DNA of 64,000 nt, from positions 990 through 64,989 of the forward strand of contig JAFGCQ010000004.1 of the NCBI GenBank assembly GCA_016932555.1, written 5' to 3'. Below the pieces are notes generated by a model. The model saw nothing but the letters and a program-made list of their open reading frames with translations, had not been told where the DNA came from and made no database searches. Below, piece by piece: positions 1 to 64,000 of the stretch. Positions within the stretch are counted from its first letter, which is position 1. Every line of letters begins with the position of its first letter. The position numbers were made by a program, and so were the translations under genes. The stretch comes from Candidatus Zambryskiibacteriota bacterium. Its GTDB lineage: Bacteria > Patescibacteriota > Minisyncoccia > Phycocordibacterales > WO2-35-19.

Positions 1-875
1 AAAGCGGTAAATTCATCAAAAATAACAGCCTTGCCTTCAGCCATAGCTTTGGACAAAGGACCGTAAATCTCTACAGTTTCAATAGTTCCACCTTTAGCTG
101 GACGGATACCGGTTTTACCCCAAACATTTGACTCTTTGGTTTGGGGACTACAATAAACCATTTCTGGATCTCTAGCAGTGAAATCTCCGGCCACAAGACG
201 AGCTAAAGAAGTTTTACCAGTCCCTGTCGGTCCATGCAAAAATATCGGTTTGCCAGTAAGCATCCTTTCACCGACAGCGTCAGCATTATTTTTAACACTA
301 GGAGTCATACAAATGTGTCCCGTTTCTGAAAGTTCCTCTTTATATTTTATAAGTTCTGTTTCTCTTAAAACTAGCGGATCCATTTCTGACATTTTCCCCT
401 CACTTGTCTTAATCTCACTATTAGCCATTTTTATAACATTTTCGTTTCTTTTCTTAGTAGAAAACGAAACTGTCGGATCCAAAATTTCAAATTGACGACG
501 CATTCTAAATCTTTTTAATTCATCAATATTTTTTATTTCCTTCAAAACTGGATCAATTTCTGGTTCTGTTTTCAATATCTCTTCATAATCAATGTTTGCC
601 CTATTACCCAAAATTTCGGATTCGTATTCTGTTTTTTGCTTTTTCAAGGTTTCTTTAGCTTCACCGAAACTTTCGTAATCTTCTATTTTAAATTCCCTTG
701 CTTTCGCATTTATTTCTTCCATTGGTTCTTTGTAAAACTTCTCAAAAATTGCACCATTAGAACTTTTGAGATCCGTAATGGCTTTCCTTAATTCTTTTCT
801 CTGTTCAGAAATTTCGTGAAAATTAAGAGATTTTTCACTTTCGTTTGGTAGTGTTGAATTAGGTATTTTTTCCAT
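1..875 (-). CDS. AAA+ ATPase, N-terminal part. The gene starts at 875 and runs off the window start. It has a coiled-coil/K/E-rich N-terminus followed by a P-loop.
   Basis: Minus-strand translation from ATG (rc of 873-875) is open to position 1. It contains the Walker A motif LHGPTGTGKTSLARL and a Walker B-like motif AVIFDEF. It is absent from the ORF track because it is truncated. Confidence 0.6.
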   Translation of the reverse strand, partial: MEKIPNSTLPNESEKSLNFHEISEQRKELRKAITDLKSSNGAIFEKFYKEPMEEINAKAREFKIEDYESFGEAKETLKKQKTEYESEILGNRANIDYEEILKTEPEIDPVLKEIKNIDELKRFRMRRQFEILDPTVSFSTKKRNENVIKMANSEIKTSEGKMSEMDPLVLRETELIKYKEELSETGHICMTPSVKNNADAVGERMLTGKPIFLHGPTGTGKTSLARLVAGDFTARDPEMVYCSPQTKESNVWGKTGIRPAKGGTIETVEIYGPLSKAMAEGKAVIFDEFTA

Positions 876-904
876 AGCGATATTTTATCACAAATTTAAA
901 ATCT

Positions 905-979
905 TGGAGCCGTTGGTGAGAATTGAACTCACGACCTACTCCTTACCATGGAGTTGCTCTGCCCCTGAGCTACAACGGC
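905..979 (-). tRNA. tRNA-Thr (anticodon GGT)
   Basis: Cloverleaf on the minus strand: acceptor GCCGTTG/CAACGGC, D stem GCTC/GAGC, anticodon stem ACTCC/GGAGT with loop ATGGTAA, T arm GTGAG-TTCAATT-CTCAC, 3' CCA encoded. Confidence 0.8.
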
Positions 980-1001
980 TTATTTATTTTTATATCATAT
1001 T

Positions 1002-1928
1002 TTATTGAATCTTGCAGACTCTTTGAAGTTCCGCTAGATCTTCTGGGGTGAGATTCAGAGAAGTTTGATTATCGCCGCTTGATAGATAATACATAATCGA
1101 ATCTGGATTATCGACATGCTCTAAACCTAGGGCGTGACCAAATTCGTGTGTTAGAGCTAATATCAAGTCTTTTTTATTGCCATATTGATAAACATTTATC
1201 TCTTGACCATTATATTCGGCTTGGTTGAACTCTAGCCCTCTATCGTATCGTTTATTATAATCTCTGGCTATTTGATTGTATTCAGATGCTTTATTGTTGC
1301 GAGTCTTTAAAAGTGTATTTAATTCAACACCCATTTGGTTTACAGCAGAAGCTTCGGTGTTTAATCTTAAAGCTTCAGAGTTTAAATAATGTCTTTCTGC
1401 TTCCAAAGATTCAAATATGGCTTGTAAGGCACCTGCCTGCGCAGGCAGGCCGCCTCTACTATTCCAATCTTGGACTTCGGCTTCATAAGCTGCTTTGCGA
1501 CTTTGAAATATAGCTAAAGCTTTTTCATAAGCGGAAACTCGGCTTTCATATTGGTTTTTAAAACTATTGAATTCCTGATCCAATTTTTTAAAAACTTCTT
1601 CAATAGCTGAAAGACCAAATTCAGTTCTCTGTTTTTGCAAGGTAGCCAGCTGTCTTTCATCGTAAACTAAATTAACCTTAAAATCGGCTCCCTCTTCGTA
1701 AGAAAAAACATTTTTATTCAAGGCCCTCTCCCAAACTTCCTCGGCTTCAAACAAATAAATTTTAAATTCAGCTTCAGTAATACCAAACTCTGTGTCAAAT
1801 CGACCAATTTCGTATTTAAGAGCCCGATCGCAAGGGTTTAAAGTCTTTTCATAAACAAAGTAGCCTGAAGCGCCGATGAGCGCCAAAAGCGCTATTATCG
1901 CCAAGCCATTTCCCAGTTTTTTTAGCAT
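1002..1928 (-). CDS. Membrane-anchored metzincin (matrixin/M10-like) zinc metalloprotease
   Basis: HEFGHALGLEH (HEXXHXXGXXH) followed by a Met-turn SIMYY. N-terminal TM helix, then coiled-coil-rich region. Confidence 0.7.
   Translation of the reverse strand: MLKKLGNGLAIIALLALIGASGYFVYEKTLNPCDRALKYEIGRFDTEFGITEAEFKIYLFEAEEVWERALNKNVFSYEEGADFKVNLVYDERQLATLQKQRTEFGLSAIEEVFKKLDQEFNSFKNQYESRVSAYEKALAIFQSRKAAYEAEVQDWNSRGGLPAQAGALQAIFESLEAERHYLNSEALRLNTEASAVNQMGVELNTLLKTRNNKASEYNQIARDYNKRYDRGLEFNQAEYNGQEINVYQYGNKKDLILALTHEFGHALGLEHVDNPDSIMYYLSSGDNQTSLNLTPEDLAELQRVCKIQ
1432..1449. repeat. GC-rich perfect palindrome CCTGCCTGCGCAGGCAGG, copy 1. It lies in-frame inside the metzincin gene and encodes LPAQAG.
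   Basis: 18-mer identical to 61389-61406. With flanks it forms a 20-nt identity, GGCCTGCCTGCGCAGGCAGG, on the coding strand. It is GC-rich in an AT-rich gene. Confidence 0.85.
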
Positions 1929-2000
1929 AAATTAAATATATCATAAAAAAGCCGCCCCAATAAAAATAATTATCAAGGCAGCTCGCTTTTAAAAATAAAA

Positions 2001-2396
2001 CTAATGCACCTCTTTGGAAAAAACAAAGGACATAAAGAAATCTTGCTGCTCTTTTCTCGCTAGAGCATCTTTGATTGCTGGCCTTAGTATCTCAGACAAG
2101 GCTTCAGCCGCTTCAATAGTAAGTAATAATTTAATTCTTCTTTTACCGCCGCGCCTCACAAGTTCCAATTGCATAGGCTCAAGCTTGCCGTTTTTTACAT
2201 CTTGCGGTCCAATTTTTTGCTGGAAGACAAGTATTAAATCACTTGAATAAACTCCAGCTGGAAATACAGATACTTGTCGGCCACCACCAAGAAATCTGCA
2301 ATAAGCCATAGGTTTTTTGAGCATGTTGAAACAGTTAAAGAATGTTTTGAGCATAAAGACCTCCTTCTGCCTTAGATAATACCCAAAATTTCGCAA
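2001..2396 (-). CDS. hypothetical protein
   Basis: 131-aa ORF with no recognisable motif. The start may be an internal Met. Confidence 0.3.
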   Translation of the reverse strand: MRNFGYYLRQKEVFMLKTFFNCFNMLKKPMAYCRFLGGGRQVSVFPAGVYSSDLILVFQQKIGPQDVKNGKLEPMQLELVRRGGKRRIKLLLTIEAAEALSEILRPAIKDALARKEQQDFFMSFVFSKEVH

Positions 2397-2415
2397 AAAA
2401 CAATCTCCAACAAAG

Positions 2416-2448
2416 AAAAAAGGAGGAGGGCTCCCCTTCTCCTTTTTG
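2416..2448. terminator. Bidirectional Rho-independent terminator-like hairpin
   Basis: AAAAAGGAG...CTCCTTTTT stem with a GC-rich loop. It is flanked by A and T runs on both strands. Confidence 0.5.
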
Positions 2449-2646
2449 AGTGTGGTCTAATATTTTTTACCTTGACACAGACTACTTGTCCTGAGTTGAG
2501 CCGAAGGAGTGGTTTACTATGAGCCTGTCGAATAGACGATGCCCGCCACGTGATAAATTGTGTAGCAATTTATTTTACGTGGTTAGAACTGCAATTATGA
2601 GTAACCACACGCATTTTCCTGAAATAATTTATGCTAAAATAACTTC

Positions 2647-3129
2647 ATGAAGAAAATCAATATTTATATTGATGGAAATAATCTTTATCGCAGTGCCAAA
2701 GAACTCGGATTTGAAATTGATTATAAAAAATTTAGAGGCTGGCTTCGCCAAAAATACAATCCGCAATTTGTTTATCTTTTCATAGGTCTCGTTCCAGAAA
2801 GGGCAAAATTCTATGAATATTTGCAAAAATCAGGGTTTATTTTGGTTTTCAAACAAACCGTATCGGTTGGAGAAAAAATAAAGGGAAATTGCGATGCAGA
2901 ATTAGTGTTAAAAACCACTTCTGATTTTTATACCAAAGCTTTTGATTCCTGTATTTTAATAACAGGAGATGGGGATTTCGGCTGTTTGGTAGAATTCTTG
3001 CAAGAAAATAAATCGATGAATCGTGTTATAGCTCCCGATGAAAATAAATGCTCTTTTTTATTAAGAAATAAAAATGTTGAGATAACATTCTTAAACGACC
3101 ACTACCACAAGTTTTCTAAAAAGATATAA
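2647..3129 (+). CDS. NYN-domain (LabA-like / DUF88) predicted nuclease
   Basis: IYIDGNNLY ... NCDAELVLK ... ITGDGDFGCLVEFL pattern typical of NYN/LabA domains. Confidence 0.6.
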   Translation: MKKINIYIDGNNLYRSAKELGFEIDYKKFRGWLRQKYNPQFVYLFIGLVPERAKFYEYLQKSGFILVFKQTVSVGEKIKGNCDAELVLKTTSDFYTKAFDSCILITGDGDFGCLVEFLQENKSMNRVIAPDENKCSFLLRNKNVEITFLNDHYHKFSKKI

Positions 3130-3258
3130 AAGAAAAAGCCCCCGGTGCAGACGAATCTACACAAGGGTCTTTTTCATAGTGATACCTAGAGTATATACCT
3201 AAAAAAATATCTGTCAAGCAAAGTTGTGGATGATGTTAGAACTGATATATTAAAAAGA

Positions 3259-3293
3259 AAAAGCCCGTTGATATTATCTCTGGGCTTTGTTTA
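3259..3293. terminator. Rho-independent terminator-like hairpin (AAAAGCCC-loop-GGGCTTTGTTT)
   Basis: GC stem flanked by A/T runs, between the convergent NYN gene and ORF 3334-3705. Confidence 0.5.
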
Positions 3294-3333
3294 CCGAGAA
3301 GAGTTTTTAACCCAATCCTCCTCGCCCTTAACT

Positions 3334-3705
3334 TCATGCAGGGCTTTGAACACTGAGTGTTGAGTATATGTTTTCCAGAGATATTCGGTTTTCTATCCCT
3401 GCTGCACCAGGAGCATCTGCACTTCCACGAATTTCAGGATGCTGATAATGCCAGTTGCGAGTCCATTCTTTGTCAGTCTCAACAATAACTGCATCAACTG
3501 GTATTCCATGTTCTTTAGCAAAGACAAAAATACTCGCTACAGCAATCTGACCGTTCAAACAGAATGCTTTATTTCCCAAGTATTCAATAACCTGTTCAGC
3601 GTTATTGTTCAGATTCTGGCGCAAATAAAAATAAGAGTATTTTGGTGAAATATTCGTTGGCGCGACCGATGGGATTTGGTCAGGAATATCCCACCCTTCA
3701 GTCAA
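3334..3705 (-). CDS. Hypothetical protein, GC-richer than its surroundings. Possibly horizontally acquired or a gene remnant.
   Basis: 123-aa ORF with local GC near 50 percent against about 33 percent background. Its 5' end overlaps a partial duplicate of the tRNA-Asp 3' end. No recognisable family. Confidence 0.35.
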   Translation of the reverse strand: MTEGWDIPDQIPSVAPTNISPKYSYFYLRQNLNNNAEQVIEYLGNKAFCLNGQIAVASIFVFAKEHGIPVDAVIVETDKEWTRNWHYQHPEIRGSADAPGAAGIENRISLENIYSTLSVQSPA

Positions 3706-3862
3706 GGGCGGGATTTCACGACCCTGGCTCGCCTGTTTTGATTGCTATCAAAACATAGCTGTGCCTTTCAAGTCACCAACGCAAGCCAGAGCAGTCTGGC
3801 TTGCTTCTGTTCCGAGCATAGACACAAAAATCACTAGCAGAAACTAGTGATTTTTGGTCTTG

Positions 3863-3937
3863 CGCGACCGATGGGACTTGAACCCACAACCTCCCGCGTG
3901 ACAGGCGGGTGCTCTAACCAAGTTGAGCTACGATCGC
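3863..3937 (-). tRNA. tRNA-Asp (anticodon GTC)
   Basis: Acceptor GCGATCG/CGGTCGC, D arm GCTC..GAGC, anticodon stem CCCGC/GCGGG with loop CTGTCAC, T arm GTGGG-TTCAAGT-CCCAT. CCA is not encoded. Two hairpins follow on the minus strand. Confidence 0.8.
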
Positions 3938-4052
3938 ATTTTTATATATTTTTCAAAAATCTCTCTTTTCCTTTTTAGAAATAATTTTGAAAAACCTATC
4001 CTATTATACATAAAATCATAGAGTTTTAAAGACCCTATGCTATAATTTAAAC

Positions 4053-4256
4053 ATGCAACCAGAAGAACAAAATAAAATAGCCGAACTAGAGGCTAAGATT
4101 GACGCAATTTATAAGTCAGTCGAGAAAACTCGTAAAATAATGCTTTGGACGAGCATAATTACTGCAGCAGTCATCATTTTGCCACTAATCGGGCTCTTAT
4201 TCGTGATACCTTCGTTTATAGATTCTTACACTACTGCTCTAGACGGCCTTCTGTAA
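4053..4256 (+). CDS. Small membrane protein (one TM helix), hypothetical
   Basis: 67-aa ORF with a C-terminal hydrophobic helix. A TATAAT box ends only 6-7 nt upstream of the ATG, suggesting a leaderless transcript. Confidence 0.4.
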   Translation: MQPEEQNKIAELEAKIDAIYKSVEKTRKIMLWTSIITAAVIILPLIGLLFVIPSFIDSYTTALDGLL

Positions 4257-4467
4257 GCTTATTCCTCATTTCTATAATCATAGTAGTAAACCAAGTTAAG
4301 AAAGAAGCCAGGCCAACAACAAAAAAAGTTAGAACATATTGCATGATAGTGTTTGGCCCTTGAGATGACTGCTCCATAGGGCCCCAAATAGCTATGAGCA
4401 TGAGAATAGCGGTAATCACCATGCAGGAAAGGAATATTCTTAATGTGGCTTTTTGTAATTTGCGCAT
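4231..4467 (-). CDS. Small membrane protein (two TM helices), hypothetical
   Basis: 78-aa ORF, convergent with 4053-4256 and overlapping its end. Confidence 0.35.
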   Translation of the reverse strand: MRKLQKATLRIFLSCMVITAILMLIAIWGPMEQSSQGPNTIMQYVLTFFVVGLASFLTWFTTMIIEMRNKLTEGRLEQ

Positions 4468-4542
4468 ATTTTATTAAATTATTTTTAATGGCTTGTCATG
4501 TGGGACGTGAATTTGCGAAGTGAATTTTTACGTTCTTTACGT

Positions 4543-4618
4543 GGTGCCGACGATTGGACTCGAACCAATGACCTGGCGCTTATGAAACACCCGCTCTAAC
4601 CACCTGAGCTACGTCGGC
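4543..4618 (-). tRNA. tRNA with CAT anticodon. Elongator Met or Ile2-lysidine type, not initiator.
   Basis: Acceptor GCCGACG/CGTCGGC, D arm GCTC-AGGTGGTT-AGAGC, anticodon loop TTCATAA, T arm ATTGG-TTCGAGT-CCAAT, CCA encoded. No GGG/CCC in the anticodon stem, so not initiator. Confidence 0.75.
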
Positions 4619-4716
4619 AATATATCCTTAAATTATCCACATTTTTGGTCATTTTGCAAAGCTTTGTTTCTTAATTTTTTTATGGTAAACTGCAATTTAC
4701 AGATTGGTTTTGTTAT

Positions 4717-4787
4717 TGCGGGGTAGAGTAATAGTAACTCGCAAGGCTCATAACCTTGAAATTTTGGTGCAAATCCAAACTCCGCAA
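4717..4787 (+). tRNA. Second CAT-anticodon tRNA or tRNA-like. Atypical T-loop TGCAAAT. Possibly tRNA-Ile2 or Met, or a pseudo-tRNA.
   Basis: Cloverleaf: acceptor TGCGGGG/CTCCGCA (7 bp, one GU), D stem GAGT/ACTC, anticodon stem CAAGG/CCTTG with loop CTCATAA, T stem TTTGG/CCAAA. Position 55 is G, which is unusual. A terminator hairpin follows at about 4836-4865. Confidence 0.5.
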
Positions 4788-4922
4788 CCGCGTAAAAGAA
4801 TTGCTGCGCAATTCTCACGCGGCTGCGCCAGCAAGCCGAGTGAACAAAAACACCCATGTTGGGTGTTTTTGTTTTAAGCGAGCCACGTTATGAGCGATAG
4901 CAAATTTTACATGGCCATGATT

Positions 4923-5597
4923 TTAAATAAGATAAAACTCTTTAAAGACCGCTTCATAGAGGGAGATGATGCGGCGAATTTCACGCTGATTGACCAAAAA
5001 ATCGTTGCCTTCGTGAGCAATCTTATTGCGCGCTTTATGAGCTTCCCAGGCTAAGTCTATGGTTACAAAATCGCTTTTTTCTACAACTTTCATTTTGTCT
5101 GCCATTGTGTCACCTGGCAGTTTAAGTTTTTCCAAGAGTTCATCAAGCATGATATCAGCTTCTATGATAGCAAGTCTCCAATCTGAAGAGTTTTCTGATT
5201 CTGAAAGTTTTACAATTCTTTCCCATTTTTCATTTTTTTTATCTTTACTTGAACTTTCCATTGGAATATTTGCTAGCATATCTGATGGATAAACTTTAGC
5301 TCTTTCTTCCCGTGAGATTCGATTCCATTTCTGGGTGAATACATAAGCAGCAAACATAGCAAAAAGAGCAATAATTAAACTAAGGATTTTCCACCAAAAA
5401 GCAGTGGATTTAAAGAAAGCTATTATACCAACTAGTTTAATACCATAAAAAGAAATTTCTCCAGAAATAAAATAATTTATGATATTTGGCACTATAGCGC
5501 CGACAATAGCGGTCAAAAATAAAAGTACTACCGTCATTTCTACAGCATCAAAATTCCAACCCTCTAACCAACTCTCTGATTCTTTGTCATTATTCAT
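4923..5597 (-). CDS. Membrane-anchored protein with a C-terminal DUF4145/HEPN-like domain
   Basis: Three N-terminal TM helices. The C-terminal region GDTMADKMKVV...LAWEAHKARNKIAHEGNDF fits the DUF4145/HEPN Rx4H signature. Confidence 0.5.
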   Translation of the reverse strand: MNNDKESESWLEGWNFDAVEMTVVLLFLTAIVGAIVPNIINYFISGEISFYGIKLVGIIAFFKSTAFWWKILSLIIALFAMFAAYVFTQKWNRISREERAKVYPSDMLANIPMESSSKDKKNEKWERIVKLSESENSSDWRLAIIEADIMLDELLEKLKLPGDTMADKMKVVEKSDFVTIDLAWEAHKARNKIAHEGNDFLVNQREIRRIISLYEAVFKEFYLI

Positions 5598-5609
5598 ATT
5601 TTAAAATTA

Positions 5610-7079
5610 TTAAGTTGTCTCTCCCAGAAAATTTTTGCCAATTTCGAATAAAACATTTTCATTGCCATGAGCAGACATAAGTTGTATGCCAATCGGCAGA
5701 TCTTTGTCATTTATTTTAGCAAATCCAGACGGGATCGAAATAGCGGGTATGCCGGCGATATTAGCTGTAACCGTAAAAATATCAGCCAGATAATTTTCTA
5801 AGGGGCTAGTTTTTTCTCCTATCTTCCAGGCTGGTGTCGGAGCCGTCGGAGTTAAAACTACATTTACTTCATTAAAAGCTTTATTGAATTCATTCTTAAT
5901 AACTTCTCTAGCTGCCATAGCTTTGCCATAATAAGCGTCATAATAGCCGGCTGAGAGCACGTAGGTGCCAAGTATAATCCGCCTTCGTACTTCCGGACCT
6001 AAGCCTTCACCCCTAGTTTTTTTGTAAACTTCCATCAGATTACTTGTCCTGAGCGGAGTCGAAGGGTTGCCGTCCAAAGATAAACCGTATTTGATACCAT
6101 CATATCTGGCCATATTTGATGAGACTTCTGCCGGCATAATTATGTAATAAATAGTGAGTGATTTGTCTATATTTGGTAGTTTAATATCTTTAATTTCAAA
6201 ACCCAAATTTTTTAATTTTTCTACTGATTCTTCAAAATTTTCTTTCACTTCTCTCGAAATACCATCCTGCTCAAGTAAATGATAAGGCACGCCGATTCTT
6301 AAATCCCGAGATGAATCTTGGAGTGACCCGACCGATTTGCCGTCATGGCGGACAGGAATATGCGAAGTGCTATCATACTTGTCCTGACCTTTTATAACAT
6401 TAAAAATTATTTCAGCATCAGCAACTGATTTAGTGATAGGTCCTATTACATCAAGAGATGACCCCATGGCCATAAGGCCATAGCGAGATACGCTGCCGTA
6501 AGTTGGCTTCAACCCTACACAGCCACAAAAGCTGGCTGGTTCCCTGATTGAACCACCCGTATCCGATCCTAAGGCTCCTAGAGCCATATTAGCCGCTACA
6601 GCGGCCGCAGAGCCACCAGAAGAGCCACCAGCTACTTTTTCCGGATCATGGGGATTTCTGGTCACTCCAAACGCTGAATTCTCGGTAGAGCCACCCATAG
6701 CGAATTCATCCATATTGGTTCTGCCTATAAATATTCCATTTTGTTCAAGAATTTTCTTCGCTGCAGTAGCTGTGTATGTCGCTTTGTAATTTTCTAAAAT
6801 CTTAGAAGCAGCGCTGGCCTTCTTGCCTTTTATTAAAATATTATCCTTTATAGCTAAAGGTATACCGGTTAAATCTTTGGAATCGCCTTGATCAATGATT
6901 TTTTGAGCCAATTTGGCTTGCTCTAAAATATCATCATAAACTTCCAAATAAATATTAAGTTCTTTATTTTTATCTTCAATCTGCAGAAGGGCACCTTCTG
7001 TAAGTTCTTTAGCCGAAATCTCTTTGCTATCTAGCAATTTTCTCGCTTCTTTAATTGTCAAATCTTCTATTTGTGTCAT
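5610..7079 (-). CDS. gatA: Asp-tRNA(Asn)/Glu-tRNA(Gln) amidotransferase subunit A
   Basis: Amidase signature GGSSGGSAAAVAANMALGALGSDTGGSIREPASFCG. 489 aa. Confidence 0.9.
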   Translation of the reverse strand: MTQIEDLTIKEARKLLDSKEISAKELTEGALLQIEDKNKELNIYLEVYDDILEQAKLAQKIIDQGDSKDLTGIPLAIKDNILIKGKKASAASKILENYKATYTATAAKKILEQNGIFIGRTNMDEFAMGGSTENSAFGVTRNPHDPEKVAGGSSGGSAAAVAANMALGALGSDTGGSIREPASFCGCVGLKPTYGSVSRYGLMAMGSSLDVIGPITKSVADAEIIFNVIKGQDKYDSTSHIPVRHDGKSVGSLQDSSRDLRIGVPYHLLEQDGISREVKENFEESVEKLKNLGFEIKDIKLPNIDKSLTIYYIIMPAEVSSNMARYDGIKYGLSLDGNPSTPLRTSNLMEVYKKTRGEGLGPEVRRRIILGTYVLSAGYYDAYYGKAMAAREVIKNEFNKAFNEVNVVLTPTAPTPAWKIGEKTSPLENYLADIFTVTANIAGIPAISIPSGFAKINDKDLPIGIQLMSAHGNENVLFEIGKNFLGETT

Positions 7080-7107
7080 TCGTTTTTTATTTGTAATTAG
7101 TGTCGTG

Positions 7108-7395
7108 TTAAAGTATTTTTTTGACTTTCAAATAATCGCCTTCTCTCTCCGGAAATTCTCCAATGAGCTCTTCTCTACTATCAGGCTTCTCCGGATCAGA
7201 TTCGTCTTCACGCATTACATTTCGAATTTGATTTTCATCAAATTCGTCCCGCGAAGCTTTAGTGAAGTGGGAAATCTGGCCTATATAATCCAAAATGTCA
7301 TCAATTTCGGTACTGAGTTTCTCTATTTCTTTTTCGGTCATCTCTATCCTCGCCAAATCGGCCAGCTTTTTTATGTCTTCTTTAGAAATGCTCAT
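7108..7395 (-). CDS. gatC: Asp-tRNA(Asn)/Glu-tRNA(Gln) amidotransferase subunit C
   Basis: 95-aa GatC-like protein immediately upstream of gatA. Confidence 0.8.
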   Translation of the reverse strand: MSISKEDIKKLADLARIEMTEKEIEKLSTEIDDILDYIGQISHFTKASRDEFDENQIRNVMREDESDPEKPDSREELIGEFPEREGDYLKVKKIL

Positions 7396-7415
7396 ATTTG
7401 GATTATAGCATTTTC

Positions 7416-10052
<2,637 letters not shown>

Positions 10053-10065
<13 letters not shown>

Positions 10066-10628
10066 TTTATTAGATAAGTTTTTAACATAACATTCCTAGT
10101 TTCAGAGCCTTTAGTGTAATAAACCCATACTGTGACTTCTATTTCTCTCCCATTGGGTAATTCTTCAATTTGAATTTTTCTATTAAAAGTGGTACTGTTC
10201 CCACCTAAGGATTGACTATAAATAAATTGGGCATTTTGTTGTAAATTTGGGCAATTTCCGGCTGGGCAAAGTACTAAATCCAATGTCCCATTAGAATTTA
10301 CATTAGCTCGGCAAAATTGACCCGTAGAACAATCAGCAGCTCCCGTTATTCCATCCAGCCAATTGCCTCCTCCACCATTTATTATTTTAAGTTGATTTGA
10401 ATCTCTTATGTTCCTCACTATCTCCATACCTTCTTGAGCTAAATAAAAAGCGGTAATTTCATCTTTAGCTATAATATTTTGGGACAAGCTCTGCCTGACT
10501 GCTCCAAAAACTGCAGTGATGGCGAGAGTGACAGCTAATATAGCCACTATGGCTTCAAGCACTGTAAAACCACCCTGCGGATTTATATTGAATATTGAAT
10601 ATTGAATATTGAATATTTTTTTAATCAT
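10053..10628 (-). CDS. Type IV minor pilin (prepilin-type N-terminal cleavage/methylation domain)
   Basis: GGFTVLEAIVAILAV prepilin motif. A 7-bp tandem repeat lies in its leader-peptide coding region. Confidence 0.7.
10585..10616. repeat. Heptanucleotide tandem repeat (ATATTGA/TATTGAA) x about 4.5, inside the 5' coding region of the minor pilin gene
   Basis: The + strand reads atattgaatattgaatattgaatattgaatatt. It encodes IFNIQYSIFNI of the prepilin leader. The unit length is not a multiple of 3. Confidence 0.85.
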
Positions 10629-10632
10629 AATT

Positions 10633-11268
10633 TTATAAATCCAAAGTTCTCCTAGAAGCTACAGTCTGCAATGAAAATTCGGTTTTAGTGGTTGCATCTT
10701 CTCCGACATGGCCTTTTACGACAATGAGTACGTATGGTTGAATATCATCACCAGGATTACTACCATAAACATAAAATTTTAAATCATCAATGATGGCTTC
10801 TTGTGAAGTAATTCTTTCAAAATCTCCTCCATTGTAAGATTTTTCAATAGAATGTTTAATATCATTAAATTTATATTGTACTCTGACATTATTTGTTAAA
10901 TCGGTATCATAAAAAGTCACTGACAGCGTCCCACTTCCATCATTGTTAATATTGCAATCGCCCACATCAGGATCCGGACTGAGAGCACAATCATAATTTT
11001 TGCCAAACTTTATAATCCTGGCCATGTCTTCAACTACAATATTTAAATTGTCCACTACTGTCTTAGATGTCCTAGACTTTCGGTTAGCATCAATGATACT
11101 AATAATAGATCCAGCAGAAATAGCCACTACTAAAAGAAATAAAGTAATAGCTACCGTCATCTCTATCAGAGTAAAGCCCGCCCGCTTCGCAGGAATTTTC
11201 AATTTCCGATTTCCAATTTTCAATTTATTTCTCATAATTTTATTGTACTGAGACTTGACCGCTAGCAT
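10633..11268 (-). CDS. Type IV minor pilin (prepilin-type)
   Basis: KRAGFTLIEMTVAITLFLLVV motif. Confidence 0.7.
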   Translation of the reverse strand: MLAVKSQYNKIMRNKLKIGNRKLKIPAKRAGFTLIEMTVAITLFLLVVAISAGSIISIIDANRKSRTSKTVVDNLNIVVEDMARIIKFGKNYDCALSPDPDVGDCNINNDGSGTLSVTFYDTDLTNNVRVQYKFNDIKHSIEKSYNGGDFERITSQEAIIDDLKFYVYGSNPGDDIQPYVLIVVKGHVGEDATTKTEFSLQTVASRRTLDL

Positions 11269-11860
11269 CTACCGTTATGAGAGAAGTTTTACTCCCACCT
11301 GCAGATTGCAAAGTAATTTTTACTGGTGGAAAATCTTTATCAATTCCTCCAACATTGGTTAAAAGAATTTTTGCTGCAGTATCAGGCCTAAAAAACCGAA
11401 TATCTGCTTGAAACAAAGATCCACCGCCTTCAAAACACCAATTTTTTACAGAACCACAAACGTCCTTAATTGTTATTCCCTTATCAAATTTTGTTGTTTC
11501 GATTTCTTCCCCTGCATCATATTTTTCATTATGATTTTTATCTGCATAAAAAATATATTTATCAGATAAACCTTGTCTCATATAAATCCCATACCCCACA
11601 TTAAAAATATCCCCCGCCACACCTAGTTGGCCTTTTACGCCTAAACTATAAATTTGAGCTTGGCGAATCATTAAAGCTAATTCATAAGCTTCGGTATTTA
11701 CAGCCAACTGTTCATCCCATTGCCTTTGTTGCATCACAAAAACAGTTATAATAATCATCGCTATAGATATAGAGACCAAAAGTTCTATCAGAGTAAAACC
11801 TCCACTTCGCTGAAGCTTCACAGGATAAGCTATTTTTAATTTTAAATTTTTAAAAAACAT
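11240..11860 (-). CDS. Type IV minor pilin (prepilin-type)
   Basis: SGGFTLIELLVSISIAMIIITV motif. Confidence 0.7.
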   Translation of the reverse strand: MFFKNLKLKIAYPVKLQRSGGFTLIELLVSISIAMIIITVFVMQQRQWDEQLAVNTEAYELALMIRQAQIYSLGVKGQLGVAGDIFNVGYGIYMRQGLSDKYIFYADKNHNEKYDAGEEIETTKFDKGITIKDVCGSVKNWCFEGGGSLFQADIRFFRPDTAAKILLTNVGGIDKDFPPVKITLQSAGGSKTSLITVDASGQVSVQ

Positions 11861-12722
11861 TTAAGAGAAATTTAATCTGAAAAATATCCAGATTTAATAA
11901 AAAGCTCAAAATAATTCCCAAAGAAAGGAAAGGGCCGAAGGGAATTTCAGATTTAATTGTAAAATTATTACTGAAAAGGGGCAAGTTTATATGTGATTTA
12001 ATTTTCTTAATTAATAAAACTAAAACTGAAAAAACCGCTCCTATCCAAAAAGCCAAAATTATCGCCGATAATCCCATCGCCGGCCCCAAGAAAAAACCTA
12101 AAACCGCTATGTATTTAACATCACCAAAACCGAACCAACGTCCTTTGGATATGAGAAATATTAACAGAAATGGGAGAGCCAGAATAATGCCCGTTACTAA
12201 ATTAAACAAGATTGCAGGCAAGCTTAGAGCTAAAAGCTTAAAGCTTAGAGCAAAAACAAAAAAGGCGATAAGAAAAGCGTCGGGGATAATAAAATGTTTG
12301 AGATCGTAAATAGAAATAAGTAAAATAATCGAAAATAAAGCCGTAATCAAAAGAAAACTAATTCCCATCTCTAAGCTCCAAGCTCTAAGCTCTAAGCTTA
12401 AAAAACCTGTCTCAAACGCCACTAAGACAACTAGAATACCCATGATTATCTCTATAATTATTGCCGATATTGGTATTTTAGCTTGACAGTATCGACATCT
12501 ACCTTTCAAAAATAAAAAAGAAAAAATGGGAAACAAATCTTTATTTTTAAGTTTAGTATTGCAAGAAAAACAAATTGAACGGCCCTTAAAAAAAGGTAAA
12601 CCCGTATTATACCGATCTGCTATAACACCCACAAAACTTCCTAAAGCAGTTCCAAATAGAAATATGACAACATCCCACAAATATAACATTTTTTTATAAT
12701 CATACCATCTCGGCTCTCTCAA
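11850..12722 (-). CDS. pilD: Prepilin peptidase (A24 family)
   Basis: CRYC zinc-binding motif, GFGDVKY active-site region, multiple TM helices. 290 aa. Confidence 0.85.
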   Translation of the reverse strand: MREPRWYDYKKMLYLWDVVIFLFGTALGSFVGVIADRYNTGLPFFKGRSICFSCNTKLKNKDLFPIFSFLFLKGRCRYCQAKIPISAIIIEIIMGILVVLVAFETGFLSLELRAWSLEMGISFLLITALFSIILLISIYDLKHFIIPDAFLIAFFVFALSFKLLALSLPAILFNLVTGIILALPFLLIFLISKGRWFGFGDVKYIAVLGFFLGPAMGLSAIILAFWIGAVFSVLVLLIKKIKSHINLPLFSNNFTIKSEIPFGPFLSLGIILSFLLNLDIFQIKFLLNVF

Positions 12723-12840
12723 ATCTATATGTCAAAGGCAATCTTTAAAATGCTTTGATAATTTTAATTCTTCTTTTATAACACAAAACCCCGCGTATGC
12801 GGAGTTTTGTACCCAAATTTTCTAAATAATTATGTAGTGA

Positions 12841-13302
12841 TTATGGATTGTTACAAGTAACATCACCATCGGGCTGGATAGCGTCTTGCTGTTTTGATGC
12901 TCCACTGCTATCTATGCACCAATACTTGCCACTCTGAGAAAGCAAGTTAGCCGATACTGCATAAGCGGGGGCTGCAGTGGTAACACATTTAAGTGTTACA
13001 CCGGTTGGGAACGAGTCTGTTCTTGTATAAGGGGTCAGAACCGCATCGGCAAACATAGCAAGAGCTGGCGCGCCGTCATTACATGCAGGATCATTTCCTG
13101 CAGCACCATAATTCCCATTAGTATCGTAATAAAGTTCTGCAGCTGCTCTTATACCAGAAAGCTGGGCTTTGACTTTAGCATCATTACCTCTACTTCGAGC
13201 AGTATTAAGTGAAGCTAAAACAACTGAGGAAAGAATACCAATAATAGCGATAACAACTAGAAGTTCGATAAGCGTAAAACCTTTATTTTTTAATTTAGAC
13301 AT
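12841..13302 (-). CDS. pilA: Type IV major pilin (PilA-like)
   Basis: KGFTLIELLVVIAIIGILSSVVLASLNTAR N-terminus and C-terminal Cys pair. A terminator-like hairpin lies downstream at about 12783-12806. Confidence 0.85.
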   Translation of the reverse strand: MSKLKNKGFTLIELLVVIAIIGILSSVVLASLNTARSRGNDAKVKAQLSGIRAAAELYYDTNGNYGAAGNDPACNDGAPALAMFADAVLTPYTRTDSFPTGVTLKCVTTAAPAYAVSANLLSQSGKYWCIDSSGASKQQDAIQPDGDVTCNNP

Positions 13303-13325
13303 AATTTTAAAAATAAACTAATTAA

Positions 13326-13343
13326 TTCTCTCTCGAGAGAGAA
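13326..13343. promoter_or_regulatory. Perfect 18-bp palindrome TTCTCTCTCGAGAGAGAA between the two tandem pilin genes. Hairpin terminator or operator.
   Basis: The sequence is exactly self-complementary. It lies about 23 nt upstream of the pilA start and downstream of the second pilin gene. Confidence 0.5.
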
Positions 13344-13431
13344 GCTTGTGTATTATCGACCAATCAAGCTTTACTTATATTATATAAAACTCTCATATTT
13401 TGTTAAATAATATGTGGATAACACTAATAAT

Positions 13432-13878
13432 TTAAGGACAAGAAGTGACAGGACCTCCTATTTCTTCACTTATTACTCTAGAAGCACCTCGGTTATCAAC
13501 ACAATAATACTCATTACCAGAATATAGAGTAGCTTTTACAGCGTAATCAACACTATTGGCTCTACATCTTATTTCTGTAAAATCAGGTAGATTGCCAGCA
13601 GCAATTAAAATACCGGGTTTACCATTATTTGGATCAAAATCATTAAATATACCCTGACTACAATTGTTTGCATCGCTGTAGTTACCATTATTAGCATAAT
13701 ACATACTAGCCGCTGTTCGAAATTGGCTTAGTTGGCTTTTTATTTGAGTATCATAAGCTCTTTCTCTTGATTTGGAAAGACTATTTAAAATAACTGAAGC
13801 AATGATGCCTATGATAGTTATAGATATCAGTAATTCAATTAAAGAAAAACCCTCTGAAAAATTTGAATTTTTAAACAT
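13432..13878 (-). CDS. Type IV pilin paralog (PilA-like)
   Basis: EGFSLIELLISITIIGIIASVILNSLSKSR N-terminus and C-terminal cysteines. Confidence 0.8.
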   Translation of the reverse strand: MFKNSNFSEGFSLIELLISITIIGIIASVILNSLSKSRERAYDTQIKSQLSQFRTAASMYYANNGNYSDANNCSQGIFNDFDPNNGKPGILIAAGNLPDFTEIRCRANSVDYAVKATLYSGNEYYCVDNRGASRVISEEIGGPVTSCP

Positions 13879-13885
13879 ATTTTTA

Positions 13886-15094
13886 TCATATACCCGAAGC
13901 GATATTGTAAATCGGCATAAGCACCGAGGCTAACAAAACACCGACTCCAACGCCAAGCATCACGATCATTATCGGCTCAATCATACTTACCAAAGTATCA
14001 ACTGCTGCCATAACTTCTCTCTGATAGAATTTGGACATAGTTTTCATAATATTTCCCAACTCCCCAGTTTCTTCACCCACTTTTATCATTTGAGTAAGTA
14101 TATTGGGAATTTCTTCATTATCTTTCAAAGAAGCGGAAAGGGGTTGCCCGCCTCTTATTTTAATTTCTGCTTCTTCTAATATTTCTTTATATACTTCATT
14201 ATCTATAACTGAAGCAGTAACTTGAATGGCTTTTAACATTGGAATACCCGAAAGCACCATGGTGCTTAAGTTATCAGAAAAACGTGATAAATAAAGTTTG
14301 CGATATAAGTCGCCGACATAGGGTATGTAAAGTCTAGCGTTTGATATCCATCTCTTGCCCTCCTTAGTAGTACCATACCAAAACAGACCGCCAATTAAAG
14401 CAATTAGTCCAAAAACCATATACATCCAATAAGCGACAAAAAAATCACTTACCCAAAATACAATTTGAGTATAAAACGGCACTTCTTGAGCCGATTCTTT
14501 GATTATCAGGCCAATTTTCGGCACTATCACTGTAAACATGATGACCATAACTGCGATAAAGGTAAAGATAATAAAAGCCGGATATATGAGAGCATGTTTA
14601 GCTTTAGAACTAACTTCATAAGTACGATCTAAGTAATCAGCCAAGAATGAAAAAACTTGATCGAGATGTCCTGATTCTTCTCCTGATTTGACCATATTAA
14701 TATAGAAATTGGAGAAAACTTCGGGATGTTTAGAGAGAGCACCTGATATTGAAGATCCTGATTGTAAGTCATCAACTATTTGCAGTAAATGTTTTTTCAA
14801 AGCTGGATTTTCACTTTCGGTACCAAGTAATTTAAAAACTTTCAGAGCAGAAACCTGAGCCTCAAAAAGAGTGGACATCTGGCGAGATAATATGACAATT
14901 TCTCTATTGGAAACTTTGTTAAAAAAGGGAATTCTTTTGAGAATATCGCCATCACCTTCTTCTATTGGCTTTATTGAAGAAATAATTAAGCCTCTGTTTT
15001 GCAATGCAGAGATAGCGGCTTCCATACTGAAAGCTTCTACTTCACCTTCTTGTTTGATACCATTTCTATTAATTGTTTTATACGAAAAAAGCAT
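13886..15094 (-). CDS. pilC: Type IV pilus assembly inner-membrane platform protein (GspF/PilC family)
   Basis: 402 aa with two GspF repeats and three TM segments. Confidence 0.85.
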   Translation of the reverse strand: MLFSYKTINRNGIKQEGEVEAFSMEAAISALQNRGLIISSIKPIEEGDGDILKRIPFFNKVSNREIVILSRQMSTLFEAQVSALKVFKLLGTESENPALKKHLLQIVDDLQSGSSISGALSKHPEVFSNFYINMVKSGEESGHLDQVFSFLADYLDRTYEVSSKAKHALIYPAFIIFTFIAVMVIMFTVIVPKIGLIIKESAQEVPFYTQIVFWVSDFFVAYWMYMVFGLIALIGGLFWYGTTKEGKRWISNARLYIPYVGDLYRKLYLSRFSDNLSTMVLSGIPMLKAIQVTASVIDNEVYKEILEEAEIKIRGGQPLSASLKDNEEIPNILTQMIKVGEETGELGNIMKTMSKFYQREVMAAVDTLVSMIEPIMIVMLGVGVGVLLASVLMPIYNIASGI

Positions 15095-15097
15095 AGA

Positions 15098-16147
15098 TTA
15101 CAACATCTTTTCCAAAACATTTGGATTACTTGAGTAAAGGAAAGCGTTTTCTACACTGATATCTCCTTTATTTACCAGATTTACTAAACATCTATTAAAA
15201 TCAATCATACCCTCTTCCGAGCTAGTTTCTATCACAGTGTTTATCTCATGAGTTCTTTTATCTCGAACAAGATTTGCCACTGCTGTGTTGTTTATAAGAA
15301 GCTCATAGGCTGGTATTAAGCCCCCAGATATTCTTGGGATCAATCTTTGAGAAAAAATTCCAGATAAGGAGCTAGCTAATTGCAAGCGAATTTGGTTTTG
15401 TTGTTTAGAATCAAATGAGTCAATGATACGATCAACTGTTTGAGCGGCGTTATTAGTGTGTAGAGTCGAAAATACTAGGTGTCCAGTCTCAGCTGCTGAA
15501 ACTGCGGTAGCCATAGTTTCAGCGTCCCTCATTTCACCAACCATAATAACATTTACATCTGCCCTAAAAGAATCTCTAAGAGCCAAATTAAACCCTGGGG
15601 TATCTATACCGATTTCTCTTTGGTGAATAATAGACTTCTTAGGTGTAAATAAGTATTCTATTGGATCTTCTATGGTAATTATATTTTCCAATCTTTCGCC
15701 ATTTATAAGTTCAATTAAAGAAGCTAAGGTGGTAGATTTACCATGACCTGTAGGACCAACTACTAAAAAGAAACCTGATTTTAATCTAGCGAAGTTTTCT
15801 AAAGCTTTGGGTAGATTCAAATCAGATATAGAGAGTATTTCTTTGGGAATATGGCGAAGGCTTAAACAAATTCTTTTTTGTTCAACATAAACATGCACTC
15901 GAAATCTTTCTTTATTGTGTTCATAGGATACGTCAGCACTTTTCCTTTCCAGAAAAGATTTTTTCTTGGATTCTGAAAGTATTTTATCTAAAATGCTCTC
16001 TATGATTTCTCTAGAGAATTTTTCAATTTTGGAAATGGGCATTAAATGGCTGGCCACTCTAATATAGGGAATTCGACCTTCAGAAATGTGCAAATCAGAA
16101 GCTCCTTCTTTAACTAAAATTTCAATTAAATTGTCTAAATAATTCAT
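15098..16147 (-). CDS. pilT: Twitching-motility / pilus retraction ATPase
   Basis: Walker A GPTGHGKSTTLASLIE and the PilT-type Asp box. 349 aa. Confidence 0.85.
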   Translation of the reverse strand: MNYLDNLIEILVKEGASDLHISEGRIPYIRVASHLMPISKIEKFSREIIESILDKILSESKKKSFLERKSADVSYEHNKERFRVHVYVEQKRICLSLRHIPKEILSISDLNLPKALENFARLKSGFFLVVGPTGHGKSTTLASLIELINGERLENIITIEDPIEYLFTPKKSIIHQREIGIDTPGFNLALRDSFRADVNVIMVGEMRDAETMATAVSAAETGHLVFSTLHTNNAAQTVDRIIDSFDSKQQNQIRLQLASSLSGIFSQRLIPRISGGLIPAYELLINNTAVANLVRDKRTHEINTVIETSSEEGMIDFNRCLVNLVNKGDISVENAFLYSSNPNVLEKML

Positions 16148-16149
16148 AA

Positions 16150-16548
16150 TTAATTTTTTGAATTTTTAATAATTCTCATAGTTTCTTCGACTACTTCAAG
16201 GGGCGTAGCAGCGGATTTAATAATATAAGCAGCAACACCTAATTCTTTAGATATATTAATGTCTTCTTCATTGTTTTGGTTAGTGAGCATTACTATCGGA
16301 ATACCCTCTCCCAACTTCTCTTTTCTCATCTTTTTTAGAGCCTCTATACCGCTCATATCAGACATAACTATATCTAAAAGGATAAGATCGGCTTGCAATC
16401 CTGATTTAAGTTTTTCTATGAAAGAAGTTCCCGAGTTGCAAGCCTCAACTTCAACACCAGAGTTATTAAACTTAGTAACATACATATTAACCAAAAAATC
16501 ATCGTCATCAACTAATATTATTTTGTATTTTTTCTCTTCATTAGTCAT
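16150..16548 (-). CDS. CheY-like receiver-domain response regulator (PilH/PilG-like), embedded in the pilus cluster
   Basis: ILVDDDDF...DLILLDIVMSDMSG...K pattern. 132 aa with no output domain. Confidence 0.7.
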   Translation of the reverse strand: MTNEEKKYKIILVDDDDFLVNMYVTKFNNSGVEVEACNSGTSFIEKLKSGLQADLILLDIVMSDMSGIEALKKMRKEKLGEGIPIVMLTNQNNEEDINISKELGVAAYIIKSAATPLEVVEETMRIIKNSKN

Positions 16549-16596
16549 ATTTTTATATTGTTTATATTATATATTGAACTCATAAATACCACCATC

Positions 16597-18360
16597 TTAA
16601 AAGGTGTTAAATTCTTCGTAAGGGATAATTTTTTCAAAGGATTTTATCAAAGCATCATCTTTCATAGTCATCATACCTCTTTCTCTGGCATATTTCCAAA
16701 TAGATTGCTCTGTAGGATTTTTGAGAATTATCTCCTGCAAGCCCTTATCAACCTTCAATACTTCCATAATAGCAGCGCGGCCCTTTATACCACTTGGACA
16801 ATTAGGTGCTGGTGATATTTTATAAACTTCTTTACCAAAATTTATCTCCCCTCTAAATTGTTCCGGTAAATCTAAAAATTGTTTTTCTATTCTCATTCGT
16901 AAACTTTCATCTATTGGCATAGCTTCGCCAGCCCCCGGTGCTAAAGTCCTAGCTAACCTTTGGGCAATGGCCAAAATCAAAGTCGGAGCAATAAGATAAG
17001 GATCAACCCCCATATCAACCAAACGAGGAATAACTCCAATGGCATTATTGGTGTGAATAGTAGAAAACACCAAATGACCAGTTAAGGCTGCCTGAATAGC
17101 TAATTGGGCGGTTTCTTTGTCTCGAATCTCACCGACCATTATAATATCGGGGTCTTGCCTTAGAGTAGTGCGTAACCCTGAAGCAAAAGTATAACCAATT
17201 TCAGGCATTACTTGAGATTGACTCATACCTTCCATGTTATACTCCACTGGATCTTCAAGAGAAAGAACGTTTTTATGCTCTTTATCAACTTCATTCATCA
17301 TAGAATAAAGAGTGGTAGATTTACCACTACCGGTAGGACCAGATATTAAAATCAAACCATAATGCCTTTTTATGGCTTCTGTGATGTAATCTACATTTCT
17401 TTTGCTTAATCCTAAATCAATCAATTTACGAATACCCTTTTCCTGATCTAAAATACGGATAACTACCTTTTCACCAAAAGAAGTGGGAAAAGTAGAAACT
17501 CTGAAATCAATTTTCTTTTCATTTAATTTGGCACTAAATCTACCATCTTGAGGTTTTCTCTTTTCATCAAGGCGCATATTAGATATTATTTTAATCCTAG
17601 CTACTACTGCACTGTGGATTTTTGTCGGCAAGACAATACTAGTGTTCAAAATTCCATCTATTCTGAAACGCACTTTTACATTTACTGAGGTTGGTTCTAT
17701 GTGAATATCAGAAGCTAAACCGTCAATTGCATACCTCAAGATATTAGCTACTATTTTGGTAACTGGAGCATTTTCGATAACTCTGGTGCCTTTTTCTTTC
17801 TTAACAGTTAAATCAGTTTCGTTATCTTCTTCAATTTTAGTAAGTTTTTCTTGTTTTTCTTCAGATTTATTTTTATCTTTAGAATCAGAAGAAAATTCCA
17901 TCTCCAGTTCTGTCAGAGCTTTAGTCACTTCACCAGTAAGACCCTTATAAAGTTTAAGAACATCTTCAAAATCTTTTCTGGATATAAGAAAAGCTTTAAA
18001 AGGCATGTTTGCCTTAGAAGAAATAAAACTTAAAGCATCTCGAGCTAAAATATTATCAGGATCAACTATACCAACTTCCAAAACACCATCTTTGACAGCT
18101 AAGGGTACAAATTGGTAGTAAGCGGCAGATTCTTCTGCAATATAATCTAAAACTTTTTGATCTATTGAGGCTATTTCAACTTTTTTAACAGGGACAGTAT
18201 AATATTCTGATTTAGCCCTTAGAATATCTTCTTCGCTTATACCAAAAGAGACTAAAGCATCTTCAACATCTTCTTCTGAGTCGCTTTTCTTAATTTTTAT
18301 AGAAGAAAGATCTTTGGTCTCAATAACACCTTGTTTTACAAGAACATCTAATATACTCAT
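16597..18360 (-). CDS. pilB: Type IV pilus assembly ATPase (GspE/PilB family)
   Basis: N-terminal GSPII domain, Walker A GPTGSGKSTTLYSMMNEV, tetracysteine motif region. 587 aa. Confidence 0.9.
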   Translation of the reverse strand: MSILDVLVKQGVIETKDLSSIKIKKSDSEEDVEDALVSFGISEEDILRAKSEYYTVPVKKVEIASIDQKVLDYIAEESAAYYQFVPLAVKDGVLEVGIVDPDNILARDALSFISSKANMPFKAFLISRKDFEDVLKLYKGLTGEVTKALTELEMEFSSDSKDKNKSEEKQEKLTKIEEDNETDLTVKKEKGTRVIENAPVTKIVANILRYAIDGLASDIHIEPTSVNVKVRFRIDGILNTSIVLPTKIHSAVVARIKIISNMRLDEKRKPQDGRFSAKLNEKKIDFRVSTFPTSFGEKVVIRILDQEKGIRKLIDLGLSKRNVDYITEAIKRHYGLILISGPTGSGKSTTLYSMMNEVDKEHKNVLSLEDPVEYNMEGMSQSQVMPEIGYTFASGLRTTLRQDPDIIMVGEIRDKETAQLAIQAALTGHLVFSTIHTNNAIGVIPRLVDMGVDPYLIAPTLILAIAQRLARTLAPGAGEAMPIDESLRMRIEKQFLDLPEQFRGEINFGKEVYKISPAPNCPSGIKGRAAIMEVLKVDKGLQEIILKNPTEQSIWKYARERGMMTMKDDALIKSFEKIIPYEEFNTF

Positions 18361-18372
18361 AACAAAATGCGA

Positions 18373-18666
18373 CTAAAAATTAGAAAATGGGTTATCGCGA
18401 CCGACTGGTATTGATATTAGGGGGGTAGCTATACTTTTTAGCGATTCAAATTTTTCATTTATTATTATATCCATATCAAAACTTACCACTTCAATTTGAT
18501 CTAATAAACTTTCCATTCTTTGGCTAGCTGTAACATTTTCATCAATAAGCAACGCCTCCTCTTGATCAGGCATATACATTACTTTATAAGCAATAACAAG
18601 AAGTCCGATGAGAATTATCAGCATAATCTGTGTTCGTATTTTGCTTTTTGCTTTTTGGTCAGCCAT
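18373..18666 (-). CDS. Small pilus-cluster membrane protein (PilP-like?), hypothetical
   Basis: 97 aa with an N-terminal TM helix, lying between pilB and the PilO-like gene. Confidence 0.35.
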   Translation of the reverse strand: MADQKAKSKIRTQIMLIILIGLLVIAYKVMYMPDQEEALLIDENVTASQRMESLLDQIEVVSFDMDIIINEKFESLKSIATPLISIPVGRDNPFSNF

Positions 18667-18689
18667 TATCTTAATTTTTTAACAAATAA

Positions 18690-19235
18690 TTAATCAAACC
18701 AATAAGTTTCAAACTCCACGTCGTATGAATTTATGCCTTTGTTTGTAGTATTTAATTTCATGGATTTTATATCTAGTAACCTCAAACTTTTTTCAAGATC
18801 CAAGATGAAATAATTGAAATTCTGATGAGAAGTGTCAAAAGAAAAACCGATAATTGCAGATTTATAATTGTTTTGAACTATTGATTCATCCTCAGAATTC
18901 AGATTTTGAGATGTTTGAACTTCTATTAAACTTATCCCCCCTATTGATATACCGTACCTAGCTGCCACATCGGCGATTTGAGAAACCAGTCTCACAAAAT
19001 CTAAAGATTTTGGCAAAATAGTGTCTATTTTTTCCTTATCTTCATTTGATATTTTATTTAATTCGTCCAATAATTCCTGTTTTTTAATTTCAATATTTTG
19101 GGCCACACTTAGAGAATTTTCATAATCTTGCTTATCTTCTAAAGTCGCAAAAACATCTTGAACTGTCGGATAAGCAAAAAGATACCCAATGATTATGGCA
19201 AGCAGTATAAGTCCAAATTTAAAAACATTACTCAT
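18690..19235 (-). CDS. PilO-like pilus assembly protein
   Basis: N-terminal TM helix, coiled-coil segment, position in the pilMNO block. Confidence 0.5.
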   Translation of the reverse strand: MSNVFKFGLILLAIIIGYLFAYPTVQDVFATLEDKQDYENSLSVAQNIEIKKQELLDELNKISNEDKEKIDTILPKSLDFVRLVSQIADVAARYGISIGGISLIEVQTSQNLNSEDESIVQNNYKSAIIGFSFDTSHQNFNYFILDLEKSLRLLDIKSMKLNTTNKGINSYDVEFETYWFD

Positions 19236-19250
19236 AAATAAACTGATGTT

Positions 19251-19823
19251 TTATGGCGAATAAATGGCAATTTCCGGATCAACTTCAATCTTTAAAGAAA
19301 AAGATACTCTACCTTTATCGGTTAAATTCAAGTTAGAAAAAGTTACTGATCTGAAAAATTCGTTTTTATTAAAAATATCTTCCTGTAAAGCCAAAGTGGC
19401 ATAGCTTGAAGATTCACCTTCCAGATCAGCAGTTAAGCCCCCCTGCTCAGACATATTATAACTGAAGTTATCAAACCAAACACGACTAACTGTTGTGGAG
19501 GAGAGATTCTCCAAAAAATTTGATACTACTTTATGTTTGTTAATCAAAGTTTTAGTTAAATCTAATTTTCTATCAAAAGCCAGTATTTCGTTAATAATTT
19601 CTTTATCCATGTTTTTCTCAACTTCAGCTAACTGGGCCTGCAAATCTCGAATTTCTTTATCTAAAGTAAATTTATAGAAATAAACAAATCCAGAGACAAT
19701 GAGAGTCGACAAAAATAAAGCTACTGATAAAACACCTAAAAAACCAGTACCTTTTTTCTTATAGGTCTTTTCAGTATTTACTGAACCCTTGGGTATAAAT
19801 GATGATCTAAACTCGGGTGCCAT
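19251..19823 (-). CDS. PilN-like pilus assembly protein
   Basis: Short cytoplasmic N-terminus, TM helix, coiled coil. Immediately downstream of pilM. Confidence 0.55.
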   Translation of the reverse strand: MAPEFRSSFIPKGSVNTEKTYKKKGTGFLGVLSVALFLSTLIVSGFVYFYKFTLDKEIRDLQAQLAEVEKNMDKEIINEILAFDRKLDLTKTLINKHKVVSNFLENLSSTTVSRVWFDNFSYNMSEQGGLTADLEGESSSYATLALQEDIFNKNEFFRSVTFSNLNLTDKGRVSFSLKIEVDPEIAIYSP

Positions 19824-19888
19824 ATTGTTTTAATTATACTCTATCTAAATATAAGAATAAAAATAAAATTGTTAATTACTTTTCATTT

Positions 19889-20992
19889 TTAAATCTCCTG
19901 TAAACACCGAAGTGCTGATCCAGTAGCCACAGTAAATTCTGGTCCAGTTTCTTTGAGAATATTTTCTAAAAATGCAGGCACTTCGACATTTTCAAAAGGA
20001 TTGCCAGAAATAACTTCTACTTTAAAATTTTCTGCTGCTAAATTTCTAAAACCCTTTAAAGCTGAACCGCCACCAATTAGAAATATACTTTTGATGTTTT
20101 GTTTATTTCTTTTTTGGAAATCAAACAAAAATCTGTTAGCTTCAGAAAAAATGCTGCCAGCTACGAGAGAGACTGATTCTGACAAGTCGATGCCATCTTT
20201 GGTTTTATTCATTCCAATAGATCTTTTTGCTATCTCCGCATCTTCCAATGAGACATTTAAGGTTCTGGCAATATTAGCCGTAATATCCTGAGAACCTCTA
20301 TTTATGATATGAGAATTATAAACTAAACCTCTATCTATAATGTAAAGTTTAGTAGTAGAAGCACCCATATCAAGTATCATGATTGGACCTTTAATTCCTT
20401 CCAAAACTGATCTCATAGAAGCAAAAACTTCTATCTCAAAAAATTTAGGGTCAAGGCTTGTTCTTTCCGATATTTCTTTATATTGATCAATAATATTGTT
20501 ATGGATAGCCACTAAAAGAATATCTACTGTTTTAATACTCTCTTCACCTTTAATTAGAGGTTTTCTTTCAGTATCTTTTCTAGGAATAATAGACCAATCT
20601 AAAGTCACCTCAGAAATAGGTACCGGAATATATTTTCTAGCTTCCATTTTAACCATATTATCCATTTCCTCTTCTTCAATTTCAGGAGTTTCCACCACAG
20701 ATAAAAGAGAGGCTTTAAATGGAATAGCTAAACCACAAGTGCGAGTAGTTAATGCTACTTCTTTTTCAGTTAATAAATCATTCATCGCTTGAACTAATTT
20801 CTCGGTTGACAAATTAACAGATTGGCCAACTGAAGCCCCTCCATAGGGACCTAAAGATAGCTCTCCATAAGTTTCAAGTATTGCTTTGTCTCCTTTTTTC
20901 TTAAGTTGAACTATCTTAATTGAAGAAGAACCAATATCAATACCTAAAGCGTTAACAACTTTTCTTTTAAAAAGATTGGAAAAAAAACCCAT
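19889..20992 (-). CDS. pilM: Type IV pilus assembly ATPase-like protein PilM (actin fold)
   Basis: ALGIDIGSSSIKIVQL actin-like phosphate-1 motif. 367 aa. Confidence 0.8.
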   Translation of the reverse strand: MGFFSNLFKRKVVNALGIDIGSSSIKIVQLKKKGDKAILETYGELSLGPYGGASVGQSVNLSTEKLVQAMNDLLTEKEVALTTRTCGLAIPFKASLLSVVETPEIEEEEMDNMVKMEARKYIPVPISEVTLDWSIIPRKDTERKPLIKGEESIKTVDILLVAIHNNIIDQYKEISERTSLDPKFFEIEVFASMRSVLEGIKGPIMILDMGASTTKLYIIDRGLVYNSHIINRGSQDITANIARTLNVSLEDAEIAKRSIGMNKTKDGIDLSESVSLVAGSIFSEANRFLFDFQKRNKQNIKSIFLIGGGSALKGFRNLAAENFKVEVISGNPFENVEVPAFLENILKETGPEFTVATGSALRCLQEI

Positions 20993-21037
20993 ATATTAAA
21001 AAGTTATAAAGTTTTTAAACTTGCGTAAGACATTTTT

Positions 21038-21727
21038 TTGCCTTTTACTAATAATATCATAATGTCTTTATTTAAATTAGTAAATAACTGGATAAAGAAA
21101 ACTAGAGAGTTAATTTTTGATATCATTGCGCCCCATAATCAAAATATTCACAAACTTTTACAGCTTCCTCCAGAAACAATGAGAGATCTTCTGCCAAAAT
21201 CGGCAGTTTTTATGAAAGATGTTTTTGTACTCTTTGATTATCAAAACAAATTGGTCAGATTAATCATCAAAGCTATCAAATATAAAAATAACAATAATTT
21301 ACGTAGACGCATTGCTGGTATTTTATATGAAGAAATAATGGTTATGGCTTCTGATACTTCATTATTTGAAAATTCAAAAATTGTCCTTTTGCCTATGCCA
21401 ATGAGTAAATTAGAAAAAAGAAAAAAAAATTTCAATCAATGTGAAGAGCTTTGTAAAGAAATCAAAAAATTAGATAACCAAAATATAGAAATTTCTTTTA
21501 ATACTCTTAAAAAAATCAGAGAAACTAAAAGACAAACCGAGCTTAGCCGTTCTGAAAGAGAAAAAAATGTTAAAAATAGCATGAAAGCTACTCTTCAACA
21601 AGATCAGAGTCGCGTAGTTATCGTCTTAGATGATGTCTACACGACTGGTGCCTCTTTCAAAGAAGCTCGCCGAGCTCTTCTTTCTGCCGGTGCTCAGAGG
21701 ATAATTGGCCTTTTTATCGCCCATTAA
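21038..21727 (+). CDS. ComF-family phosphoribosyltransferase-domain protein (competence protein ComFC-like)
   Basis: C-terminal PRTase motif VVIVLDDVYTTGASFKEARRALLSAGA. Divergent from pilM. Confidence 0.55.
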   Translation: MPFTNNIIMSLFKLVNNWIKKTRELIFDIIAPHNQNIHKLLQLPPETMRDLLPKSAVFMKDVFVLFDYQNKLVRLIIKAIKYKNNNNLRRRIAGILYEEIMVMASDTSLFENSKIVLLPMPMSKLEKRKKNFNQCEELCKEIKKLDNQNIEISFNTLKKIRETKRQTELSRSEREKNVKNSMKATLQQDQSRVVIVLDDVYTTGASFKEARRALLSAGAQRIIGLFIAH

Positions 21728-22314
21728 TCTCTTTCGTAAATTCCTGTAAGACCACCGGAAGCGATAAGATGATTTCTTATAAATCCTTCGAGTTCATCGT
21801 TATTTGTCTCTACTGGCAAATCAAGTTTAGTATCTAAAGCATAAAATTTAAATAAATAATGATGACTACCCGATGGCGGACATGGCCCGCCATAACCAGA
21901 ATTACCGAAGCTGGTTTGACCTTCTATTGCGCCTTTGGGTACATTGCCTTCGGTTATTTTATTTATATTTGGATCAATATTCCAGACAGTCCAATGCACC
22001 CAAACACCCGATGGGGCATCAGGATCGTCAGCAATAAGAGCCAAACTTTTAGCTTCAGGTGGTATATTTTCAATTTTAAAAGGCGGATTTATATTTTCCC
22101 CATCACAAGTATATTTGGATGGGATTTTACCACCCTCTTCAAAGGCGACGCTGGTTATTTTTAATATTTTCATATCTCCAATATTAATCATATTTTTATT
22201 AGATTCAAAACTAACAATAAAATCTGCTAAAGGTTCTGACCAATATCCTTTAGTAAAAATTAATCCTAATCCTAAAACAATAATTAATAAAAGTATTATT
22301 TGTAATTTACTCAT
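21724..22314 (-). CDS. YbhB/YbcL (PEBP, Raf-kinase-inhibitor-like) family protein with an N-terminal signal/TM
   Basis: DDPDAPSGVWVHW ... GPCPPSGSHHYLFKFYALD signature. Confidence 0.75.
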   Translation of the reverse strand: MSKLQIILLLIIVLGLGLIFTKGYWSEPLADFIVSFESNKNMINIGDMKILKITSVAFEEGGKIPSKYTCDGENINPPFKIENIPPEAKSLALIADDPDAPSGVWVHWTVWNIDPNINKITEGNVPKGAIEGQTSFGNSGYGGPCPPSGSHHYLFKFYALDTKLDLPVETNNDELEGFIRNHLIASGGLTGIYERD

Positions 22315-22319
22315 AACTC

Positions 22320-22586
22320 TTATTTTGCGATAAAATTCTTAAAATTTTCAACTATTCCCTTTTCAGATTCAAATCTGGTAATCTTAGCTTGTTTAAAATC
22401 ACGCTGCAACCAATTTAAAAATCCTTCAACCGCTTCCTTTTTACCCTCAATTTCCATATAAACTGTATTATCCGGATCATTACGAATAAAACCTTTAATA
22501 TCAAACTTCCCAGCTTTAACTTTAGCCATATAACGTAGGCCTATGCCTTGTACTTCTCCCCAAATTTTTGCATTAATATGAATCAT
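22320..22586 (-). CDS. acyP: Acylphosphatase
   Basis: VQGIGLRY motif. 88 aa. Confidence 0.7.
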   Translation of the reverse strand: MIHINAKIWGEVQGIGLRYMAKVKAGKFDIKGFIRNDPDNTVYMEIEGKKEAVEGFLNWLQRDFKQAKITRFESEKGIVENFKNFIAK

Positions 22587-22665
22587 TTTTATTGGAAGAG
22601 TTGTCTGATTTTTTAAGCTCTTTTCTTACAATAAATAATTGAAGATTTGAAACAAGCTGTTTAAA

Positions 22666-23202
22666 TTATTTCTTCTTAAATGGGAAGCCGAGAGTTTTGA
22701 GGAATTCTAGAGTGTCAGATTTATTTTTGAGATTAGTGACAATAGTAACGGCAAAGCCGAAAACATCCTTGAGATCTTCGTCGGAGGTTTCGGGGAAAAC
22801 AGTATGCTCTTTGACAGCTAAAGTGTAATTGCCCATTTCATCAACAGCCCCGGAGAAAATACCCCTGAAATCTTTGGTTCGCGGCAAAGCTATATTTAAA
22901 AGACGATCCAAAAAACTCCACATCCTTTCACCCCGAAGAGTTACTTGGACGCCAACAATATCTCCTTCCCTAGTTTTGAAAGAAGCAATTGATTTTTTAG
23001 CACCTTTTTTAATCGGTCTCTGGCCAGTAATTTTAGAGAGTCGATCTATGACCACTTCTAAACGGTTTTTATCTTTCGATGAACCGGTGCCGGAGCTTAT
23101 AACTACTTTTTCAATCTTTGGTGCTTGCATAATATTCTTTAACTTGAATGTATCTTTCAAGTTTTTGTATGATTCTTTTGTTCTATCTTTCATCATTTTC
23201 AT
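22666..23202 (-). CDS. rplE: 50S ribosomal protein L5
   Basis: L5 signature region IMQAPKIEKVVISSGTG. 178 aa. Confidence 0.9.
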   Translation of the reverse strand: MKMMKDRTKESYKNLKDTFKLKNIMQAPKIEKVVISSGTGSSKDKNRLEVVIDRLSKITGQRPIKKGAKKSIASFKTREGDIVGVQVTLRGERMWSFLDRLLNIALPRTKDFRGIFSGAVDEMGNYTLAVKEHTVFPETSDEDLKDVFGFAVTIVTNLKNKSDTLEFLKTLGFPFKKK

Positions 23203-23211
23203 GTCAGCTTT

Positions 23212-23433
23212 TTAATTTTTAATTCTTTTAACATTTGATACATGTATCGGTGCGGCTTGATCAACTATTTTACCTTTTTCGTTACTCTTTTTTCTGCGTT
23301 GATGAACTTTTTTAATATTTATTCCTTCAATTAAAACCATGTCTGATTTAGGAAAGGCGCGTAAAATTATACCAGATTTACCTTTATCCTTACCAGTTAA
23401 TACTTTTACTTTATCTCCTTTTTTTACATGCAT
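23212..23433 (-). CDS. rplX: 50S ribosomal protein L24
   Basis: KOW motif [21 protein letters not shown]. Confidence 0.9.
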
Positions 23434-23438
23434 ACTCT

Positions 23439-23537
23439 CGAATATTACGAATAAGATCGAATAATACGAATCCTATTTTTGCTATTAATTTGATTGTTCT
23501 TTATTTGTAGCATTCGATTAAATTTGTGGTTATTCGC
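23439..23537. repeat. 99-bp intergenic repeat element (CGAATA-iteron type), copy A. It fills the rplN/rplX spacer.
   Basis: 98 of 99 positions are identical to 33288-33386. It contains TCGAATA units spaced 9-10 bp apart at one end and two inverted ATTCG units at the other. Confidence 0.9.
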
Positions 23538-23914
23538 TAGATGACTTCTGAAGCTAATGAAATAATGGCCTGATGGCCGGCCTCAGCAATTTCTCGAGGA
23601 ATAGGACCAAAGATTCTTCCTGCTCTTGGAGTAATTTCACCCTTCTTCTTATCTACTACAACTAATGCATTTTCATCAAATCGGATATAAGAACCATCTT
23701 TTCTGCGTAGTGGTGTCTTTTGGCGAATTACCATTCCTAATAGTACTGCTTTTTTCTTTATTTCTTTGCGAGGTTCAGCTTTTTGAACTGAAAATTTAAC
23801 CAGCTCGCCAATTCTAGCATAGCGCTTTTTAGAAGAACCTAATATTTTAAAAACCCGGCCGATTTTAGCACCTGAATTATCTGCTATTTTAACTATAGAA
23901 TTTGGCTGAATCAT
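23537..23914 (-). CDS. rplN: 50S ribosomal protein L14
   Basis: MIQPNSIVKIADNSGAK ... 125 aa. Confidence 0.9.
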   Translation of the reverse strand: MIQPNSIVKIADNSGAKIGRVFKILGSSKKRYARIGELVKFSVQKAEPRKEIKKKAVLLGMVIRQKTPLRRKDGSYIRFDENALVVVDKKKGEITPRAGRIFGPIPREIAEAGHQAIISLASEVI

Positions 23915-23940
23915 AATTTATGTTTTTACGATTTTACTAT

Positions 23941-24231
23941 TTACTTAATTATTATAAAATGCTTATCTTTTGATATTGGTTTAACTTCCTTGATTTCAAC
24001 TTTATCACCTATTTTCTTAGTATTACCAATATCATGGGTTTTATATTTTTTATTTACTTTGTAATATTTTCTGTATTTTTTATGTTTAACAAATCTTATT
24101 ACTGAAACCGTGCAAGTATCTTTCATTTTGTCTGATACTACAATACCCTTCAAGATTCTCGATCTGATTCCATTTTTCTTCTCTTCTGTTTTTTCTATTT
24201 TTTTATCCATAATTCTTAATTCATTATTCAT
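23941..24231 (-). CDS. rpsQ: 30S ribosomal protein S17
   Basis: S17 OB-fold core with an N-terminal extension. Confidence 0.85.
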   Translation of the reverse strand: MNNELRIMDKKIEKTEEKKNGIRSRILKGIVVSDKMKDTCTVSVIRFVKHKKYRKYYKVNKKYKTHDIGNTKKIGDKVEIKEVKPISKDKHFIIIK

Positions 24232-24406
24232 TATTTATCTTCGTCAAAATTCTAGCAATTTCTTTTTTCAGATTTTTCTGCCTTTTAACATCCTTACTTT
24301 TACTACCAGCTATACCAAATCTTATATCACGCAAGGCTAGCTTTTTTTCATCAAGCTCTTTTTGTAAATCTTGTGTGATATTTTTTTTTGGTTTTTCTTT
24401 TTTCAT
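24224..24406 (-). CDS. rpmC: 50S ribosomal protein L29
   Basis: 60-aa L29-like protein. Confidence 0.8.
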   Translation of the reverse strand: MKKEKPKKNITQDLQKELDEKKLALRDIRFGIAGSKSKDVKRQKNLKKEIARILTKINNE

Positions 24407-24413
24407 AATCGTC

Positions 24414-24434
24414 TTTTATTCGTATTATTCGATC
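24414..24434. repeat. Partial inverted copy of the CGAATA repeat (ttattcgtattattcgatcat) in the rplP/rpmC spacer
   Basis: Reverse complement of atgatcgaataatacgaataa. It matches the iteron end of the 99-bp repeat. Confidence 0.7.
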
Positions 24435-24444
24435 ATATTCACAG

Positions 24445-24864
24445 TTATTGGCGAGTAACTATTTTAGTTTTTACTGGCATTTTACAGCCACCTTTACGCA
24501 AAGATTCTCGGGCAATAATTTCCGAAGTGCTTTCAGCTTCAAAAAGAACTTGACCCGGTAAAATTCTTACTTGGTAACCTTCAATATCTCCTTTACCTTT
24601 ACCCATTTTCACTTCCGCCGGCTTTTTAGTAAAAGGCATATCTGGGAAAATACGGACCCAAACTCGGCCAGTTTTACCAAGATTTCGGCTAATAATTTTT
24701 CTAGCAGCTTCTATTTGATTAGAAGTAACTCGACCGGCAGAAATAGCTTTAAGACCATGTGAACCGAAAGAAATTTCTATCCCGCGAGTAGCTGGGCTTA
24801 TCTTGTTTGGATTTTTGCGCATTATATGCCATTTCCGATATTTAACTTTTTTAGGGAATAACAT
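24445..24864 (-). CDS. rplP: 50S ribosomal protein L16
   Basis: 139 aa, L16 pattern. Confidence 0.9.
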   Translation of the reverse strand: MLFPKKVKYRKWHIMRKNPNKISPATRGIEISFGSHGLKAISAGRVTSNQIEAARKIISRNLGKTGRVWVRIFPDMPFTKKPAEVKMGKGKGDIEGYQVRILPGQVLFEAESTSEIIARESLRKGGCKMPVKTKIVTRQ

Positions 24865-24895
24865 GATTTTAGGTTAATTGGTCAATTAAAATAAT

Positions 24896-25558
24896 TTATC
24901 CTTGCTTAGTAAAAATCTCACCCTTATAAATCCAAACCTTGATGCCAACTTTGCCGAGAGGCAATTTTGCTTCATAAAAAGCGTAATCAATGTCTGCCCG
25001 CAAAGTTTGCAAAGGAATTTGCCCAACCTTTTTACTCTCTACTCTAGCCATATTAGATCCTCCTAAGATACCAGAAAGAGTAATTTTCACACCTTTAACA
25101 TCACGGTTAGCAAAAGCTTTATCAATAATTGTTTTCATCACCCTACGAAAAGGCATCCTTTTTTCTAATCCTTCAGCTACCATCTGGGCAGCAATCATTG
25201 CACTAGACTCGGGTGACTTAACTTCTTTAATATCAATTTTTAATTCTTCGTTTAGATTAAATTTTTTGCGTTTTATAAAAACTAATATATCGCTTCTAAG
25301 TTTCTCCAACCCTTCACCATTGCGTCCAATAATAAAGCCGGGTCTAGATGATTCAATAATTATTCTAAAAGTTTTCACGCTTCTTTCTATTTCAATAGAA
25401 TTAACAAAAGATCCTTTCAAGCGTTTATATAAATATTCGTAAATTAAAACATCGCTTTTTAAATTTTCTTTATATTTATCTTTTACATCAAACCAGCGAG
25501 ACTTCCAATCACGAATGATGCCCAATCTATGAGAATATGGATGTACGGTGTGAGTCAT
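24896..25558 (-). CDS. rpsC: 30S ribosomal protein S3
   Basis: 220 aa with KH domain and S3 C-terminal domain. Confidence 0.9.
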   Translation of the reverse strand: MTHTVHPYSHRLGIIRDWKSRWFDVKDKYKENLKSDVLIYEYLYKRLKGSFVNSIEIERSVKTFRIIIESSRPGFIIGRNGEGLEKLRSDILVFIKRKKFNLNEELKIDIKEVKSPESSAMIAAQMVAEGLEKRMPFRRVMKTIIDKAFANRDVKGVKITLSGILGGSNMARVESKKVGQIPLQTLRADIDYAFYEAKLPLGKVGIKVWIYKGEIFTKQG

Positions 25559-25565
25559 AATAATA

Positions 25566-25913
25566 TTAGCTTTTAGTTTTTAATTCATCTGATAAAACAA
25601 GCTTAATTTTTGAGGTTCTTTTTTTGATGGGATGAGCAGCTCCATGAGCTACTGGGCGGCGCCTAAAAAGAGTTTGGCCTTTATTTACAGTGATCGATTT
25701 AATTTTCAAATTATCGGTTTCAATACCAATGTTTTTAGCATTAGCTAGAGCCGAATTTAAAAGCTTTTGCAAGGGGCCAGTGGTTTTTTTGGTAATAAAA
25801 TTTAGTCGATTTCTGGCTTCCTTTACTGACTTGCCTCGAATAGCATCTGCTACTAAACGGACTTTCCGAGGAGATTGGCGATAATTATTAAGCTGTGCTG
25901 CAACTTCAACCAT
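25566..25913 (-). CDS. rplV: 50S ribosomal protein L22
   Basis: KVRLVADAIRGKSVKEA motif. 115 aa. Confidence 0.9.
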   Translation of the reverse strand: MVEVAAQLNNYRQSPRKVRLVADAIRGKSVKEARNRLNFITKKTTGPLQKLLNSALANAKNIGIETDNLKIKSITVNKGQTLFRRRPVAHGAAHPIKKRTSKIKLVLSDELKTKS

Positions 25914-25918
25914 ATTTT

Positions 25919-26266
25919 TTATTTACCGCTAGTGTTTTCTGCAGCAGTTTTAGCAGCTTTAGCTTGATTTATTTCTTCTTCTTTCTTTTTAGCTTCAAGT
26001 TCTTTTTGCATCTTACCACCATGTTTGATGAATTTGCGGGTGGGAGAAAATTCGCCCAAGCGGTGTCCGACCATATCTTCACTGACTAAAACTTCGATGT
26101 GATCTTTCCCATTATGAACTCCAAAAGTAAAACCGACCATTTCTGGAGAAATTACACAAGATCTAGACCATGTTTTAATAACCTCGGTATCTTCCGGTTT
26201 TTTCCCTTCAATTTTTTTAAGAACCCTTACATCTACGTAAGGTCCTTTTTTTAGCGATCGAGACAT
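25919..26266 (-). CDS. rpsS: 30S ribosomal protein S19, with a K/E-rich C-terminal extension
   Basis: [12 protein letters not shown] ... HNGK ... GHRLGEF. The start is chosen at the internal Met matching the conserved S19 N-terminus. Confidence 0.85.
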
Positions 26267-26343
26267 TTTTTCAATATTAAACCCGCCTGGCGGGAATAGG
26301 TTATATACTAACAAATTAGGCCTCAAAGTCAATCCTTTTCTTA

Positions 26344-28023
26344 CTACATCTTATCAGGAACTTTGATAGCAAGGAGATTGAGACCAAATTTTAGAATGTT
26401 ATGAGTAGCTCGAGTGAGAGCGATTTTATAAGGCGAAGATAGGTCTTTTTCGTTTACTATCCTTTCTTTACCGTAAAAACTGTTAAAAGCTCCTGCTAAT
26501 TCGGTGAGATAAGTCACAATGTAATGTGGCGCATACTCCTCACCCGCCCTTTTGACTACTTCTGGAAATCGATAAATATATCTCTCAAGTTCAGTAATCT
26601 CAAAATCTTCCGGCCTTTTAGTTTTGGAATTTAAGAATTTGAATATTGTTTTGAAATTTGGATTTTGAAATTTGGATTTTTCAAGCACGGAGTTGGCTCG
26701 AACCGCTGTGTATTGTAAATACGGCCCTGAATCACCTTCAAAAGAAATGGATTTGTCAAAATCAAAAATAATGTCCCCGCCAATGGCTTGTTTCAGTATT
26801 GAATATTTAATAGCGCCAATTGCCACTATTTCGGAAATTTGCTTCTTTTCTTCTGGAGAAAGCTCTCTGTCCTTTAATTTTTCTTCCACTTTCATCTTTA
26901 TTTGATTAATTAAACTTTCAGCCATAATCACTTCTCCTGTCCTCGAAGACATCTTGCCGCCAGGTAAGCGCAACATACCGTGAGAGAGATGTAGCAGCTT
27001 GCCTTTAAGCTCAGGGAAAACTTCACCAATTGCTACCTCAACAACATCAAAAAAAGAATCTTGTTCATTGGCAGTAATGGTGATTGATTTATCATATATG
27101 TATTTCTCCTTTTTGAGCTTAGCGAGCCCTATTTCTTTAGCTTCGTAAGTGGGAATACCATCTGTATTTACAAAAACTCGAGTATGGGTCTTGGGCTTGA
27201 AATTTTCGCCGCGAAAAATTACCGCTCCATTCGATTTTTCAAATATTTTTTTTACCCCGTCATCTACATTAGCAGATTCTTCGGGGGACATGTTTTTTTC
27301 TACAATTTTTTTGCCCACTTGCCCAGCCTCACTTTCATAAAAATGAAAATCAAATTTACTACCTAACTGCTCATAAATTTTTTCAAAAGAATTCAGAGAG
27401 AACTTTTTACCCTCTTCATATAATTTATTTATTTTCGGATCAGATTTTTCGTAAATTTTTTTATTTATTTCTTTTATTTCCTCTTTATGATTCTCGTAAT
27501 TTATGCCGCCATAAACATAAGCTCCGCTCCAATCCAGCTCTGGTTTTTGAATTTTGCCCCAAATAGTCTTGGCCACATGAAGTCCCATGTCGCCGTGATA
27601 ACTTACTGGTATAGTTTTTGCTCCACTGACCTCTAAAATGCGTGTTATTGATTCACCAATAGCATTGTTCATTAAATGGCCGATATGAAATTCTTTGAAC
27701 GGATTAGGTGCTGTGTGGTCAATTAAAATTTTTCCTTTGCCCGATGTAGCTTTAGCGAATTTAGGTCCTTCTTTATTTATTTCGTTAACAGAGTCAGTAA
27801 AAAATTCTTTAGACAAATAAAAATTTATAAAGCCACCGACCCATTTCACTTTCTCTATTTCCGGAATTTTATGGTAAGAGAGCGGTTTACCGATTTCCTC
27901 AGCTTTATCTCCTGCAAAAAATGAAAAATCGCCATTTTGTAAATCCTTGGGATGCATTAGGATGATCTCTTCCATTTTAAGTTCTTTTTTAATCCAATCC
28001 TTTATCTTTTTTTGAATTTCCAT
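26344..28023 (-). CDS. argS: Arginine--tRNA ligase
   Basis: Class I HIGH motif (FHIGH), anticodon-binding DALR-like C-terminus. 559 aa. Confidence 0.85.
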
Positions 28024-28145
28024 ACTTTTATATTACCAATTTTTGATTCTAAAATCTTGTCTCATTATAGTTGACTAATTGTTATTAATATGGAGAATAC
28101 TATACGGAATAGATATTTGAAATAGGATATTTGAAAGGAGAAAAA

Positions 28146-29099
28146 ATGACAATAATCAAATATAAACCTTATCAAGAAAGATTGCTGGATTGGCAATATC
28201 AAAATTTGCTTAGATTTATTCGATGTTCATCTGAAACTTATCTTGCTAAAAATCCATATCAGGATAGAGGTCGTTGGACAAATTTAGAAACACCAAGAAT
28301 GGTTTTTAAATTTGAAAACGGTTTTCCTATAATTACTGAAAGAAAAATTTCTTTCTGGAAAACTGCCATTACAGAAATTATTCTTTTTTTAAACGGCGCC
28401 CGCAAATTTGAGGATATGTTAAAAGCCGGGTGCGGTTGGTGGGCTGAATGGACCTCATTGGAAAAATGTAAAGATTTGGGTCTTCAAGTTGGAGATTTGG
28501 GTCCGGGATCATATGGTCCAATTCTTCATAATTTACCAAATTTCGTATGGGATCAGCAACCATATGGTTGTTCAAGTTATAAAAATCAACCTTTCAATCA
28601 AATAGAACATCTGATTCAATCTCTCAAAGATGGGCCTGGACTTAATACCCATGTGATATCTACTTGGTATCCGCCGTTTGATATGCAACACAGCAAATTA
28701 CAGCGCCAAGTTTCGGTAGCGCCCTGCCATGGCACCAAAATGCAATTTACAGTAATCAATGGCAAAAAGCTTGTCTATACCATGACTCAGCGCTCTGGTG
28801 ATGTGCCGGTTGGTGTTGTCTCAAATATCATTCAGCATGCAGCACTTTGTATTATGGTAGCTCATGTCTGTAGATACGAGCCTTACAAATACATTCATGT
28901 CGTTGATGACGCTCAGATATACGAAAATCAAATAGAAAAAGTTGATGAGCTTTTAGACAGAATACCCTTTCGTTTACCCACTCTTCAACTCACCAAAGAG
29001 GGCCAAGAAATCAAAAATATTTTTGATTTCAAGGCCGATCACTTTGAACTTTCTGATTATGAATGTCATCCAGCTATGAAAATTCCAACTACACTTTAG
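28146..29099 (+). CDS. thyA: Thymidylate synthase (ThyA family)
   Basis: Active-site PCHG and the conserved Asn in SNIIQHAAL (dUMP-type). The start is set at the second ATG, which is preceded by AAAGGAG. Confidence 0.75.
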   Translation: MTIIKYKPYQERLLDWQYQNLLRFIRCSSETYLAKNPYQDRGRWTNLETPRMVFKFENGFPIITERKISFWKTAITEIILFLNGARKFEDMLKAGCGWWAEWTSLEKCKDLGLQVGDLGPGSYGPILHNLPNFVWDQQPYGCSSYKNQPFNQIEHLIQSLKDGPGLNTHVISTWYPPFDMQHSKLQRQVSVAPCHGTKMQFTVINGKKLVYTMTQRSGDVPVGVVSNIIQHAALCIMVAHVCRYEPYKYIHVVDDAQIYENQIEKVDELLDRIPFRLPTLQLTKEGQEIKNIFDFKADHFELSDYECHPAMKIPTTL

Positions 29100-29110
29100 A
29101 AAGGAAAGAT

Positions 29111-29692
29111 ATGTTATTGGGAAAAACTATCTCAATTATCTTTACCGCTCCCGTTTATGCTAAAAATAATCGTCTGATTATTGGCAATGGTAAATTTATT
29201 CCTTGGTTAGGTAAAGTTTCTTCAGATTTAAAGAGATTTAAAAAACTTACCTTAAATCAAACTGTGATTATGGGACGCAAAACCTGGGACTCTTTGGAAC
29301 ACAAACCTTTGCCAGATAGACAAAACATAATTCTTAGCAGAAACCCAGATATAATCTTCGAACCAAGCGATATTCCACTCAAAGATTGGACTTTTCTAGA
29401 AATAGGAGTGACCAAATCTTTTGAAAGTGCTATTTTAATGGCAAAATCTCAAACAGTATGGATAATAGGCGGTGCTGAAATTTACAAATTAGCTTTGCCT
29501 TATGTTGATTATATTCACAGAACTCTTATTTCTGGAAGATTTGATGGAGACATCTTCTTTCCAGAATATAACCTAAATGAATGGAGAAAAGATAAAGAAA
29601 AATCTATCTTTTTAAAAGCCAAAGAATTAGAAAATACGATGGATGAATATGATTCTTTTTATGAAGTTTTTGAAAGAAAGGAGGTGATATGA
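29111..29692 (+). CDS. folA: Dihydrofolate reductase
   Basis: IGNGKFIPW ... VIMGRKTWDSL ... WIIGGAEIY. The start is set at the ATG preceded by GAAAGGAAAG. Confidence 0.8.
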   Translation: MLLGKTISIIFTAPVYAKNNRLIIGNGKFIPWLGKVSSDLKRFKKLTLNQTVIMGRKTWDSLEHKPLPDRQNIILSRNPDIIFEPSDIPLKDWTFLEIGVTKSFESAILMAKSQTVWIIGGAEIYKLALPYVDYIHRTLISGRFDGDIFFPEYNLNEWRKDKEKSIFLKAKELENTMDEYDSFYEVFERKEVI

Positions 29693-30174
29693 CAGAAAAA
29701 AAAATAATGGAAATGATTCATGCCAGAGTCGATGCCCAGCGTAAAAAAATGGAAGAATGCATTCGTCTTGGTATATGTCCACTTTGTTGGGAAAATTTAG
29801 CAAAATGGCATAATGCTCCAATATTAAGATATGGAGATTTTTGGGCCATTACAGCTAATGATCATCCTTATGAAGGTACGAAAATTCATCTCTTGGCGAT
29901 TTATAAGCATCATATAAATTCAATTGACCAAGTAGAAGTAGCTGCAGAGAATGAACTTTTCAGACTTTTTTCTCTGTTCTGTAAAAAAAATAAAATTGTT
30001 GGTGCTTCGATATTAATGCGTACAGGTGAAATGAACTACACTGGAGCAACTTTGGCACATCTTCATGCCCATTTTATTTCTGGGGTTTCTAGAGAAGAAG
30101 TAGAGAAATTTTCAGAAATCAAATATCCAAATTCATTTATCATATCGGTTCTTGGTTACAAGATTCCGAAATGA
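29689..30174 (+). CDS. HIT-family (histidine triad) hydrolase
   Basis: HLHAHFI histidine-triad motif near the C-terminus. 161 aa. Confidence 0.7.
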   Translation: MTEKKIMEMIHARVDAQRKKMEECIRLGICPLCWENLAKWHNAPILRYGDFWAITANDHPYEGTKIHLLAIYKHHINSIDQVEVAAENELFRLFSLFCKKNKIVGASILMRTGEMNYTGATLAHLHAHFISGVSREEVEKFSEIKYPNSFIISVLGYKIPK

Positions 30175-30180
30175 AAATTA

Positions 30181-30211
30181 CCCCGCACTTTTTATAAAAG
30201 TGCGGGGCTTT
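30181..30211. terminator. Strong bidirectional Rho-independent terminator (CCCCGCACTTTT-loop-AAAAGTGCGGGG)
   Basis: 11-12-bp GC-rich stem between the convergent HIT and deaminase genes, followed by a T run. Confidence 0.7.
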
Positions 30212-31060
30212 TTATTTTTTCACTTTTAATATTTTGACTTCAGCAGCTTTTAAAGTCTCGAAGCCTTTAAGCACACTGTAGCCCTGATTAAAGATTAATC
30301 TTTTGATTTGGCATTTAGCTAACATACGAGCACAATCAGCACAAGGAAAATCTGTGACGTAAACTGTTGCACCCTTAAGAGAAATACCCTCGCGAGCACA
30401 GGTTGCAATGATTCCTTTTTCGGCGTGAAGTGATAGATAAATTTCAGATCCAGCTATATCGCCTGCATCAAAATTTATCCGCGGATCACTAAAAATTGCG
30501 GTTTCGTATTCGTTTGGATAATGCTTATTGTAGGCACAGGCAATCATCTTCCCGTCACGAAAAGCCAGAGCTCCAATTTGTCGCCACCAATCTGGTGATT
30601 TTTTACCGAGGTTAAAAGCTGCTATCATACGAAGAGTGTCGATTTCTTCGTAAGTTATCTCCATATCCGGCATAATTGGTTCTTGCCTTTTGACTGCAGT
30701 CATATCCCACCTAGCCCAGATCGGCTCAAATTTCACCTCACAATCACAATTTTTGAGATATTTCTCGGCAAAAACATGAGAAATATCCTCATCCGGCATT
30801 AAACAATCCTCTTCTATAGATATAGAATCTTCCAGAAAAAAAATTTTGACGGAGTTTTTTATAGACGGATTTCTTTTAAGACCGGAAATTATAGTGTAGA
30901 CATCAACTGCAGGCAAAGCGCAGATATTCCTTTTTAATCTGGGAATAAGAGCTTCTGCCAAATCTTGAGATATAAGATGCAAGTGAAAGGGCTCGTGGTC
31001 CTTAAGCCAAAGAAGATATTGCCGATTTATAACCGGCATATAGGCAATGAGATTATTCAT
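30212..31060 (-). CDS. dCMP/cytidine deaminase-domain protein with an unrecognised N-terminal domain of about 135 aa
   Basis: C-terminal HAEKG ... PCADC zinc-binding deaminase motifs. The N-terminal half matches nothing I recognise. Confidence 0.65.
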   Translation of the reverse strand: MNNLIAYMPVINRQYLLWLKDHEPFHLHLISQDLAEALIPRLKRNICALPAVDVYTIISGLKRNPSIKNSVKIFFLEDSISIEEDCLMPDEDISHVFAEKYLKNCDCEVKFEPIWARWDMTAVKRQEPIMPDMEITYEEIDTLRMIAAFNLGKKSPDWWRQIGALAFRDGKMIACAYNKHYPNEYETAIFSDPRINFDAGDIAGSEIYLSLHAEKGIIATCAREGISLKGATVYVTDFPCADCARMLAKCQIKRLIFNQGYSVLKGFETLKAAEVKILKVKK

Positions 31061-31646
31061 TTTTCACCCCGATTTCTTTCAGATGGTCATTGATAGTTTT
31101 TTGAATTTTTTCAGGTAAACCTTCAACTCCATCCGACATGAGTCGAAGAGTTTTGGCAGTAGTCGAAGTAGCTGCTTTAGCTTCCAGATGTTTTATTTCT
31201 CCGCAAAAAGCGCTCAGTTCTTTTTTGTCTTGATCTGTAAAAGAACTGGTGGTTTTAGACATAATAAGCACATCAGGTCGAACTAGTTTGATAAGATCAT
31301 ACTTATCTTGATCTGTATCTCTGCGAGTAATGACATTTACCGAAGAGAGCATCGAAAGAACTTCTATTCTTTCTTCAAAAATATCAAAAGGTCTCTTGGG
31401 GCCTTTCATTTTTCTGGTTAATTCATCAGAGTCAACTCCAACAATAAGTATATCCCCGTATGATCTGGCTTCGGCTAGATAGCGACCATGACCAACATGG
31501 AACATATCCCAAACACCTTGAGTTAAAGCGATTCTCCAACCACCTTCTTTGAGTTGTTGGACAATATTTTTTAAATCCTCAAAATTAGGTATGTATTTAT
31601 CATCTAAACGATTTTCACCCTGCAGAATACTCTTCAATGTAGACAT
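31053..31646 (-). CDS. Cytidylyl/adenylyltransferase-fold protein (HIGH-motif nucleotidyltransferase, RfaE-domain-II / TagD-like)
   Basis: GVWDMFHVGHGRYLAEAR..GDILIVGVDSD. The start is set at the internal ATG preceded by AAAGGAGG. Confidence 0.6.
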   Translation of the reverse strand: MSTLKSILQGENRLDDKYIPNFEDLKNIVQQLKEGGWRIALTQGVWDMFHVGHGRYLAEARSYGDILIVGVDSDELTRKMKGPKRPFDIFEERIEVLSMLSSVNVITRRDTDQDKYDLIKLVRPDVLIMSKTTSSFTDQDKKELSAFCGEIKHLEAKAATSTTAKTLRLMSDGVEGLPEKIQKTINDHLKEIGVKNE

Positions 31647-31806
31647 AACTCCTCCTTTCAAATCAAAGATTATTTCAAAATAACTCCTATCCAGTTTTCT
31701 ATCATAAACACAATTAAAAGACAAACCCCGATTGCAAATCTGCAATCGGAGTTATTTTAGAGTCTTGTTACTACCCTAAGTTCTTTAAGGTGGTGAACTG
31801 GGTTGT

Positions 31807-32142
31807 CTATAGTTTTTTATCTTTTAACATTTTCGCCACTGCTATCAGTAAAATTTTTTCATCATCGTCAAATTGGCTATATCTCTCTTTGATTGTTTCT
31901 TCAATAGCAGTTGAGAGAGAAATAGGTTCATCACTCATGAGTTCTGTCAGATCACCCTCAATAATATTAATCTTATTGCAATTACCAAGTTGGCAAAATT
32001 TTTCAGGACGAAGATTAAATTGCCCCTCAGGATTACCGTAAGGACAATTTGAACCATCTACCCAACACTTTTGCTGTTCGTTACACTTGAGTTGTTGAAC
32101 AAAACTCAAAGACAATAAATGTTCCTTAATACTTGATTCCAT
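31807..32142 (-). CDS. Small cysteine-rich protein, hypothetical. It occupies the position normally held by rplA after rplK.
   Basis: 111 aa with six Cys (CxxxxxC ... CxxxxC). GGAGG RBS upstream. Confidence 0.4.
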   Translation of the reverse strand: MESSIKEHLLSLSFVQQLKCNEQQKCWVDGSNCPYGNPEGQFNLRPEKFCQLGNCNKINIIEGDLTELMSDEPISLSTAIEETIKERYSQFDDDEKILLIAVAKMLKDKKL

Positions 32143-32306
32143 GAGAAACCTCCAATGAAAATAAAGATCAAAATTCCTTTTAAATTTTTAGCATACTACC
32201 CAAAAAACAAAAAGACTTGTAGAAAAGTCTTTTTGTTTTGTAATTTATTTTTGTTTTTCCCCTCTCCTGCATCTAGAGGAGGGCAACTTGTGAAGCAAGT
32301 GGGAGG

Positions 32307-32726
32307 TTATCGCACTTCCACTCCCATACTCCTACATTGTCCAGCAATGATCTCTATGGCAGCATCGATGTTATTAGCGTTAAGATCTGGCATTTTAATT
32401 TGAGCTATTTCTTCAAGTTGTTTTCTGGTGATAGTGCCCACCTTTTGAGCTGGCGTTTTGCCAGCACCCTTTTCCAGACCTAAAGCTTTTTTAATAAGAC
32501 TTGAAGCTGGTGGAGTTTTTAATATGAAATCAAAAGTTCGATCTTCATAAACATTAAGTTCAGCCGGAACTAGACCTTCCATATTTTTGGTAGCTTCATT
32601 AAATTTAGTGATAAATTCACCGATATTGATACCAGCCGGACCCAAAGCTGTACCCACCGGCGGAGCCGGCGTAGCTTTTTTTGCTTCTATTACCAACTTT
32701 ATTTTTTTAACTACTTTCTTTGCCAT
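32307..32726 (-). CDS. rplK: 50S ribosomal protein L11
   Basis: [17 protein letters not shown]11 signature. Confidence 0.9.
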
Positions 32727-32736
32727 AATTGTTAAT

Positions 32737-33282
32737 TTATATCTTCTTTACCTGCAAAAAGTCAAGCTCTACTGGAGTTTCGCGACCAAACATTGGGACC
32801 AAAACTTTAACCTTACCTTGTTCTTCATTAACTTCACCCACCTTGCCTTCCAAATCTTTAAAGGGTCCATCTATAATCCTTACTGATTCATCAAGAGAAA
32901 GATCAATATTATGTTTTACTTTATCAGAATGCATCCTGTTAAATAGCTCCTCTATTTCTTTTTTATCCAAAGGTACCGGAAAAACTCCAGCGCCAACAAA
33001 TCCTGTTACTCGAGGAGTGTTTCGAACCACATACCAAGAATCATCAGTTACAATCATATCTACCAGTACATAACCTGGATAAATTTTTTCTTCCTCTTCA
33101 ACTCGTTTATTACCCTTTATCTTGATCTTTTTTTCAGTTGGGACAATAACATCAAAAATTTTATCCTCCATACCCAAAGATTCTATGCGCTGTTTTAGAT
33201 TTCTCATTACAGCATTTTCATAACCAGAATAAGTATGAACAGCATACCAATTTCTTTCGCTTCTTATTTGTTGTTTGCTCAT
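32737..33282 (-). CDS. nusG: Transcription termination/antitermination factor NusG
   Basis: NGN domain [12 protein letters not shown] and C-terminal KOW. Confidence 0.9.
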
Positions 33283-33287
33283 ATGAT

Positions 33288-33386
33288 CGAATATTACGAA
33301 TAAGATCGAATGATACGAATCCTATTTTTGCTATTAATTTGATTGTTCTTTATTTGTAGCATTCGATTAAATTTGTGGTTATTCGC
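33288..33386. repeat. 99-bp intergenic repeat element (CGAATA-iteron type), copy B. It fills the secE/nusG spacer.
   Basis: 98 of 99 positions are identical to 23439-23537. Confidence 0.9.
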
Positions 33387-33389
33387 AGA

Positions 33390-33566
33390 TTAAATAAAGA
33401 AACTAAGAATTTTAGAAAATATAAAATCAAAAAAACCTAAAAATATAGACACCAAAATAGATATTACAACCACTACTATTGAAAAAATTATAGACTGTTT
33501 TCTAGTAGGCCAGTTAACATGAGAAAGTTCGTTTTTAGTTTCTTTTATGTAATTTGTTAAAGACAT
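33390..33566 (-). CDS. secE: Preprotein translocase subunit SecE (58 aa; below the ORF-track length cutoff)
   Basis: Minus-strand ORF MSLTNYIKETKNELSHVNWPTRKQSIIFSIVVVVISILVSIFLGFFDFIFSKILSFFI with a single TM helix. Conserved position upstream of nusG. TTGACA-17-TATTAT promoter upstream. Confidence 0.7.
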   Translation of the reverse strand: MSLTNYIKETKNELSHVNWPTRKQSIIFSIVVVVISILVSIFLGFFDFIFSKILSFFI

Positions 33567-33706
33567 AGTATAAATTTCTAATTTTAATTAATTCTATCAA
33601 AAAACCCCGTCTGGGGTTGTTTGATTATACTTCAATAATACACAAACCACAATTCTTGTCAAATTTATATTCATGACATTTGATCTCATTCACGGTTATT
33701 CGAGAG

Positions 33707-34519
33707 TTATTTGATTTCGTAAGTAATAGTTATATTAGAAGTAATCTTGGTTTCTCCGGCAGGCAAATCAGCCGCCATCGGTACCGCAGATACAGCCATC
33801 TCTTCCACTCCACCACCTCGGCCATAAGCTTCGTAAGGATAAACTCCATTTTCATTATAGTACATAATTTTACCTAAGCGCACTCCAAGTTGGTTAGCTA
33901 GAATTTTAGCTTTTTCTTTGGCTTTTTTGATAGCCTCTTCTCTAGCTTCTGCGATATATTTATCCCTATTATCAACAGTGAATTCCATTCCGCTTATATT
34001 TGAAACACCAATATTGCCGATTTTAGTTACTAAATTGCCAGCTTTATCAGTTTCTTTAATTTTAACAGTAATAGTTTGATTAACTTCATAGCCCACTAAA
34101 ACTTGTTTGCTAGTTGGGCAAGGGTAGGTAACGCAAGCTACTCTATTCCATTCATATTTAGGATAAACATTATAACCGATAGTTTTGATATCTTTATCTT
34201 CTATCCCCTCTTCCTCAAGAATAGACAGGGCTTTATTAATTTTTTGCTCAGCTTTCTCTTGAGCACCAGCTACAGTATCACTAATCTCAACTACAGAAAA
34301 ATTAAATGTAGCGATATCAGGAATAGCATAAGCTTCACCCTCACCAGAAACTGAAATTGTAGATTGAGGATAAAATTCATCACCGATAGTTGGTATAGTC
34401 TTAAGTTCACTTATAACTTTAGTTAAGAGAAAAGCCGAAAGCAACATTAAAGAAATAGCTGCCCACTTAGAGATTCTTTTAAATCCTTCTTCACCTAAAA
34501 ACTGATTAAACATATTCAT
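33707..34519 (-). CDS. SIMPL-domain (DUF541) secreted/periplasmic protein
   Basis: N-terminal TM/signal segment, ISVSGEGEAYAIPDIATFNFSV pattern. Confidence 0.55.
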   Translation of the reverse strand: MNMFNQFLGEEGFKRISKWAAISLMLLSAFLLTKVISELKTIPTIGDEFYPQSTISVSGEGEAYAIPDIATFNFSVVEISDTVAGAQEKAEQKINKALSILEEEGIEDKDIKTIGYNVYPKYEWNRVACVTYPCPTSKQVLVGYEVNQTITVKIKETDKAGNLVTKIGNIGVSNISGMEFTVDNRDKYIAEAREEAIKKAKEKAKILANQLGVRLGKIMYYNENGVYPYEAYGRGGGVEEMAVSAVPMAADLPAGETKITSNITITYEIK

Positions 34520-34544
34520 ATTTTTATAATTAATAAATGATAAT

Positions 34545-35363
34545 TTATAGATTATAGTAGCATAAATCTGATAAATTTTGAAATAAACAAGCTATAGTTA
34601 GAGGTCCGATACCTCCCGGTACTGGTGAAATTGCTTTTAATTTATTAACTAATTCAGTAAAATCAACATCGCCCACTATTCTATCTTTCATCTTGTTTAT
34701 TCCTACATCAATAACTACCTGTTCTGGATTTATAAATTTCTCCGTTATAATACCTGCTTTACCGACAGCTGAAATTAATAAGTCGCATTTTTTTGCAATT
34801 TTTTCCGGATTTTTGGTATTGATGTCACAGCGAAAAACTTTTGCACCTCTTTTTTCAAGCTCATCAGCTATAGGTTTACCAGCTAAAATTGACTGGCCTA
34901 TAACTGCCGCTTTTTTGTCTTTAATTTCAAAATTATAAAAATTTAACAACGATATAACTGCACGTGCTGTGGCTGGAATAATTCCACTTCCTGATACTAG
35001 CCCGTCTACATCTTTTCTTTTATCAATCAAATTTATTATCTTTTCTGAATCAAAACCTTTAGACCTGCCTGCGCAAGCAGGTAATGGTAACTGTACAATA
35101 ATTCCATCTACGCTTTTATCTCCATTTAATTTTTTAATCTCTTCTATTAATTCTTTCTCAGTAATATCTTCGTTAAAATTCTTTAACAAAACTTCTACTC
35201 CGATCTCCTCTCCAAATTTGCGCTTGTTTTTAATATAAATACTTGAATCCGGCCGATCTCCAACTTGCACAATGGCTAAACAAGGCTTGCAGCCCAATTT
35301 TTTTACCCTCCTTATTAAATCTTCTTTAATTTTCTCCTTAACAGGAGCCCCATATAAAATCAT
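34545..35363 (-). CDS. folD: Bifunctional methylenetetrahydrofolate dehydrogenase/cyclohydrolase
   Basis: FolD patterns IVQVGDRPDS, LPLP, DVDG, GIGP. 272 aa. Confidence 0.85.
   Translation of the reverse strand: MILYGAPVKEKIKEDLIRRVKKLGCKPCLAIVQVGDRPDSSIYIKNKRKFGEEIGVEVLLKNFNEDITEKELIEEIKKLNGDKSVDGIIVQLPLPACAGRSKGFDSEKIINLIDKRKDVDGLVSGSGIIPATARAVISLLNFYNFEIKDKKAAVIGQSILAGKPIADELEKRGAKVFRCDINTKNPEKIAKKCDLLISAVGKAGIITEKFINPEQVVIDVGINKMKDRIVGDVDFTELVNKLKAISPVPGGIGPLTIACLFQNLSDLCYYNL
35064..35081. repeat. GC-rich palindrome CCTGCCTGCGCA(a)GCAGG, copy 2 (one mismatch). It lies in-frame inside folD and encodes PACAGR.
   Basis: 17 of 18 positions match the 1432-1449 and 61389-61406 palindrome. It sits where orthologous FolD has a shorter LPLPA-G segment. 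Confidence 0.75.
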
Positions 35364-35366
35364 GAT

Positions 35367-35963
35367 ATGATGATATATATGGATCCCAAAGAAATCAAAT
35401 GGCAGAGATTAAAGAAAATTGTTTTTATTGCTTTTTTGGTTGCTATTGTTGCCAGTCTCATTATTTATTGGGTGTATGGTGAAAATTTTGAGCTGGAAAA
35501 TTTAAAATATCATATAAGCGAATTTGGTATTTGGGCGCCTCTTATTTTTATAATTCTTTTCACTATCAGCACCATTTTCATTCCCTCCACACCATTTATG
35601 ATAATTGGTGGTATTTTGTTCGGCTTTAAATTAGGGTTTTTCTATTCTATAACTGGAGGAATGGCAAGCGCCATTATAGTTTTTTACATTGCCAGAAGTT
35701 TGGGTAAATCAAATATAGAAAAAATACTGGAAAATAAATATCTAAAACCTCTAGATAAATATAACGGCCGTTTAGAATCAGGAGGAATTTGGGATCTTAT
35801 ATTCTTAAGGCTTTTGCCGATAATGCCTTTTAATGTTTTGAATATCTTAATGGGAGTTTCTAAAATAAATTTAAGGAATTATATAATAGGAACTCTCATA
35901 GGGTTCCTGCCAAATAATGCTTTAACTATTTATCTGGGAATTTTAGCTATAAAATTATTTTGA
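35367..35963 (+). CDS. DedA/TVP38/TMEM64-family membrane protein
   Basis: Multi-TM protein with the TVP38-like loop region GGILFGFKLGFFYS. Confidence 0.6.
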   Translation: MMIYMDPKEIKWQRLKKIVFIAFLVAIVASLIIYWVYGENFELENLKYHISEFGIWAPLIFIILFTISTIFIPSTPFMIIGGILFGFKLGFFYSITGGMASAIIVFYIARSLGKSNIEKILENKYLKPLDKYNGRLESGGIWDLIFLRLLPIMPFNVLNILMGVSKINLRNYIIGTLIGFLPNNALTIYLGILAIKLF

Positions 35964-36353
35964 GTTATTACTATTTTTTCTATCTGCTTCGCCTATTACT
36001 CTCTCTATATCTTGAGCAATAGACTGCAAACTTTCATCTGACTTTATGACATAACCAACTGCACCCATAGACATTACATCACTTATCTTTTTAACGCTGG
36101 AAAGGTTTGAAGAAACCAAAATAGGCACTTTGGGCAAATCTTTTGACTCTTGAAGTTTTCTCAAGAATGCGGTGCCATCTAACTTAGGCATCATAAGATC
36201 TAGAATTATTAAATCAGGTTTTTCAGATTTAAGTTTTTCTAAGCCTACTTCTCCATCTTCCGCTACTAGTAATTCATATTTTTCCGCCGGCAAAGCTTTT
36301 TCTAAGGTTTTTGCAAAAAATTGATCGTCATCTATAACTAAAATTTTCTTCAT
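35955..36353 (-). CDS. Stand-alone receiver-domain response regulator
   Basis: ILVIDDDQFF ... DLIILDLMMPKLDG. Confidence 0.75.
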   Translation of the reverse strand: MKKILVIDDDQFFAKTLEKALPAEKYELLVAEDGEVGLEKLKSEKPDLIILDLMMPKLDGTAFLRKLQESKDLPKVPILVSSNLSSVKKISDVMSMGAVGYVIKSDESLQSIAQDIERVIGEADRKNSNNSK

Positions 36354-36389
36354 ATTGAATTATTATTTTGTAATATTTTTATATTAACA

Positions 36390-38165
36390 TTAACTGAGCG
36401 GGATAGTAAAGAAGAAGCTTGAACCTATACCTTCTCTTGAAACCACTCCAACATTGCCACTGTGAGCTTCAGCAATGCCTTTAGCAATTACCAATCCTAA
36501 TCCTGTACCTTTACTTTCATCGTCAATCTGATCCATCTTAACCTGCTTGTAGGTTTGGAATAAATCTTTTAAATGATCTTGAGAAATACCTATTCCCGTA
36601 TCTGAAACTACAACACAAAGAGACGGTTTTCTTATTCTAAAATTAGAAATTTCGGGAAAAACCTTAAATTTATCCTTGTTTATGTTTATAGAAAAATTGC
36701 TTTTAGAATCTAGAGTAAAAGCAGAAACTAAAATAGAACCACCTTGGGAAGTAAATTTCATAGCATTGGAAATAAAGTTATTCAGGATTTGTTTAACTGC
36801 TTGAGGATCGAATTTGATTATTTCTGGAATATTTTCACTAAGAGAACTTTCTAGAGACAAATTTTTACTGTTAGCTGAAATTTTAAAGAAGGTGATTCTA
36901 TTTTCTATCACATTTTTTATGTTTGCATCTTCTTTGTTTATCTCAAATTTACCGGCCTGCAATTTAGAGAGATCTAGAATATCATTGACCATCTCCAGCA
37001 TAGACGATGAGCTTTGATGAGCCATGTTCAAATATTCTTTATACTCATCAGAATCGGCTTTGATAGAACCAGCAACCATAAGTTCTATAATTTTCTTTAT
37101 GCTATCTAGAGGTGATCGGAGTTCGTGAACAATCATAGAAGTGAATTCTTCTCTGACTTTTTCAAGTTCTATGTCATGAGTAATATCATGAAAAACTACT
37201 ACTGCTCCAAGGTTTTTGTTTTTATTTTTTTCTGGAGAATGGACTACTGGATAAACGCCAATTTCAAAAAATGTATTATCAATTTCTATTCTTTTTGAAA
37301 TATAGGGCTCATTTTTAGAAATAGCTTCTTCTAAACGGCCATGAATATCAAATTTGCCCCCTAAATTATCTACAAAATCAAAAATGCTCAAAACTTTATC
37401 CTTTTCAGAATAATTAAAATTTATAATTCTCTTAACTGCCGGGTTGGCGACTACTATTCTATATTCCGGATCAACCATTAAAACTCCATCGCCCATACTT
37501 TCAACCATAGCATTCAATTTACCCTGCTCTATTTTAACTACTTCTTGCAACCTAGAAACTGCTTCTGAAGCTTGTCCTGTAATTTTGTAGAGGATAGTCA
37601 TATCTTCCTCTTTATAAAGACCGGTTTCTGTATGAGCAATAGTTAAAACACCAGCCACTTGACCACTAATAACTAATGGAATATTAAATAAGGAACCGAC
37701 TTTCTTTTTTACTTCATCTACGATAATAGCTCCCGAAATTACTTCATCAAAATCTGAAAGTTTTATATTTTTATTAGTTAAAGCAGAAAGAGAAGCCGCC
37801 ATGCTTTTTTTTATATCATTTAAAAACTTGTAGTTAACGGATTTTTCAATATGAATATTTACTTTTATCTTTTCAGGAGTAGTGACCGCATAACCCACAG
37901 CTGTGTAATCAATAAATTGAATGAGTGAGCCAGTAATAATTTGTAATATTTCTTCAACATTTAAAGAATAGCCCGCCCTTACACCTAACTCTTTAAGAAT
38001 AGACAGTTCATAAAGTCGGCGACTAGATTCTTCTCTTTCCTTAACAATAGCTTTTTTTTGGTTTATTAAATAAAAAATCAAATAAAAAACTAGGCCTAAA
38101 AGTACTAATAGGCCTACTAGACACGAAATTAGAGTGCCTGAAGAAAAAGCTAGCATTTTAGACAT
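36390..38165 (-). CDS. Sensor histidine kinase (TM + PAS/GAF-like + HisKA + HATPase_c)
   Basis: H-box MIVHELRSPL, N/G1/G2 boxes (DTGIGIS, GTGLGL). Confidence 0.85.
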   Translation of the reverse strand: MSKMLAFSSGTLISCLVGLLVLLGLVFYLIFYLINQKKAIVKEREESSRRLYELSILKELGVRAGYSLNVEEILQIITGSLIQFIDYTAVGYAVTTPEKIKVNIHIEKSVNYKFLNDIKKSMAASLSALTNKNIKLSDFDEVISGAIIVDEVKKKVGSLFNIPLVISGQVAGVLTIAHTETGLYKEEDMTILYKITGQASEAVSRLQEVVKIEQGKLNAMVESMGDGVLMVDPEYRIVVANPAVKRIINFNYSEKDKVLSIFDFVDNLGGKFDIHGRLEEAISKNEPYISKRIEIDNTFFEIGVYPVVHSPEKNKNKNLGAVVVFHDITHDIELEKVREEFTSMIVHELRSPLDSIKKIIELMVAGSIKADSDEYKEYLNMAHQSSSSMLEMVNDILDLSKLQAGKFEINKEDANIKNVIENRITFFKISANSKNLSLESSLSENIPEIIKFDPQAVKQILNNFISNAMKFTSQGGSILVSAFTLDSKSNFSININKDKFKVFPEISNFRIRKPSLCVVVSDTGIGISQDHLKDLFQTYKQVKMDQIDDESKGTGLGLVIAKGIAEAHSGNVGVVSREGIGSSFFFTIPLS

Positions 38166-38595
38166 TCATTACGCCTTTGAGTAGTTTATTAGCACCAACA
38201 ACCATAAAAATATACCCCATTGCAAAAAAGGCGGTGCTTATAATATTAAACCAGATACCAGGGAACCAAGAGTTCATGAAAACCGCAATAGTGCCTAAGA
38301 CAATAAATAACATCCCCAAGCTGATAAAATTCAAGATAGAACCAAAAAGACCTCCTTTAAGCTTTTTAACTGCCCTAAAAACCAAATAAGTAGCAATAAG
38401 ACCAATAACAACAGAAAGTAATAACGAAAGATCACTAGTAAAACGAGAAGCATAAGCGATACCATCATTAGAAATGGAAAAATTAACTTGTTGGGCTAAA
38501 ACTAATTTCGGTGAGATGATTCCTATCATACTTATCAATAAAAACTTCTTCATTTTGTTAGAAGCCTTTATTTTTTTGTTTTTTTGCTTTTTCAT
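38158..38595 (-). CDS. Membrane protein, hypothetical
   Basis: 145 aa with signal peptide and multiple TM helices. Confidence 0.4.
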   Translation of the reverse strand: MKKQKNKKIKASNKMKKFLLISMIGIISPKLVLAQQVNFSISNDGIAYASRFTSDLSLLLSVVIGLIATYLVFRAVKKLKGGLFGSILNFISLGMLFIVLGTIAVFMNSWFPGIWFNIISTAFFAMGYIFMVVGANKLLKGVMNV

Positions 38596-38647
38596 TTTTG
38601 TTTAACCCGTTAGTTTTTTAGTCTCTAACGGGATTCATATTTTTTAT

Positions 38648-38920
38648 TTACTTATTAAATTGAATTGATGGATATTTTTCAAAAATAGAGTTGACAGCAT
38701 TTCTAACAATTTCACCAGAAAGCGCTACATATTCATCTATCAATTTCTGCAATATCGCTTGTTCAGAATCGTTAATCTCAGTTACTTCTCCATCGTCAGT
38801 AACTTTTAAACCCTGAATATTTCGAGCTTTAAGTACTGCAATTTGCGGACCCAAAATAACAATTTGTTTCTTGATAATTTCAGTCAATATTTGTTTGTAA
38901 TCTACATTTTGATTATCCAT
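38648..38920 (-). CDS. hypothetical protein
   Basis: 90-aa ORF with no recognisable motif. Confidence 0.3.
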   Translation of the reverse strand: MDNQNVDYKQILTEIIKKQIVILGPQIAVLKARNIQGLKVTDDGEVTEINDSEQAILQKLIDEYVALSGEIVRNAVNSIFEKYPSIQFNK

Positions 38921-39026
38921 TCCGTTTTTAAATTAGGTGGTAATGTGTTATTTACATTATATCAAAATAATTCTCTTGCATTTTGTTGTTGTGGATTGCT
39001 CAAACAAAAATAGGGTCTATATCTTG

Positions 39027-39099
39027 GGGTGACTAGCCGGATTCGAACCGGCGAAGACGGCTCCACAAACCGTCGTGTTACCACTACACCATAGTCACC
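39027..39099 (-). tRNA. tRNA-His (anticodon GTG)
   Basis: Acceptor GGTGACT/AGTCACC, anticodon stem ACGGT/GCCGT with loop TTGTGGA, T arm GCCGG-TTCGAAT-CCGGC. No genomically encoded G-1. Confidence 0.75.
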
Positions 39100-39146
39100 A
39101 TAAAAACTTTAATATTCTGACACAAAAAACTTCAATTTGCCAGATT

Positions 39147-39797
39147 TTAAAGGTAATCCGGCGACTCTTCCGCAATACCTACTTTATGATTAGCATAGCG
39201 AGCCAAAGCGTAAAGAGCACTTGAAAGCCGATTGATATAAGCTTTAGTTTGTTTACTAATATGTTTTTTATGGTTTTCGGGCTTATTATCATTTTGGGAT
39301 ATTGGTAATTCTGGCTGTAATACTTCTTCCGATAAGGTAATTATTCTCCTTTCGGCCCTGCGAGCAATAGTGCGAGCAATATCAAAGAGAGTACTGAGCC
39401 CCGCTCCACCAAGCTGCCATTTGGTCATTTCTGCCGAACCACCAGCAATAAAAAAAGAATTTACTGGTGATAATTCTTTTTCAATTTCATCTATAATATC
39501 TTCTAGTTCTTTAACTTTTGTTTTATCAATTCTATTATTATTACCCCAAACTTCAGATTGGATTATGAAAAGATTCTTCTGCATTTCATGAACAATTTCT
39601 GCTAAAGTTCTTTTTCCCAATTTATAATCCAGATGGATAGACTGAACTTTACAAAGCCCTAAAAAAGAATTGATTTCATCTAATACACCAAGAGCTTCAG
39701 CGGTAGTTGAACTTTTAGCGATTCTTTGATCGCAACCCCAGTTCATTTTGCCATTATTCCCATTTTTTATGTAAAGCATATATTTAAATAAATCCAC
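39147..39797 (-). CDS. PduO-type ATP:cob(I)alamin adenosyltransferase-family protein
   Basis: VLDEINSFLGLC and C-terminal YINRLSSALYALARY patterns. Confidence 0.55.
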   Translation of the reverse strand: MDLFKYMLYIKNGNNGKMNWGCDQRIAKSSTTAEALGVLDEINSFLGLCKVQSIHLDYKLGKRTLAEIVHEMQKNLFIIQSEVWGNNNRIDKTKVKELEDIIDEIEKELSPVNSFFIAGGSAEMTKWQLGGAGLSTLFDIARTIARRAERRIITLSEEVLQPELPISQNDNKPENHKKHISKQTKAYINRLSSALYALARYANHKVGIAEESPDYL

Positions 39798-39841
39798 AAT
39801 TAAAAACCAGTAAGAAAATTTCTTATTAAATTTTGGAGTTA

Positions 39842-40081
39842 TTAAACTTTGTTAACTTCAGTCCCTTCCTTAACCAGATTATCTACCTTCATACCAACGA
39901 CATCACCAGCAGAAGCTTTCTCTACCGACTTGTGTTCAACCTGAAGTGAAGCTATTTCTTGCTCAAAATCAGCACCATGGCCCTCAAATTTGATTTTATC
40001 ACCAATCTTAATTGAAGCTTCAAGCTCGATAATAGCAACTCCAATATTATTAAAATAATGTATTACTTTCCCGACCTTCAT
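39842..40081 (-). CDS. Small hypothetical protein (EF-Tu domain-2-like beta-barrel?). The start is uncertain: TTG at 40081 or an in-frame ATG at 40108.
   Basis: 79-88-aa ORF. A TATAAT box sits 7 nt upstream of the TTG start. Confidence 0.35.
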   Translation of the reverse strand: MKVGKVIHYFNNIGVAIIELEASIKIGDKIKFEGHGADFEQEIASLQVEHKSVEKASAGDVVGMKVDNLVKEGTEVNKV

Positions 40082-40112
40082 AATAAGTGATTATACCACA
40101 AAAATTGCATAT

Positions 40113-40208
40113 GTGGTCTTTGTGCTCGGGACAGGACTTGCACCTGCACGTCTTACGACACACGCACCTCAAGCGTGCCTGGCTACTAAATTACAGCACC
40201 CGAGCATT
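40113..40208 (-). ncRNA. Candidate structured small RNA / 5' leader. GC-rich, with its own sigma70-like promoter.
   Basis: Minus-strand promoter TTGAAA (40242-40237), 16 nt spacer, TATACT (40220-40215). Transcript of about 95 nt enclosed by an 8-bp helix TGCTCGGG...CCCGAGCA. Internal GUAA-tetraloop hairpin with symmetric AGGUGC/AGGUGC internal loop. Confidence 0.4.
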
Positions 40209-40245
40209 CATTTTAAAGTATAGCTACTTTCCCAGGTTTTTCAAA

Positions 40246-40268
40246 TTTAAAATCACCCCTCGGGGTGA
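40246..40268 (-). terminator. Rho-independent terminator after rplS
   Basis: ATCACCCC-GA-GGGGTGAT stem followed by TTTT on the minus strand. Confidence 0.7.
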
Positions 40269-40272
40269 TCCT

Positions 40273-40752
40273 TTATTCTGATTTTTCTTCAGTTTTTTCC
40301 TCTGTTCCATTATCTGCTTTAGCAGATTCTTCAGAATCATTTACTTTTGTTTGTGTGTTTGTGTCAAATTCTTCTTCTACTTCAGGTACTTCCTTGATAT
40401 TTCTCATTTGCCTTCTAACTTCCTTGGTTGCCTTTTCGCGGATATGATAAAGCTTGGCGCGGCGGACCTTAGATCTTTTTATCACTTCTATTTTTTCAAT
40501 AGCTGGAGAATAAATTGGAAATATTCTTTCTACTCCTACTCCGCTAGCCATTTTACGAATAGTGAGAGTACCTCCAGCTTCTTTGCCATGCTTTACTGCC
40601 AAACAAAGACCTTCAAAATCTTGCAGGCGAGTTTTCGGCTTACCGGTTTTTTTATCCTTTTCAACAATTTTTTGAGTCACACAAATAGTATCTCCAGAAC
40701 GAATATCTAAGTTTTTGCGTTTCTCTATGTCTATTGGTGATATCTTGATCAT
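40273..40752 (-). CDS. rplS: 50S ribosomal protein L19, with an acidic C-terminal extension
   Basis: GDTICVTQKIVE ... RLQDFEGLCLAVKHG ... GVERIFPIYSPAIEKIEV. Unusual location directly after rplB. Confidence 0.8.
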   Translation of the reverse strand: MIKISPIDIEKRKNLDIRSGDTICVTQKIVEKDKKTGKPKTRLQDFEGLCLAVKHGKEAGGTLTIRKMASGVGVERIFPIYSPAIEKIEVIKRSKVRRAKLYHIREKATKEVRRQMRNIKEVPEVEEEFDTNTQTKVNDSEESAKADNGTEEKTEEKSE

Positions 40753-40824
40753 AATTTTTATTTTAAGTTTTCGAATTATGAATCTTGAATTATGCTTAAT
40801 TCTTAATTCATACCTCTTGCCTGA

Positions 40825-41673
40825 CTAGTGTTTCTTCCCCACTTTTCTTCGACTGACGATAAACTTCTCTGAATATTTCTTGGGCGATCTGGTTTTTTGA
40901 CCTTTGCCAGTCGGTTTACCCCATTTAGAAACAGCTCTCCTTCGGCCGCGACCCTGTCTCCCCTCACCACCACCATGCGGATGATCAACCGGATTTTGGG
41001 CGGTGCCTCTAACAGTTGGTCTTATGCCTTTCCATCGGCTTTTGCCAGCTTTACCATAATTTTCAAGTTTTTTTTCTTCATTAGAAACTTCTCCGACACT
41101 GGCCCAGCAAGTTTCTTTAACCTTTCTAACCTCAGACGATGGCATTTTGAGATCTACCATTCCAGCGTCTTTAGCAATTACTTGAACGAAATTACCAGCA
41201 CTGCGAGCAATTTTGGCTCCACTTTTGGGTTTTAGTTCAACATTATAAATAAAAGTGCCAATTGGAATATCTTTAAGCGGCATTCGATTGCCCGTTTTTA
41301 TTTCTGCTCCTTCGGCTGTTAAAAACTCCTCGTTAAGATTTATACCTTTAGGTAAAAGTATATATTTTTTTTCACCATCTCTATAAATTACAAGACCAAT
41401 AAAACCAGTGCGATTTGGGTCATATTCTATAGAAGTTACTCTGTAAGGAATACCAATTTTGTTATATTTAAAATCAACTTCTCTAAAAAGCCTTTTGTTT
41501 CCTGACCCTTTGTGGCGAGTAGTAATCCGACCAGCATTATTTCTGCCAACTGCTCTTTTGCGTCCAAAAGTTAAAGATTTTTCTGGTTTGGTTTTAGTTA
41601 GTAAAGACTTATAAAACACATTGGCCATATGCCTTCTGGATTTAGTTTTTGGTTTGTATTTTTTGATGCTCAT
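40825..41673 (-). CDS. rplB: 50S ribosomal protein L2
   Basis: 282 aa, C-terminal GGGEGR motif. Confidence 0.9.
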   Translation of the reverse strand: MSIKKYKPKTKSRRHMANVFYKSLLTKTKPEKSLTFGRKRAVGRNNAGRITTRHKGSGNKRLFREVDFKYNKIGIPYRVTSIEYDPNRTGFIGLVIYRDGEKKYILLPKGINLNEEFLTAEGAEIKTGNRMPLKDIPIGTFIYNVELKPKSGAKIARSAGNFVQVIAKDAGMVDLKMPSSEVRKVKETCWASVGEVSNEEKKLENYGKAGKSRWKGIRPTVRGTAQNPVDHPHGGGEGRQGRGRRRAVSKWGKPTGKGQKTRSPKKYSEKFIVSRRKVGKKH

Positions 41674-41711
41674 TTTATTTTCTTATTTCGTAACTCTTAA
41701 CTCGTATCCCG

Positions 41712-41999
41712 TTACTCTATCTTATCTCCTTTTTTCAGATAAACATAAGCTTTTTTCACTCCTGATTTGGTACCTTTTTTACCTCGTATAAAAACTCGCT
41801 TTGTTGGATTCTTAACAATATTAATTTTTATAGGCTTAATTTTGTAAAAAACTTCAATAGCTTTAGCAATTTGGTTTTTAGTGGCCTCTGAAGAAACCTC
41901 GAAGGTATGGGTATTCGCTTCTGCAGCTAAATTAGCCTTTTCAGTAATTCTAGGTCTTAAAATAATATTTGCGTATTTTGCTTTTAAATCTTTCATCAT
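41712..41999 (-). CDS. rplW: 50S ribosomal protein L23
   Basis: 95 aa, L23 pattern. Confidence 0.85.
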   Translation of the reverse strand: MMKDLKAKYANIILRPRITEKANLAAEANTHTFEVSSEATKNQIAKAIEVFYKIKPIKINIVKNPTKRVFIRGKKGTKSGVKKAYVYLKKGDKIE

Positions 42000-42008
42000 G
42001 TTTAAATT

Positions 42009-42677
42009 TTATTTAAGCTTTAAAGATAAAATTTCAATTGATTTTTTTGGATTAACAATAATAAGGTTCCTATATTGAAGCAAATCTAAAATATTCAAAT
42101 CTTTCACTTGTCCAATCTTCAGATTACTAAAATTACCGAAGCTCTTTAAAATATTGTTATCTTTTTCTCCCAAAATTAAAAAGCATGCATTTTTTCTTCC
42201 CTTCAACGAATCAAATCCTTTAATTTTAGTTAATGAAGTCAAGATGTTTTTAGCTTCTTTAGCTTTCGGCTCTTTAAAGACAAAATTGTCAATTAAAATA
42301 ATTTCGCCATCGCTAAGTTTTTTAGAAAGTATACTGAAAAGCGCTTTGACCTTCATTTTTTTATTTATTTTTCTAGAATAATTTTTGTCAGCTCTGGGTC
42401 CGTGAGCTACACCGCCGCCGATCCAGATAGGTGACCGGCGAGAACCATGCCTAGCTTGACCAGTACCTTTTTGTTTCCAAGGCTTCCTGCCAGTACCGGA
42501 AACTTCACCTCGAATCTTAGCGTGAGCGGTACCAGTACGTTTATTCGTCATCATGGAATCCACCATTTGACGAACCAGTCTTTCAGTTTTGGTATTCCAA
42601 GATAAACCAAAAACTTCTAGGGGAAGTTTTATTTCTCCTGTTTCTTTCCCTTCTTGATTGTAAATTTTTGCTTCCAT
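42009..42677 (-). CDS. rplD: 50S ribosomal protein L4
   Basis: 222 aa, L4 pattern. Confidence 0.9.
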   Translation of the reverse strand: MEAKIYNQEGKETGEIKLPLEVFGLSWNTKTERLVRQMVDSMMTNKRTGTAHAKIRGEVSGTGRKPWKQKGTGQARHGSRRSPIWIGGGVAHGPRADKNYSRKINKKMKVKALFSILSKKLSDGEIILIDNFVFKEPKAKEAKNILTSLTKIKGFDSLKGRKNACFLILGEKDNNILKSFGNFSNLKIGQVKDLNILDLLQYRNLIIVNPKKSIEILSLKLK

Positions 42678-42713
42678 AATTTTAATCTCGAGTTACGATA
42701 AACAAGTCAAGAG

Positions 42714-43346
42714 TTACGATTTCGAATTTCGTGTTTCGTTACTCACATTTTTTACTTCAACTAATGTTCCTCTTCTACCGGGTATTGCTCCAGAGACCAA
42801 TAAATTGTTGTTCTCCATATCAATACCTACTACTTTAAGATTTTTAACTGTTATTCTTTTACCTCCCATGCGACCAGCCATTCTAGTACCTTTAAGAACT
42901 CTTTGTACACCACCAACTCCGATAGAACCCGGTTCTCTTTCAGAATGTTTCTGGCCATGAGTACGGGGACCACCATGAAAACCATGTCTCTTCACAACCC
43001 CCTGAAAACCTTTAGCTTTAGATATGGCTGAAACAGCAACAGTATCTCCTATTTCAAAAATATCAGCTAAAATCTTTTCATTTTTTTTGAATTCTATATT
43101 TTCTACTCTAAACTCCTTAAGAACAGCTGGTTTTAATTCTCCCAAGTGGCCCTTAAGCGGTTTAGAGATTTTGTTCTCCTTGCGATAGCCGAAAGCGACT
43201 TGAACAGCATTATAGCCATCTTTTTCGTTAGTTTTGATGAAAGAGACTACATTAGGTTCCACGTTCAAAACAGTCACCGGAGTCACTCTGTTATCTTCCC
43301 CAAAGATTTGGGTCATATTTACCTTTTTGGCCAATAAAAATTTCAT
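42714..43346 (-). CDS. rplC: 50S ribosomal protein L3
   Basis: MKFLLAKKVNMTQIF conserved N-terminus. Confidence 0.9.
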   Translation of the reverse strand: MKFLLAKKVNMTQIFGEDNRVTPVTVLNVEPNVVSFIKTNEKDGYNAVQVAFGYRKENKISKPLKGHLGELKPAVLKEFRVENIEFKKNEKILADIFEIGDTVAVSAISKAKGFQGVVKRHGFHGGPRTHGQKHSEREPGSIGVGGVQRVLKGTRMAGRMGGKRITVKNLKVVGIDMENNNLLVSGAIPGRRGTLVEVKNVSNETRNSKS

Positions 43347-43365
43347 GCTACAAATTTCCACAAAT

Positions 43366-43416
43366 TAGATCGAATGATACGAATAAAGACTTTTTTATTC
43401 GCGCGAATAAAAAATG
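43366..43416. repeat. Cluster of CGAATA/TATTCG motifs, including the 16-bp perfect palindrome TTATTCGCGCGAATAA, in the rpsJ/rplC spacer. Partial member of the 99-bp repeat family.
   Basis: gatcgaatgatacgaata matches copy B of the repeat. It is followed by the palindrome and another ccgaataaa. Confidence 0.7.
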
Positions 43417-43460
43417 CCGCTCGGCTCCGAATAAATTAACAAATATTCCGTTAAATTGCA

Positions 43461-43481
43461 AGCCCCCGCCGAGGCGGGGGC
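43461..43481 (-). terminator. GC-rich hairpin (GCCCCCGCC-GAG-GCGGGGGC) between rpsJ and rplC. Terminator/attenuator-like.
   Basis: 9-bp G/C stem immediately after the rpsJ stop on the minus strand. Confidence 0.5.
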
Positions 43482-43488
43482 TTAAGAG

Positions 43489-43914
43489 TTACATTATCTT
43501 TACATCTATGTTCACCCCTGAGGGTAAAGATAGATTGGTCAGAGAGTCCATTATTTTAGGAGAAGGATTGATAATATCAATCACCCTGCGATGAATTCGC
43601 ATTTCAAACTGTTCTCTCGCATTTTTATAGATAAATGGCGAGCGATTAACGGTATATTTCTTAATTTGAGTAGGTAAAGGGATAGGCCCCACTACCTGAG
43701 CATCATAACGCAAAGCGGTATCTATAATCTGCTTTACTGAAATATCAAGCACTTTGTATTCATAAGCCATTACCCTGATACGAAGCTTAGAAATTAAGTC
43801 TTCTTTCTTTTTTTTAGAAGATTTTTTTGCAATAGTTTTCTTCTCCTTTTTATCTTTTTCTTGCCCGACTTTGTTTTTCAGGCGGGTTTCTTTTTTTAAT
43901 GTGCTCTCTGCCAT
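43489..43914 (-). CDS. rpsJ: 30S ribosomal protein S10, with a lysine-rich N-terminal extension of about 40 aa
   Basis: Core LRIRVMAYEYKVLD ... GPIPLPT ... S10 pattern. The extension is KKEKK-rich. Confidence 0.85.
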   Translation of the reverse strand: MAESTLKKETRLKNKVGQEKDKKEKKTIAKKSSKKKKEDLISKLRIRVMAYEYKVLDISVKQIIDTALRYDAQVVGPIPLPTQIKKYTVNRSPFIYKNAREQFEMRIHRRVIDIINPSPKIMDSLTNLSLPSGVNIDVKIM

Positions 43915-43928
43915 ATCAATAAATTTTA

Positions 43929-45131
43929 CTAGGCAACAATTTTGGTTACTACTCCAGCTCCAACAGTCTTGCCTCCTTCACGAATAGCAAATCTTTGCTG
44001 TTCTTCAAGGGCCACTGGAGCTACTAATTTTACTTTAAAAGTAACAGTATCACCCGGCATTACCATTTCCACTCCTTCAGCAAGAGTAACTTCACCGGTT
44101 ACATCAGTAGTCCTGATGTAAAATTGAGGTTTATAGCCAGTAAAGAATGGAGTATGTCGACCGCCTTCTTCTTTCTTTAATACATAAACTTCAGCTTCAA
44201 AATCGGTATGAGGAGTGACAGTACCCGGTTTAGCAATAACTTGGCCACGATGGACATCTTCTTTTTTGAGACCGCGTAAAAGAATACCAGCGTTGTCGCC
44301 ACATTGACCTTCTTGAAGTTGTTTATTGAACATTTCTACACCAGTAACAGTAGTTTTCTGGGCATCTTTAAGCCCAATAACTTCAACTTCCTCACCAACC
44401 TTAACAACACCTCTTTCTATCTTACCAGTAACTACAGTACCTCTGCCTTCAATAGAAAATATGTCTTCAATGGGCATAAGAAATGGTTTATCTAGATCTC
44501 TTTCAGGAGTCGGGAAGTAAGTGTCAAGGGCATTGACCAATTCCATAATTTTTTGCGCCCATTCATCACTAGCATCTTTAGCTTCTAAAGCTTTAAGGCC
44601 AGAACCTCTAATAATCGGAGTATTCTTACCATCATACTGGTTTTTGTCCAAAAGCTCTCGGATTTCTTCTTCAACTAAATCAATTAAATCAGCTTCTTGA
44701 ACCATATCACACTTGTTTAGAAAAACGATAATTTTTGGTACACCCACTTGGCGGGCCAAAAGGATATGCTCTCTGGTTTGAGGCATCACACCATCAGTAG
44801 CGGCAACTACTAGAACAGCCCCGTCCATTTGAGCCGCCCCAGTAATCATGTTTTTGATATAGTCGGCGTGTCCTGGAGCATCAACGTGAGCATAGTGTCT
44901 AGTTGGGGTCCAATATTCACTGTGGTGCAGAGCAATAGTAATACCTCTAGCTTTTTCTTCAGGAGCATTGTCAATATTACTAATATCTTCCACCCTAGCT
45001 CCATAACCCTCATCTTTTTTCATATCAAGAATCTTGAGGATAGCAGCTGTTAAGGTAGTTTTACCGTGGTCAACGTGGCCCACAGTACCAACATTTATAT
45101 GTGGTTTTGAACGATCAAATTGTTCTGCCAT
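43929..45131 (-). CDS. tuf: Elongation factor Tu
   Basis: [25 protein letters not shown] motifs. 400 aa. Confidence 0.95.
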
Positions 45132-45274
45132 AATTTTTGATTAAAATTTATTATTAATTTATTTTTTAAAATAAGCGTTAAAAACGCAACTCGCAATCCT
45201 CCCACTTTCGCGGGCAAGCGAGTCTTTTATTTCAATAAGTTAAATATTAACAAATCTACAAAACAAGTCAAATT

Positions 45275-45847
45275 TTACCAACAATTTTCCAGTGGAACGG
45301 CTTGGCAGCCAATAGGATCATTTGTTACGGCAGGATTACTAGTTATTTGCCAAGACCAAATTTCGTTAGTCGCGGGAATATATCTGTGATAATCAAAAAA
45401 TTTAGTTCCATAAGCAGGCCAACTATCTGCGACACTTTCTATTATGAACTTATAATTAAATCCATCAGAACAATATAAATAACCACTCCATTCGACAGTA
45501 ATCCCCGAGGGGTCAACTGGTAATTCTGATATGTAAGTTGGGGCAAGGTCTGGTATATAACCATTTAGTCCGCTAGTATTTTTAAAAGCATCGGGACAAA
45601 GATTACAAAAACCATACCAATCTTTGTCTGGAAGCTGACAAGCGCCAGTAAAGGGGTATGATCCATGATCTAAATGATAAAGCTCTAGAGCAGTTTGTAT
45701 TGCTAACATATCTTCTTTTCTTTTGGCATCTCTAGCGTTACCCTTAACTTCATCTAGATTTGCAATTGTAATACTGGATAAAATACCAATAATGGCAATA
45801 ACTACCAGAAGTTCCACTAATGTAAAACCCTTTTTATATTTTTTCAT
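45275..45847 (-). CDS. Type IV pilin-like protein (third pilin paralog)
   Basis: KKGFTLVELLVVIAIIGILSSITIANL N-terminus. Confidence 0.75.
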   Translation of the reverse strand: MKKYKKGFTLVELLVVIAIIGILSSITIANLDEVKGNARDAKRKEDMLAIQTALELYHLDHGSYPFTGACQLPDKDWYGFCNLCPDAFKNTSGLNGYIPDLAPTYISELPVDPSGITVEWSGYLYCSDGFNYKFIIESVADSWPAYGTKFFDYHRYIPATNEIWSWQITSNPAVTNDPIGCQAVPLENCW

Positions 45848-46119
45848 TGTTTCGGTTGAATAAAAGGCGGACCCTGATTATAAATAACTTCATATCCGGC
45901 GGGTGCTTTAATTTCTAAACTAGGACCCATAACTCTTTTTATGAAAAAAGAACCAATGAGAACTAGAGTGGCTATTAATACTAGTATTGTCAAAAATGAT
46001 TCTAAATTCAATTTAGAGAAAAAACTTCCATAATGCTTTTTTTTGATTTCTGGTTTATTTGGTCTACCGCCTATTTTTATAGCAGGATACTCAATTTTCT
46101 CTTCATTGTTATTAAACAT
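45844..46119 (-). CDS. Small membrane protein, hypothetical
   Basis: 91 aa with one TM helix. Start/stop overlap (ATGA) with the pilin gene. Confidence 0.35.
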   Translation of the reverse strand: MFNNNEEKIEYPAIKIGGRPNKPEIKKKHYGSFFSKLNLESFLTILVLIATLVLIGSFFIKRVMGPSLEIKAPAGYEVIYNQGPPFIQPKQ

Positions 46120-46154
46120 AAAATTAAGCCGCTTTTTGTAAACGATTATTTCTA

Positions 46155-46985
46155 TTAATAGCCATAAGATGTTCGCCTAAACGCTTGGTTAAATTTTACC
46201 TCTTTATTAGTTGAATCTGTTCTTAATTCCGGAGTTTTATTAATCTTTTTTATTAAACTTTCATCAGCTATTAATTTAAAAGCTGGTTTCTCGGTTTTAA
46301 TTTCAACTGCAGTTTCTGGTTTAGGATTTAATATTTCAGGCACTTTATCTTCAATTAAAGCTTCATTGGGATGAGCTTTGACCCAATCTGAAATTTTTCT
46401 GTCATTCTCTAAATCGATATCTTCTCTAGCGCTGCCGGGTTTTATTATATCCCTAGCTTTTTGCAGTAGATTATTTATTTTATCTGCATCCCTAAAAAGC
46501 TCGGATAAATCAAGTTTATTGCCTACTCTTAAAGTATCACCACCCAAACCATATTTGGCCGGATCTTGAAATAATTTGTTTGTTAGTGCCCTTAACGTGT
46601 ATGATTTTTGGGTCTCCGTTAATTCGCTAAATTTTTCAGTAAACTCATTTAAATCTTCTTTCAAAAAATTCCATACTGAGTCTCCTGACACTACCTTATG
46701 CTCAAACGAAGACTTTGGCGAAGCTTCAATTTGACTTTCTTCTAAAACAGGCTGAAAACTTTGTCTCGACAGCAATCTATTTTCCGTAAAGTTAGGTGCT
46801 TCTTTTCTTTCTTCCTGAGATTTAGAGATTTCTATACCATTTTCTAAAGTAGATTTTGGTTCAGATTCTATTTCTTCAGATATTATAGAATTTTTCTGCT
46901 CTTCTAACCATTTTTGCTTATCTTGAATGCTCCAATTCTCAAAATCTTCGGGGAATGATTTTTTATTTTGGGATACAGATTCCAT
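46155..46985 (-). CDS. Hypothetical acidic/charged protein
   Basis: 276-aa ORF with low-complexity E/K-rich sequence. Confidence 0.35.
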   Translation of the reverse strand: MESVSQNKKSFPEDFENWSIQDKQKWLEEQKNSIISEEIESEPKSTLENGIEISKSQEERKEAPNFTENRLLSRQSFQPVLEESQIEASPKSSFEHKVVSGDSVWNFLKEDLNEFTEKFSELTETQKSYTLRALTNKLFQDPAKYGLGGDTLRVGNKLDLSELFRDADKINNLLQKARDIIKPGSAREDIDLENDRKISDWVKAHPNEALIEDKVPEILNPKPETAVEIKTEKPAFKLIADESLIKKINKTPELRTDSTNKEVKFNQAFRRTSYGY

Positions 46986-47024
46986 ATTTAGATTATAAAT
47001 TAAAAAACCGATAAATTAAACTCT

Positions 47025-47052
47025 TGACTTGTTAATTACTCAGGTATATAAT
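47025..47052 (+). promoter_or_regulatory. Sigma70-type promoter (TTGACT - 16 nt - TATAAT) upstream of nusA
   Basis: Hexamers at 47025-47030 and 47047-47052. Confidence 0.6.
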
Positions 47053-47072
47053 AGTTGTAATACTGAAAGATA

Positions 47073-47105
47073 GAAATTCCGCTTAACCCGCGGAATTTTT
47101 ATTTC
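47073..47105 (+). terminator. Intrinsic terminator hairpin in the nusA leader (AAATTCCGC-TTAACC-GCGGAATTT + T run). Attenuator candidate.
   Basis: 9-bp stem followed by TTTTTATTT. It lies about 20 nt downstream of the promoter -10 and about 75 nt upstream of the nusA ATG. Confidence 0.55.
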
Positions 47106-47182
47106 AAGTTTTTATTCATATCATTCGACTTGTCCGTTCGTAGTTTTAGTGAAGTTGAATCTTATCCGTAAAATTCACAAAC

Positions 47183-48319
47183 ATGTTTGATTTGAAAGTT
47201 ATAAATTCGGTTCTAGACCAATTAGAAGAAGAGCGCGGTATACCAAAAGAGAAAGTCATCGAAGCTATCGGGGAAGCTTTAGCTTTTGCCTACAAAAAAG
47301 AGTATGGTAAACGTGGACAGATTATTCGAGCCAATTTTGACATAAAAACCGGTAGCGTAGAAATGAATCAAATTAAAATTGTAGTCGACAATTCCAAAGT
47401 TTTTATGAACAAAGAAGATCTGGAAAAAGCCATTGAAACTGCTGAAGAAGATGATGATGATCGAGTACTTTTTAATACTGAACATCATATCCTTTTGCCT
47501 GACGCTAAAAAGATCAAAAAAGATGCCGTAGTTGGAGATGAAATAATTTTCCCACTTGAATCCAAAAACGACTATGGCCGTATTGCTTCACAAACAGCTA
47601 AACAAGTTATTATTCAAAAAATTAGAGAAGCTGAAAGAAATTCGGTTCTTAAAGAATTTGGGGAAAGAGAAGGCGATATTATCACTGGCACTGTCCAGAG
47701 GATAGAAAGAGGAAATATTTTTATAGATGTTGGCCGAGCTGTCGGTATTTTGCCTTACGAAGAACAAATACCCGGAGAAAGATTCGGTCAAGGTGAAAGA
47801 ATCAGATCCTATCTCTATAAAGTAGAAGATGGCCCCAAGGGTGTAGCTCTGAGACTTTCACGTTCTCATCCGCGTTTTCTTATAAAACTCTTTGAGAATG
47901 AAGTTCCGGAACTCAGCAGTGGTGCCATTGAAATTAAATCTGTAGCCAGAGAGGCTGGTTCGAGATCTAAAGTAGCTGTAGTTTCTAACGATGATTATAT
48001 AGACCCAGTAGGATCATTAGTTGGACAAAGAGGTGTCAGGGTAGCTACAGTTACAAGTGAGCTTGGTGGTGAGAAAATTGACATTATTGAATGGTCTCCC
48101 GATTCAGCTGAGTTCATAGAAGATGCACTCTCTCCGGCTAAAATAGTTTCTATTAATATAGATGAAGAAAATAGACAAGCTAGCGTAGTGGTAGCCGAAG
48201 ATCAACAATCATTAGCTATTGGTAAAGGTGGCCAAAATGTACGCTTAGCTGCTAAATTAACTGGTTGGCGAATAGACATTAAGTCAATTGAAGGTGAAAA
48301 ATTAGAAACTGCCGTATAG
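47183..48319 (+). CDS. nusA: Transcription termination/antitermination protein NusA
   Basis: NusA N-terminal domain, S1 and two KH domains (GKGGQNVRLAAKLTGWRIDI). Confidence 0.9.
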   Translation: MFDLKVINSVLDQLEEERGIPKEKVIEAIGEALAFAYKKEYGKRGQIIRANFDIKTGSVEMNQIKIVVDNSKVFMNKEDLEKAIETAEEDDDDRVLFNTEHHILLPDAKKIKKDAVVGDEIIFPLESKNDYGRIASQTAKQVIIQKIREAERNSVLKEFGEREGDIITGTVQRIERGNIFIDVGRAVGILPYEEQIPGERFGQGERIRSYLYKVEDGPKGVALRLSRSHPRFLIKLFENEVPELSSGAIEIKSVAREAGSRSKVAVVSNDDYIDPVGSLVGQRGVRVATVTSELGGEKIDIIEWSPDSAEFIEDALSPAKIVSINIDEENRQASVVVAEDQQSLAIGKGGQNVRLAAKLTGWRIDIKSIEGEKLETAV

Positions 48320-48427
48320 TAAAAATTATTTAATAAAAGATATCAAGGTATTGGAATATTGATCTTGATTTTTTGTGATATAATAATAAGCGTAGAATTT
48401 GGAATTAATTACAAATAATTTAAAATT

Positions 48428-49150
48428 ATGAAAAATAATATATTGGTTTTTATTGCTTTTATTTGTTTATTAGTTATACCAGTTTCGTTATTAGCCGTCA
48501 CCGTTAACAGTACGGGTACTCAAAATCAAGAACAAAAAGCGCCAGCTGAATCTGTTAGTGCTATCAAAGAGCAAGAGAGAAATCAAGTTGAAGAAATGAA
48601 GAGCGAAATAGAAGGCCAAATAGAAACTATCAGAAACAGGATAGAGGCGAAAAAAGAAGAATTAAAGCAAGAAATGGAACAAAAAAGAGAGGAGATTAGA
48701 AATTCTATTGAAGATAGGAGGCAAAATATAGCTAACCAGATTCAAAGTAATCTTAATCAGTTTATAGAAAAAATTATTGAGAGATTTGATGCCGCAATAG
48801 AGCGTTTAGAAATCTTAACAATCAGAATTGAATCACGAATTGAAAAAATAGAAGCTAGGGATATTGATGTCGAAGAAGCCAAAAGTTTGTTAGATATTGC
48901 CAATGATAAAATCGATACAGCTAAAGTTAGTGTTACTATTATTGGCTCCACACTTGAAAATGACGGAGTACCGACTACAAACACCGCAAAAGCTGAATAT
49001 GAGGCGTTTAAGATCCAAATTGCCCAAGCCAAATCTGACATAAAAGCAGCCCATACGTCACTTATAGACGTAGTAAATAGTCTCAAGCCGGGTGCTAACA
49101 AATTGAGAGAATTAGAAGAAGATACTCCAAACGAGATCTCTGATGAATAA
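48428..49150 (+). CDS. Secreted coiled-coil protein, hypothetical
   Basis: Signal peptide followed by an E/K/R-rich heptad-like region. Confidence 0.4.
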   Translation: MKNNILVFIAFICLLVIPVSLLAVTVNSTGTQNQEQKAPAESVSAIKEQERNQVEEMKSEIEGQIETIRNRIEAKKEELKQEMEQKREEIRNSIEDRRQNIANQIQSNLNQFIEKIIERFDAAIERLEILTIRIESRIEKIEARDIDVEEAKSLLDIANDKIDTAKVSVTIIGSTLENDGVPTTNTAKAEYEAFKIQIAQAKSDIKAAHTSLIDVVNSLKPGANKLRELEEDTPNEISDE

Positions 49151-49188
49151 TCTTTGAAATTTATTATTTATAATTTAAAATTAAAAAT

Positions 49189-49497
49189 ATGGATACATTC
49201 AACCCAAATCAAATGCCCCCGATTCAAGATAATCCTGAAAAAAAATCGATTGGGCCGCTTATCTCTGTTATTATAATTTTAGTGCTAATTATAGTAGGAG
49301 GTTTATATTTTCTAAAAACCAGATCTGAACGCAATGTTTATATTCCAAATACAGAAGAAGGCGCTGATTCTGTAGTTGAATCCTTAAAACAGCAAGAAGA
49401 ATCTGATGAGTTAGATTCTATAGAAGCCGACCTCTTAAATACTGATCTGGATAATCTCGATCAAGACGCCGCAGCCATAGAAGCAGAGTTGGAATAA
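49189..49497 (+). CDS. Small single-TM protein with an acidic C-terminus, hypothetical
   Basis: 102-aa ORF. Confidence 0.35.
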   Translation: MDTFNPNQMPPIQDNPEKKSIGPLISVIIILVLIIVGGLYFLKTRSERNVYIPNTEEGADSVVESLKQQEESDELDSIEADLLNTDLDNLDQDAAAIEAELE

Positions 49498-49519
49498 ACA
49501 AAATAAAAAACCGAAAAAA

Positions 49520-49548
49520 CCCCGTAATTCCCGGGGTTTTTTGATTAG
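49520..49548 (+). terminator. Rho-independent terminator (AAAACCCCG-TAATTC-CGGGGTTTTTT)
   Basis: GC stem flanked by A and T tracts. Confidence 0.75.
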
Positions 49549-49588
49549 TTATCTTGATTTATAAGCATTTTTAAGTTAGACTGCTAAA

Positions 49589-50692
49589 ATGAGGTACGAG
49601 ATAAAAATAGAAAAATTGCCAAAATCTGAGGTAAAACTGGAAATATCACTTCCAGCCGAATTTTTAGATGAAGCTAGAAAAAAAGCAATAAGGAAATTTT
49701 GCGCTGAATTGGAGGTACCGGGATTCAGAAAGGGTAATGTGCCGGAAAATATCGCCATCGAAAAAGTCGGTGAAAACAAAATATTACAGGAAGCAGTGAA
49801 TATCCTCCTACAGGAACATTTTCCAAAAGTGATAGAACAGGAAAAACTTGATATAATTGGTCGACCGAATATTTCTATAACTAAGCTAGGACTCGGCAGC
49901 CCAACAGAATTTAAGGTTGAGTTCGCTACTCTGCCCGTTTTCAAATTGCCAGATTATAAAGAGATAGCAAAAAAATTAAGAATTGCGAATAACGAATCAA
50001 GAAAAGAAAAAAAGATAGAAGTCACTGATAAAGAGGTTGACGATGTACTTTTACAAATCCGGAAAAATAAGGCTCATTTTGATTGGCATAAAAGTCATCC
50101 AGAAGAGAAATCCGCCCAAGGCGGATCCGCCTTGGACGGAGGCCACAATCATCCAGAAATAAGAGATGAGGATCTGCCGCCACTGGATGATAAATTAGCA
50201 GAGGAAGCTGGTAATTTCAAAAATTTGGATGAACTTAAGGCCAAAATCAAAGAAAACATAAAATTCGAAAAAGAAAATAAAGAAACCGAAAAATTAAGAG
50301 CCGAAATTATGGAAGAATTATTAAAAGCGACCAAAATAGAAGTTCCAGATATATTAATAGAGAGCGAAATCGATAAAGCTTTAGCCCAGATGAAAGGTGA
50401 TATTGGAAGAATAGGTGTTAAATTTGAAGATTATCTAAAGCAGGTCAAAAAAACTGAAGAGGATTTGAAGAAAGAATTAAGTAGTAGCTCAGAAAAAAAA
50501 GCCGGCATCCAGCTTATCTTTAATAAAATTGCCGAAGCTGAAAAACTTGAGCCTAACAAAGAAATTTTAGAAAATGAAATTAAACACCTGATGGAGCATT
50601 ACCCCGACGCCTCCGAACAAAACGCCCGCATTTATGTTACCACCATTCTCCTAAACCAAGAAGTATTAAAACTTTTAGAAAATCAAAAATAA
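49589..50692 (+). CDS. tig: Trigger factor (short form; no recognisable PPIase domain)
   Basis: N-terminal ribosome-binding domain with GFRKGNVP motif. 367 aa. Confidence 0.8.
50116..50135. repeat. 20-bp GC-rich perfect palindrome CCAAGGCGGATCCGCCTTGG, in-frame inside tig (encodes AQGGSAL in a linker)
   Basis: The sequence is exactly self-complementary. It is GC-rich inside an AT-rich gene. Confidence 0.8.
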
Positions 50693-50696
50693 AAAT

Positions 50697-51290
50697 ATGA
50701 AAAACGAAATCAAAAATCAAATATTAGTACCGACAGTGATTGAAAAGACCCACCAGGGCGAAAGAGCTTTTGATATTTACTCAAGACTTCTTAAAGACCG
50801 CATAATCTTCCTGGGCGGGCCAATCGAAGATACTATGGCCAACCTTATTATTGCCCAGTTGCTTTTCTTGCAGTCTGAAGACTCCAAGAAAGATATTTCC
50901 ATTTACATCAACTCCCCCGGCGGCGCCGTTACTTCAACTTTAGCTATTGTGGATACTATTAAATATATTAAACCGGATGTAGCCACTTACTGTGTGGGCA
51001 TTGCTGCAAGCGGCGCCGCTTTGGTGCTTTCGGCTGGTTCTAAAGGCAAAAGATATATTCTCAAAAATGCTGAGGTGATGATACATCAGCCCATCGGTGG
51101 CGCTGAAGGTCAGGCTACTGATATTGCTATCACTGCTAAACACATTTTAAAAACCAAAGAAAACTTAAATAAAATGCTGGCTGAAAATACCGCCCAGCCG
51201 CTTAAAAAAATCGAACAGGACGCCGAGCGTGATTACTTTATGTCAGCCGAGGAGGCAAAAAAATATGGCATCGTGGACAAGATCTTATAA
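50697..51290 (+). CDS. clpP: ATP-dependent Clp protease proteolytic subunit
   Basis: Ser-His-Asp context: [16 protein letters not shown]. Confidence 0.9.
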
Positions 51291-51476
51291 AATTTGCGAA
51301 ATTTAGATAAATTTTGTATAATAGTTTTGTTAATCATTATTTAATTTAAATTTCGTAATTTCGTTTAAGAAAAAAGGGTGCTAAAAAACTAAAATGTCTT
51401 TGTTTTTCAATACAAAAGTGAAACTATTGAAATAAATTTCACCGCTCTAAATTAAAGCGGAATTACAACAAAATAT

Positions 51477-53006
51477 ATGTCATTAAAAATAGCAATGCTA
51501 CTCGCGGGGCTGGCAGCTCTTATTGGTGTAGGGTTCGGGTATTTTTTGCGATGGATTATATCCCTAGGCCAGAGAGGATCAGTAGAATTACGCATAAAGC
51601 AGATGGAACTTCATGCTCGAGAAGAAGCCAAGAGAATCACTGAAGAAGCAGAAAAAAAAGCTGAAGAGACTATCAAAGAAACCCGTAAAGAATTTAAAGA
51701 AAAAGAAGAAAAAATCAAAAAAACTGAAGATCGACTTATTAAAAAGGAAGAATTTTTAGACAAAAGACAAATTGATATCGACAAAGAAACTGAGCAAATA
51801 AAAGAAAAAATCACAGAAATAAAAACTATCAAGAACAGAGCTGAAAAATTAGAAAAAGAAAAAGAAGAAGAATTGCAAAAAATTTCAGGATTATCTGAGG
51901 AAGAAGCTAAAAAAACTTTAATCAAAGAAATGGAGAGGAAATATGAAGAGGATATAAGTGTAAGATTGCAAAAACTTGAAAACGAGAGCAATGAGAAAAT
52001 AGAAAACCGAGCTAAAGAAATACTTACCACTTCTATCCAACGCTTAGCTAACTCAGTCTCTTCAGAAGTTTTTTCCACTACAGTTACTATACCCTCAGAT
52101 GAAATTAAGGGTAAAATTATCGGTAAAGAGGGCCGAAATATCAAAGCTTTTGAAAGAGTTTCCGGTGTGGAAATCATTGTTGATGATACGCCCGGACTCA
52201 TCACCATCTCATCTTACGATTCGGTAAGAAGACAGGTCGCCAAAGTAGCTTTAGAAAATTTGATAACTGATGGTAGAATTCAACCGGTCAAAATTGAAGA
52301 AATGGTAGAAAAGGCTAAACAAGAAATTAATAAAATAATTAAAGAAAAAGGTGAACAAGCTACTTATGAATGTGGAGTATTCAATCTCGACCCTCGGATT
52401 ATTTCGATTCTAGGCAGACTGCATTTCCGTACTTCATACGGCCAAAATGTTTTACAACATTCAATTGAAATGGCTCATATTGCTAGTATGTTAGCCACCG
52501 AAATCGGCGCTAATGAAAATATTGCCAAAGCGGGTGCCCTACTTCATGATATTGGCAAAGCTGTGGATCATGAAATTTCTGGAACTCACGTAGAAATTGG
52601 CCGCCGAATTCTTCAAAAATTCGGTGCTGATGAAAGAATAATACGAGCTATGGAAGCACATCATGGCGAGCATCCTTACACTTCTTTGGAATCTTACATT
52701 GTTCAAGCCGCTGATGCTATTTCTGGTGCCAGACCTGGAGCTAGACGCGACAGTGTAGAAAATTATTTAAAGCGTTTGACTGAACTTGAAGCTATCGCCA
52801 ACAGTTTTGAAGGTGTAGATAAATCTTATGCCCTGCAGGCCGGCCGCGAAATCAGAATCTTTGTCACTCCAACTGAAGTCAATGATTTACAAGCTAAAGA
52901 TATGGCTCGTGAAATTGCAATTCGCATTGAAAATGAACTTAAATACCCAGGCGAAATTCGTGTGGTCGTCATCCGTGAATCTCGCAATATCGAATTTGCG
53001 AGATAG
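51477..53006 (+). CDS. rny: Ribonuclease Y
   Basis: N-terminal TM helix, coiled coil, KH domain (IIGKEGRNIKAFE), HD domain (LLHDIGKA). Confidence 0.9.
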   Translation: MSLKIAMLLAGLAALIGVGFGYFLRWIISLGQRGSVELRIKQMELHAREEAKRITEEAEKKAEETIKETRKEFKEKEEKIKKTEDRLIKKEEFLDKRQIDIDKETEQIKEKITEIKTIKNRAEKLEKEKEEELQKISGLSEEEAKKTLIKEMERKYEEDISVRLQKLENESNEKIENRAKEILTTSIQRLANSVSSEVFSTTVTIPSDEIKGKIIGKEGRNIKAFERVSGVEIIVDDTPGLITISSYDSVRRQVAKVALENLITDGRIQPVKIEEMVEKAKQEINKIIKEKGEQATYECGVFNLDPRIISILGRLHFRTSYGQNVLQHSIEMAHIASMLATEIGANENIAKAGALLHDIGKAVDHEISGTHVEIGRRILQKFGADERIIRAMEAHHGEHPYTSLESYIVQAADAISGARPGARRDSVENYLKRLTELEAIANSFEGVDKSYALQAGREIRIFVTPTEVNDLQAKDMAREIAIRIENELKYPGEIRVVVIRESRNIEFAR

Positions 53007-53007
53007 A

Positions 53008-53030
53008 AAAAACGCCTTTAGGCGTTTTTC
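53008..53030. terminator. Bidirectional terminator (AAAAACGCC-TTTA-GGCGTTTTT)
   Basis: Hairpin between the convergent rny and MBL genes. Confidence 0.7.
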
Positions 53031-53095
53031 TTGAAAAAATCATCAACATTTTGGACGATCGTCAAATTTGTCAATGAAAAATTATATGATAAGCT

Positions 53096-54535
53096 CTAGA
53101 GTAAATCATAAGATTTTTCCTCCTTCGGATATACTGCATCAACATTCAAATAATCTTTAATGCGCTGGACTAAGAAAAGTGAAGATTTCGGCTCGCCCAT
53201 TATAACAAATACGCGCTTAAGTTTACTCTTTTTCTCCCTCTCCTTCGCAAAGAGAGAGCTACGTGTAGTGAGGGATGAGGTCGCTACCTTTTCTACAAAC
53301 TCCAGCAAATGCTCTGAGTCTTTGTGTGATGAATAACCAGTGATATTTTCTATGGTAGCCCTGACTTTCACTGCTTCTTTTTTCTTATTACCACCAGTGT
53401 TAATAAAAACTTTTTTTACTCCATCCTGTAGTGCTCTGCCCAAAGACCCGATAGATTGATAACCCACTAGAATAATTGTCGCTTTAGGATCAGGCAAATA
53501 ATTTGCCTCATGATTTACAATTCTACCCCCTTCCGACATGCCTGAACCGGCCATGATTATTTTAGTTCCTTCAGTTTTTTCTATTTCTTTGGATTCTTCA
53601 AAATTTTTAATAATTTTTAACCCAGGAAAATTAAAAATGTTATCACCTTGTTTAATTTCTTTTTGGATTAAATCTTTGAAATCAGAGGAATATTTTTGAT
53701 AAATAGCAGTTACCTTTTCAGCTAAAGGTGAGTCCAAAAATACCGGCACTTTGGCAATTTTTCCACCCTCTATCATCTCATTAAGTTCATAGAGTAAAAC
53801 TTGAGTTCTTTCTATGGAAAAAGCCGGTATAATAATCGCACCGCCTTTCTTTATACCTTCTTCTAGAGCTCTTTTAAATTTTTTTCTTCTGTCTTTTTTG
53901 TTTTCATGATTCCTATCGCCATAGACACTTTCCATAACAAGATAATCAACTTCTTTGGGAAATTCAGTATCAGGTAAAAGTAGTGATGGTGAATTACCTA
54001 AATCTCCAGTGAATGTTATTTTTGTTTTTGAAATCGTAACACTCAAAATAGCCGAACCTAAAATATGCCCGGCATTTTGCATTTCTAAAAAACAATCATC
54101 AAAAAGTTTTATCTTCTCTCCATATTTTTTACCTTCCCAAAAAGCAAAACTTCTTTCAATATCATTTTCATTAAAAAGTTCTTGTTTAGGGTATTTTGAA
54201 CGCATAACTTTAAGCGCATCTTGAAGCATGAGCTTCGCTAATTCCATTGTTTCTTTGGTAGAAATTATTTTGCCTTTGAAACCTTCCTTCACTAATTTTG
54301 GAATTCTACCAATATGGTCCATATGGGCATGGGTGATAAGTAAGAAATTTATACCTATCGGATTGTATTTAAAGGGTTTAAAATTTTTATCCTCGGCATA
54401 TTTTGTTCCTTGAAAAAGACCGCAATCAATCAGAATTTTTCTTTGATTGCATTCTAGCATTATATTAGCACCAGTAGTAGAACCTACGCCGCCAAAAAAT
54501 CTAAGTTTTTGGTCATCATTCATATTTTTCTTCAA
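53096..54535 (-). CDS. MBL-fold beta-CASP family RNA-metabolising metallo-hydrolase (RNase J/CPSF-like)
   Basis: HAHMDHIG metal-binding motif and beta-CASP C-terminal region. 479 aa. Confidence 0.7.
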   Translation of the reverse strand: MKKNMNDDQKLRFFGGVGSTTGANIMLECNQRKILIDCGLFQGTKYAEDKNFKPFKYNPIGINFLLITHAHMDHIGRIPKLVKEGFKGKIISTKETMELAKLMLQDALKVMRSKYPKQELFNENDIERSFAFWEGKKYGEKIKLFDDCFLEMQNAGHILGSAILSVTISKTKITFTGDLGNSPSLLLPDTEFPKEVDYLVMESVYGDRNHENKKDRRKKFKRALEEGIKKGGAIIIPAFSIERTQVLLYELNEMIEGGKIAKVPVFLDSPLAEKVTAIYQKYSSDFKDLIQKEIKQGDNIFNFPGLKIIKNFEESKEIEKTEGTKIIMAGSGMSEGGRIVNHEANYLPDPKATIILVGYQSIGSLGRALQDGVKKVFINTGGNKKKEAVKVRATIENITGYSSHKDSEHLLEFVEKVATSSLTTRSSLFAKEREKKSKLKRVFVIMGEPKSSLFLVQRIKDYLNVDAVYPKEEKSYDLL

Positions 54536-54956
54536 CTTTATAATTTTCTAACTTGAATCTTTTTAACTCTTTTATATAAGCGTAAAAACACATAACAGTT
54601 GCTCCTAATACACCCATAATAAGATCCAGAACGGTATCAAAAGGATATTTAGGGCCAAGCATTACAGCTTCTCCGATTACTAATTCGTAAATTTCCCACA
54701 TTAAAGCTACAGCTACTAAACCCAAGATAGAAATTTTTAAAAATTCTATTAAATTTCTTTTTTTTGGTTTAAAAAGCTCCGTAAAGAAATATAACAAAAG
54801 AGAAAGAGCGCCTAAAGCAGTTCCAGCTAAAAAATGAACTAAGCTATCAAATTCCCAAACTGTCCAATAGAGATCATAATGATAAGCTATCTGATTTAAA
54901 ATCCCCACCAGAGCAAATAAAACAAACATTTCCCTAAAAAGCGGTTTATTTATCAT
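54516..54956 (-). CDS. Integral membrane protein, hypothetical
   Basis: 146 aa with four TM helices. Confidence 0.4.
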   Translation of the reverse strand: MINKPLFREMFVLFALVGILNQIAYHYDLYWTVWEFDSLVHFLAGTALGALSLLLYFFTELFKPKKRNLIEFLKISILGLVAVALMWEIYELVIGEAVMLGPKYPFDTVLDLIMGVLGATVMCFYAYIKELKRFKLENYKVEEKYE

Positions 54957-55194
54957 TTAATAATATAATATCATAAAAACTTAAAATCCCATTTAAAAGC
55001 GCTCGCCGCAAAGGCAAAGCGCTTTTGTAGGATTGTTTGTGATTATTCCCTAATTGCAAAAATTAAGGTGGGTGACCTCAATTGTATTGATTAGTTCTCG
55101 ATTGTTATCGAGCATCACCTCTTTACAAAGATATTGGTCTCCCTAAAAAAGTTCAAACTAGAAAATATCCAAACAATCCTACTTTAATTATACT

Positions 55195-55803
55195 CTATTC
55201 CAGTATTCCATCCAAGTTTACATCATACAAAATCTGTTCGGCAATTAAACGATAATTTACAAGCTCATTTTCCTTAAACCAAAGTTTTATCTCTTTATTT
55301 GCCTCCTCAGTCGAACCAGAAGCGTGTATCAAGTTGCGAACTGCCCGACCATCAGTGTCAGACACTATATATGAATCCAAAACAAAGTCTCCACGAATAG
55401 TGCCCACATCTGAAGTTCGGGGTTCTGTTCCACCAGTTACTTTACGCACCACTTCCACCGCGTGCGCCCCTTGCCAAACTAGCGCTACCACCGGACCTGA
55501 AGTCATATATTTAATTAAAGTTTCCAAAACTCTGTTTCCAGCTTCTATTGGGTTTTTTAAAGGGGGCTCTATGCCCTTTTTTTGATAGCTAGCGATAGCT
55601 TTTTCACCAGCTTTTTTTTGCCATTCCGGATCAACCGTGTAGTGTTTTCTTACAAAACTTGCATCAGGAACAACCATTTTTATCGCAATCATTTTTAAAC
55701 CCATCTTTTCATACCTTTTAATAATTTCGCCAATAAGGGATCTTTGTACACCATCGGGCTTTATAATTACTAGCGTTCTCTCTTTACTTGGATGATTATT
55801 CAT
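55195..55803 (-). CDS. ndk: Nucleoside-diphosphate kinase (long form, 202 aa)
   Basis: LVIIKPDGVQR, NLIHASGS (active-site His). Insertions relative to the canonical 140-aa enzyme. Confidence 0.75.
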   Translation of the reverse strand: MNNHPSKERTLVIIKPDGVQRSLIGEIIKRYEKMGLKMIAIKMVVPDASFVRKHYTVDPEWQKKAGEKAIASYQKKGIEPPLKNPIEAGNRVLETLIKYMTSGPVVALVWQGAHAVEVVRKVTGGTEPRTSDVGTIRGDFVLDSYIVSDTDGRAVRNLIHASGSTEEANKEIKLWFKENELVNYRLIAEQILYDVNLDGILE

Positions 55804-55838
55804 GATTCTAATGACTCTAAAATTTTTAATTTTTAAAA

Positions 55839-56633
55839 CTATCTTGTCAAAACTTCTATTCCATTCTTTGTAACCGCTACTGTATGCTCAAAATGAGCAG
55901 AAAGAGATTTATCACGAGTAATAAAGGTATAGCCATCAGAGAGACGCTTGATTTCACGACTACCTAAAGAAAACATCGGCTCAATAGCAATAACTAGCCC
56001 TTCTCTAAGTTCCGGCCCTTCGCCCCTCTCGGCTCGATTGGGTACATACGGTTCTTCATGGACACTATAACCTACCCCGTGACCTGACAAGCCTTCTATT
56101 ATGCCCAAATTGTATTTCATAGCCACTTGCATAATAGCCGCCCCAATATCACCTATATGGCCACCGATTTGCATAGTGTTAATGCCTTTTTCTAAAGCTT
56201 CATAAGTCGCTCTAATGAGAGTCGCGGCATCATCGCTAATTTTACCAACTGGTACAGTAATGGCTGCGTCAGTAATCATGGGTCTTACTTGTGGTGAACC
56301 AGTCAAACTATAAGTAAAACCCATATCCAAAGAAACGATATCTCCTTCAAATAAAATCCGATTGCCGTCATGATTTGGAATACCGTGAACAATTTCTTCA
56401 TTTATGGAAACACAAAGCGAGGCCGGGTAGGGTTTTGAAGCATCATCAGATTGATAGCCAAAAAAAGAGCCGACGCCACCCGCTTCATCGATAAGTTTTT
56501 CGGCGTAATCATTAAGCTCTTGAGTTTTAACCCCTGCTTTAACTTTTTGGGCCACTTTTTTTAAAATCTTCGCGTGAATCTTACCTCCTTCCCGCATCAC
56601 TGCTATTTCTTCTTCTGTTTTGTATTTGATCAT
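55839..56633 (-). CDS. map: Type I methionine aminopeptidase
   Basis: Pita-bread-fold metal ligand pattern. 264 aa. Confidence 0.85.
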   Translation of the reverse strand: MIKYKTEEEIAVMREGGKIHAKILKKVAQKVKAGVKTQELNDYAEKLIDEAGGVGSFFGYQSDDASKPYPASLCVSINEEIVHGIPNHDGNRILFEGDIVSLDMGFTYSLTGSPQVRPMITDAAITVPVGKISDDAATLIRATYEALEKGINTMQIGGHIGDIGAAIMQVAMKYNLGIIEGLSGHGVGYSVHEEPYVPNRAERGEGPELREGLVIAIEPMFSLGSREIKRLSDGYTFITRDKSLSAHFEHTVAVTKNGIEVLTR

Positions 56634-57220
56634 AATCCAATTTTGCTTATTATCTCTTTATGAACTTCATCGATTGTTTGTTCGCCGTTTATTTCTATAA
56701 ATTTATAATAGTGATTGTTTTTGAGATATTCCACAGTTGGTAAAACTTTTTCTTTAAACCAATCTAGCCTGTTTTTTATATCTTCTTCATTGTCATCAGT
56801 CCTGCCTCTATCTTTCATTAGCTTGGTAACCCATTCATTTGAAGCATTTATCGAAATAACCATTGGGTTCTCTCTTTCATAAAATTTTAAAGCATCACTC
56901 AGTATATACGCTTCACCAAGTTTACGAGGTGTACCATCAAAGAAAATAGTCACATCTGGAGAAAGCTCTTCAACCAAGCGCTTAGTCCAAATGTAGATAG
57001 GCATAAACTCAGGAACTAATTCACCCTGATCTAAAATTTTTTTGACTCTTTGGGATGTGAAAGATTGGGTTTGGGTAAGTTTTCTAAATCCTTCCCCAGT
57101 TTCTATATAGATAATTTTTTGCTCAGGATATTTTTTCTTAATTTCTTCCTGTAGGAGCTTAGCTTGGGTACCCTTACCGCAACCAGATGGCCCTAAAAAT
57201 ATGAAAGTTTGCGGTTGCAT
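56630..57220 (-). CDS. adk: Adenylate kinase
   Basis: P-loop GPSGCGKGTQ. The start is chosen at the ATG matching the conserved N-terminus (MQPQTFIFLGPSG). Confidence 0.8.
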   Translation of the reverse strand: MQPQTFIFLGPSGCGKGTQAKLLQEEIKKKYPEQKIIYIETGEGFRKLTQTQSFTSQRVKKILDQGELVPEFMPIYIWTKRLVEELSPDVTIFFDGTPRKLGEAYILSDALKFYERENPMVISINASNEWVTKLMKDRGRTDDNEEDIKNRLDWFKEKVLPTVEYLKNNHYYKFIEINGEQTIDEVHKEIISKIGL

Positions 57221-57264
57221 GAAATAAGTATAACATAAATCCCCCACTCGGGACTAGTCCTCGA

Positions 57265-57285
57265 CCTCCCCTTGATCAGGGGAGG
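57265..57285. repeat. GC-rich hairpin element hp1 (CCTCCCC-TTGATCA-GGGGAGG)
   Basis: Same stem/loop family as 57680-57702, 58407-58429 and about 32262-32287. Preceded by a GGACTAGTCC palindrome. Confidence 0.7.
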
Positions 57286-57305
57286 CAATGCGCGATAATT
57301 AGGAA

Positions 57306-57656
57306 ATGACAAGAGTTCATAATATCCGCAAACTTTCAGATCGCAGGAAAGAATTACGAAAAAACCAAACAAAAACCGAAGAAAAACTCTGGTGGTATTT
57401 GAAAGATAAGAGGCTGGGAATTAAATTCAGAAGACAGCACAGTATAGGAGGATATATTTTAGATTTTATATGCAAAGAAAAGAAATTGATTATAGAAATT
57501 GATGGTAGAGTACATTTGAAAAAAGATAATAAAGAATACGATAAAGTTAGAGACAAATATTTTGAAGAGTTAAATTATAAAGTTCTGAGATTTACGAATG
57601 ATGAGGTTGAAAATGGGGTTAAAGAGATTATTGATGTTATAAAGCGGTATCTTTAA
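57306..57656 (+). CDS. DUF559-domain endonuclease-like protein (Vsr/PD-(D/E)XK-related)
   Basis: LWWYLKDKRL ... RRQHSIGGYILDFIC ... IIEIDGRVH ... D..R...L...GYKVLRF pattern typical of DUF559. Confidence 0.65.
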   Translation: MTRVHNIRKLSDRRKELRKNQTKTEEKLWWYLKDKRLGIKFRRQHSIGGYILDFICKEKKLIIEIDGRVHLKKDNKEYDKVRDKYFEELNYKVLRFTNDEVENGVKEIIDVIKRYL

Positions 57657-57657
57657 C

Positions 57658-57702
57658 CCCCACCCCTCAATTCGTGTAGCCCTTCTCTTGATCAGGGGAG
57701 GG
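57658..57702. repeat. Left terminal inverted repeat (26 bp, CCCCACCCCTCAATTCGTGTAGCCCT) plus hairpin hp2 (CCCTTCTC-TTGATCA-GGGGAGGG)
   Basis: 25 of 26 positions match the reverse complement of 58426-58451. It begins 1 nt after the DUF559 stop codon. Confidence 0.8.
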
Positions 57703-57721
57703 AAAACCAAAATCATACAAA

Positions 57722-57748
57722 AAGAAAACCGCCATTCAGCGGTTTTCG
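57722..57748. terminator. Bidirectional terminator (AACCGC-CATTCA-GCGGTT with flanking A/T runs)
   Basis: Lies between the convergent DUF559 gene and ORF 57771-58322. Confidence 0.6.
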
Positions 57749-57770
57749 GTTGAAAATCATTGAAGAGCGA

Positions 57771-58322
57771 TTATATCAAAATCCTCCCATTATACTCATG
57801 GAACCCGATTTCTCCACTGGTAGCCGTGAAAAAAATATGCTCCATTCCAGCAAAATTTTCGAATCCGCCCCCGAGAAAAATAGTGTTTTCATACTTAAGA
57901 AGGTTTTTATCATAGTTTCCTACACGAGTATCATTATAAAAACCGTGTGTAGCTAAACCTCGTCCACCATGGAATTCACGTTGTTTGTAGGCGTAATTAA
58001 GCGCCATTTTCAAAAAACTGATCACTTCCTTAGGATAACATCCAGAATAAGACATCCACCACACGGCCATCCATCTTCCTCTGGGTCTGAACCTATAAAA
58101 GATAGTGGTTGTACCGGCGGAAAAATCTGAAAGCGGTGTCACACAATAGTGATCTACCACTTTGTAGTTACCGGATACAAAAGTGATTCTTTTGTATCCG
58201 CTAGATTCTATGACTTTAACAGAATTCTTTTTGTTTCCAGCATATCCGTCAAGCATAGCATCGAAGAATACTTTTTCTGCTTTTTGAATGATTTTCTTTC
58301 TCTGTTTGGACTCTAGTTCCAC
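57771..58322 (-). CDS. Hypothetical protein carried on a TIR-bounded cassette. GC-richer than the host genes.
   Basis: 183-aa ORF at about 42 percent GC against a background of about 33 percent. No recognisable motif. Confidence 0.45.
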   Translation of the reverse strand: MELESKQRKKIIQKAEKVFFDAMLDGYAGNKKNSVKVIESSGYKRITFVSGNYKVVDHYCVTPLSDFSAGTTTIFYRFRPRGRWMAVWWMSYSGCYPKEVISFLKMALNYAYKQREFHGGRGLATHGFYNDTRVGNYDKNLLKYENTIFLGGGFENFAGMEHIFFTATSGEIGFHEYNGRILI

Positions 58323-58406
58323 TGTTGGCTCCTTTCACCCATTAGGTCTGACTCAGGTTATACAACAATATAAAAATTAAAGCAAGAATAAAAAATACCG
58401 CGCGTT

Positions 58407-58451
58407 CCCTCCCCCGTCCAGGGGGAGGGCTACACGAAGTGAGGGGTGGGG
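58407..58451. repeat. Hairpin hp3 (CCCTCCCCC-GTCCA-GGGGGAGGG) plus right terminal inverted repeat (26 bp)
   Basis: The reverse complement of 58426-58451 is CCCCACCCCTCACTTCGTGTAGCCCT. It ends 1 nt before the secY stop codon. On the minus strand the hairpin plus a T run also serves as the secY terminator. Confidence 0.8.
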
Positions 58452-58452
58452 A

Positions 58453-59724
58453 TTAATATTCTCTTGCAGAGATTTGAGCATCAACTTTTTTAACGAGATC
58501 AAGAACCACTGAAACTACGATAAGAAGTCCTGTACCGCCTATAGCCACTGCGCTGATACCAGTAGCCGCCCTTACTATTAAAGGCAAAACAGCAATTAAT
58601 CCCAAGAAAATAGCGCCAATCATGGTTAAACGGGAAAGGATTTTGGCTATATATGAGGAAGTCGAGGAACCGGGTCGAACTCCCGGAATAAAAGCACCGC
58701 CTCTCTGTAAATTTTTGGAAAGATTCTCCGGATCAAAAGTAATAGCTGTGTAGAAATAAGTAAAAACAAAAACTAATAAGAAGTAGGCAATGCCATAAAA
58801 AATCTGGTTAGAAAGCAAAGCAAGTAGAAATTCAGAAATCTTTTGGATTATAGTATTGTCTACATTAGCTAAAAAGCGGATTATCATTTGAGGAAAAAGT
58901 AATATGGAAAGAGCAAAAATTATAGGAATCACCCCAGCTTGATTAACTCTTAAAGGTAAATAAGTGGAAACTCCACCATACATTTTATTACCTCTAACTT
59001 GTTTAGCGTAAGTTATCGGTATGGGTCTTTCTGCTTCAGTAATAACTACTACACCCCAAATCACTGCTATGGCAGCCGCCAGAAAGCCAATATACATCGG
59101 CAATTGAGATGGATCAAAAGCAAATAAAAGCTGGCTAGTCGCACTGGGTAAAATAGCAACAATGCCGGCAAAAATGATAAGCGAGACTCCGTTACCAATA
59201 CCAAATTCAGATACTAACTCACCAAGCCACATAAGAAGCATTGAACCGGCAGCAATTACTATAAGATTTGTTAGCAATTCAAAACCAGCAAGTTTACTTA
59301 AAACATTCTGATTTTGAAGAAGAATAATAAAAGCATAACCTTGCATTAAAGCTAGAGGCACAGTCAAAAATCTTGAATATTGAGAAAATTTTCTGCGTCC
59401 TAATTCACCCTCTTCTTGATACATAGCCTTGAGTTTAGGAAACATAACAGTCATAAGCTGCATAATAATAGAAGCGGTAATATATGGCGACACACCGAGC
59501 ATAATAATTGAAAGATTAGACAAACCACCACCCGAAAAGATATTTAAAAGTCCAAAGAAATCATTATCAGACATAAACTGCTCTAATTTAAAAGTATCAA
59601 TACCGGGAATTGGGATAGAGGCCATCAAACGGAAGAGAGCCAACATTACAAGGGTAAAAATTATTCTCTTTCTTAAATTTTTATCCCCTAAGACTAATTT
59701 TATTTTGTGAATAAAATTTTGCAT
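58453..59724 (-). CDS. secY: Preprotein translocase subunit SecY
   Basis: 10-TM SecY pattern. 423 aa. Confidence 0.9.
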   Translation of the reverse strand: MQNFIHKIKLVLGDKNLRKRIIFTLVMLALFRLMASIPIPGIDTFKLEQFMSDNDFFGLLNIFSGGGLSNLSIIMLGVSPYITASIIMQLMTVMFPKLKAMYQEEGELGRRKFSQYSRFLTVPLALMQGYAFIILLQNQNVLSKLAGFELLTNLIVIAAGSMLLMWLGELVSEFGIGNGVSLIIFAGIVAILPSATSQLLFAFDPSQLPMYIGFLAAAIAVIWGVVVITEAERPIPITYAKQVRGNKMYGGVSTYLPLRVNQAGVIPIIFALSILLFPQMIIRFLANVDNTIIQKISEFLLALLSNQIFYGIAYFLLVFVFTYFYTAITFDPENLSKNLQRGGAFIPGVRPGSSTSSYIAKILSRLTMIGAIFLGLIAVLPLIVRAATGISAVAIGGTGLLIVVSVVLDLVKKVDAQISAREY

Positions 59725-59729
59725 TCAAT

Positions 59730-60149
59730 TTATTTGCTTAAATTTTTGACCTTTTTTGAAGTTTCAATATTTTCAAAAATAAAGTTTTTCTTTATTTCTT
59801 TATCAGCTAAAATTTTTGCTTTCGGAATTCGGCCGTTCTTTTTATTTATAATACCTTTTTCTAACAAAACTTGATGATTTATCTTATCTCCTGCAGAAAA
59901 ATTTTTATCTAAAATGGAAAGCTTTATTGGCATAGCTTTTTCAAGTCGAGACTTAAGAAAATTTTTACCTCGACCTCTTAATTTTGGTAATTTTTTAATT
60001 ATATCACGCATTTCTGGTCTTTTTTTCCTGCCGGCCCTGGCATTTTGGCCTTTGGTGCCGCGACCAGAAGTCTTGCCGCGTTTACCCCCCCGACCAATTT
60101 TTTTGGCTTTCCGATTAGTTCTATTTTTTTTTAAATTATGGAATTGCAT
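59730..60149 (-). CDS. rplO: 50S ribosomal protein L15
   Basis: GRGGKRGKTSGRGTKGQ glycine/arginine-rich N-terminus. Confidence 0.85.
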   Translation of the reverse strand: MQFHNLKKNRTNRKAKKIGRGGKRGKTSGRGTKGQNARAGRKKRPEMRDIIKKLPKLRGRGKNFLKSRLEKAMPIKLSILDKNFSAGDKINHQVLLEKGIINKKNGRIPKAKILADKEIKKNFIFENIETSKKVKNLSK

Positions 60150-60177
60150 TGCACGAATATTACTAATAAGATTAAGT

Positions 60178-60789
60178 CTAAGAATTAATTTTTACTTTTT
60201 CTTTATTTTTCTCTTTCAGTTGTAAAAGAGCTTTTACCGCAGCTCTGGCAATATTAAGCTTGTTTTTTGATCTGGAAAGAATTTTTGAAGAAACTTCTTT
60301 TATCCCAGCCAGTTCGAGAACTACTCTCACTGCACTGCCAGCAATCACTCCTTTCCCAGGAGCAGGATTAAGAAATATTTCAGCACTAGCGTATTTGGTA
60401 TTTACCGGATGAGCAATAGAGCCTTTGTCAGTTAAAGATACTTTAATTATATGTTTTTTTGCGTCTCGGATAGCTTTTTCTATGGCAATAGGAGTATCAC
60501 CAGCTTTACCAATACCCACACCCACTCTGCCTTTTCTATCGCCAATTACTACCACAATACTAAAACTGAACCTGCGACCACCGGCAACTACTCTGGTTAC
60601 TCTTCTAATGTCTATTATTTTATTATCAAACTCTTGTTTAACCCTTGCCGGACGTCGAGAAGGTCGGCGTTCATTTTTTTGTCGAAATTTAGTTTTATTT
60701 TCATTTTTAAAATTGTTGTTTATTTTAGTTTTTTTATCAGTTTTTTCAACTTCTTTTCTATCTTCTTTTTTTATTTCTTTTTCTTCCAT
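60178..60789 (-). CDS. rpsE: 30S ribosomal protein S5, with a K/E-rich N-terminal extension. No rpmD (L30) between S5 and L15.
   Basis: RVVAGGRRFSF ... GIGKAGDTPIAIEKA S5 core. Confidence 0.9.
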   Translation of the reverse strand: MEEKEIKKEDRKEVEKTDKKTKINNNFKNENKTKFRQKNERRPSRRPARVKQEFDNKIIDIRRVTRVVAGGRRFSFSIVVVIGDRKGRVGVGIGKAGDTPIAIEKAIRDAKKHIIKVSLTDKGSIAHPVNTKYASAEIFLNPAPGKGVIAGSAVRVVLELAGIKEVSSKILSRSKNKLNIARAAVKALLQLKEKNKEKVKINS

Positions 60790-60800
60790 AATAATTTTAA

Positions 60801-61148
60801 TTAAAACTCTAAACCAGCCTTCCTGGCACCCTGGGCTAAAGCAGCAATTCTACCAGTATAAAGATAGCCCTCTCTATCAAATACTACTTTAGTGATTTTT
60901 TTGGTTTTAGCTTGTTTAGCGATTTCTGCCCCAACTTCACCTGCTTTATCTAAAACCGATTTACTTTTAATGTTTTTGCTAGAAGCAAAAGCTAAACTTA
61001 CACCTTTTTCATCATCAATAAGTTGAGCAGAAATATATTTATTCGATCTAAAAACAGAGAGTCTGGGTCTTTCTGCTACACCAAAAATTTTAGCTTTTAT
61101 ACGCTTTTTTCTCCTGTTTCTTTTTTCTGTTTTTAATTTAGTATTCAT
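60801..61148 (-). CDS. rplR: 50S ribosomal protein L18
   Basis: [19 protein letters not shown] pattern. Confidence 0.9.
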
Positions 61149-61153
61149 AACTT

Positions 61154-61705
61154 TTAAACTGTTTTCTTACCTTGTTTTCTTCTTATAATTTCATTCTCAT
61201 AACGAAAACCCTTGCCTTTATAAGGTTCCGGTTTTTTTAAGCTTCTTACTTTGGCAGTAAAAGCTCCGACTAACTCTTTATCAAAACCAAATATAGTAAT
61301 GAGATTCTTTTCAGCTTTTACTTCCAAGCCGTCAGGGATTAGAACTTCTACCGGATGGGAAAAACCCAGAGAAAGAATCAACTTATTGCCTGCCTGCGCA
61401 GGCAGGCCATTAACTTGGGATTTAAAACCTACGCCTTCTAATACTAATTTTTTTTCAAAACCATCATTAACTCCTTTTATCATGTTTTTTATATGAGAGG
61501 CATAAGTACCCCATAGAGCCTTAGTTTGATTATTTTCTTTGGGTATAGAAAGATTGATATGATTTTCTTCAATTTTAATTACTACATCATCACGAAATTT
61601 TCTTTCCAATAAACCTTTTGGACCTTTCACAAAAAAAACGTTATCTTTTAAGGAGACTTCTGTACCTGGTAGTATCTTTATTTCTTTTTTACCTATTCTT
61701 GACAT
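61154..61705 (-). CDS. rplF: 50S ribosomal protein L6
   Basis: Two L6 repeats, LSLGFSHPV. Contains an inserted LPAQAG palindrome. Confidence 0.9.
61389..61406. repeat. GC-rich perfect palindrome CCTGCCTGCGCAGGCAGG, copy 3. In-frame inside rplF, encodes LPAQAG.
   Basis: Identical to 1432-1449. The coding strand shares the 20-mer GGCCTGCCTGCGCAGGCAGG with the metzincin gene. Confidence 0.85.
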
Positions 61706-61731
61706 AATTATTTATAGTGAGCGTAGTCGAA

Positions 61732-62124
61732 CTACCAAATATTAAACAAATGTTCTCCTCCTAAATTTTCTTTTTTAGCATCAACATCGGTTCTAATACC
61801 TTCAGGAGTCGAAAAAATCGACATGCCAAAACCTTTCTTAAAAATTTTTATGTCCTTAGCTTTAGTATATAAGCGTCTTGATGGCTTAGAAATTCTTTTA
61901 ACTTCAGAGATTACCGGTTTTCCATCCTCTTGATATAATAATTCTACCTCCAGAGATTTTGTGCTGCCGCGACTTTTTTGACTTACATTACCAAGATAAT
62001 TTTTAACAGACAAAAGTTCAGCAATAGCAAGCTTTAAATTGGAAAAAGGCACGGAAACTTTTTCCTTTTTCATAATACTTGCATTCTTCACTCTTATTAT
62101 AAAATCTCCTATTGGATCGTTCAT
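61732..62124 (-). CDS. rpsH: 30S ribosomal protein S8
   Basis: MNDPIGDFIIRVKNA N-terminus. Confidence 0.9.
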   Translation of the reverse strand: MNDPIGDFIIRVKNASIMKKEKVSVPFSNLKLAIAELLSVKNYLGNVSQKSRGSTKSLEVELLYQEDGKPVISEVKRISKPSRRLYTKAKDIKIFKKGFGMSIFSTPEGIRTDVDAKKENLGGEHLFNIW

Positions 62125-62163
62125 ATATTTTCTAGGCAGTATCCTGAGCGTTAGCTGAAGGAC

Positions 62164-62349
62164 TTACCAAGAAGCTTTTTTAACTCCTGGAATTCTTCCT
62201 TCGTTAGCAAGTTCTCGAAAACAAATCCGACACAAATCAAAATCTCTCATATAACCTCTACTGCGACCACATTTAAAACAGCGTCTTACAGCTCTGGTTT
62301 TAAATTTAGGCTTTTTTTGAGCCCTTGCTATAACTGAAGTTTTTGCCAT
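62164..62349 (-). CDS. rpsN: 30S ribosomal protein S14 (type Z, zinc-ribbon)
   Basis: [20 protein letters not shown] CxxC...CxxC motif. 61 aa. Confidence 0.9.
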
Positions 62350-62364
62350 TTCTATTATTAAATC

Positions 62365-62385
62365 CGTCCGTCAGCCGACGGACGA
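62365..62385 (-). other. GC-rich hairpin (CGTCCGTC-GGCT-GACGGACG) between the RT stop and the rpsN start
   Basis: 8-bp G/C stem with a 4-nt loop, about 20 nt upstream of the rpsN ATG on the minus strand. Confidence 0.5.
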
Positions 62386-62419
62386 GACCTTCTAAAACTA
62401 ACAAATATATTAAAAAAAA

Positions 62420-63424
62420 TCAAGCGCTTTGCTGTCTTGAGATAACAACGAAGCGTTTACCGTGTCTATTTTTTGGAATGTTTCTATTTAGTTTTTGCAG
62501 TAGTTTAATTTTTAAATCTCTGGAACGGCAGTGATGTAAAAGACCGTTATAAGATGAGAAATTTTTGTCAGTCACCCTATTAAATATTCTTCTTTTAGTT
62601 TTAGTTCTCAAAACTCTATGGTACGGGAAGCAAATATAACCCAAATAATCGATGCCGCTGGCATATGTTTTAAGGATAATTTTTTCAGGGTGGATTTTTA
62701 GCTTCAAATTCTGCCAGCAAAAATCTCGAATCTTAGGTATGCAAGATTCCAGAAAATTTTTATCAGGATGCATCAAAACAAAATCATCAGTATATCTAAT
62801 ATAGCCCTTTACTTTTAAATCATGCTTCACGAACTGATCAAATTTGTTCATAAAAATATTGGCAAATATTTGAGAAGTCAGATTGCCAAGAGGTATGCCG
62901 CAATTGAAACTTTCAACAATGTCCTTGGTTAGGATGATAAGCTCTTTATCAAAAGTCTTTTCCTCTAATATCCGCAGAAGCTTATTATGATCGACAGATT
63001 CAAAAAACTTTCTTATATCCAACTTCAGCACCCAGATAGTTTTGCTGTTATTTCGGGAAATTTTGAGTCCTATTTTGTGGAGTCTTTTAACCGCAGCATG
63101 AGTGCCTTTATATTTTCTGGAAGACCAAGAGTCAAAGATAAATTTTTTATCCCACATTGGCTCTATGACTCTGATTATGGCATGGTGCAAAAGTCTGTCT
63201 CTAACGCTGGCTTTGTTAATGTGCCTCCTTTTGGGATCACTTATATAGAAAGAAAAATATCCGCCATGCCTGTAATTACCGCTTTTCAAATCCTCATGCA
63301 GTTTGAAAATGTTATCTTCCAAACCAAGCTCGAATTCCGCCACATCTTTCTTGCCTCGCTTATCCTTGCGAAACTCAGCCCAAGCGTCGAAGAGATTTTT
63401 TAATGAAATAATTTTTTCAAACAT
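62420..63424 (-). CDS. Diversity-generating retroelement (DGR) reverse transcriptase
   Basis: RT motifs: motif 4 GIPLGNLTSQIFANIFMN, which I recall as the DGR-type I/LGxxxSQ signature rather than group II intron QGxxxSP, and motif 5 YTDDFVL. About 335 aa with no maturase/endonuclease domains. The start is chosen at the second Met (MFEKIISLKNLFDAWAEF) to avoid overlap with avd. Adjacent Avd and an A-rich repeat. Confidence 0.8.
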   Translation of the reverse strand: MFEKIISLKNLFDAWAEFRKDKRGKKDVAEFELGLEDNIFKLHEDLKSGNYRHGGYFSFYISDPKRRHINKASVRDRLLHHAIIRVIEPMWDKKFIFDSWSSRKYKGTHAAVKRLHKIGLKISRNNSKTIWVLKLDIRKFFESVDHNKLLRILEEKTFDKELIILTKDIVESFNCGIPLGNLTSQIFANIFMNKFDQFVKHDLKVKGYIRYTDDFVLMHPDKNFLESCIPKIRDFCWQNLKLKIHPEKIILKTYASGIDYLGYICFPYHRVLRTKTKRRIFNRVTDKNFSSYNGLLHHCRSRDLKIKLLQKLNRNIPKNRHGKRFVVISRQQSA

Positions 63425-63808
63425 ATGAATAGAAACAACAATAATAAAACAGCGGAGCAAACACCATTCTTTCAAGCAGTTTATAAATTGTATCTATCAT
63501 GGTATGTCAGATGCGGACAACTGCCAAAGAAAGACAGGTTTACCATTGGACAGAAGACGGAAAACTTGCTTCTGGAAATTCTCCTGTTAACGGTGACTGC
63601 CTACCACACAAGCAGCTTGGATTTAAAGAGACAATCATTACTCAAAGCCAATACTACTCTTGAATGCGTTAAAATCAGCATTAGATTGGCAAAGGACATC
63701 AAAGCTCTGGAGCAGCATTGGTACATAGATTATCAGAGAAGAATCCAAGAGATGGGCAAGATGCTCGGCGGCTGGATTGCCAGCACTTACAACAAAACGG
63801 GCAAGTAA
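63425..63808 (+). CDS. avd: DGR accessory variability determinant (Avd), four-helix-bundle protein
   Basis: 127 aa. The C-terminus EMGKMLGGWIASTYNKTGK resembles the Bordetella phage Avd C-terminus (VGRILGSWIARVNRKGQAGK) as I recall it. Helical pattern matches the Avd/bAvd family. Divergent from and abutting the RT start. Confidence 0.7.
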   Translation: MNRNNNNKTAEQTPFFQAVYKLYLSWYVRCGQLPKKDRFTIGQKTENLLLEILLLTVTAYHTSSLDLKRQSLLKANTTLECVKISIRLAKDIKALEQHWYIDYQRRIQEMGKMLGGWIASTYNKTGK

Positions 63809-63835
63809 TTTGCCCGTTTTGTCTGCATGAGAGCG
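63808..63835. terminator. Hairpin (AACGGGCAA-GTAAT-TTGCCCGTT). Serves as the avd terminator and lies immediately 3' of the TR/VR-like repeat on the minus strand.
   Basis: 9-bp stem, followed by a T-rich run on the + strand. Confidence 0.55.
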
Positions 63836-64000
63836 ACTTCGGAGGGAAACGACACCGAGATTGTCATTCCGATTGTCGGGGTTATTGCCATTGACGTTCA
63901 CGCCATTACGGTCAGCATTGCCGACATACACCAGATTGCCGTCAGAGGCGAGAGTCGTTTCTGCATCACTCCATCCGGATCAAAGGCCGTAACCGGACAG
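63836..64000 (-). repeat. DGR template-repeat (TR)- or variable-repeat (VR)-like element, partial (runs off the window edge)
   Basis: The minus-strand reading is rich in AAT/AAC codons: ...SGWSDAETTLASDGNLVYVGNADRNGVNVNGNNPDNRNDNLGVVSLRS, resembling the C-type-lectin-fold VR/TR consensus (GGSW...NNPDNRNNNxGFR). An in-frame TGA upstream at 63980-63982 argues that this copy is the non-coding TR. Local GC is about 52 percent. Confidence 0.6.

Follow-up and report, generated by a model that had tools for sequence, protein, structure and literature searches.

An old, lineage-specific split of the S10-spc ribosomal-protein cluster into three blocks in a Candidatus Zambryskibacteria clade

In model bacteria, rplS is a gene of the trmD operon. 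Comparative genomics has the concept of "hot spots" of horizontal transfer that lie between core genes. In Gammaproteobacteria and Bacilli, genes invade a junction of the ribosomal-protein cluster and a later event fully separates the flanking units (Brandis, 2021; PMC8046335). There, 65% of the rearrangement events kept operons intact and broke only the links between operons, most events were traceable to gene insertions, and the spc-alpha link was never broken in that data set (PMC8046335). In addition, the universally conserved ribosomal-protein cluster of Asgard and DPANN archaea is split into segments in particular lineages, with cut points such as uS14/uS8 and uL6/L32e in a Heimdallarchaeote (PMC10833476).

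Pfam analysis of the genes in the window, the whole stretch of 64,000 nucleotides analyzed in this study, showed the S10-spc cluster in three pieces, all on the minus strand, with a chromosomal order of blocks C-A-B. The L19 protein of the window was 100% identical to an NCBI protein from a metagenome-assembled genome named Candidatus Zambryskibacteria. The split into three is genuine, old and lineage-specific, in a Candidatus Zambryskibacteria clade (Parcubacteria/Paceibacteria, CPR). The blocks and their surroundings are as follows.

55839..62349, minus strand: block C, rpsN-rpsH-rplF-rplR-rpsE-rplO-secY-(TIR-flanked ORF)-adk-map (Pfam)
62164-62349, minus strand: rpsN (S14)
58453-59724, minus strand: SecY
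55839-56633, minus strand: Map
45131-40273, minus strand: block A, tuf-rpsJ-rplC-rplD-rplW-rplB-rplS (Pfam)
43929..45131, minus strand: tuf, first gene of block A (Pfam)
40825..43914, minus strand: rpsJ-rplC-rplD-rplW-rplB (Pfam)
43463..43480, minus strand: GC hairpin directly 3' of rpsJ, CCCCCGCC..GGCGGGGG
40825-41673, minus strand: rplB (L2) (Pfam)
40273..40752, minus strand: rplS (L19) (Pfam)
40252..40269, minus strand: terminator-like palindromic hairpin 3' of rplS, GATCACCCCGAGGGGTGATTTTAAATTT
40122-40205, minus strand: tRNA-Leu(GAG)
within 39025..40205, minus strand: 79-aa EF-Tu-domain-2-like ORF and PduO-type adenosyltransferase
39025-39098, minus strand: tRNA-His(GTG)
26344..38920, both strands: rest of the 14-kb block (Pfam)
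22666..26266, minus strand: block B, rpsS-rplV-rpsC-rplP-rpmC-rpsQ-rplN-rplX-rplE (Pfam)
26266-25919, minus strand: rpsS (S19), true start ATG 26266
22666-23202, minus strand: rplE (L5) (Pfam)
21038..22586, both strands: acyP and PEBP (minus), comF (plus), beyond rplE (Pfam)

A sequence-only reading of this DNA had described the cluster as fragmented and reordered, with rplS behind rplB, and Pfam placed every cluster gene that it named in that order on the minus strand. The distance from the end of L5 to the start of S14, given there as about 39 kb on the same strand, was 39.7 kb, and L2 and S19 were 14.5 kb apart. Gene content and the order inside each block were canonical, and each expected gene from S10 to SecY-Adk-Map was present once, L30 left out. 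No L30 was found between S5 and L15 in block C, where L15 itself was a weak Pfam match backed by its position; loss of L30 is reportedly a known CPR trait. Moreover, two classical links were lost: L11 occurred without L1/L10/L12, and map was followed by ndk, the alpha operon not being adjacent.

In block A, rplS started 72 nt past rplB with no promoter motif ahead. The hairpins read earlier after rpsJ and rplS were both located, and transcription may terminate at them. A promoter-like stretch, TTGCAA...TTTGTTAATTT, lay between the rpsJ hairpin and rplC; the S10/L3 spacer had small ORFs inserted in relatives and exceeded 400 bp in 11/38 loci. The 14-kb block between L19 and S19 carried the genes expected of it, which were PduO, tRNA-His, a kinase and response regulator (two-component system), FolD, SecE-NusG-L11, dCMP deaminase, an NMNAT-like protein, HIT, DHFR, ThyA and ArgRS; tRNA-Leu, a SIMPL protein and a VTT protein were added to the earlier listing. 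VTT and thyA-folA-HIT were on the plus strand. Beyond L5, the run of AcyP, PEBP, ComF(+) and then the pilus locus (PilM/N/B/T) was also as read before. AcyP and PEBP were specific to the window genome, with no matches in close relatives, in which 0-3.2 kb of other DNA separated L5 from the ComF(-) behind it.

Relatives were chosen for sequence similarity rather than from a tree, so it can be said only approximately how deep the split is and how many breaks were independent. At least 10 related species-level assemblies had the same three blocks with the rplB-rplS-tRNA-Leu, argS-rpsS and rplE-comF-pilus junctions. The order tuf...L2-L19 followed by non-ribosomal genes was found in GCA_001823665, GCA_048499675, SZUA-15, CAYTTP010000001 and two more metagenome contigs; in two of these assemblies a single contig carried both L19 and S19, at distances of 14.6 and 16.3 kb and with secE-nusG-L11 in the interval. 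L2 and L19 were adjacent in loci L001-L004, L085-L087, L128 and L129; tRNA-Leu stood behind L19 in 6/6 relatives scanned, and tRNA-His then followed in 5/6 (not found in L085). Similarly, ArgRS was upstream of S19 (adjacent to at most 2.7 kb away) in L005, L007, L008, L010 and L012, L5 led to ComF(-) and PilM in L005-L008, L010 and L011, and the 14-kb block was syntenic in L085, L086 and L005-L012 with a variable core. Block B was contiguous in 80/80 related genome loci, 2 with an L16/L29 insertion. The order of block C, then NDK, u146, beta-CASP and RNase Y(-), was also found in L089-L111 and L126; S14...Map-NDK-u146-betaCASP-RNaseY(-) occurred in 8 relatives, and no L5 was found upstream of S14 within 6.1-9.8 kb in ten loci. 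The relatives with the three-block layout were only 63-83% identical in protein, and the layout is therefore old.

The elements ahead of the three blocks are listed below.

62420..63475, minus strand: reverse transcriptase (RT), directly upstream of rpsN (Pfam RVT_1)
62395..62423, minus strand: promoter-like element upstream of rpsN, TTGATT-N17-TAGTTT, TTTG extended -10
62360..62390, minus strand: GC-rich leader hairpin between this element and the rpsN start
45244-45271, minus strand: promoter-like TTGACT-N16-TAATAT ahead of tuf
26305..26332, minus strand: promoter-like element upstream of rpsS, TTGACT-N16-TAGTAT, TTTG extended -10
26282..26294, minus strand: rpsS leader hairpin CCCGCCAGGCGGG, then TTTAATATT, just before ATG at 26266

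A homologous TTGACT...TTTGTTAGCTT element was kept upstream of S14 in relatives, as was the element upstream of rpsS. The rpsN leader hairpin (-18.1 kcal/mol, z = -4.3) was followed by an A/U-rich stretch. Leader hairpins of relatives had the same position with different stem sequences, and hairpin z-scores against shuffles were modest, with medians of -1.8 for S19 leaders and -2.5 for S14 leaders. Motif-plus-hairpin sites of the window preceded S14, Tuf, SecE and S19, and none was found ahead of intra-block ribosomal-protein genes. Counted per locus within 150 nt upstream of the gene, a -35/-10 motif was present for S19 in 64/79 loci, S14 in 55/76, Tuf in 14/32, SecE in 5/5, L3 in 9/46, L4 in 11/50, L11 in 2/6 and L19 in 0/7, and for other cluster genes in 0-5% of loci. 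As a control, the last 150 nt of long L2/S19 gaps had the motif in 27/34 cases, and the gap interior had 0.044 per 150 nt. The motif was missing upstream of S19/S14 in about 20-30% of loci, some with a different conserved leader; no Rfam ribosomal-protein leaders were detected. Judged by their sequence, the motifs are probably active promoters, and the hairpins near the predicted 5' end may act as 5' stabilizers or insulators.

In the more distant Paceibacteria that served as outgroup, the cluster was still one piece. Its L2/S19 junction had a median gap of 1281 bp (>400 bp in 35/45 loci) and its L5/S14 junction one of 628 bp (>400 bp in 24/45 loci), and the medians of other junctions were 141 bp or less. 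The gap cargo was made up of accessory genes unrelated to the cluster, among them kinases, transporters, ECF sigma factors and DGRs; 146/181 ORFs were singletons and the Pfam families were mixed. Inside blocks B and C (SecY/Adk and Adk/Map excluded), 12/13 junctions never exceeded 500 bp, and the remaining one, L16/L29, did so in 2/71 loci. Full breaks at L2/S19 and L5/S14 recurred in other lineages. Across the wider group, these two junctions have their own promoter-like signals and a collection of foreign genes. As they are loose, cargo-filled and provided with their own motif and hairpin, the breaks appear to follow pre-existing borders of transcription units.

It is hardly conceivable that the layout is an assembly or binning artefact with chimeric joins at rplB/rplS, argS/rpsS, rplE/acyP and RT/rpsN. 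The source is a metagenome-assembled contig, and no independent-assembly record was found for RT/rpsN. However, the L2-L19-tRNA-Leu, ArgRS-S19 and L5-ComF-PilM junctions, as well as an S14 block without upstream L5, recur in genomes that were assembled independently from other species and samples. In addition, one Logan contig of SRR13394437 matches the L23-L2-L19-tRNA-Leu part of the window at 100% identity and a second spans L24-L5-AcyP-PEBP-ComF, and neither GC content nor GC skew changes at the junctions. Misassembly, suggested earlier, is effectively refuted for three junctions, RT/rpsN apart. It is also very improbable that this genome was recently rearranged by recombination between the DGR, the 99-bp repeats and the TIR cassette, elements with which the break points had been said to coincide. 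The RT directly upstream of rpsN would fit such an event, as would the presence in the region of two copies of a 100-nt repeat with 99% identity and of a pair of 52-nt TIRs, but the repeats lie in the L14/L24 and secE/nusG spacers and the TIR cassette between secY and adk, none of them at a break point. The RT, 42-51% identical to RTs in ribosomal-protein gaps of L015, L023 and L072, is probably of the DGR type and has a probable accessory ORF beside it, close to S14; the DGR is only partly verifiable in the window, because no TR/VR pair was found there. Moreover, an RT upstream of S14 was absent from close relatives, and no transposase or integrase was among the 25 commonest Pfam families of the outgroup gap cargo. 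Since relatives have the identical arrangement, it is an old lineage-specific order, not a recent event.

Neutral operon erosion in a small, drift-prone symbiont-type genome is an unlikely source of the split. Break sites would then be unrelated to transcription, set for example by local hot spots of recombination or by integration linked to tRNAs, with motifs arising later and restoring expression. Consistent with this, the new borders have tRNA genes beside them (tRNA-Leu and tRNA-His behind L19 and, in relatives, tRNA-Ser a short way upstream of S14), the L11 and alpha-operon links are lost, and occasional insertions also occur at S10/L3, L3/L4 and L16/L29. However, the motifs are already present in outgroup loci with L5 and S14 only about 60-230 nt apart and no cargo between, and where L2 almost adjoins S19 (L029, L043, L079); the same two junctions were hit repeatedly in separate lineages, in contrast to the junctions inside blocks B and C. 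Promoter-bordered units, insertion and then disconnection probably explain the old lineage-specific split. The ancestral cluster would have had three units, tuf-S10-L3-L4-L23-L2 (perhaps divided again at S10/L3), S19 to L5, and S14 to Map. Each would have opened with a sigma-70-type extended -10 promoter-like element, and behind it a GC hairpin, close to where the transcript is predicted to begin, would have been followed by an A/U-rich stretch. L2/S19 and L5/S14 would tolerate insertions because co-transcription across them is not needed, and could so have become sinks for accessory genes. That promoters came first and insertions later is suggested by the short-gap outgroup loci, in which the gaps may have become short secondarily. 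The loosened junctions would later have been fully disconnected in the Zambryskibacteria clade, all three units keeping the same strand: the S14 unit is now about 10.7 kb upstream of tuf, L19, tRNA-Leu and tRNA-His would have been recruited behind L2, and between L19 and S19 there is now a block of 14-16 kb with secE-nusG-rplK, genes for folate and nucleotides, and argS.

Similar to the S10-spc-alpha cluster of E. coli and B. subtilis, the cluster of the window is canonical in content and within-block order; different from it, there are three blocks in the order C-A-B, the alpha operon is not next to them and rplS is behind rplB. As in Asgard and DPANN archaea, a conserved cluster is found in several segments at different genomic positions, although in another domain of life and with other cut points, and the archaeal splits were not reported to be linked with promoters inside the cluster or with hot spots of insertion (PMC10833476). 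Similar to transfer hot spots, two fixed intervals between core genes hold variable, mostly unrelated cargo across species; here, however, the flanks are ribosomal-protein genes and the commonest cargo families include no integrase or transposase. Finally, different from the events of PMC8046335, the breaks of the window fall inside the E. coli S10 operon (L2/S19) and spc operon (L5/S14), the spc-alpha link is absent with ndk after map, and transposons are not evident at the junctions, whereas the probable pattern of insertion then disconnection, with units intact and orientation kept, is shared with them.

Pfam scans of all substantial ORFs and ARAGORN provided the gene map of the window, which is listed below in transcriptional order, beginning at the high-coordinate end.

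62420-63475, minus strand: reverse transcriptase (Pfam RVT_1)
62349-55839, minus strand: block C, with S14, S8, L6, L18, S5, L15, SecY, a TIR-flanked DUF5680-like ORF, Adk and Map (Pfam)
Next after Map, minus strand: NDK, a 146-aa ORF (u146) and a beta-CASP nuclease (Pfam)
Between the beta-CASP gene and three small ORFs, plus strand: RNase Y, ClpP, trigger factor, two unknown ORFs and NusA
Just ahead of block A: the three small ORFs, one of them pilin-like
45131-40273, minus strand: block A, with Tuf, S10, L3, L4, L23, L2 and L19 (Pfam)
Next after L19, minus strand: tRNA-Leu, a 79-aa ORF, PduO and tRNA-His (Pfam, ARAGORN)
After tRNA-His: a 90-aa and a 145-aa ORF with no assigned function, histidine kinase, response regulator, VTT (plus strand), FolD and SIMPL
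After SIMPL, minus strand: SecE-NusG-L11
Between L11 and S19: a 111-aa ORF, an NMNAT-like gene and dCMP deaminase, then HIT, DHFR and ThyA (plus strand), then ArgRS
26266-22666, minus strand: block B, S19 to L5 (Pfam)
After L5: AcyP, PEBP, ComF (plus strand) and type IV pilus genes

The end of L2 (40825) and the start of S19 (26266) are separated by L19 and 14 kb of further genes, so that rplB is not directly followed by rpsS. The true start of S19 was the ATG at 26266 instead of the TTG of the longest ORF. Similarly, L5 is followed by acyP, and S14 is located 39.7 kb away, upstream of tuf, so that rplE is not directly followed by rpsN. Within the three blocks the gene order was canonical, except that Pfam found no L30; its absence between S5 and L15 fits a CPR bacterium, lack of L30 being a reported CPR trait (Brown et al., 2015). 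The GC content and GC skew were uniform across the junctions, and no cluster gene was duplicated in the window. Thus, the gene order described in the sequence-only reading was right in its essentials by Pfam and ARAGORN. Its list named the cluster and block genes as found here and overlooked tRNA-Leu, SIMPL and VTT.

In the window, Map is followed by NDK, the 146-aa ORF and the beta-CASP nuclease. Map-NDK was also found in relatives, and the map-ndk-u146 order was kept across the wider clade. A profile search found no alpha-operon genes among the other window ORFs tested; after map (region 55195-55839) comes ndk, and not infA-rpmJ with the alpha operon. In addition, rplK (32307-32726) is not followed by rplA-rplJ-rplL-rpoBC. 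The L19 protein was 100% identical to one from an NCBI MAG named Candidatus Zambryskibacteria. It extends beyond its Pfam domain by an acidic C-terminal stretch of about 45 residues (40273-40410), whose length varies among relatives, their L19 proteins being 132-200 aa. The 79-aa ORF (39842-40081, minus strand) is intact and stand-alone, is weakly similar to EF-Tu domain 2 (Pfam E = 5.6e-5) and is preceded by a TGgTATAAT-like, extended -10-like element. A search for it in relatives found none, and its identity as a tuf pseudogene left by rearrangement was rejected, as a comparison with the Tuf of this genome gave no significant similarity.

The arrangement had been suspected of being a recent rearrangement or, alternatively, a misassembly. 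In six more assemblies, tuf-S10-(small ORF)-L3-L4-L23-L2-L19 is followed by non-ribosomal genes, with tRNA-Leu(GAG) after L19 in all six and tRNA-His(GTG) in five. A search of GTDB species representatives with S3 yielded 80 loci, which were annotated by tblastn with the proteins of the window. All of the eight closest loci (S3 identity 78-83%) lacked L2 upstream of S19 in the available sequence, and all eight lacked S14 downstream of L5. ArgRS was upstream of S19 in five of them, either adjacent or no more than 2.7 kb away, and L5 was followed by ComF (minus strand) and PilM in six. In SZUA-15 and CAYTTP010000001, L19 and S19 were on one contig and on the same strand, 14.6 and 16.3 kb apart, respectively, and VTT, SecE-NusG-L11 and nucleotide genes were found in the interval. 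Moreover, a metagenome search with S8 identified relatives at 63-74% S8 identity, eight of which had the order S14...SecY-Adk-Map-NDK-u146-betaCASP-RNaseY (minus strand), the same as in the window, and ten loci lacked L5 within 6.1-9.8 kb upstream of S14. One related locus (L128) joins ClpP-Tig-NusA, on the opposite strand, to tuf. Given this link and the block orders of the relatives, the whole C-A-B layout therefore appears conserved.

Run SRR13394437, which is the read set of the window itself, provided two Logan contigs: one was 100% identical to the window over L23-L2-L19-tRNA-Leu, and the other spans L24-L5-AcyP-PEBP-ComF. The support from other genomes carries more weight than these contigs. 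Exact-sequence look-ups of the S19 and S14 proteins of the window for independent assemblies returned no records. The occurrence of the same junctions in independent assemblies, together with the two Logan contigs, argues against misassembly, and the relatives with an identical arrangement point to an old, lineage-specific order instead of a recent rearrangement. Thus, gene order and its conservation, both directly observed, demonstrate that the three-way S10-spc split is real, old and clade-conserved, with rplS recruited behind rplB.

In most genomes of the outgroup, which comprised more distant Paceibacteria with S3 identities of 55-71%, including genomes labelled Taylorbacteria, Vogelbacteria and Giovannonibacteria, the cluster was still in one piece. 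The spacing between cluster genes in these loci was as follows.

Gaps at cluster junctions in outgroup loci
L2/S19: median 1281 bp; above 400 bp in 35/45 loci, above 1 kb in 28; largest 8.5 kb
L5/S14: median 628 bp; above 400 bp in 24/45 loci, above 1 kb in 13; largest 6.7 kb
S10/L3: median 141 bp; above 400 bp in 11/38 loci, above 1 kb in 3; largest 3.2 kb
Other junctions: median at most 141 bp; few or none above 400 bp or above 1 kb

The cargo of the loose gaps was heterogeneous, as 146 of the 181 gap ORFs were singletons in an all-against-all BLASTP. By Pfam, eight ORFs encode histidine kinases and two encode DGR reverse transcriptases, along with ABC/MacB efflux components, surface proteins, ECF sigma factors with DUF5667 and further proteins. 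The 25 most frequent Pfam families of the cargo included no integrase or transposase, and this summary gave no support to homing endonucleases or transposases as its typical members. One rve integrase was found near L19 in the related locus L003. Complete separation at these two junctions, L2/S19 and L5/S14, was also observed in other, more distant loci: seven lacked L2 within 5.8-9.3 kb upstream of S19, and in six there was no S14 in the 6.6 kb or more that follow L5. Outgroup genomes had further unusual joins: S19 comes directly after SecE-NusG-L11 in L053 (265-1700), Adk-Map directly follows L5 in L029 (5936-7300), where the S14-SecY segment is absent, and Adk-Map-NDK-betaCASP is upstream of S19 in L073 (2454-9150). 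At S10/L3, relatives had small inserted ORFs (L002 6949-7398, L003 6579-7094, L085 6956-7234, L086 6919-7320 and L129 6763-7074), the one in L003 encoding a HicA toxin. The S10/L3 spacer of the window is only 127 nt (43362-43488) and contains a strong GC hairpin and a promoter-like stretch.

Repeat and mobile elements, with which the break points had been said to coincide, were examined as an alternative explanation of the break positions. Two 100-nt repeats with 99/100 identical positions (23434-23533 and 33283-33382, minus strand) fill the L14/L24 and secE/nusG spacers and reach the start codons of rplX (L24) and nusG, both of which encode KOW-domain proteins. A 52-nt inverted-repeat pair, which is G/C-rich and 85% complementary, flanks the 183-aa DUF5680-like ORF between secY and adk (57653-58456). 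Both the 100-nt and the 52-nt repeats lie away from the break points, contrary to that claim. The 100-nt repeat contains four ATTCG(T/A)A-like repeats, and its fold z-score of -0.47 gave no support for a structured RNA. Similar ATTCGTA-rich spacers were found upstream of S19 in four outgroup loci (L014, L015, L023 and L067). Homologs of the DUF5680-like ORF in L105 and L111 were located elsewhere, after the beta-CASP gene and on the opposite strand.

As for the DGR placed at the rpsN border, the adjacent reverse transcriptase (RT) was confirmed (RVT_1, E = 1e-24), and an adenine-tolerant comparison of 62300-64000 with the full window yielded no TR/VR pair; the target may lie past the window end, and a DGR is possible. 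Close relatives have no RT at rpsN. RTs 42-51% identical to that of the window were found in the L5/S14 gap of L015 (13800-15900; 48% identity), in the L2/S19 gap of L023 (6000-8900) and downstream of L5 in L072 (about 14500), which has no S14 near L5 and its RT. L015 also has a 125-bp TR/VR pair with 91% identity. Given the RTs in the gaps of relatives and their absence at rpsN in close relatives, DGRs count among the cargo at L2/S19 and L5/S14 and are not the evident cause of the break.

Upstream of both S19 and S14, a conserved promoter-like motif was found that consists of TTGAC(T/A), about 17 nt ending in TTTG, and TA(G)NNT. In the leaders of these genes, a GC-rich hairpin starts 2-7 nt past the -10 element and is followed by a U-rich stretch and the start codon, with no obvious Shine-Dalgarno sequence upstream of either gene. 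With a simple regular expression for the -35/-10 pair, the motif was detected within 150 nt upstream of S19 in 64/79 loci, S14 in 55/76, Tuf in 14/32, SecE in 5/5, L3 in 9/46, L4 in 11/50 and L11 in 2/6; every other cluster gene had it in 0-5% of loci. In long L2/S19 gaps, the last 150 nt contained it in 27/34 cases versus 0.044 per 150 nt in the gap interior, and the corresponding values for L5/S14 gaps were 12/23 versus 0.055. Moreover, the motif was present at S14 even with an L5-S14 spacing of only about 60-230 nt, and at S19 also where L2 and S19 were almost adjacent (L029, L043 and L079). In the window, motif-plus-hairpin sites were found ahead of S14, Tuf, SecE and S19, and the scan found none ahead of any intra-block ribosomal-protein gene. 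The stem sequences of the hairpins differed between species, and their position was kept; for the S19 and S14 leaders the median energies were -7.7 and -8.8 kcal/mol and the median z-scores -1.8 and -2.5, respectively. The hairpin could stabilise the transcript from its 5' end against RNase J or RNase Y, serve as an insulator that terminates upstream read-through, or be an attenuator.

The highly expressed genes rpsS, rpsN, rplX, nusG, rplC, rplS and rplB of the window have no visible GGAGG-type Shine-Dalgarno sequence, and the 15-20 nt before their ATG are A/U-rich. In the outgroup, L058-L060, L062-L064, L074-L077 and L082 possess an alternative, strongly conserved leader about 40-110 nt upstream of S14, with the layout GATTGGAAGCAC, variable hairpin, AGCTAACCAATC and U-rich tail. 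It resembles a closed stem interrupted by an internal loop and is a possible ribosomal-protein leader RNA; tested on L063, it had no Rfam match. Rfam ribosomal-protein leaders were found neither in the window at the gathering threshold nor at E <= 0.1 in 22000-64000, where the only extra hit, to RsmY, was below threshold and was dismissed as chance. Among close relatives, a tRNA-Ser(GCT) on the opposite strand abuts the upstream side of the S14 promoter-like element in L092 (9572-9663) and L110 (9220-9309), and the sequences ahead of S14 in L100, L105 and L108 show it too; the window has the reverse transcriptase in this place instead. Of the terminator-like hairpins, the one after rplS has a 7-bp stem followed by TTTTAAATTT; the one after rpsJ has a strong 7-8 bp GC stem with a weak tail, CTTGCAATTT, and the terminator scan made no call there.

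From these leaders we infer that the cluster of this clade comprises three promoter-led units, possibly with a fourth bordered at S10/L3, and that the physical breaks track the borders of these units. The split sits at insertion-prone junctions that are marked by predicted promoters. Internal promoters at L2/S19 and L5/S14 would remove the need for co-transcription, and the data suggest that the breaks lie there because co-transcription became unnecessary. This transcriptional interpretation is drawn from sequence. A broader proposal is slightly favored. In Paceibacteria, the most conserved gene cluster of bacteria would have been re-partitioned into three to four autonomous modules, each with its own promoter and 5'-hairpin leader. 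Their borders at L2/S19, L5/S14 and, less so, S10/L3 would be clade-wide integration hot spots with repeated gain and loss of unrelated accessory genes (such as DGRs, sensor kinases, efflux systems and ECF sigma factors), and the three-way split of Zambryskibacteria would be the end state.

For rearrangement-resistant gene order, the S10-spc cluster usually serves as the example. This clade is a counter-example, in which the cluster is broken inside classical operons and repeatedly at one pair of sites. In addition, the 16 syntenic ribosomal proteins on which CPR phylogenies and contig-level quality checks rely are spread over three loci in this clade; criteria that require them on a single contig can therefore miss some of these genomes or flag them wrongly. 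Moreover, the conserved promoter-plus-hairpin leaders provide concrete predicted transcription start sites, which matter because, to our knowledge, there are almost no promoter data for these uncultured organisms.

Among the papers searched for ribosomal-protein gene order in CPR/Patescibacteria, none describes this arrangement, and PMC9132574 was set aside as a precedent, as it concerns a Pseudomonadales gene near rpsF-rpsR. Fragmented ribosomal-protein clusters, with other cut points, are also known from Asgard and DPANN archaea (PMC10833476). According to the insertion-then-disconnection model, disconnection usually begins with a few genes entering an inter-operon spacer and full separation follows later; in the genomes surveyed, spc and alpha were never separated (Brandis, 2021; PMC8046335). 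The same two-step route is found here, as the outgroups have small insertions (median gaps of 1281 and 628 bp) at the junctions that are fully separated in the Zambryskibacteria clade. Different from that survey, however, the breaks here fall within what are operons in E. coli, and spc and alpha are disconnected as well. Compared with its breaks at unit borders, predicted promoter-like motifs with a leader hairpin are present here at both junctions. The case extends the model to CPR bacteria and to positions within classical operons.

Follow-up and report, generated by a model that had tools for sequence, protein, structure and literature searches.

How does a near-identical stretch of 100 non-coding nucleotides come to fill two different gene spacers in one bacterial genome, rplN-rplX and secE-nusG, and what might it do there? 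The DNA in question is a contig of a metagenome-assembled genome (MAG) from an uncultivated groundwater bacterium of the Zambryskibacteria, and the window, the whole stretch analysed here, measures 64 kb. We examined the authenticity and architecture of the repeat, its occurrence in other Patescibacteria, its gain and loss between relatives, and the explanations that might account for it.

Results

Architecture and authenticity of the two full copies

Pairwise alignment delimits a block of 100 nt with sharp bounds, in which the rplN-rplX and secE-nusG copies agree at 99/100 positions, as the original prediction of a near-identical pair had it (Table 1). The sole mismatch is a T/C difference in the gene sense. 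A repeat search over the window paired 23431-23537 with 33280-33386 at 96%, and the flanks of the block do not align beyond the TATG at the start codon. The copies were also rightly described as filling their whole spacers: each begins at the upstream stop codon (copy 1) or 3 nt past it (copy 2) and stops 4 nt short of the ATG.

The layout originally described for the element, with CGAAT units in phase, a core rich in AT and a set of inverted units, is what we find. Four CGAAT units stand on the + strand at spacings of 9, 10 and 9 bp, and the other arm carries four inverted units (ATTTG/ATTCG/ATTTG/ATTCG), not the two first counted. The gene-proximal arm of copy 1 matches a 47-nt family profile with E=1e-10. 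The distal arm is a decayed mirror image of the proximal one, giving a MITE-like palindrome; the distal arm of copy 1 contains no -10-like hexamer, and the arm has no evident function of its own. A metagenome scan with the core of copy 1 returned a chance match only.

Table 1. Coordinates of the element copies, their parts and related features in the window
Feature	Position	Strand	Remarks
Copy 1, full element	23438..23537	-	Fills rplN-rplX spacer; abrupt boundaries
Gene-proximal arm, copy 1	23439..23471	-	Four ATTCG units (gene sense), then AGAGT and rplX ATG
TAATAT hexamer, putative -10 box	23442..23447	-	8 nt before rplX ATG; in positional peak
AT-rich core, copy 1	23472..23502	-	Same in copy 2; not conserved in other genomes
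Distal arm, copy 1	23503..23536	-	Mirrored CGAAT/CAAAT/CGAAT/CAAAT (gene sense)
rplX (L24), served by copy 1	23212-23433	-	Pfam
rplN	23537-23914	-	Pfam
Copy 2, full element	33287..33386	-	Fills secE-nusG spacer; lineage-specific insertion
Gene-proximal arm, copy 2	33288..33320	-	TAATAT at 33291-33296, 8 nt before nusG ATG
Distal arm, copy 2	33352..33385	-	Four mirrored units
nusG, served by copy 2	32737-33282	-	Pfam
secE	33390-33566	-	Pfam
Decayed single arm, rplP-rpmC spacer	24414..24444	+	Antisense-pointing; ATTCG, ATTCG, ATTCA, ATTGG
Distal-arm-like piece CGAATAACCGTGAATGAGATCAAAT	33680..33706	-	Just past stop of SIMPL-domain gene, upstream of secE promoter
Array directly before rplC ATG	43347..43384	-	ATTCG, ATTCG, ATTTG, ATTTG, then TAGC-ATG; profile E=1e-11
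Perfect palindrome, 24 bp, TTTTTTATTCGCGCGAATAAAAAA	43391..43414	.	Two units head to head
GC-rich hairpin	43458..43481	-	Just past rpsJ stop codon; without U-tract; Rfam hairpin matches sub-threshold only
Degenerate proximal module cttATTAGtaatATTCGtgca-ATG	60150..60172	-	Before rplO-like gene
RT/Avd pair	62420-63808		

Near-identical copies on a metagenome-assembled contig raise the suspicion of a duplication made by the assembler, the outcome that the original prediction named as fatal to it. We consider this extremely improbable. In an independent Logan assembly of the same run, SRR13394437, one contig ends 29 nt into the element after rplN, and a second starts inside the element with the copy-2-specific base next to nusG. 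Each copy is moreover flanked on both sides by unique, correctly ordered conserved genes, and another genome, L005, has the same kind of element in its rplN-rplX spacer.

The window contains about four partial copies besides the two full ones. The 17-mer GATCGAATRATACGAAT occurs exactly at 23455, 33304 and 43368 (+) and at 24418 (-), and with up to 3 mismatches it matches the window 9 times against 0.44 expected. The exact matches account for the partial copies foreseen in the rpsJ-rplC and rplP-rpmC spacers. Units from both arms recur in the array before rplC; L041 has a single unit at the orthologous site. The GC-rich hairpin near rpsJ exists as predicted; so does the palindrome at about 43396, although its measured length is 24 bp instead of 16. 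A TATTCG-containing stretch noticed earlier resembles the distal arm (CGAATAACCGTGAAT vs CGAATAACCACAAAT), and this piece is missing in L032, L035 and L036.

A family of intergenic cassettes in Patescibacteria

What the original prediction could not see from this sequence alone is that the gene-proximal arm is a widely conserved module, which in other Patescibacteria genomes precedes many unrelated genes and keeps a constant distance to their ATG. Searching with the pattern RAATWNGATCGAATRATACGAAT gave 16 loci in 11 Patescibacteria genomes, plus 2 chance-like matches, and L036 and L041 hold more diverged members; the family is present in about 14 other Patescibacteria genomes. Judged from these sequences, it is a family of intergenic cassettes across Zambryskibacteria and other Paceibacterota, of which the 100-nt repeat is a two-armed palindromic member.

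In the conserved module, which is about 38 nt long, four ATTCG pentamers recur every 9-10 bp, a TAnnnT hexamer lies between the third and the fourth, and an ATG follows the fourth by 4-5 nt. In 10 of the 18 collection loci the ATG lies 14-15 nt past the search pattern, outside the part that the pattern constrains, and nearly every copy linked to an ATG has the hexamer. The pentamers do not vary, in contrast to the spacers between them, and this is also true of copies that were not selected by the pentamer pattern (L036, the second copy of L007 and arm B of L011). The genes downstream of the module are unrelated to one another (dnaX, an ftsQ-like gene, rplX, pheS, rplI, hsp20 and a permease gene); the second L007 copy lies upstream of rpmE and the diverged L036 copy upstream of rplK. 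In L003 and L004 the gene upstream has a terminator-like hairpin that reaches right up to the 38-mer, which leaves no place for a promoter outside the 38-mer.

Gain and loss between relatives

The secE-nusG site is empty in six relatives (L032, L034, L035, L036, L037 and L038), in which the spacer measures 0-18 nt and NusG is 88-91% identical, and the rplP-rpmC site is empty in L021-L024, with a spacer of 6-8 nt. These empty sites mark both insertions as recent gains, and recent mobility, one of the alternatives originally raised, therefore holds for the full copy at secE-nusG and the partial copy at rplP-rpmC. It does not hold for the rplN-rplX site, which looks ancestral: the distant L005 has the element there, and closer relatives retain remnants of it, an inverted arm in L021 and a single unit in L022-24, a distribution that marks this site as old. 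The cores of the two window copies are identical to each other and unrelated to those of other genomes, and the duplication within this genome must thus be recent. We infer that the secE-nusG copy would have been copied from the old rplN-rplX one into a formerly empty spacer.

Such turnover, together with the abrupt block boundaries, recalls a selfish element of the MITE (miniature inverted-repeat transposable element) kind, that is, a non-autonomous palindromic repeat with CGAATA/TATTCG inverted ends and no host function, whose subterminal phased repeats would bind a transposase and whose proximity to start codons would be a mere effect of tiny spacers. The arms face outward in 8/8 two-armed copies, even between co-directional genes, decayed single arms and solo units resemble remnants, and in L007 and L012 a GxxExxY (PD-(D/E)XK-type) gene lies between two arms. 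We nonetheless regard this explanation as improbable. The flanks, CTA|G...A|GAGT for copy 1 and TCT|G...A|TCAT for copy 2, contain no consistent direct repeat that could represent a target-site duplication; no transposase is encoded in the window or beside the arrays, and the GxxExxY gene, the only cargo seen between arms, represents a single orthologous locus. Copy number appears low, with arrays in the other loci at about one per 8-20 kb. Furthermore, at least 23 nt of the arm are identical across genomes of about 35% to 46% GC, and the ATG offset does not change even in spacers of more generous length with a terminator bordering the module, both of which argue for selection on function.

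RNA folding

The 5' and 3' units were originally proposed to pair into a bipartite stem in the mRNA sense. For this stem we find no support: the mRNA-sense fold is no better than that of shuffled sequences for the window copies (z -0.7 and -1.0) or for L005 and L014 (z -0.2 and +0.1), and in the window only the antisense strand folds well. The long hairpins of this (+) strand, which rely on G-U pairs (-26.3 kcal/mol, z -2.8 for copy 1; -31.9 kcal/mol, z -4.7 for copy 2), and the good folding of both strands in L011 and L015 (z -3.4 to -4.7; L015 has a mirrored CAAAT/ATTTG pair) would suit a structured cis-acting RNA, either an mRNA hairpin or an antisense small RNA regulating the translation or stability of rplX and nusG. 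We think such an RNA very unlikely, given the mRNA-sense result and a family in which about half of the members have no second arm and the arms within one element are no more alike than those of different elements. At gathering thresholds Rfam matched tRNAs alone in the window, and a permissive scan of the spacers gave chance-level matches only. A ribosomal-protein leader or other known cis-regulatory RNA was rejected, as no curated Rfam model matches the element.

Evidence for a probable promoter of leaderless mRNA

Only 7/91 genes of this genome have an SD-like motif, and strong -10 hexamers peak 6-8 nt before the ATG (20/86 genes, against about 1 per position elsewhere), figures that suggest a largely leaderless genome, a trait likewise invisible to the original prediction. 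The TAATAT of both copies falls inside this peak. With SD motifs rare and the -10 peak where it is, the module is best read as a promoter for leaderless mRNA; its conservation at a fixed distance from the ATG and the leaderless character of the genome together point the same way.

Several observations do not fit easily. A TGn extended -10, which many other promoters of this genome have, is missing from the window copies, and their -35 region (TCGTAT/TTCGTA) matches TTGACA poorly, even though this clade does possess canonical TTGACA-17-TATAAT promoters. In the rplC array, a clear -10 box is missing from the positions 6-8 nt before the ATG. Finally, reversed arrays precede the ATGs of rpmC in the window, rplX in L021, rplS in L041 and the GxxExxY gene in L007, and another occurs in L009; these lie at variable distances of 3-31 nt, offer no usable -10 box and are not explained by a purely directional promoter.

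Discussion

Weighing this evidence, we lean towards the view, with confidence slightly better than even, that the element supplies a compact promoter for leaderless mRNA and acts as an internal promoter for rplX and nusG. Its functional part would be the gene-proximal arm, whose module would start a leaderless mRNA at the ATG and so provide rplX (with rplE) and nusG (with rplK) each with an internal promoter in otherwise tightly packed operons. The invariant, phased pentamers, which would span about -39 to -5, are probably contacts for a putative oligomeric DNA-binding protein or for RNA polymerase itself; no binding protein was identified in the analysis.

A reading that overlaps with this one, and differs from it mainly in the role of the pentamers, takes them as sites of a conserved regulator of ribosomal-protein and other growth-related genes, with the two-armed layout as a symmetric operator and no means of spread other than ordinary regulon turnover. 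Because the sites span -39 to -5, such a regulator would probably be a repressor. The invariance of the pentamers amid variable spacers, their 9-10-bp phasing and the occurrence of both orientations upstream of genes suit this reading, as does the location of the arrays: 6/6 sites in the window lie in spacers of ribosomal-protein or secE-nusG operons, and among the genes that follow an array in the various genomes about half serve translation (rplX twice, nusG, rplC, rplK, rplI, rpmE, rplO and pheS). However, the remaining genes follow no theme (dnaX, ftsQ-like, hsp20, permease, oxidoreductase and ogt-like), no candidate regulator gene was found beside any array, and orthologous sites have been gained or lost between relatives whose L14 is 90% identical. 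An identity of 99/100 that includes the non-conserved core is also unlike the product of binding-site turnover. We therefore consider an operator array of this kind rather unlikely.

Returning to the promoter explanation, a bolder version of it may be offered tentatively. The element could be an undescribed portable promoter-operator unit of Paceibacterota, in which four phased ATTCG pentamers, bound by a putative lineage-specific oligomeric protein, are combined with a leaderless -10 box and copied into tight operon spacers, rewiring the expression of the translation machinery. If this were true, nusG-rplK would be expressed independently of the secE leader, and rplX-rplE independently of the S10/spc genes upstream. 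Such a unit would be the first example of a defined cis-regulatory code in this uncultivated radiation and would point to a hitherto undescribed means by which ribosomal operons tolerate mobile DNA.

Comparison with known systems

Two candidates can be set aside at the outset. The repeat had been called iteron-like, but it is not of the plasmid type: replication iterons were rejected, since the arrays occupy many gene-proximal sites in ribosomal and other operons with no rep or dnaA gene adjacent. A template/variable pair of a DGR, in which the repeats differ at many adenines and one of them occupies the 3' end of a target gene near the RT, was likewise rejected, as the copies show a single difference, are both intergenic and lie 29-39 kb from the RT/Avd pair.

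Short phased repeats are familiar from bacterial operators. MraZ boxes, CtsR heptad repeats and PhoB/PhoP boxes consist of three or four short direct repeats with a period of about 10-11 bp. These repeats, which overlap the core promoter, are recognised by proteins that are oligomeric or bind in tandem, and their regulons are small and functionally coherent. The motif sequences differ from those described here, and our arrays have been copied together with a non-conserved core and come and go between close relatives. Repeats of the REP/BIME, ERIC and RUP type are short imperfect palindromes between co-directional genes within operons, which serve chiefly as RNA structures in transcripts or are moved by RAYT/IS-type enzymes. 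The present family, in contrast, shows no signal of mRNA-sense structure, and no associated enzyme was found.

The Correia repeat-enclosed elements (CREE) of Neisseria are intergenic palindromes of about 70-157 bp, in which inverted ends flank a core. They are often located 5' of genes and can create promoters at either or both ends; they differ in presence between strains and leave end fragments (PMC2649163). They exceed 100 copies per genome, their sigma-70 promoters arise in part from target sequence, IHF binds to them, and RNase III cleaves them as RNA hairpins (PMC2649163). The element studied here is likewise palindromic and intergenic, with inverted ends, a core, presence/absence differences and fragments. 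It is nevertheless no Correia element: the consensus ends of the latter (PMC2649163) are unrelated to CGAATA, the host belongs to the Patescibacteria and not to Neisseria, and the sequences are not similar. The family here appears to have a low copy number, the whole promoter-like module lies in the arm, the arms are built of phased 5-bp units and the mRNA-sense hairpin is not significant.

A close match is found among putative mobile promoters (PMPs), highly similar non-coding stretches directly upstream of non-homologous genes (Matus-Garcia, Nijveen and van Passel, Nucleic Acids Res 2012, PMC3488235). In these the upstream genes are also non-homologous, conservation begins a few nt before the start codon, and families are partly common to several genera (PMC3488235). 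PMPs are recognized by more than 50 nt at 80% identity or above between non-aligning flanking CDSs (PMC3488235); here 100 nt agree at 99/100 positions, and rplN/rplX and secE/nusG show no similarity beyond TATG. MITE traits are present as well, namely small size (100 nt), the lack of coding sequence, inverted ends (CGAATA...TATTCG), four mirrored units per arm, and empty sites at secE-nusG and rplP-rpmC; no autonomous element with matching ends was seen in the 64 kb of the window. We class the repeat as a variant of mobile-promoter or MITE-like repeats. PMPs are defined operationally, and neither a sequence architecture nor a mechanism is set for them. Specific to the present variant are its phased pentamers, its palindromic second arm, its leaderless geometry and its location in ribosomal-protein operons of a Patescibacteria genome.

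A two-armed repeat in two conserved spacers

Self-comparison of the window returned a repeat pair (23431-23537 and 33280-33386), which in pairwise alignment forms a block of 100 nt with a single mismatch and sharp edges; the 99-bp near-identical repeat that the original prediction placed in the rplN-rplX and secE-nusG spacers is thus real. Both spacers are wholly occupied by the element (Table). Read in gene sense, it consists of a distal arm with the units CGAAT, CAAAT, CGAAT and CAAAT, a 31-nt AT-rich core, and a proximal arm whose four ATTCG units lie 9, 10 and 9 nt apart and are followed after 4-5 nt by ATG. The 17-mer GATCGAATRATACGAAT occurs exactly at four window sites, and allowing up to three mismatches yields 9 matches against 0.44 expected. 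The CGAATA hexamer is not enriched over the whole window (41 vs 32 expected, 41 being reached in 8 of 100 shuffles), and significance is confined to the clustered arrays. Partial copies at rpsJ-rplC and rplP-rpmC are present as predicted, as are a palindrome near rpsJ-rplC (24 bp) and a GC hairpin. An assembly duplication, named at the outset as a way in which two such copies could be artefactual, is unlikely, since contigs of the independent Logan assembly of run SRR13394437 break within the element whether it is entered from rplN or from nusG, and the nusG-side contig has the copy-specific base.

The S10/spc ribosomal cluster of the window lies in three separate pieces, and its break after rplE is common to the window and L021-L024 (L numbers denote loci of other genomes compared with the window). 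The secE leader, conserved in the window and five relatives (L032, L035, L036, L037 and L038), contains a TTGACA-17-TATAAT promoter; downstream of it, about 40 nt short of the secE ATG, lies a hairpin (CCCCnnnnGGGG and a T-run) that resembles a terminator. This leader may be an attenuator for secE-nusG, in which case the inserted element would allow nusG to bypass it. Elsewhere, a 52-nt inverted repeat (85% complementary) surrounds an ORF of 161 aa that matches DUF5680 weakly, and a DUF559 endonuclease-like gene directly adjoins it; these parts could make up a small mobile cassette of another type. Inverted AAGCTTAGAGCT-type repeats (31-45 nt, 76-87% complementary) form a separate family unrelated to the CGAAT arrays.

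Features in the window and in compared loci
Feature	Source	Coordinates	Strand	Remarks
Element copy 1	window	23438-23537		rplN-rplX spacer
Element copy 2	window	33287-33386		secE-nusG spacer
rplN	window	23537-23914	minus	Pfam
rplX	window	23212-23433	minus	Pfam
secE	window	33390-33566	minus	Pfam
nusG	window	32737-33282	minus	Pfam
Palindrome	window	43391-43414
GC hairpin	window	43458-43481
secE leader	window	33600-33660
tuf-rpsJ-rplCDWB-rplS piece	window	45131-40273
rpsS to rplE piece	window	26266-22666
rpsN-like to rplO-secY piece	window	62349-58453
52-nt inverted repeat	window	57653-57704, 58405-58456
Interval beside 52-nt inverted repeat	window	57306-57656	plus
AAGCTTAGAGCT-type repeats	window	12220-12399, 7638-7682
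RT, 334 aa	window	62420-63424	minus	Pfam RVT_1 9.9e-25; PADLOC RT 1.8e-46
Avd-like protein	window	63425-63808	plus	NCBIfam DivGenRetAVD 67 bits, below cutoff 80
ACGACACTAAT-type motif	window	7080-7110	minus	before gatA-like gene
ACGACACTAAT-type motif	L021	955-1005		before RNase T-like gene
ACGACACTAAT-type motif	L037	795-830		before gene following nusG
Module with insertion	L013	7625-7690
Module with insertion	L020	6046-6120
rplS tail	L041	4520-4592
GxxExxY gene	L007	5647-6045	minus	TIGR04256, 75 bits
GxxExxY gene	L012	501-890		between distal-type and proximal-type array

A start-codon module shared across Patescibacteria

A scan with the pattern RAATWNGATCGAATRATACGAAT, using one genome per species, found 18 loci, 16 of them in 11 Patescibacteria MAGs that carry the label Zambryskibacteria, Paceibacterota or Parcubacteria; the matches in Lederbergia and Rikenellaceae are without flanking units and were set aside as chance-like. 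In gene sense the shared module reads ATTCGTATCATTCGATCAWATTCGTTATAATTCGTATC-ATG: its ATTCG unit recurs four times, every 10 nt, TATAAT stands between the third and the fourth, and the ATG comes 4 nt past the fourth. The pentamers do not vary from one family copy to another, the spacers do, and in 10 of the 18 loci an ATG stands 14-15 nt after the search pattern, where the pattern imposed no constraint. The downstream genes are unrelated (dnaX, ftsQ-like, rplX, pheS, rplI, hsp20, a permease and others, with rpmE after a second L007 copy), and because of this diversity we dismiss as coincidence that rplX and nusG both encode KOW proteins. The upstream gene in L003 and L004 has a terminator-like hairpin that directly adjoins the module, so any promoter of the downstream gene must lie inside the 38-mer. 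A profile search recovered more copies. Diverged members precede rplK in L036 and are also seen in L041, within ribosomal spacers. Six matches to the 17-mer in viral contigs, none with flanking units, are consistent with chance, and the sole match to the AT-rich core TTTTTGCTATTAATTTGATTGTTC in a metagenome scan is chance-like and falls within an unrelated coding region (L025).

Modules in L013 and L020 have a hairpin-capable insertion of 21-32 nt between the first three pentamers and the part comprising TATAAT, pentamer 4 and ATG, so the upstream and downstream halves are separable. In L041 the C-terminal tail of L19 (rplS), ELDTNTQMEANDTNEE, is encoded in frame by four CGAAT/CAAAT units, as if an array had become part of the coding sequence. 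Separately, unrelated genes are preceded by a motif of the form ACGACACTAAT(N2-3)ACAAAT with CGAAT units after it, which may represent a second kind of promoter motif in the clade.

The window's L14 and NusG proteins match entries of a Candidatus Zambryskibacteria MAG with full identity. Only 7 of 91 window genes, from a crude gene call, have a Shine-Dalgarno-like motif, and strong TATAAT-like hexamers peak sharply 6-8 nt before ATG (20 of 86 genes, against about one per position elsewhere), many with a TGn extension; TGnTAnnAT boxes precede many ATGs at this distance. The TAATAT hexamer of both element copies, 8 nt before ATG, falls within the peak. Because Shine-Dalgarno-like motifs are rare and -10-like hexamers cluster so close to the start codon, gene expression in this Zambryskibacteria genome seems, from its sequence, to be largely leaderless, many mRNAs included.

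Arm symmetry, gain and loss

A second arm was found in eight elements (window copies 1 and 2, L005, L011, L014, L015, L019 and L007/L012) and is absent in about half of the family members. In all eight the arms point outward, also if the neighbouring genes are co-directional, so that the distal arm is then directed antisense into the upstream gene; the inter-arm distance is 0 to 35 nt, except in L007/L012, where it is occupied by a gene for a 132-aa GxxExxY protein. The original prediction suggested that 5' CGAAT and 3' ATTCG units can pair into a stem in the mRNA. In mRNA sense, neither the window copies (z -0.7 and -1.0) nor L005 (-0.2) nor L014 (+0.1) fold better than shuffled sequence; the antisense strand folds better, via G-U pairs, and both strands of L011 and L015 fold well. 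Searches of Rfam at gathering and permissive thresholds gave no relevant family match, nor an RNA gene downstream of arrays without ATG. Given the shuffled-level folding and the arm missing from about half of the family, we conclude that the symmetry belongs to the DNA, as an inverted repeat, and does not reflect a conserved RNA structure.

Sites differ in their history. The secE-nusG spacer is 0-18 nt long and without the element in six relatives (NusG 88-91% identical), and since the site is empty there, copy 2 is by this comparison a lineage-specific insertion. Likewise, the decayed inverted arm at rplP-rpmC in the window is evidently a recent gain, because the spacer measures only 6-8 nt in four relatives. 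At rplN-rplX, the element of distant L005 (L14 71% identical) is two-armed and its core differs, L021 (L14 90% identical) retains only four inverted units, and L022-24 (L14 90% identical) a single unit ATACGAAA in a 15-nt spacer; this presence and these remnants fit an old element that decayed in some lineages. The rpsJ-rplC spacer of L041 has one unit vs four in the window, with a distal-type array directly after the rpsJ stop codon. As the non-conserved core is identical in both window copies, copy 2 would most simply be a recent copy of copy 1. The recent mobility considered in the original prediction is supported at secE-nusG and rplP-rpmC; the rplN-rplX copy looks ancestral.

The GxxExxY gene was considered as an autonomous partner and rejected, as tblastn placed it between arms at one orthologous locus only. 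There it lies exactly between the two arrays, flanked by a peptidoglycan-hydrolase-like gene and rpmE, and the final codons of its ORF are made of ATTCG units.

Discussion

We lean towards reading the proximal arm as a compact promoter for leaderless mRNA. Its invariant phased pentamers, at about -39 to -5, suggest contacts for an oligomeric DNA-binding protein or RNA polymerase. Copies 1 and 2 would then give rplX(-rplE) and nusG(-rplK) their own transcription start within tight operons. In a genome that lacks Shine-Dalgarno sequences, 100 nt placed between coupled genes would otherwise leave the second gene stranded, and such insertions are presumably tolerated because the element brings a leaderless promoter that restores downstream expression. 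Against the promoter reading, the TGn extension is absent from the window copies and their -35 region fits TTGACA poorly, the rplC array is missing a -10 box at the right distance, and arrays in opposite orientation also occur at variable distances to ATGs without a usable -10 box.

These same observations keep two alternatives alive. That the arrays are operators for a regulator seems less likely to us. The protein-binding array of the original prediction holds up as a possibility. Pfam searches of about 50 window ORFs found no transcription factor adjoining the arrays. We give slightly less credence to a purely selfish MITE. Like a MITE, the element is small, has inverted ends and shows empty sites, whereas alignment of both window copies revealed no target-site duplication, Pfam found no transposase among those ORFs, and no autonomous partner was found in the window.

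To our knowledge, almost nothing is known of promoters and regulators in Patescibacteria (Candidate Phyla Radiation), and a full-text literature search turned up no publication about intergenic repeats or leaderless promoters in the group. A 38-nt motif found in many genomes at a fixed start-codon distance is a concrete, testable candidate signal, and its insertion is accepted in the most conserved operons (S10/spc, secE-nusG) of reduced genomes. The motif could aid transcription-unit annotation, give portable promoters for the few genetically tractable Patescibacteria, and act as bait for its putative binding protein.

Several known identities were rejected. The arrays are not replication iterons, and an Rfam cis-regulatory family is excluded by the lack of a match. 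The RT and the divergently oriented Avd-like protein at the right window edge are probably a diversity-generating retroelement, but the repeats are unlike a template/variable repeat pair. Resemblance of the units to DnaA, LexA or Spo0A boxes is, we take it, partial, and the phased direct-repeat layout does not fit them. The palindromic Correia elements of Neisseria give rise to promoters at their ends and are present in some strains but not in others (PMC2649163); the window element is alike in behaviour, although we saw no evidence of RNA-level processing such as theirs, and it shares no sequence with them and differs in its low copy number in the stretches compared and in its phased 5-bp units. 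The window pair also falls under the operational definition of putative mobile promoters (PMC3488235). On these comparisons the element is best described as a mobile-promoter or MITE-like palindromic repeat of distinctive architecture, which appears to deliver a putative leaderless promoter and, judging from the genomes scanned, is widely conserved in an uncultivated radiation.

Follow-up and report, generated by a model that had tools for sequence, protein, structure and literature searches.

The RNA encoded between rplS and a small open reading frame in the window (the whole stretch of DNA that was analysed, 64,000 nucleotides long) is, with high confidence, a functional type II tRNA-Leu(GAG) gene of Ca. 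Zambryskibacteria (Patescibacteria), read on the minus strand from 40205 to 40123, whose elbow carries A18 and G55. A tRNA-Leu(GAG) with its own promoter is a known kind of element and not a new RNA class. The elbow variant, a natural A18-G55 combination that is backed by covariation among relatives, appears to be undescribed so far.

On the minus strand, ARAGORN placed a tRNA-Leu(GAG) at 40122-40205. A covariance model, R1, was built from 37 canonical tRNA-Leu(GAG) sequences of relatives, with no G55 sequence in its training set, and it matched 40123-40205 end to end with 87.7 bits (E 1.7e-22) and all pairs standard; its runner-up matches in the window were other tRNAs, at about 33 bits. The minimum-free-energy fold of the RNA is a cloverleaf with a fifth arm, at -34.6 kcal/mol (z = -2.5 against shuffles). 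An earlier, sequence-only reading of this DNA had quoted the RNA sequence, which is an exact minus-strand reading of 40113-40268, and had described a discrete, structured, GC-rich RNA gene, located between rplS and the small ORF and served by a sigma70-type promoter of its own, and so it is. The compositional contrast which that reading pointed to is also there: 40100-40199 has about 50% GC against a window background of about 35%, and the tRNA match itself reaches 58%. What gave way was the proposal of a riboswitch-like leader, an autoregulatory mimic or a new small RNA, given that both ARAGORN and R1 identify a tRNA-Leu(GAG). The earlier observation is partly confirmed and the earlier interpretation partly supported; the framing as a new riboswitch or sRNA does not hold, and the interest that remains for tRNA biology is modest but real.

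The gene (40123..40205, minus strand, from ARAGORN, R1 and the minimum-free-energy fold) is 83 nt long and covers positions 1-73, with CCA not encoded. On that strand it opens with the acceptor stem GCUCGGG/CCCGAGC, followed by U8 and G9, and continues with a 3-bp D-stem (CUG/CAG) and the anticodon stem CACGC/GCGUG, which closes the loop UUGAGGU. The anticodon GAG (40168..40170, minus strand, from ARAGORN and the parsed tables) lies between U33 and G37 and reads CUC and CUU, which together make up 32% of the leucine codons across 38 long ORFs from the window. Next come the long variable arm UGUCGUAAGACGU (40148..40160, minus strand; 13 nt with a 3-bp stem GUC/GAC and the loop GUAA, as given by the fold, the parsed tables and R1), the T-stem GCAGG/CCUGU and the discriminator A73. 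The D-loop AAUUUAGUAGC holds A18 at 40187 and G19 at 40186 (minus strand; from the sequence, the parsed tables and the R1 alignment), and the T-loop UGCAAGU (40136..40142, minus strand; from the sequence, the parsed tables and R1) reads U54-G55-C56-A57-A58-G59-U60, with G55 at 40141.

These parts make a full cloverleaf: a 7-bp acceptor stem, a D-arm, a 5-bp anticodon stem with a 7-nt loop that has U33 and a purine at 37, and a 5-bp T-stem with a 7-nt loop. The long variable arm, the leucine anticodon GAG and A73 place it among the tRNA-Leu. Within the near-invariant core, U8, A14, G19, G53-C61, U54, C56 and A58 are present, and G18 and U55 are replaced. Several features of the sequence-only reading can be recognised in this layout under other names. 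The 8-bp closing helix it proposed is a real long-range helix, but it is the 7-bp acceptor stem, with an eighth pair (U-1:A73) that is incidental; likewise the GUAA hairpin is there, but as the variable arm of a type II tRNA. The symmetric AGGUGC/AGGUGC internal loop does not exist: one copy is the 3' part of the anticodon loop and the start of its stem, and the other is T-stem plus U54-G55-C56.

From standard bacterial tRNA biology we infer the route by which this tRNA would be made and used. Transcription would start from the gene's own sigma70-type promoter, RNase P would cut the 5' end, and the 3' end would be trimmed and given its CCA after transcription, because CCA is not encoded in the gene. 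LeuRS would charge the tRNA, as the two usual bacterial tRNA-Leu features, A73 and the long variable arm, are both there; the A73 discriminator has a role in LeuRS recognition. The charged tRNA would then read the codons CUC and CUU.

Two sets of relatives were used for comparison: the genome-assembly L19 relatives (L001-L080), which are all Patescibacteria, mostly Ca. Zambryskibacteria/Paceibacteria, with L19 identity up to 86%, and metagenome contigs (L081-L160), fetched after the genome set, with L19 identity up to 90%. The two sets have some contigs in common. Of the 80 genome loci, 70 have a tRNA-Leu(GAG) after rplS; in the 80 metagenome loci, 67 further ones were called. Among 101 distinct tRNA sequences the stem pairs are 99.5% canonical, with abundant double-sided changes, and no broken stems or anticodon loops were seen among the relatives' tRNA-Leu(GAG). 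The check for compensatory changes that had been suggested for the closing helix came out in its favour, with double-sided changes at acceptor pairs 2-71 through 7-66 across the same 101 distinct sequences.

The promoter proposed in the sequence-only reading is present at 40217..40244 on the minus strand, where a promoter scan and the relatives both place it: a -35 hexamer TTGAAA (40244-40239), a 16-nt spacer and a -10 hexamer TATACT (40222-40217). It matches the consensus at 10 of 12 positions, and the -10 hexamer ends 11 nt before tRNA position 1. Matches of this type are not rare by chance (a mean of 3.8 in the shuffled region), and it is the comparison with relatives, in which the site is kept in position, that supports the promoter. 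A sigma70 match of at least 9/12 occurs in 94 of 118 distinct upstream regions, usually as TTGAAA-16/17-TATAnT, and the -10 hexamer of these matches ends mostly 8-17 nt 5' of tRNA position 1.

Further upstream, just 3' of the rplS stop codon, a palindromic G+C-rich hairpin is followed by UUUAAAUUU (40252..40269, minus strand, from the sequence). This is probably the rplS terminator, which the sequence-only reading also placed upstream of the promoter; the terminator scan reported the hairpin on the plus strand only, and the minus-strand reading comes from the sequence. The upstream gene rplS (40273..40752, minus strand) encodes ribosomal protein L19 (Pfam PF01245, E 1.1e-29) and is itself preceded by rplB (L2). 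The gene order over 40273-43361 (minus strand) is L3-L4-L23-L2 and then L19, with a gap of just 72 bp between rplB and rplS. The usual S10 cluster continues with S19-L22-S3, and the break is common to 25 of the 80 genome loci (L001-L024 and L027). The window's L19 has an acidic, lysine-rich C-terminal extension of about 45 aa past the Pfam domain (40273-40410, minus strand), and the L19 of most relatives aligns to it only over residues ~1-125.

Positions 18 and 55 change together in these tRNAs. In the genome set, 13 of 71 tRNA-Leu(GAG) have G55, and all 13 have AG instead of GG in the D-loop; the remaining 58 combine U55 with GG. The metagenome set repeats the pattern, with 10 tRNA-Leu(GAG) that combine G55 with AG and 57 that combine U55 with GG. 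Across the window and the 160 loci, G55 was found in 28 of about 360 tRNA calls (23 Leu, 4 His and 1 initiator-like CAU), numbers which count calls and not independent genes because the locus sets share contigs. The D-loop GG is in none of the 28 and is kept in all calls that do not have G55. Neither A18 with U55 nor G18 with G55 was found in the roughly 360 calls. The T-loops of the variant tRNAs are UGCAA, UGCGA or, in tRNA-His, AGCAN, each with A18.

The window itself contains two variant tRNAs (A18/G55) and four canonical ones. The second variant is a tRNA(CAU) at 4717-4789 on the plus strand, with the D-loop AAUAGUA (A18 G19) and the T-loop UGCAAAU (G55); it has the A11:U24 D-stem pair that is typical of bacterial initiators, and its end pair is U1-A72. 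The four tRNA-His(GUG) with A54-G55-C56 and AG for GG are at L016 4177-4250, L050 4140-4213, L151 3528-3600 and L159 6123-6196, and other tRNA-His with A54-U55-C56 retain GG. Within single genomes no genome-wide association of the swap was seen: three of the four loci with a G55 tRNA-His carry a U55 tRNA-Leu(GAG), and L151 alone carries a G55 one. A third state of position 55 also exists, in some tRNA-Arg(UCU), tRNA-Val(UAC) and tRNA-His that have C55 (T-loop UCCGAUU and similar) and keep G18 G19 (L100 869-941 and 949-1023; L151 758-830; L159 2030-2103; L069 4427-4498; L099 3570-3643). Since these C55 genes have G18 G19, position 55 is variable in the lineage, and A18 accompanies G55 only.

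In a canonical tRNA, G18 intercalates between 57 and 58 and bonds pseudouridine 55, and G19 pairs with C56; G18 G19 and U54 U55 C56 are almost universal, and U55 is the base that becomes pseudouridine (PMC7912444). T-loops are also found in the FMN and cobalamin riboswitches, where they follow UGNRA instead of the UUCRA of tRNAs, and where the intercalating base is almost always an adenosine bonded to the sugar edge of the G at position 2 (bioRxiv 10.1101/2022.12.26.521914). The UGCAA of the window tRNA-Leu fits UGNRA, and its D-loop supplies an adenosine, A18. Because UGCAA, UGCGA and AGCAN are each paired with A18, we infer a riboswitch-type elbow contact between A18 and G55 in the variant tRNAs, from the covariation and by analogy with the riboswitch T-loops. 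The T-loop would have changed from the tRNA type (UUCRA with an intercalating G) to the riboswitch type (UGNRA with an intercalating adenosine), so that G18-pseudouridine 55 would be swapped for A18-G55 and G19-C56 kept as the outer stacking face. The proposal is that the changes at positions 18 and 55 compensate each other and thereby preserve the L-shape.

Several consequences would follow for the tRNA and its partners. The variant tRNAs would have neither pseudouridine 55 nor Gm18, and the prediction is that they occur without pseudouridine 55 in cells whose other tRNAs could still have it. Since the majority of tRNAs in these genomes stay canonical, the cell's elbow-binding partners would have to cope with the two forms side by side. 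If this is right, ordinary translational tRNAs of a reduced-genome lineage repeatedly trade one tertiary pair for the pair of a riboswitch T-loop, and the A18/G55 tRNAs amount to a natural double-mutant experiment on the tRNA elbow.

To our knowledge, natural exceptions to G18, G19, U55 and C56 are mainly special-purpose tRNAs with a rebuilt core. A literature search found no description of a natural A18-G55 pair in ordinary elongator tRNAs, an absence that is no proof of novelty. What the search on natural A18-G55 or U55G returned was engineered U55G mutants, tRNAPyl and mitochondrial cases only, and U55G figures in the literature as an engineered, disruptive mutation. A recent survey of Patescibacteria tRNA genes deals with introns (PMC13011429).

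How often the variant arose can be approached from the tRNAs and from the ribosomal proteins. With positions 18 and 55 and the D-loop masked, the backbones of the G55 tRNA-Leu sort into five groups or more, and for those of L046/L128, L088 and L095 a U55 tRNA is closer than any further G55 tRNA. On a neighbour-joining tree of concatenated short alignments of L4, L23, L2 and L19 (28 taxa, 7 of them G55), parsimony requires six changes for the trait, and at least four in all 200 bootstraps. Because the tRNA sequences do not track the ribosomal-protein tree, some of these switches may be whole-gene replacements, which would leave fewer independent events. Despite a close ribosomal-protein relationship, the tRNA-Leu(GAG) at this site is very different in L088 (G55) compared with L014 and L093 (U55), and quite different in L023 compared with L022. 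The sequences suggest replacement or exchange of the tRNA-Leu gene between lineages. The swaps in tRNA-His and tRNA(CAU) are in any case separate events from those in tRNA-Leu.

It is conceivable, though we consider it unlikely, that A18-G55 goes beyond neutral, compensated drift and is an adaptation of the tRNA elbow specific to the lineage of Zambryskibacteria and related Paceibacteria, one which alters the recognition of the Leu-GAG, His and initiator-like CAU tRNAs. Were this true, it would account for the repeated origin or spread of A18-G55, and the affected binders would include TruB, TrmH, the RNase P S-domain, the ribosomal L1 stalk, LeuRS or tRNA-targeting toxins.

An altered elbow might also mark a special-purpose tRNA that works off the ribosome as a leucine donor to another pathway, in the way that the Staphylococcus tRNA-Gly serves the cell wall. 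There are precedents: natural bacterial tRNAs without G18 and U55 are known as special-purpose species in S. aureus tRNA-Gly (PMC4574755), and tRNAPyl has G55 together with a 5-nt D-loop (PMC1851642). A canonical copy of tRNA-Leu(GAG) could, moreover, lie outside the 64-kb window. We nevertheless give this reading little credence, as the window gene sits at the same site and behind the same promoter as the canonical tRNA-Leu(GAG) of relatives, and no second tRNA-Leu(GAG) was seen in any locus. The swap also occurs in tRNA-His and in the initiator-like tRNA, and G19-C56 is kept, in contrast to the special-purpose tRNAs. The T-stem pairs 49-65, 50-64 and 51-63, which set EF-Tu affinity, are as in the canonical relatives (GCAGG/CCUGU or GGAGG/CCUCU).

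A decaying pseudogene, tolerated since another tRNA-Leu (for example UAG) reads all CUN codons and with its changes at 18 and 55 as damage, is a still poorer account of the gene. It takes what support it has from the change of two of the most conserved tRNA positions and from the Rfam score under threshold, and it runs against the G55 sequences themselves. In 18 distinct G55 tRNA-Leu sequences all 20 stem pairs are 100% canonical, with compensatory variants at 3-70 (UA/GC/CG), 10-25 (GC/CG/UA/AU), 28-42 (AU/UA), 29-41 (AU/CG/GC), 30-40 (CG/GC) and 50-64 (CG/GC). A73 and the anticodon GAG are invariant in these 18. Sixteen of them have the anticodon loop UUGAGGU and two have AUGAGGU, both of which also occur in the U55 group. 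Perfect stems with compensatory changes argue that the G55 tRNAs are not pseudogenes, and the candidate was rejected on this stem conservation. The conservation of the promoter and the 32% share of CUU plus CUC among the window's leucine codons speak against it too, and random decay does not predict that the changes at 18 and 55 are always joint and recur in three tRNA families.

The proposed link between the RNA and the small ORF also fails on the comparison with relatives. Downstream of tRNA-Leu are a 79-aa ORF, then a PduO-type cobalamin adenosyltransferase and then tRNA-His. The ORF (39842..40081, minus strand) has a weak likeness to EF-Tu domain 2 (Pfam PF03144, 23.9 bits against a cut-off of 30.3) and begins 41 nt past the RNA, with no clear terminator found between them. 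Its start had been left between a TTG at 40081 and an ATG at 40108; the codon at 40081 is in fact the ATG, and an in-frame stop closes the 88-aa version from 40108, which leaves an ORF of 79 aa. Just 4 of the 80 genome loci have the ORF, against 70 in which the tRNA follows rplS, and since the RNA is kept while the ORF is not, the RNA is not a leader for it. The 79-aa ORF is a separate gene and not a target of the RNA. The element TGGTATAAT (40090..40098, minus strand, from the sequence only) resembles an extended -10, lies 9 nt 5' of the ORF's ATG and may be the ORF's own promoter; this spacing, together with the lack of an obvious Shine-Dalgarno, suggests that the mRNA is leaderless or almost so.

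As a riboswitch-like leader, as a protein-binding mimic for autoregulation or as a free-standing sRNA, the RNA would control the downstream ORF, a reading that its own promoter and its position 41 nt before the ORF would allow. This reading has next to no probability against a full cloverleaf with an anticodon loop that matches a tRNA-Leu model at E 1.7e-22, conservation of the RNA among relatives while the downstream gene varies, and no match to an Rfam riboswitch or sRNA family, and it was rejected on linkage (ORF 4/80, RNA 70/80) and on the lack of a curated family in Rfam. SRP RNA had already been dismissed in the sequence-only reading, rightly so, as Rfam reported no SRP family at E up to 10.

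The Rfam search that had been recommended as a check returned nothing for this element at the gathering threshold, although it is a tRNA. In the scan of the whole window at that threshold there was no match at 40123-40205, and the five other tRNAs were found. A 451-nt piece searched at E up to 10 gave chance-level miRNA, snoRNA and IRES matches only, far under their cut-offs, and a 106-nt piece gave a partial RF00005 match of 16.0 bits against a gathering cut-off of 29. Given that blank, the Rfam check alone would wrongly have left the element seeming novel.

The elbow swap was dropped as the sole cause of the miss, since the window tRNA(CAU), which has A18/G55, scores 61.3 bits in Rfam, and in a bulk scan of 20 loci 5 of 9 fully canonical type II tRNA-Leu(GAG) also went undetected by the Rfam tRNA model at gathering threshold. 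Those missed were in L001, L007, L011, L019 and L053. The low RF00005 score of the window tRNA-Leu is largely a weakness of the model on type II tRNAs, and the A18/G55 swap contributes to Rfam-based annotation missing the gene. One G55 tRNA-Leu, that of L024, had 36.7 bits in Rfam, where the detected canonical ones ranged over 48-57. Generic tRNA models would be expected to give A18/G55 tRNAs lower scores, and the type II tRNAs of these genomes may be under-annotated generally. Covariance-model annotation can in this way overlook genuine Patescibacteria tRNAs, and their tRNA sets would then seem falsely incomplete.

The E. coli leucine tRNA that reads CUC and CUU is an example of a bacterial type II tRNA-Leu(GAG), and the window tRNA has most of its plan in common with it: the 7-bp acceptor stem, U8, the 3-bp D-stem, A14, G19, the UUGAGGU loop with G37, the long variable arm, the 5-bp T-stem, G53-C61, U54, C56, A58 and A73. 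From this type it differs by A18 for G18, one extra U before A18, G55 for U55, and a CCA that is not encoded. The likeness to the T-loops of the FMN and cobalamin riboswitches lies in the UGNRA loop and its partner adenosine; the difference is that the window loop lies within a tRNA, where C56, at position 3 of the loop, would form the tRNA-specific Watson-Crick pair with G19. The non-proteinogenic tRNA-Gly of S. aureus, which have U18U19 or C18U19 and are without U55 and C56, resemble it as natural bacterial tRNAs that lack G18 and U55 (PMC4574755). Those species lose both elbow pairs, whereas the window tRNA-Leu keeps G19-C56 and a T-stem as in its canonical relatives; they are also extra copies for a non-ribosomal pathway, whereas the window gene occupies the place of an ordinary translational tRNA. 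tRNAPyl likewise has G55, in a U54...A58 T-loop, and lacks G18G19, with a 5-nt D-loop and A56 (PMC1851642). Its core is rebuilt, with that short D-loop, A56, a 6-bp anticodon stem and a 3-nt variable loop, whereas in the window tRNA the 18-55 pair alone is exchanged.

Follow-up and report, generated by a model that had tools for sequence, protein, structure and literature searches.

A DUF559 endonuclease gene bracketed by inverted compound repeats at the secY–adk junction of a Candidatus Zambryskibacteria contig, with related elements at other loci

The DNA analysed here (the window, a stretch of 64 kb in all) belongs to a Candidatus Zambryskibacteria contig, whose host is presumably a tiny groundwater-type bacterium. 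Its secY and adk genes are separated by about 1.2 kb, which contain the gene for a DUF559 endonuclease, a convergent gene of the DUF5680 family and copies of a compound repeat of about 60 nt. Two diverged copies of the repeat occur elsewhere in the window, and a covariance model recognises five units altogether. The features are as follows.

57221–57237, minus strand: remnant of the region upstream of adk, with a conserved TATACT box 6–7 nt before the ATG.
57238–57297, plus strand: repeat unit R1, outer left arm (covariance model 58.7 bits, E = 5e-13).
57306–57656, plus strand: DUF559 endonuclease gene (Vsr/EDxHD-type PD-(D/E)XK), 116 aa (Pfam PF04480, E = 9.5e-34).
57654–57713, plus strand: repeat unit R2, an extra solo unit directly after the TAA stop codon of DUF559 (61.7 bits).
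57724–57747, unstranded: predicted terminator hairpin between the convergent genes, called on the minus strand as a 10-bp stem followed by TTTTTG.
57771–58322, minus strand: DUF5680-family gene, 183 aa, with a GTG start and an AAAGGAG Shine-Dalgarno sequence (homologues with PF18931).
58323–58395, minus strand: DUF5680 leader with a promoter-like TTGCTT-17-TATAAC, read from the sequence and conserved in contigs L085 and L004.
58396–58455, minus strand: repeat unit R3, outer right arm (63.4 bits, E = 4e-14).
53225–53284, minus strand: diverged unit, in frame, in a beta-CASP (RNase J-like) gene (28.2 bits, E = 1.8e-5).
32249–32310, minus strand: diverged solo unit after rplK (24.6 bits, E = 1.3e-4).

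Four parts make up each unit: the head (CCCCACCC), hairpin A (variable), the GC hairpin B (CCYCCCC/GGGGRGG) and the tail ((G/A)AAYGYGCG). Since hairpin A differs in register and length among the units aligned with MAFFT, it was left out of the covariance model and assessed instead by counting hairpins against shuffled sequences. R1 has the head CCCCCAC, a hairpin A of GGGAC/GTCC, the hairpin B CCTCCCC-TTGATCA-GGGGAGG and the tail CAATGCGCGATAATT. Aligned from position 57238, it matches the right arm of the element on contig L085 with 80% identity. R3, the head of which begins 1 nt past the TAA stop codon of secY and the tail of which is AACGCGCGGTA, matches the L164 element in its right arm with 88% identity, and the fold of R3 has a z-score of −1.95. 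The B hairpins of R1 and R3 (hp1, 57265–57285, and hp3, 58407–58429) are both perfect, as originally described. That of R2 (hp2) does have the TTGATCA loop in common with hp1, but the hairpin itself is imperfect: two C-to-T changes lead to G:T pairs, and it folds weakly. The proposal that hp3 doubles as the intrinsic terminator of secY fails, since the T-run begins only about 12 nt past the stem and the terminator scan did not call it.

The initial annotation, made from the sequence alone, had noticed a 26-nt inverted repeat at 57658–57683 and 58426–58451. It stands, with 25 of 26 positions identical and none expected from 100 shuffles, and it is part of a longer inverted repeat of 52 nt with 85% identity (57653–57704 and 58405–58456). 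R2 comprises the left copy of this repeat together with hp2, and the repeats do lie within 1 nt of the stop codons of DUF559 and secY. A third, more diverged copy, R1, holds hp1 (59 bits, compared with 62 and 63 for the other two). The hairpin reported near rplK is a real but diverged family member that begins directly at the TAA stop codon of that gene. The unit in the beta-CASP gene adds 16 residues relative to the L001 protein and 20 relative to that of L003, and a blastn comparison of L003 with the window leaves a gap at 53225–53285. For 13 of 21 units, a TAA ends no more than 4 nt before the head, as against 12.6% of random positions. Dispersed and structured, the rplK member included, the hairpins form a REP/MITE-like family, as had been suggested.

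The DUF559 gene, correctly recognised from the start, scores 116 bits with the PF04480 profile (cutoff 20.6) and covers positions 3–106 of its 109. With NCBIfam PRK09767 it reaches 78 bits against an equivalog cutoff of 218, so that it is not an orthologue of E. coli YcjD. Among solved structures, 3hrl comes closest (E = 6.5e-17), and the catalytic core aligns with it. The catalytic motif, D (..ILDF..) followed by E-x-D-G-x-x-H, is intact in seven element-borne copies and invariant in the eight sequences aligned. The dN/dS ratio of 0.06–0.13 indicates that the gene is under purifying selection. Among the element-borne copies compared, DUF559 identity is independent of the insertion site. A promoter-like pair lies inside R1, where the loop of hairpin B provides the −35-like TTGATC and the tail the −10-like GATAAT; the promoter scan places it at 57272–57299 with a 16-nt spacer. 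The DUF559 transcript is probably leaderless. The same layout, with the promoter embedded in the unit, occurs in L085, L164, L211 and L213.

The 183-aa ORF is present where it had been annotated, but its description as unknown no longer holds, because its homologues place it in the DUF5680 family. Its own score with PF18931 is 22.3 bits (gathering cutoff 25), and eight of nine homologues (45–59% identity, E down to 1e-46) carry this annotation; a profile built from the homologues retrieved 1193 cluster representatives. Structure prediction had been recommended for this protein, and the AlphaFold2 model has a pLDDT of 91, but gave no informative fold match. As to function, there was no match in NCBIfam, PHROG or PADLOC, no sequence match in the PDB and nothing in BFVD. 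The gene is oriented with the spc operon. Its GC content, once given as about 42%, is 38.8%, which is not anomalous and gives no support to a foreign origin: the window as a whole has 35.1% and map, a neighbouring gene, 41.5%, and windows of equal size are at least as GC-rich as the ORF in 15% of cases. The leader region is conserved, with 58365–58436 aligning to L085 and 58367–58428 to L004 in blastn. One flank of the hairpin at 57724–57747 is rich in A and the other in T, and we read these runs as a terminator that may serve both directions; an equivalent hairpin lies between both genes in L085 and L004. In such an arrangement, the repeat unit would supply the DUF559 promoter, DUF5680 would have its own, and both genes would share the terminator.

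That something has been inserted between secY and adk is confirmed by two comparisons. An independent Logan assembly (SRR13394437) is 100% identical to the window over 54806–60018 (5.2 kb, including both junctions). In the closely related syntenic contigs L001, L005, L008 and L061, the insert is absent, and the secY–adk spacer measures only 7–193 nt. Target-site duplication was also looked for, as had been proposed, but nothing convincing emerged: the outer ends show no direct repeat in the window, L085, L164, L211 or L213, and the TTAA palindromes next to R2 and R3 fall on the stop codons. Upstream of adk, GTTATACT is conserved in the window and L001, and adk probably has its own promoter and a leaderless transcript. 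The element may therefore have landed in a permissive spot, adk being served by its own promoter and the secY–adk junction being variable across Parcubacteria.

The initial annotation had divided the insert into a 794-bp cassette with a single gene and a separate DUF559 gene. This division is contradicted by L085, L004 and a JGI contig, in which DUF5680 and DUF559 lie convergently within one inverted pair of units, with none between them. In blastn, the window element aligns collinearly with that of L085 over its whole length, and the homology ends at the heads of the outer units. Since the two-gene block of L085 and L004 has no internal repeat and the window is collinear with L085, R2 is a solo unit. 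It represents an insertion relative to L085; the intergenic gap in L085 and L004 is only about 47 nt plus the terminator. Judged by these alignments, the insert forms a single, discrete element with two genes (57238–58455), made of the DUF559 gene, the convergent DUF5680 gene and inverted copies of the compound repeat, and R1 and R3 are its true outer ends.

Five different junctions in Parcubacteria have a DUF559 gene between inverted units:

secY/adk: the window.
ruvB/yebC: L085, L164 and L211, and the JGI contig by gene order alone.
trxB/ftsZ: L209.
p103/tig: L213.
After a DUF378 gene: L004.

Bracketing on both sides was found in all eight CPR loci for which the sequence was examined. The convergent pair of DUF5680 and DUF559 occurs in four contigs at three loci. 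DUF559 is also found without DUF5680, alone in L164, L211 and L213 and with an HTH gene in L209, and DUF5680 without DUF559 in L001, L002, L003 and L086. Because each gene occurs alone, an obligate pair is rejected. In L001, L002 and L003, DUF5680 is a resident gene at a distance of about 4.5 kb, with neither repeats nor DUF559; by this distribution, it is a facultative passenger of the element. The bracketed block changes location between related genomes: it lies at secY/adk in the window, and the collinear element of L085 at ruvB/yebC. Presence and absence are reciprocal, the window being full at secY/adk and empty at p103/tig, where L213 is occupied.

Further units occur in L003, L006, L009, L011 and L213. 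Inverted doublets were met in L151 and, free of ORFs, in L006. No clean empty doublet fit to be a homing target was found; the doublet of L006 encloses about 200 nt of other sequence. Within a single element, the arms often belong to different unit subtypes, a mosaic that fits recombination among units and not simple cut-and-paste. The element was correctly said to lack a transposase, as there is none among its ORFs. DUF559 has been grouped with Vsr and the EDxHD homing endonuclease I-Bth0305I (PMC3424549, PMC9403480). The earlier suggestion that it is a candidate homing or mobility nuclease is supported.

The repeat family extends to metagenomes. Contigs were selected with a motif consisting of hairpin B plus tail, which matched more than 120 of them. 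The head, which was not part of the selection, is present in 78 of 118 non-identical copies, compared with 5 of 121 control windows. Of the long spacers, 88% form a hairpin with a stem of 4 bp or more, compared with 20% of shuffled ones, and hairpin B shows compensatory changes. Additional copies of the exact 26-nt terminal repeat, sought in GTDB species genomes at the earlier suggestion, were absent there. In the window, L006 and 17 motif loci, no Rfam family matched the repeat, whether at the gathering score or with a permissive E-value; within the window, only tRNAs reach the gathering score, and the rest are at chance level (E > 0.3).

Within 400 nt of the motif, DUF559 occurs at 5 of 120 pattern-selected loci (GC 37–70%) and at none of 80 secY-centred loci. 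This share of about 4% fits a REP/RAYT-like ratio but also a looser association. Apart from DUF559, which is the sole recurring nuclease or mobility-type gene beside the motif, the unit neighbours comprise 160 Pfam families; no transposase appears among those listed for 150 unit-adjacent ORFs. Units face the gene tail-first in the CPR loci and head-first in some high-GC loci. On these counts, the association of units with DUF559 reaches beyond one lineage; a literature search found no paper describing it.

That DUF559 and the repeats form a discrete mobile module is probable. How it would move can be proposed from the sequence comparisons. In a first step, DUF559 would nick or cut unit DNA presented as a hairpin, a doublet or a mismatch-containing stem. 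Repair of the break, or recombination between units, would then copy the gene-bearing doublet elsewhere, into other unit-bearing or TAA-proximal intergenic sites, which would amount to a homing-like spread. Solo and paired units would persist as non-autonomous relatives. DUF559, and not a RAYT tyrosine transposase, would be the gene bracketed by the REP/REPIN-like dispersed units. Since strand transfer is beyond a PD-(D/E)XK nuclease, the element would rely on host repair in order to move.

Taken together, the idea of a REP/RAYT-like selfish module that has a PD-(D/E)XK nuclease, is transcriptionally self-contained and spreads via repair is the one we favour, with some reserve. That DUF559 itself is the enzyme responsible for mobility is a tentative proposition on which we lean slightly towards doubt. 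A still wider reading seems unlikely on balance: DUF559 would be the dedicated partner enzyme of the repeat family (head CCCC(A/T)CC, covarying hairpin A, GC hairpin B, tail AAYGYGCG), in a second, RAYT-independent REP/REPIN-type system across about 35–70% GC that spreads the repeats and its own gene via host break repair. If it were true, a nuclease system could carry passengers and place repeats in-frame inside genes.

The most serious competitor, although improbable, holds that the units are REP-like sequences of the host (terminators, mRNA stabilisers or promoters) spread by an unlinked RAYT/IS200-type enzyme or by recombination, with DUF559 as a bystander, a Vsr-like nuclease of the repair or restriction type that sits between units because, for instance, one of them provides its promoter. 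Like classical REPs, the units lie mostly just downstream of the stop codons of housekeeping genes, and DUF559 is missing from the surroundings of 95% of the motif-selected loci. HUH single-strand transposases typically insert 3' of a short fixed sequence and leave no target-site duplication, and Caulobacter has a DUF559 protein, VsrA, with the role of a chromosomal Vsr-like nuclease (PMC12907096). However, a bystander is hard to reconcile with a gene that is bracketed on both sides in every CPR locus examined and in several distant lineages too, or with the relocation of the whole bracketed block between related genomes. The unlinked enzyme has no counterpart either among the Pfam families listed for the 150 unit-adjacent ORFs, where a Y1/HUH transposase is missing.

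A 794-bp MITE-like cassette running from R2 to R3, with the 183-aa gene only, mobilised in trans by a transposase and lying beside an independent DUF559 gene, is less probable still. It would account for R2 and R3 being the most similar pair of units (85% over 52 nt, 25 of 26 in the head and hairpin-A part) and for the lack of a transposase inside, and the solo units and the ORF-free doublet show that units exist without DUF559. It conflicts, however, with the single outer arms that enclose both genes without an internal repeat in L085, L004 and the JGI contig, and with the collinearity of the window and L085 across both genes, which makes R2 an insertion. Moreover, DUF5680 has no flanking units where DUF559 is missing (L001, L002 and L003), and no DUF5680-only cassette of the R2/R3 type was found. 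The earlier idea of a toxin/immunity or anti-phage defence pair with incidental repeats is very unlikely. The convergent pair does recur, and DUF559 has weak PADLOC matches to HEase (E = 9e-4) and DpdF (E = 3e-3), but either gene occurs without the other, the two are convergent with separate promoters and not an operon, and neither PADLOC nor the predicted fold points to such a role for DUF5680. An assembly chimera made by the repeats, conceivable for a repeat-bounded insert in a metagenome-assembled contig, is practically excluded by the identical Logan assembly and because the longest exact run common to the repeats, 13 nt, is too short to mislead the assembler.

To our knowledge, DUF559 is among the commonest "endonuclease domain-containing protein" annotations and has almost no assigned biology; likewise, we know of no mobilising enzyme for REP-like repeats without a RAYT. 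For the CGTC class, the absence of such an enzyme was stated explicitly by Di Nocera et al. (PMC3733652). If the link between a structured repeat and DUF559 proves reproducible, both would gain a function open to testing. Such a link would explain the frequent mis-annotated N-terminal extensions of DUF559 and its neighbouring genes, as in L213, where the clpP call runs over a unit, and it would reveal a type of mobile element that can persist in tiny, IS-poor CPR genomes. The unit model can be used for masking and annotating repeats and for finding insertion hot spots such as secY/adk.

Several known systems resemble the favoured DUF559-plus-repeat module in part. IS200/IS605 elements and PATEs as direct relatives were rejected, the arms being inverted and the element containing neither TnpA nor TnpB; an Rfam hit to IS605-orfB-I in L006 is sub-threshold (16 bits, cutoff 94). 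An integron attC site was likewise dismissed: the tail GGGAAC and its complement GTTCCC are unlike the RYYYAAC/GTTRRRY cores, and no integrase is present among the examined window ORFs. With MITEs and PATEs, the element has in common terminal inverted repeats without an internal transposase, small size, hairpin-forming ends and TAA-adjacent insertion. In contrast to them, it shows no target-site duplication, which speaks against a MITE, no matching autonomous IS was found, its functional genes appear to be under purifying selection, and its arms are mosaics of unit subtypes. The unit at 53225–53284 in the beta-CASP gene recalls the Rickettsia palindromic elements (RPEs) and intragenic REPs, which are also in-frame palindromic insertions in conserved coding genes, although it belongs to a different sequence family and is a single intragenic case.

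Free-standing homing endonuclease genes (I-Bth0305I, Taylor 2011, PDB 3r3p; T4 seg/mob) also place a nuclease of the Vsr/DUF559 superfamily between conserved genes, have their own promoter, do without a recombinase and vary in presence among close relatives, as the element does between the window and L001, L005, L008 and L061 at secY/adk and between L213 and the window at p103/tig. Homing genes have one cognate site, whereas the element occupies several unrelated loci and is always bracketed by repeats; moreover, its DUF559 protein lacks the extra DNA-binding domains of I-Bth0305I. The closest likeness is to REPtrons and TIRtrons (Nunvar 2010; Bertels & Rainey 2011; Di Nocera 2013, PMC3733652). 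Membership in the REP/REPIN–RAYT class itself was rejected: REPtrons carry an HUH/Y1 transposase (RAYT, TnpA_REP) and a conserved GTAG or CGTC tag, whereas the element has a PD-(D/E)XK DUF559 nuclease in place of the RAYT and a compound unit without a conserved tag; of the subtypes in unit alignment A3, only R2/R3 and L211_L have GTAG in front of hairpin B. It also differs in that a second, passenger gene is possible and that units occur in CPR-like contigs of about 35% GC as well as in contigs of 60–70% GC. What both have in common are short, structured palindromic repeats, single or in inverted doublets, that are dispersed mainly downstream of genes, an enzyme gene of small size enclosed by inverted copies, and repeats that outnumber the enzyme genes in the DNA sampled.

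The host, named from the database record of an identical 183-aa protein, is Candidatus Zambryskibacteria bacterium (Parcubacteria, CPR), and the window has an overall GC content of 35.1%. The tail of the spc operon runs rplO, secY, adk, map, ndk, and secY is separated from adk by some 1.2 kb of additional DNA. The features of this region are:

56630-57220, minus strand: adk, beyond the extra DNA
57238-57297: R1, repeat unit, left end of the element
57306-57656: DUF559 gene (Pfam E 9.5e-34)
57654-57713: R2, solo repeat unit after the DUF559 stop
57724-57747: terminator between R2 and DUF5680
57771-58322: ORF of the 183-aa protein (DUF5680)
58396-58455: R3, repeat unit, right end of the element
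58453-59724, minus strand: secY, next after rplO
59730-60149, minus strand: rplO

L001, a contig of a relative, is collinear with the window between nusA and rplO, where the two share 64-78% nucleotide identity, but its secY-adk spacer comprises only 139 nt of unrelated sequence. A TATACT box 6-7 nt 5' of the adk ATG is kept in L001; given this conservation, adk probably has its own promoter, with the insert present or absent. Of 80 loci centred on secY in species-representative genomes, 58 allowed placement of both genes, giving 59 Parcubacteria-type loci with L001. The spacer measures at most 203 nt in 45 of them and at least 325 nt (325-3651 nt) in 14. These large spacers carry diverse unrelated genes, including antisense cmk-like kinases (L010, L011, L015, L080), gmk (L042), a histidine phosphatase (L047), an MNT/HEPN pair (L065) and an HTH gene, and none of them contains DUF559 or DUF5680. 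In Parcubacteria this junction is therefore variable and permissive, a place where gene insertions concentrate, and the DUF559/DUF5680 cargo is specific to the window genome. An assembly artefact is ruled out, since run SRR13394437, assembled independently by Logan, matches the window at 100% identity over 54806-60018.

The repeat unit has a C-rich head (CCCCACCC), followed by hairpin A, which is short and varies in sequence, then by the GC hairpin B (CCYCCCC/GGGGRGG) and the tail (G/A)AAYGYGCG. Hairpin B reaches 95% pairing across the aligned CPR units and shows compensatory changes. A covariance model built from 18 CPR units finds five copies in the window: three at the secY/adk locus and the first two below, which are listed with solo units from other loci:

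32249-32310: copy starting exactly at the rplK TAA stop
53225-53284, minus strand: diverged copy, in frame in a beta-CASP/RNase J-like gene (53096-54535)
L009: solo unit after secY
L003: solo unit after adk
L213, 4235-4298: solo unit in the tig/clpP spacer

The rplK copy is the hairpin that the initial annotation had already assigned to the family. The beta-CASP copy lengthens the protein by 16 residues compared with L001 and by 20 compared with L003 (within ..TSSLTTRSSLFAKEREKKS..), resembling the behaviour of Rickettsia palindromic elements. L011 and L003 show weaker matches between secY and adk, and an ORF-free inverted doublet directly follows the secY stop in L006. In 13 of 21 units the head is preceded by a TAA that ends no more than 4 nt away, compared with 12.6% for random positions; frequently this TAA terminates the upstream gene. 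There is no evident target-site duplication.

Several local details accompany these copies. The L006 doublet (H43-bin056 Patescibacteria; 5273-5603, secY-adk spacer) encloses about 200 nt, including, on the strand opposite secY, a near-consensus promoter (TTGACA-17-TAAAAT), about 100 nt and an intrinsic terminator; this interior, which has no Rfam match, is a candidate small RNA or remnant of lost cargo. In L213, the clpP ORF as called runs across the solo unit. In the window, rplA does not follow rplK; downstream (32143-32306), the unit is succeeded by a terminator-like hairpin seen by eye, with A and T runs on its flanks (about 32205-32240), and then by an ORF of 111 aa, Cys-rich and without Pfam match (31807-32142, minus strand). 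Two further perfect GC-rich hairpins at 43461-43482 (AGCCCCCGCCGAGGCGGGGGCT) and 61388-61407 (GCCTGCCTGCGCAGGCAGGC) are not matched by the covariance model.

The 183-aa protein is assigned to DUF5680 through its homologues, which share 45-59% identity with it and carry PF18931. In the relatives L001, L002 and L003, DUF5680 lies between rny and the beta-CASP gene, about 4.5 kb from adk, with no GC hairpins or DUF559 beside it, and the window has nothing at this site. In three other contigs it is convergent with DUF559 exactly as in the window: after a DUF378 gene in L004, between yebC and ruvB in L085, and in a JGI contig with yebC/ruvB order (protein and gene-order level only). Clean inverted arms, each some 60 nt long, flank the L085 pair (CCCCACCCGGACTGRCGTCTCGACCTCCCC-loop-GGGGAGGCAATGYGCGRTAWTT), whose genes are not separated by a repeat. 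The window aligns with L085 in four collinear blocks from 57238 to about 58436, the homology ending at the arm heads, and R2, directly 3' of the DUF559 stop codon, is an insertion relative to L085. On this comparison, the true element runs from R1 to R3, in the order R1, DUF559, solo R2, terminator, DUF5680, R3. In hairpin B of R2 (57680-57702), two C-to-T changes in the 5' arm relative to R3 turn G:C into G:T pairs, which is notable next to a gene of the T:G-mismatch (Vsr) superfamily and could be coincidence.

The observation behind the initial annotation is confirmed: both ORFs, the three GC hairpins and the inverted repeat of 26 nt (identical at 25/26 positions; 100 shuffles gave no match by chance) are present, although the repeat truly extends over 52 nt at 85%. 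Its interpretation is partly supported. A REP/MITE-like family and a mobile cassette stand, but the boundaries were misplaced: the left repeat, taken for a cassette end, belongs to the inserted R2, and DUF559 lies inside the element. The GC content of the 183-aa ORF, given there as about 42%, is 38.8%, inside the normal range of the window (map, 41.5%; 15% of equal-sized windows reach or exceed the ORF). The third hairpin, read as the secY intrinsic terminator, has no T-run close behind it, and a terminator scan makes no call there.

Inverted units also bracket close homologues of DUF559 (61-80% identity) at four further Parcubacteria loci:

L164: ruvB on the left, DUF559 only, yebC on the right
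L211: ruvB (plus a 108-aa ORF) on the left, DUF559 only, yebC on the right
L213: p103 on the left, DUF559 only, tig on the right
L209: trxB on the left, DUF559 and a Cro/C1-type HTH gene, ftsZ on the right

Within these elements DUF559 is the constant partner, and the second gene is optional. The p103/tig junction of the window is empty, and DUF559 identity does not track the insertion site. DUF559, the Vsr nickase and the homing endonuclease I-Bth0305I form one superfamily (PMC3424549, PMC9403480). The catalytic D/ExD..H core is intact, with dN/dS of 0.06-0.13. The DUF559-adjacent unit contains a promoter-like pair, a -35-like TTGATC in the hairpin-B loop and a -10-like GATAAT in the tail, 7 nt before the DUF559 ATG; other CPR copies share this layout.

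Scanning metagenome contigs for hairpin B plus tail yielded at least 120 stretches, mostly of 60-70% GC. The C-rich head, which was not in the search pattern, lies upstream in 78 of the 118 distinct copies listed, against 5 of 121 controls; among the copies listed, long spacers of unrelated sequence contain a perfect hairpin of at least 4 bp in 88%, against 20% when shuffled. Adjoining genes represent 160 Pfam families, with no transposase among those listed. DUF559 occurs within 400 nt of the motif in five of the 120 metagenome loci listed (L164, L151, L165, L089, L142) and in none of the 80 secY loci. In L089, L142 and L151, inverted units or doublets bracket the gene, and in the high-GC loci the unit heads, not the tails, face it. 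The high-GC contigs L142 (655-1654) and L089 carry tandem DUF559 genes, each within inverted units; gene callers would stretch these ORFs across the units, giving artificial N-terminal extensions.

A discrete element with conserved ends thus occupies different loci in related genomes; its nuclease gene is under purifying selection and bracketed by the unit in every case, and the unit is dispersed as solos, a doublet and an intragenic copy. The element contains no recombinase. The mechanism proposed is that DUF559 would cut unit DNA, and host repair or recombination between units would then copy the gene-bearing doublet to new unit-bearing or TAA-proximal sites. The arm subtypes are mosaic, which fits recombination among units: CACTTCGTG, for example, is common to R2/R3 and to L213, there as the right arm, and GGCTTTTCAGCC forms the left arm in L164 and the right arm in L211. 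On the 64 kb of the host genome that is visible, the main rival explanation may equally apply: the units would be moved by an enzyme encoded elsewhere, with DUF559 as a bystander.

No Rfam family matches the unit, and no paper describing its association with DUF559 was found. The REP consensus sequences surveyed by Di Nocera et al. differ from the unit, and that survey notes some REP classes without known transposase (PMC3733652). The closest likeness is to a REPtron, in which REP/REPIN repeats accompany a RAYT transposase gene (HUH/Y1 tyrosine transposase), with a PD-(D/E)XK nuclease in place of the RAYT; as the element lacks the transposase and the tag that define REPtrons, it falls outside that family.
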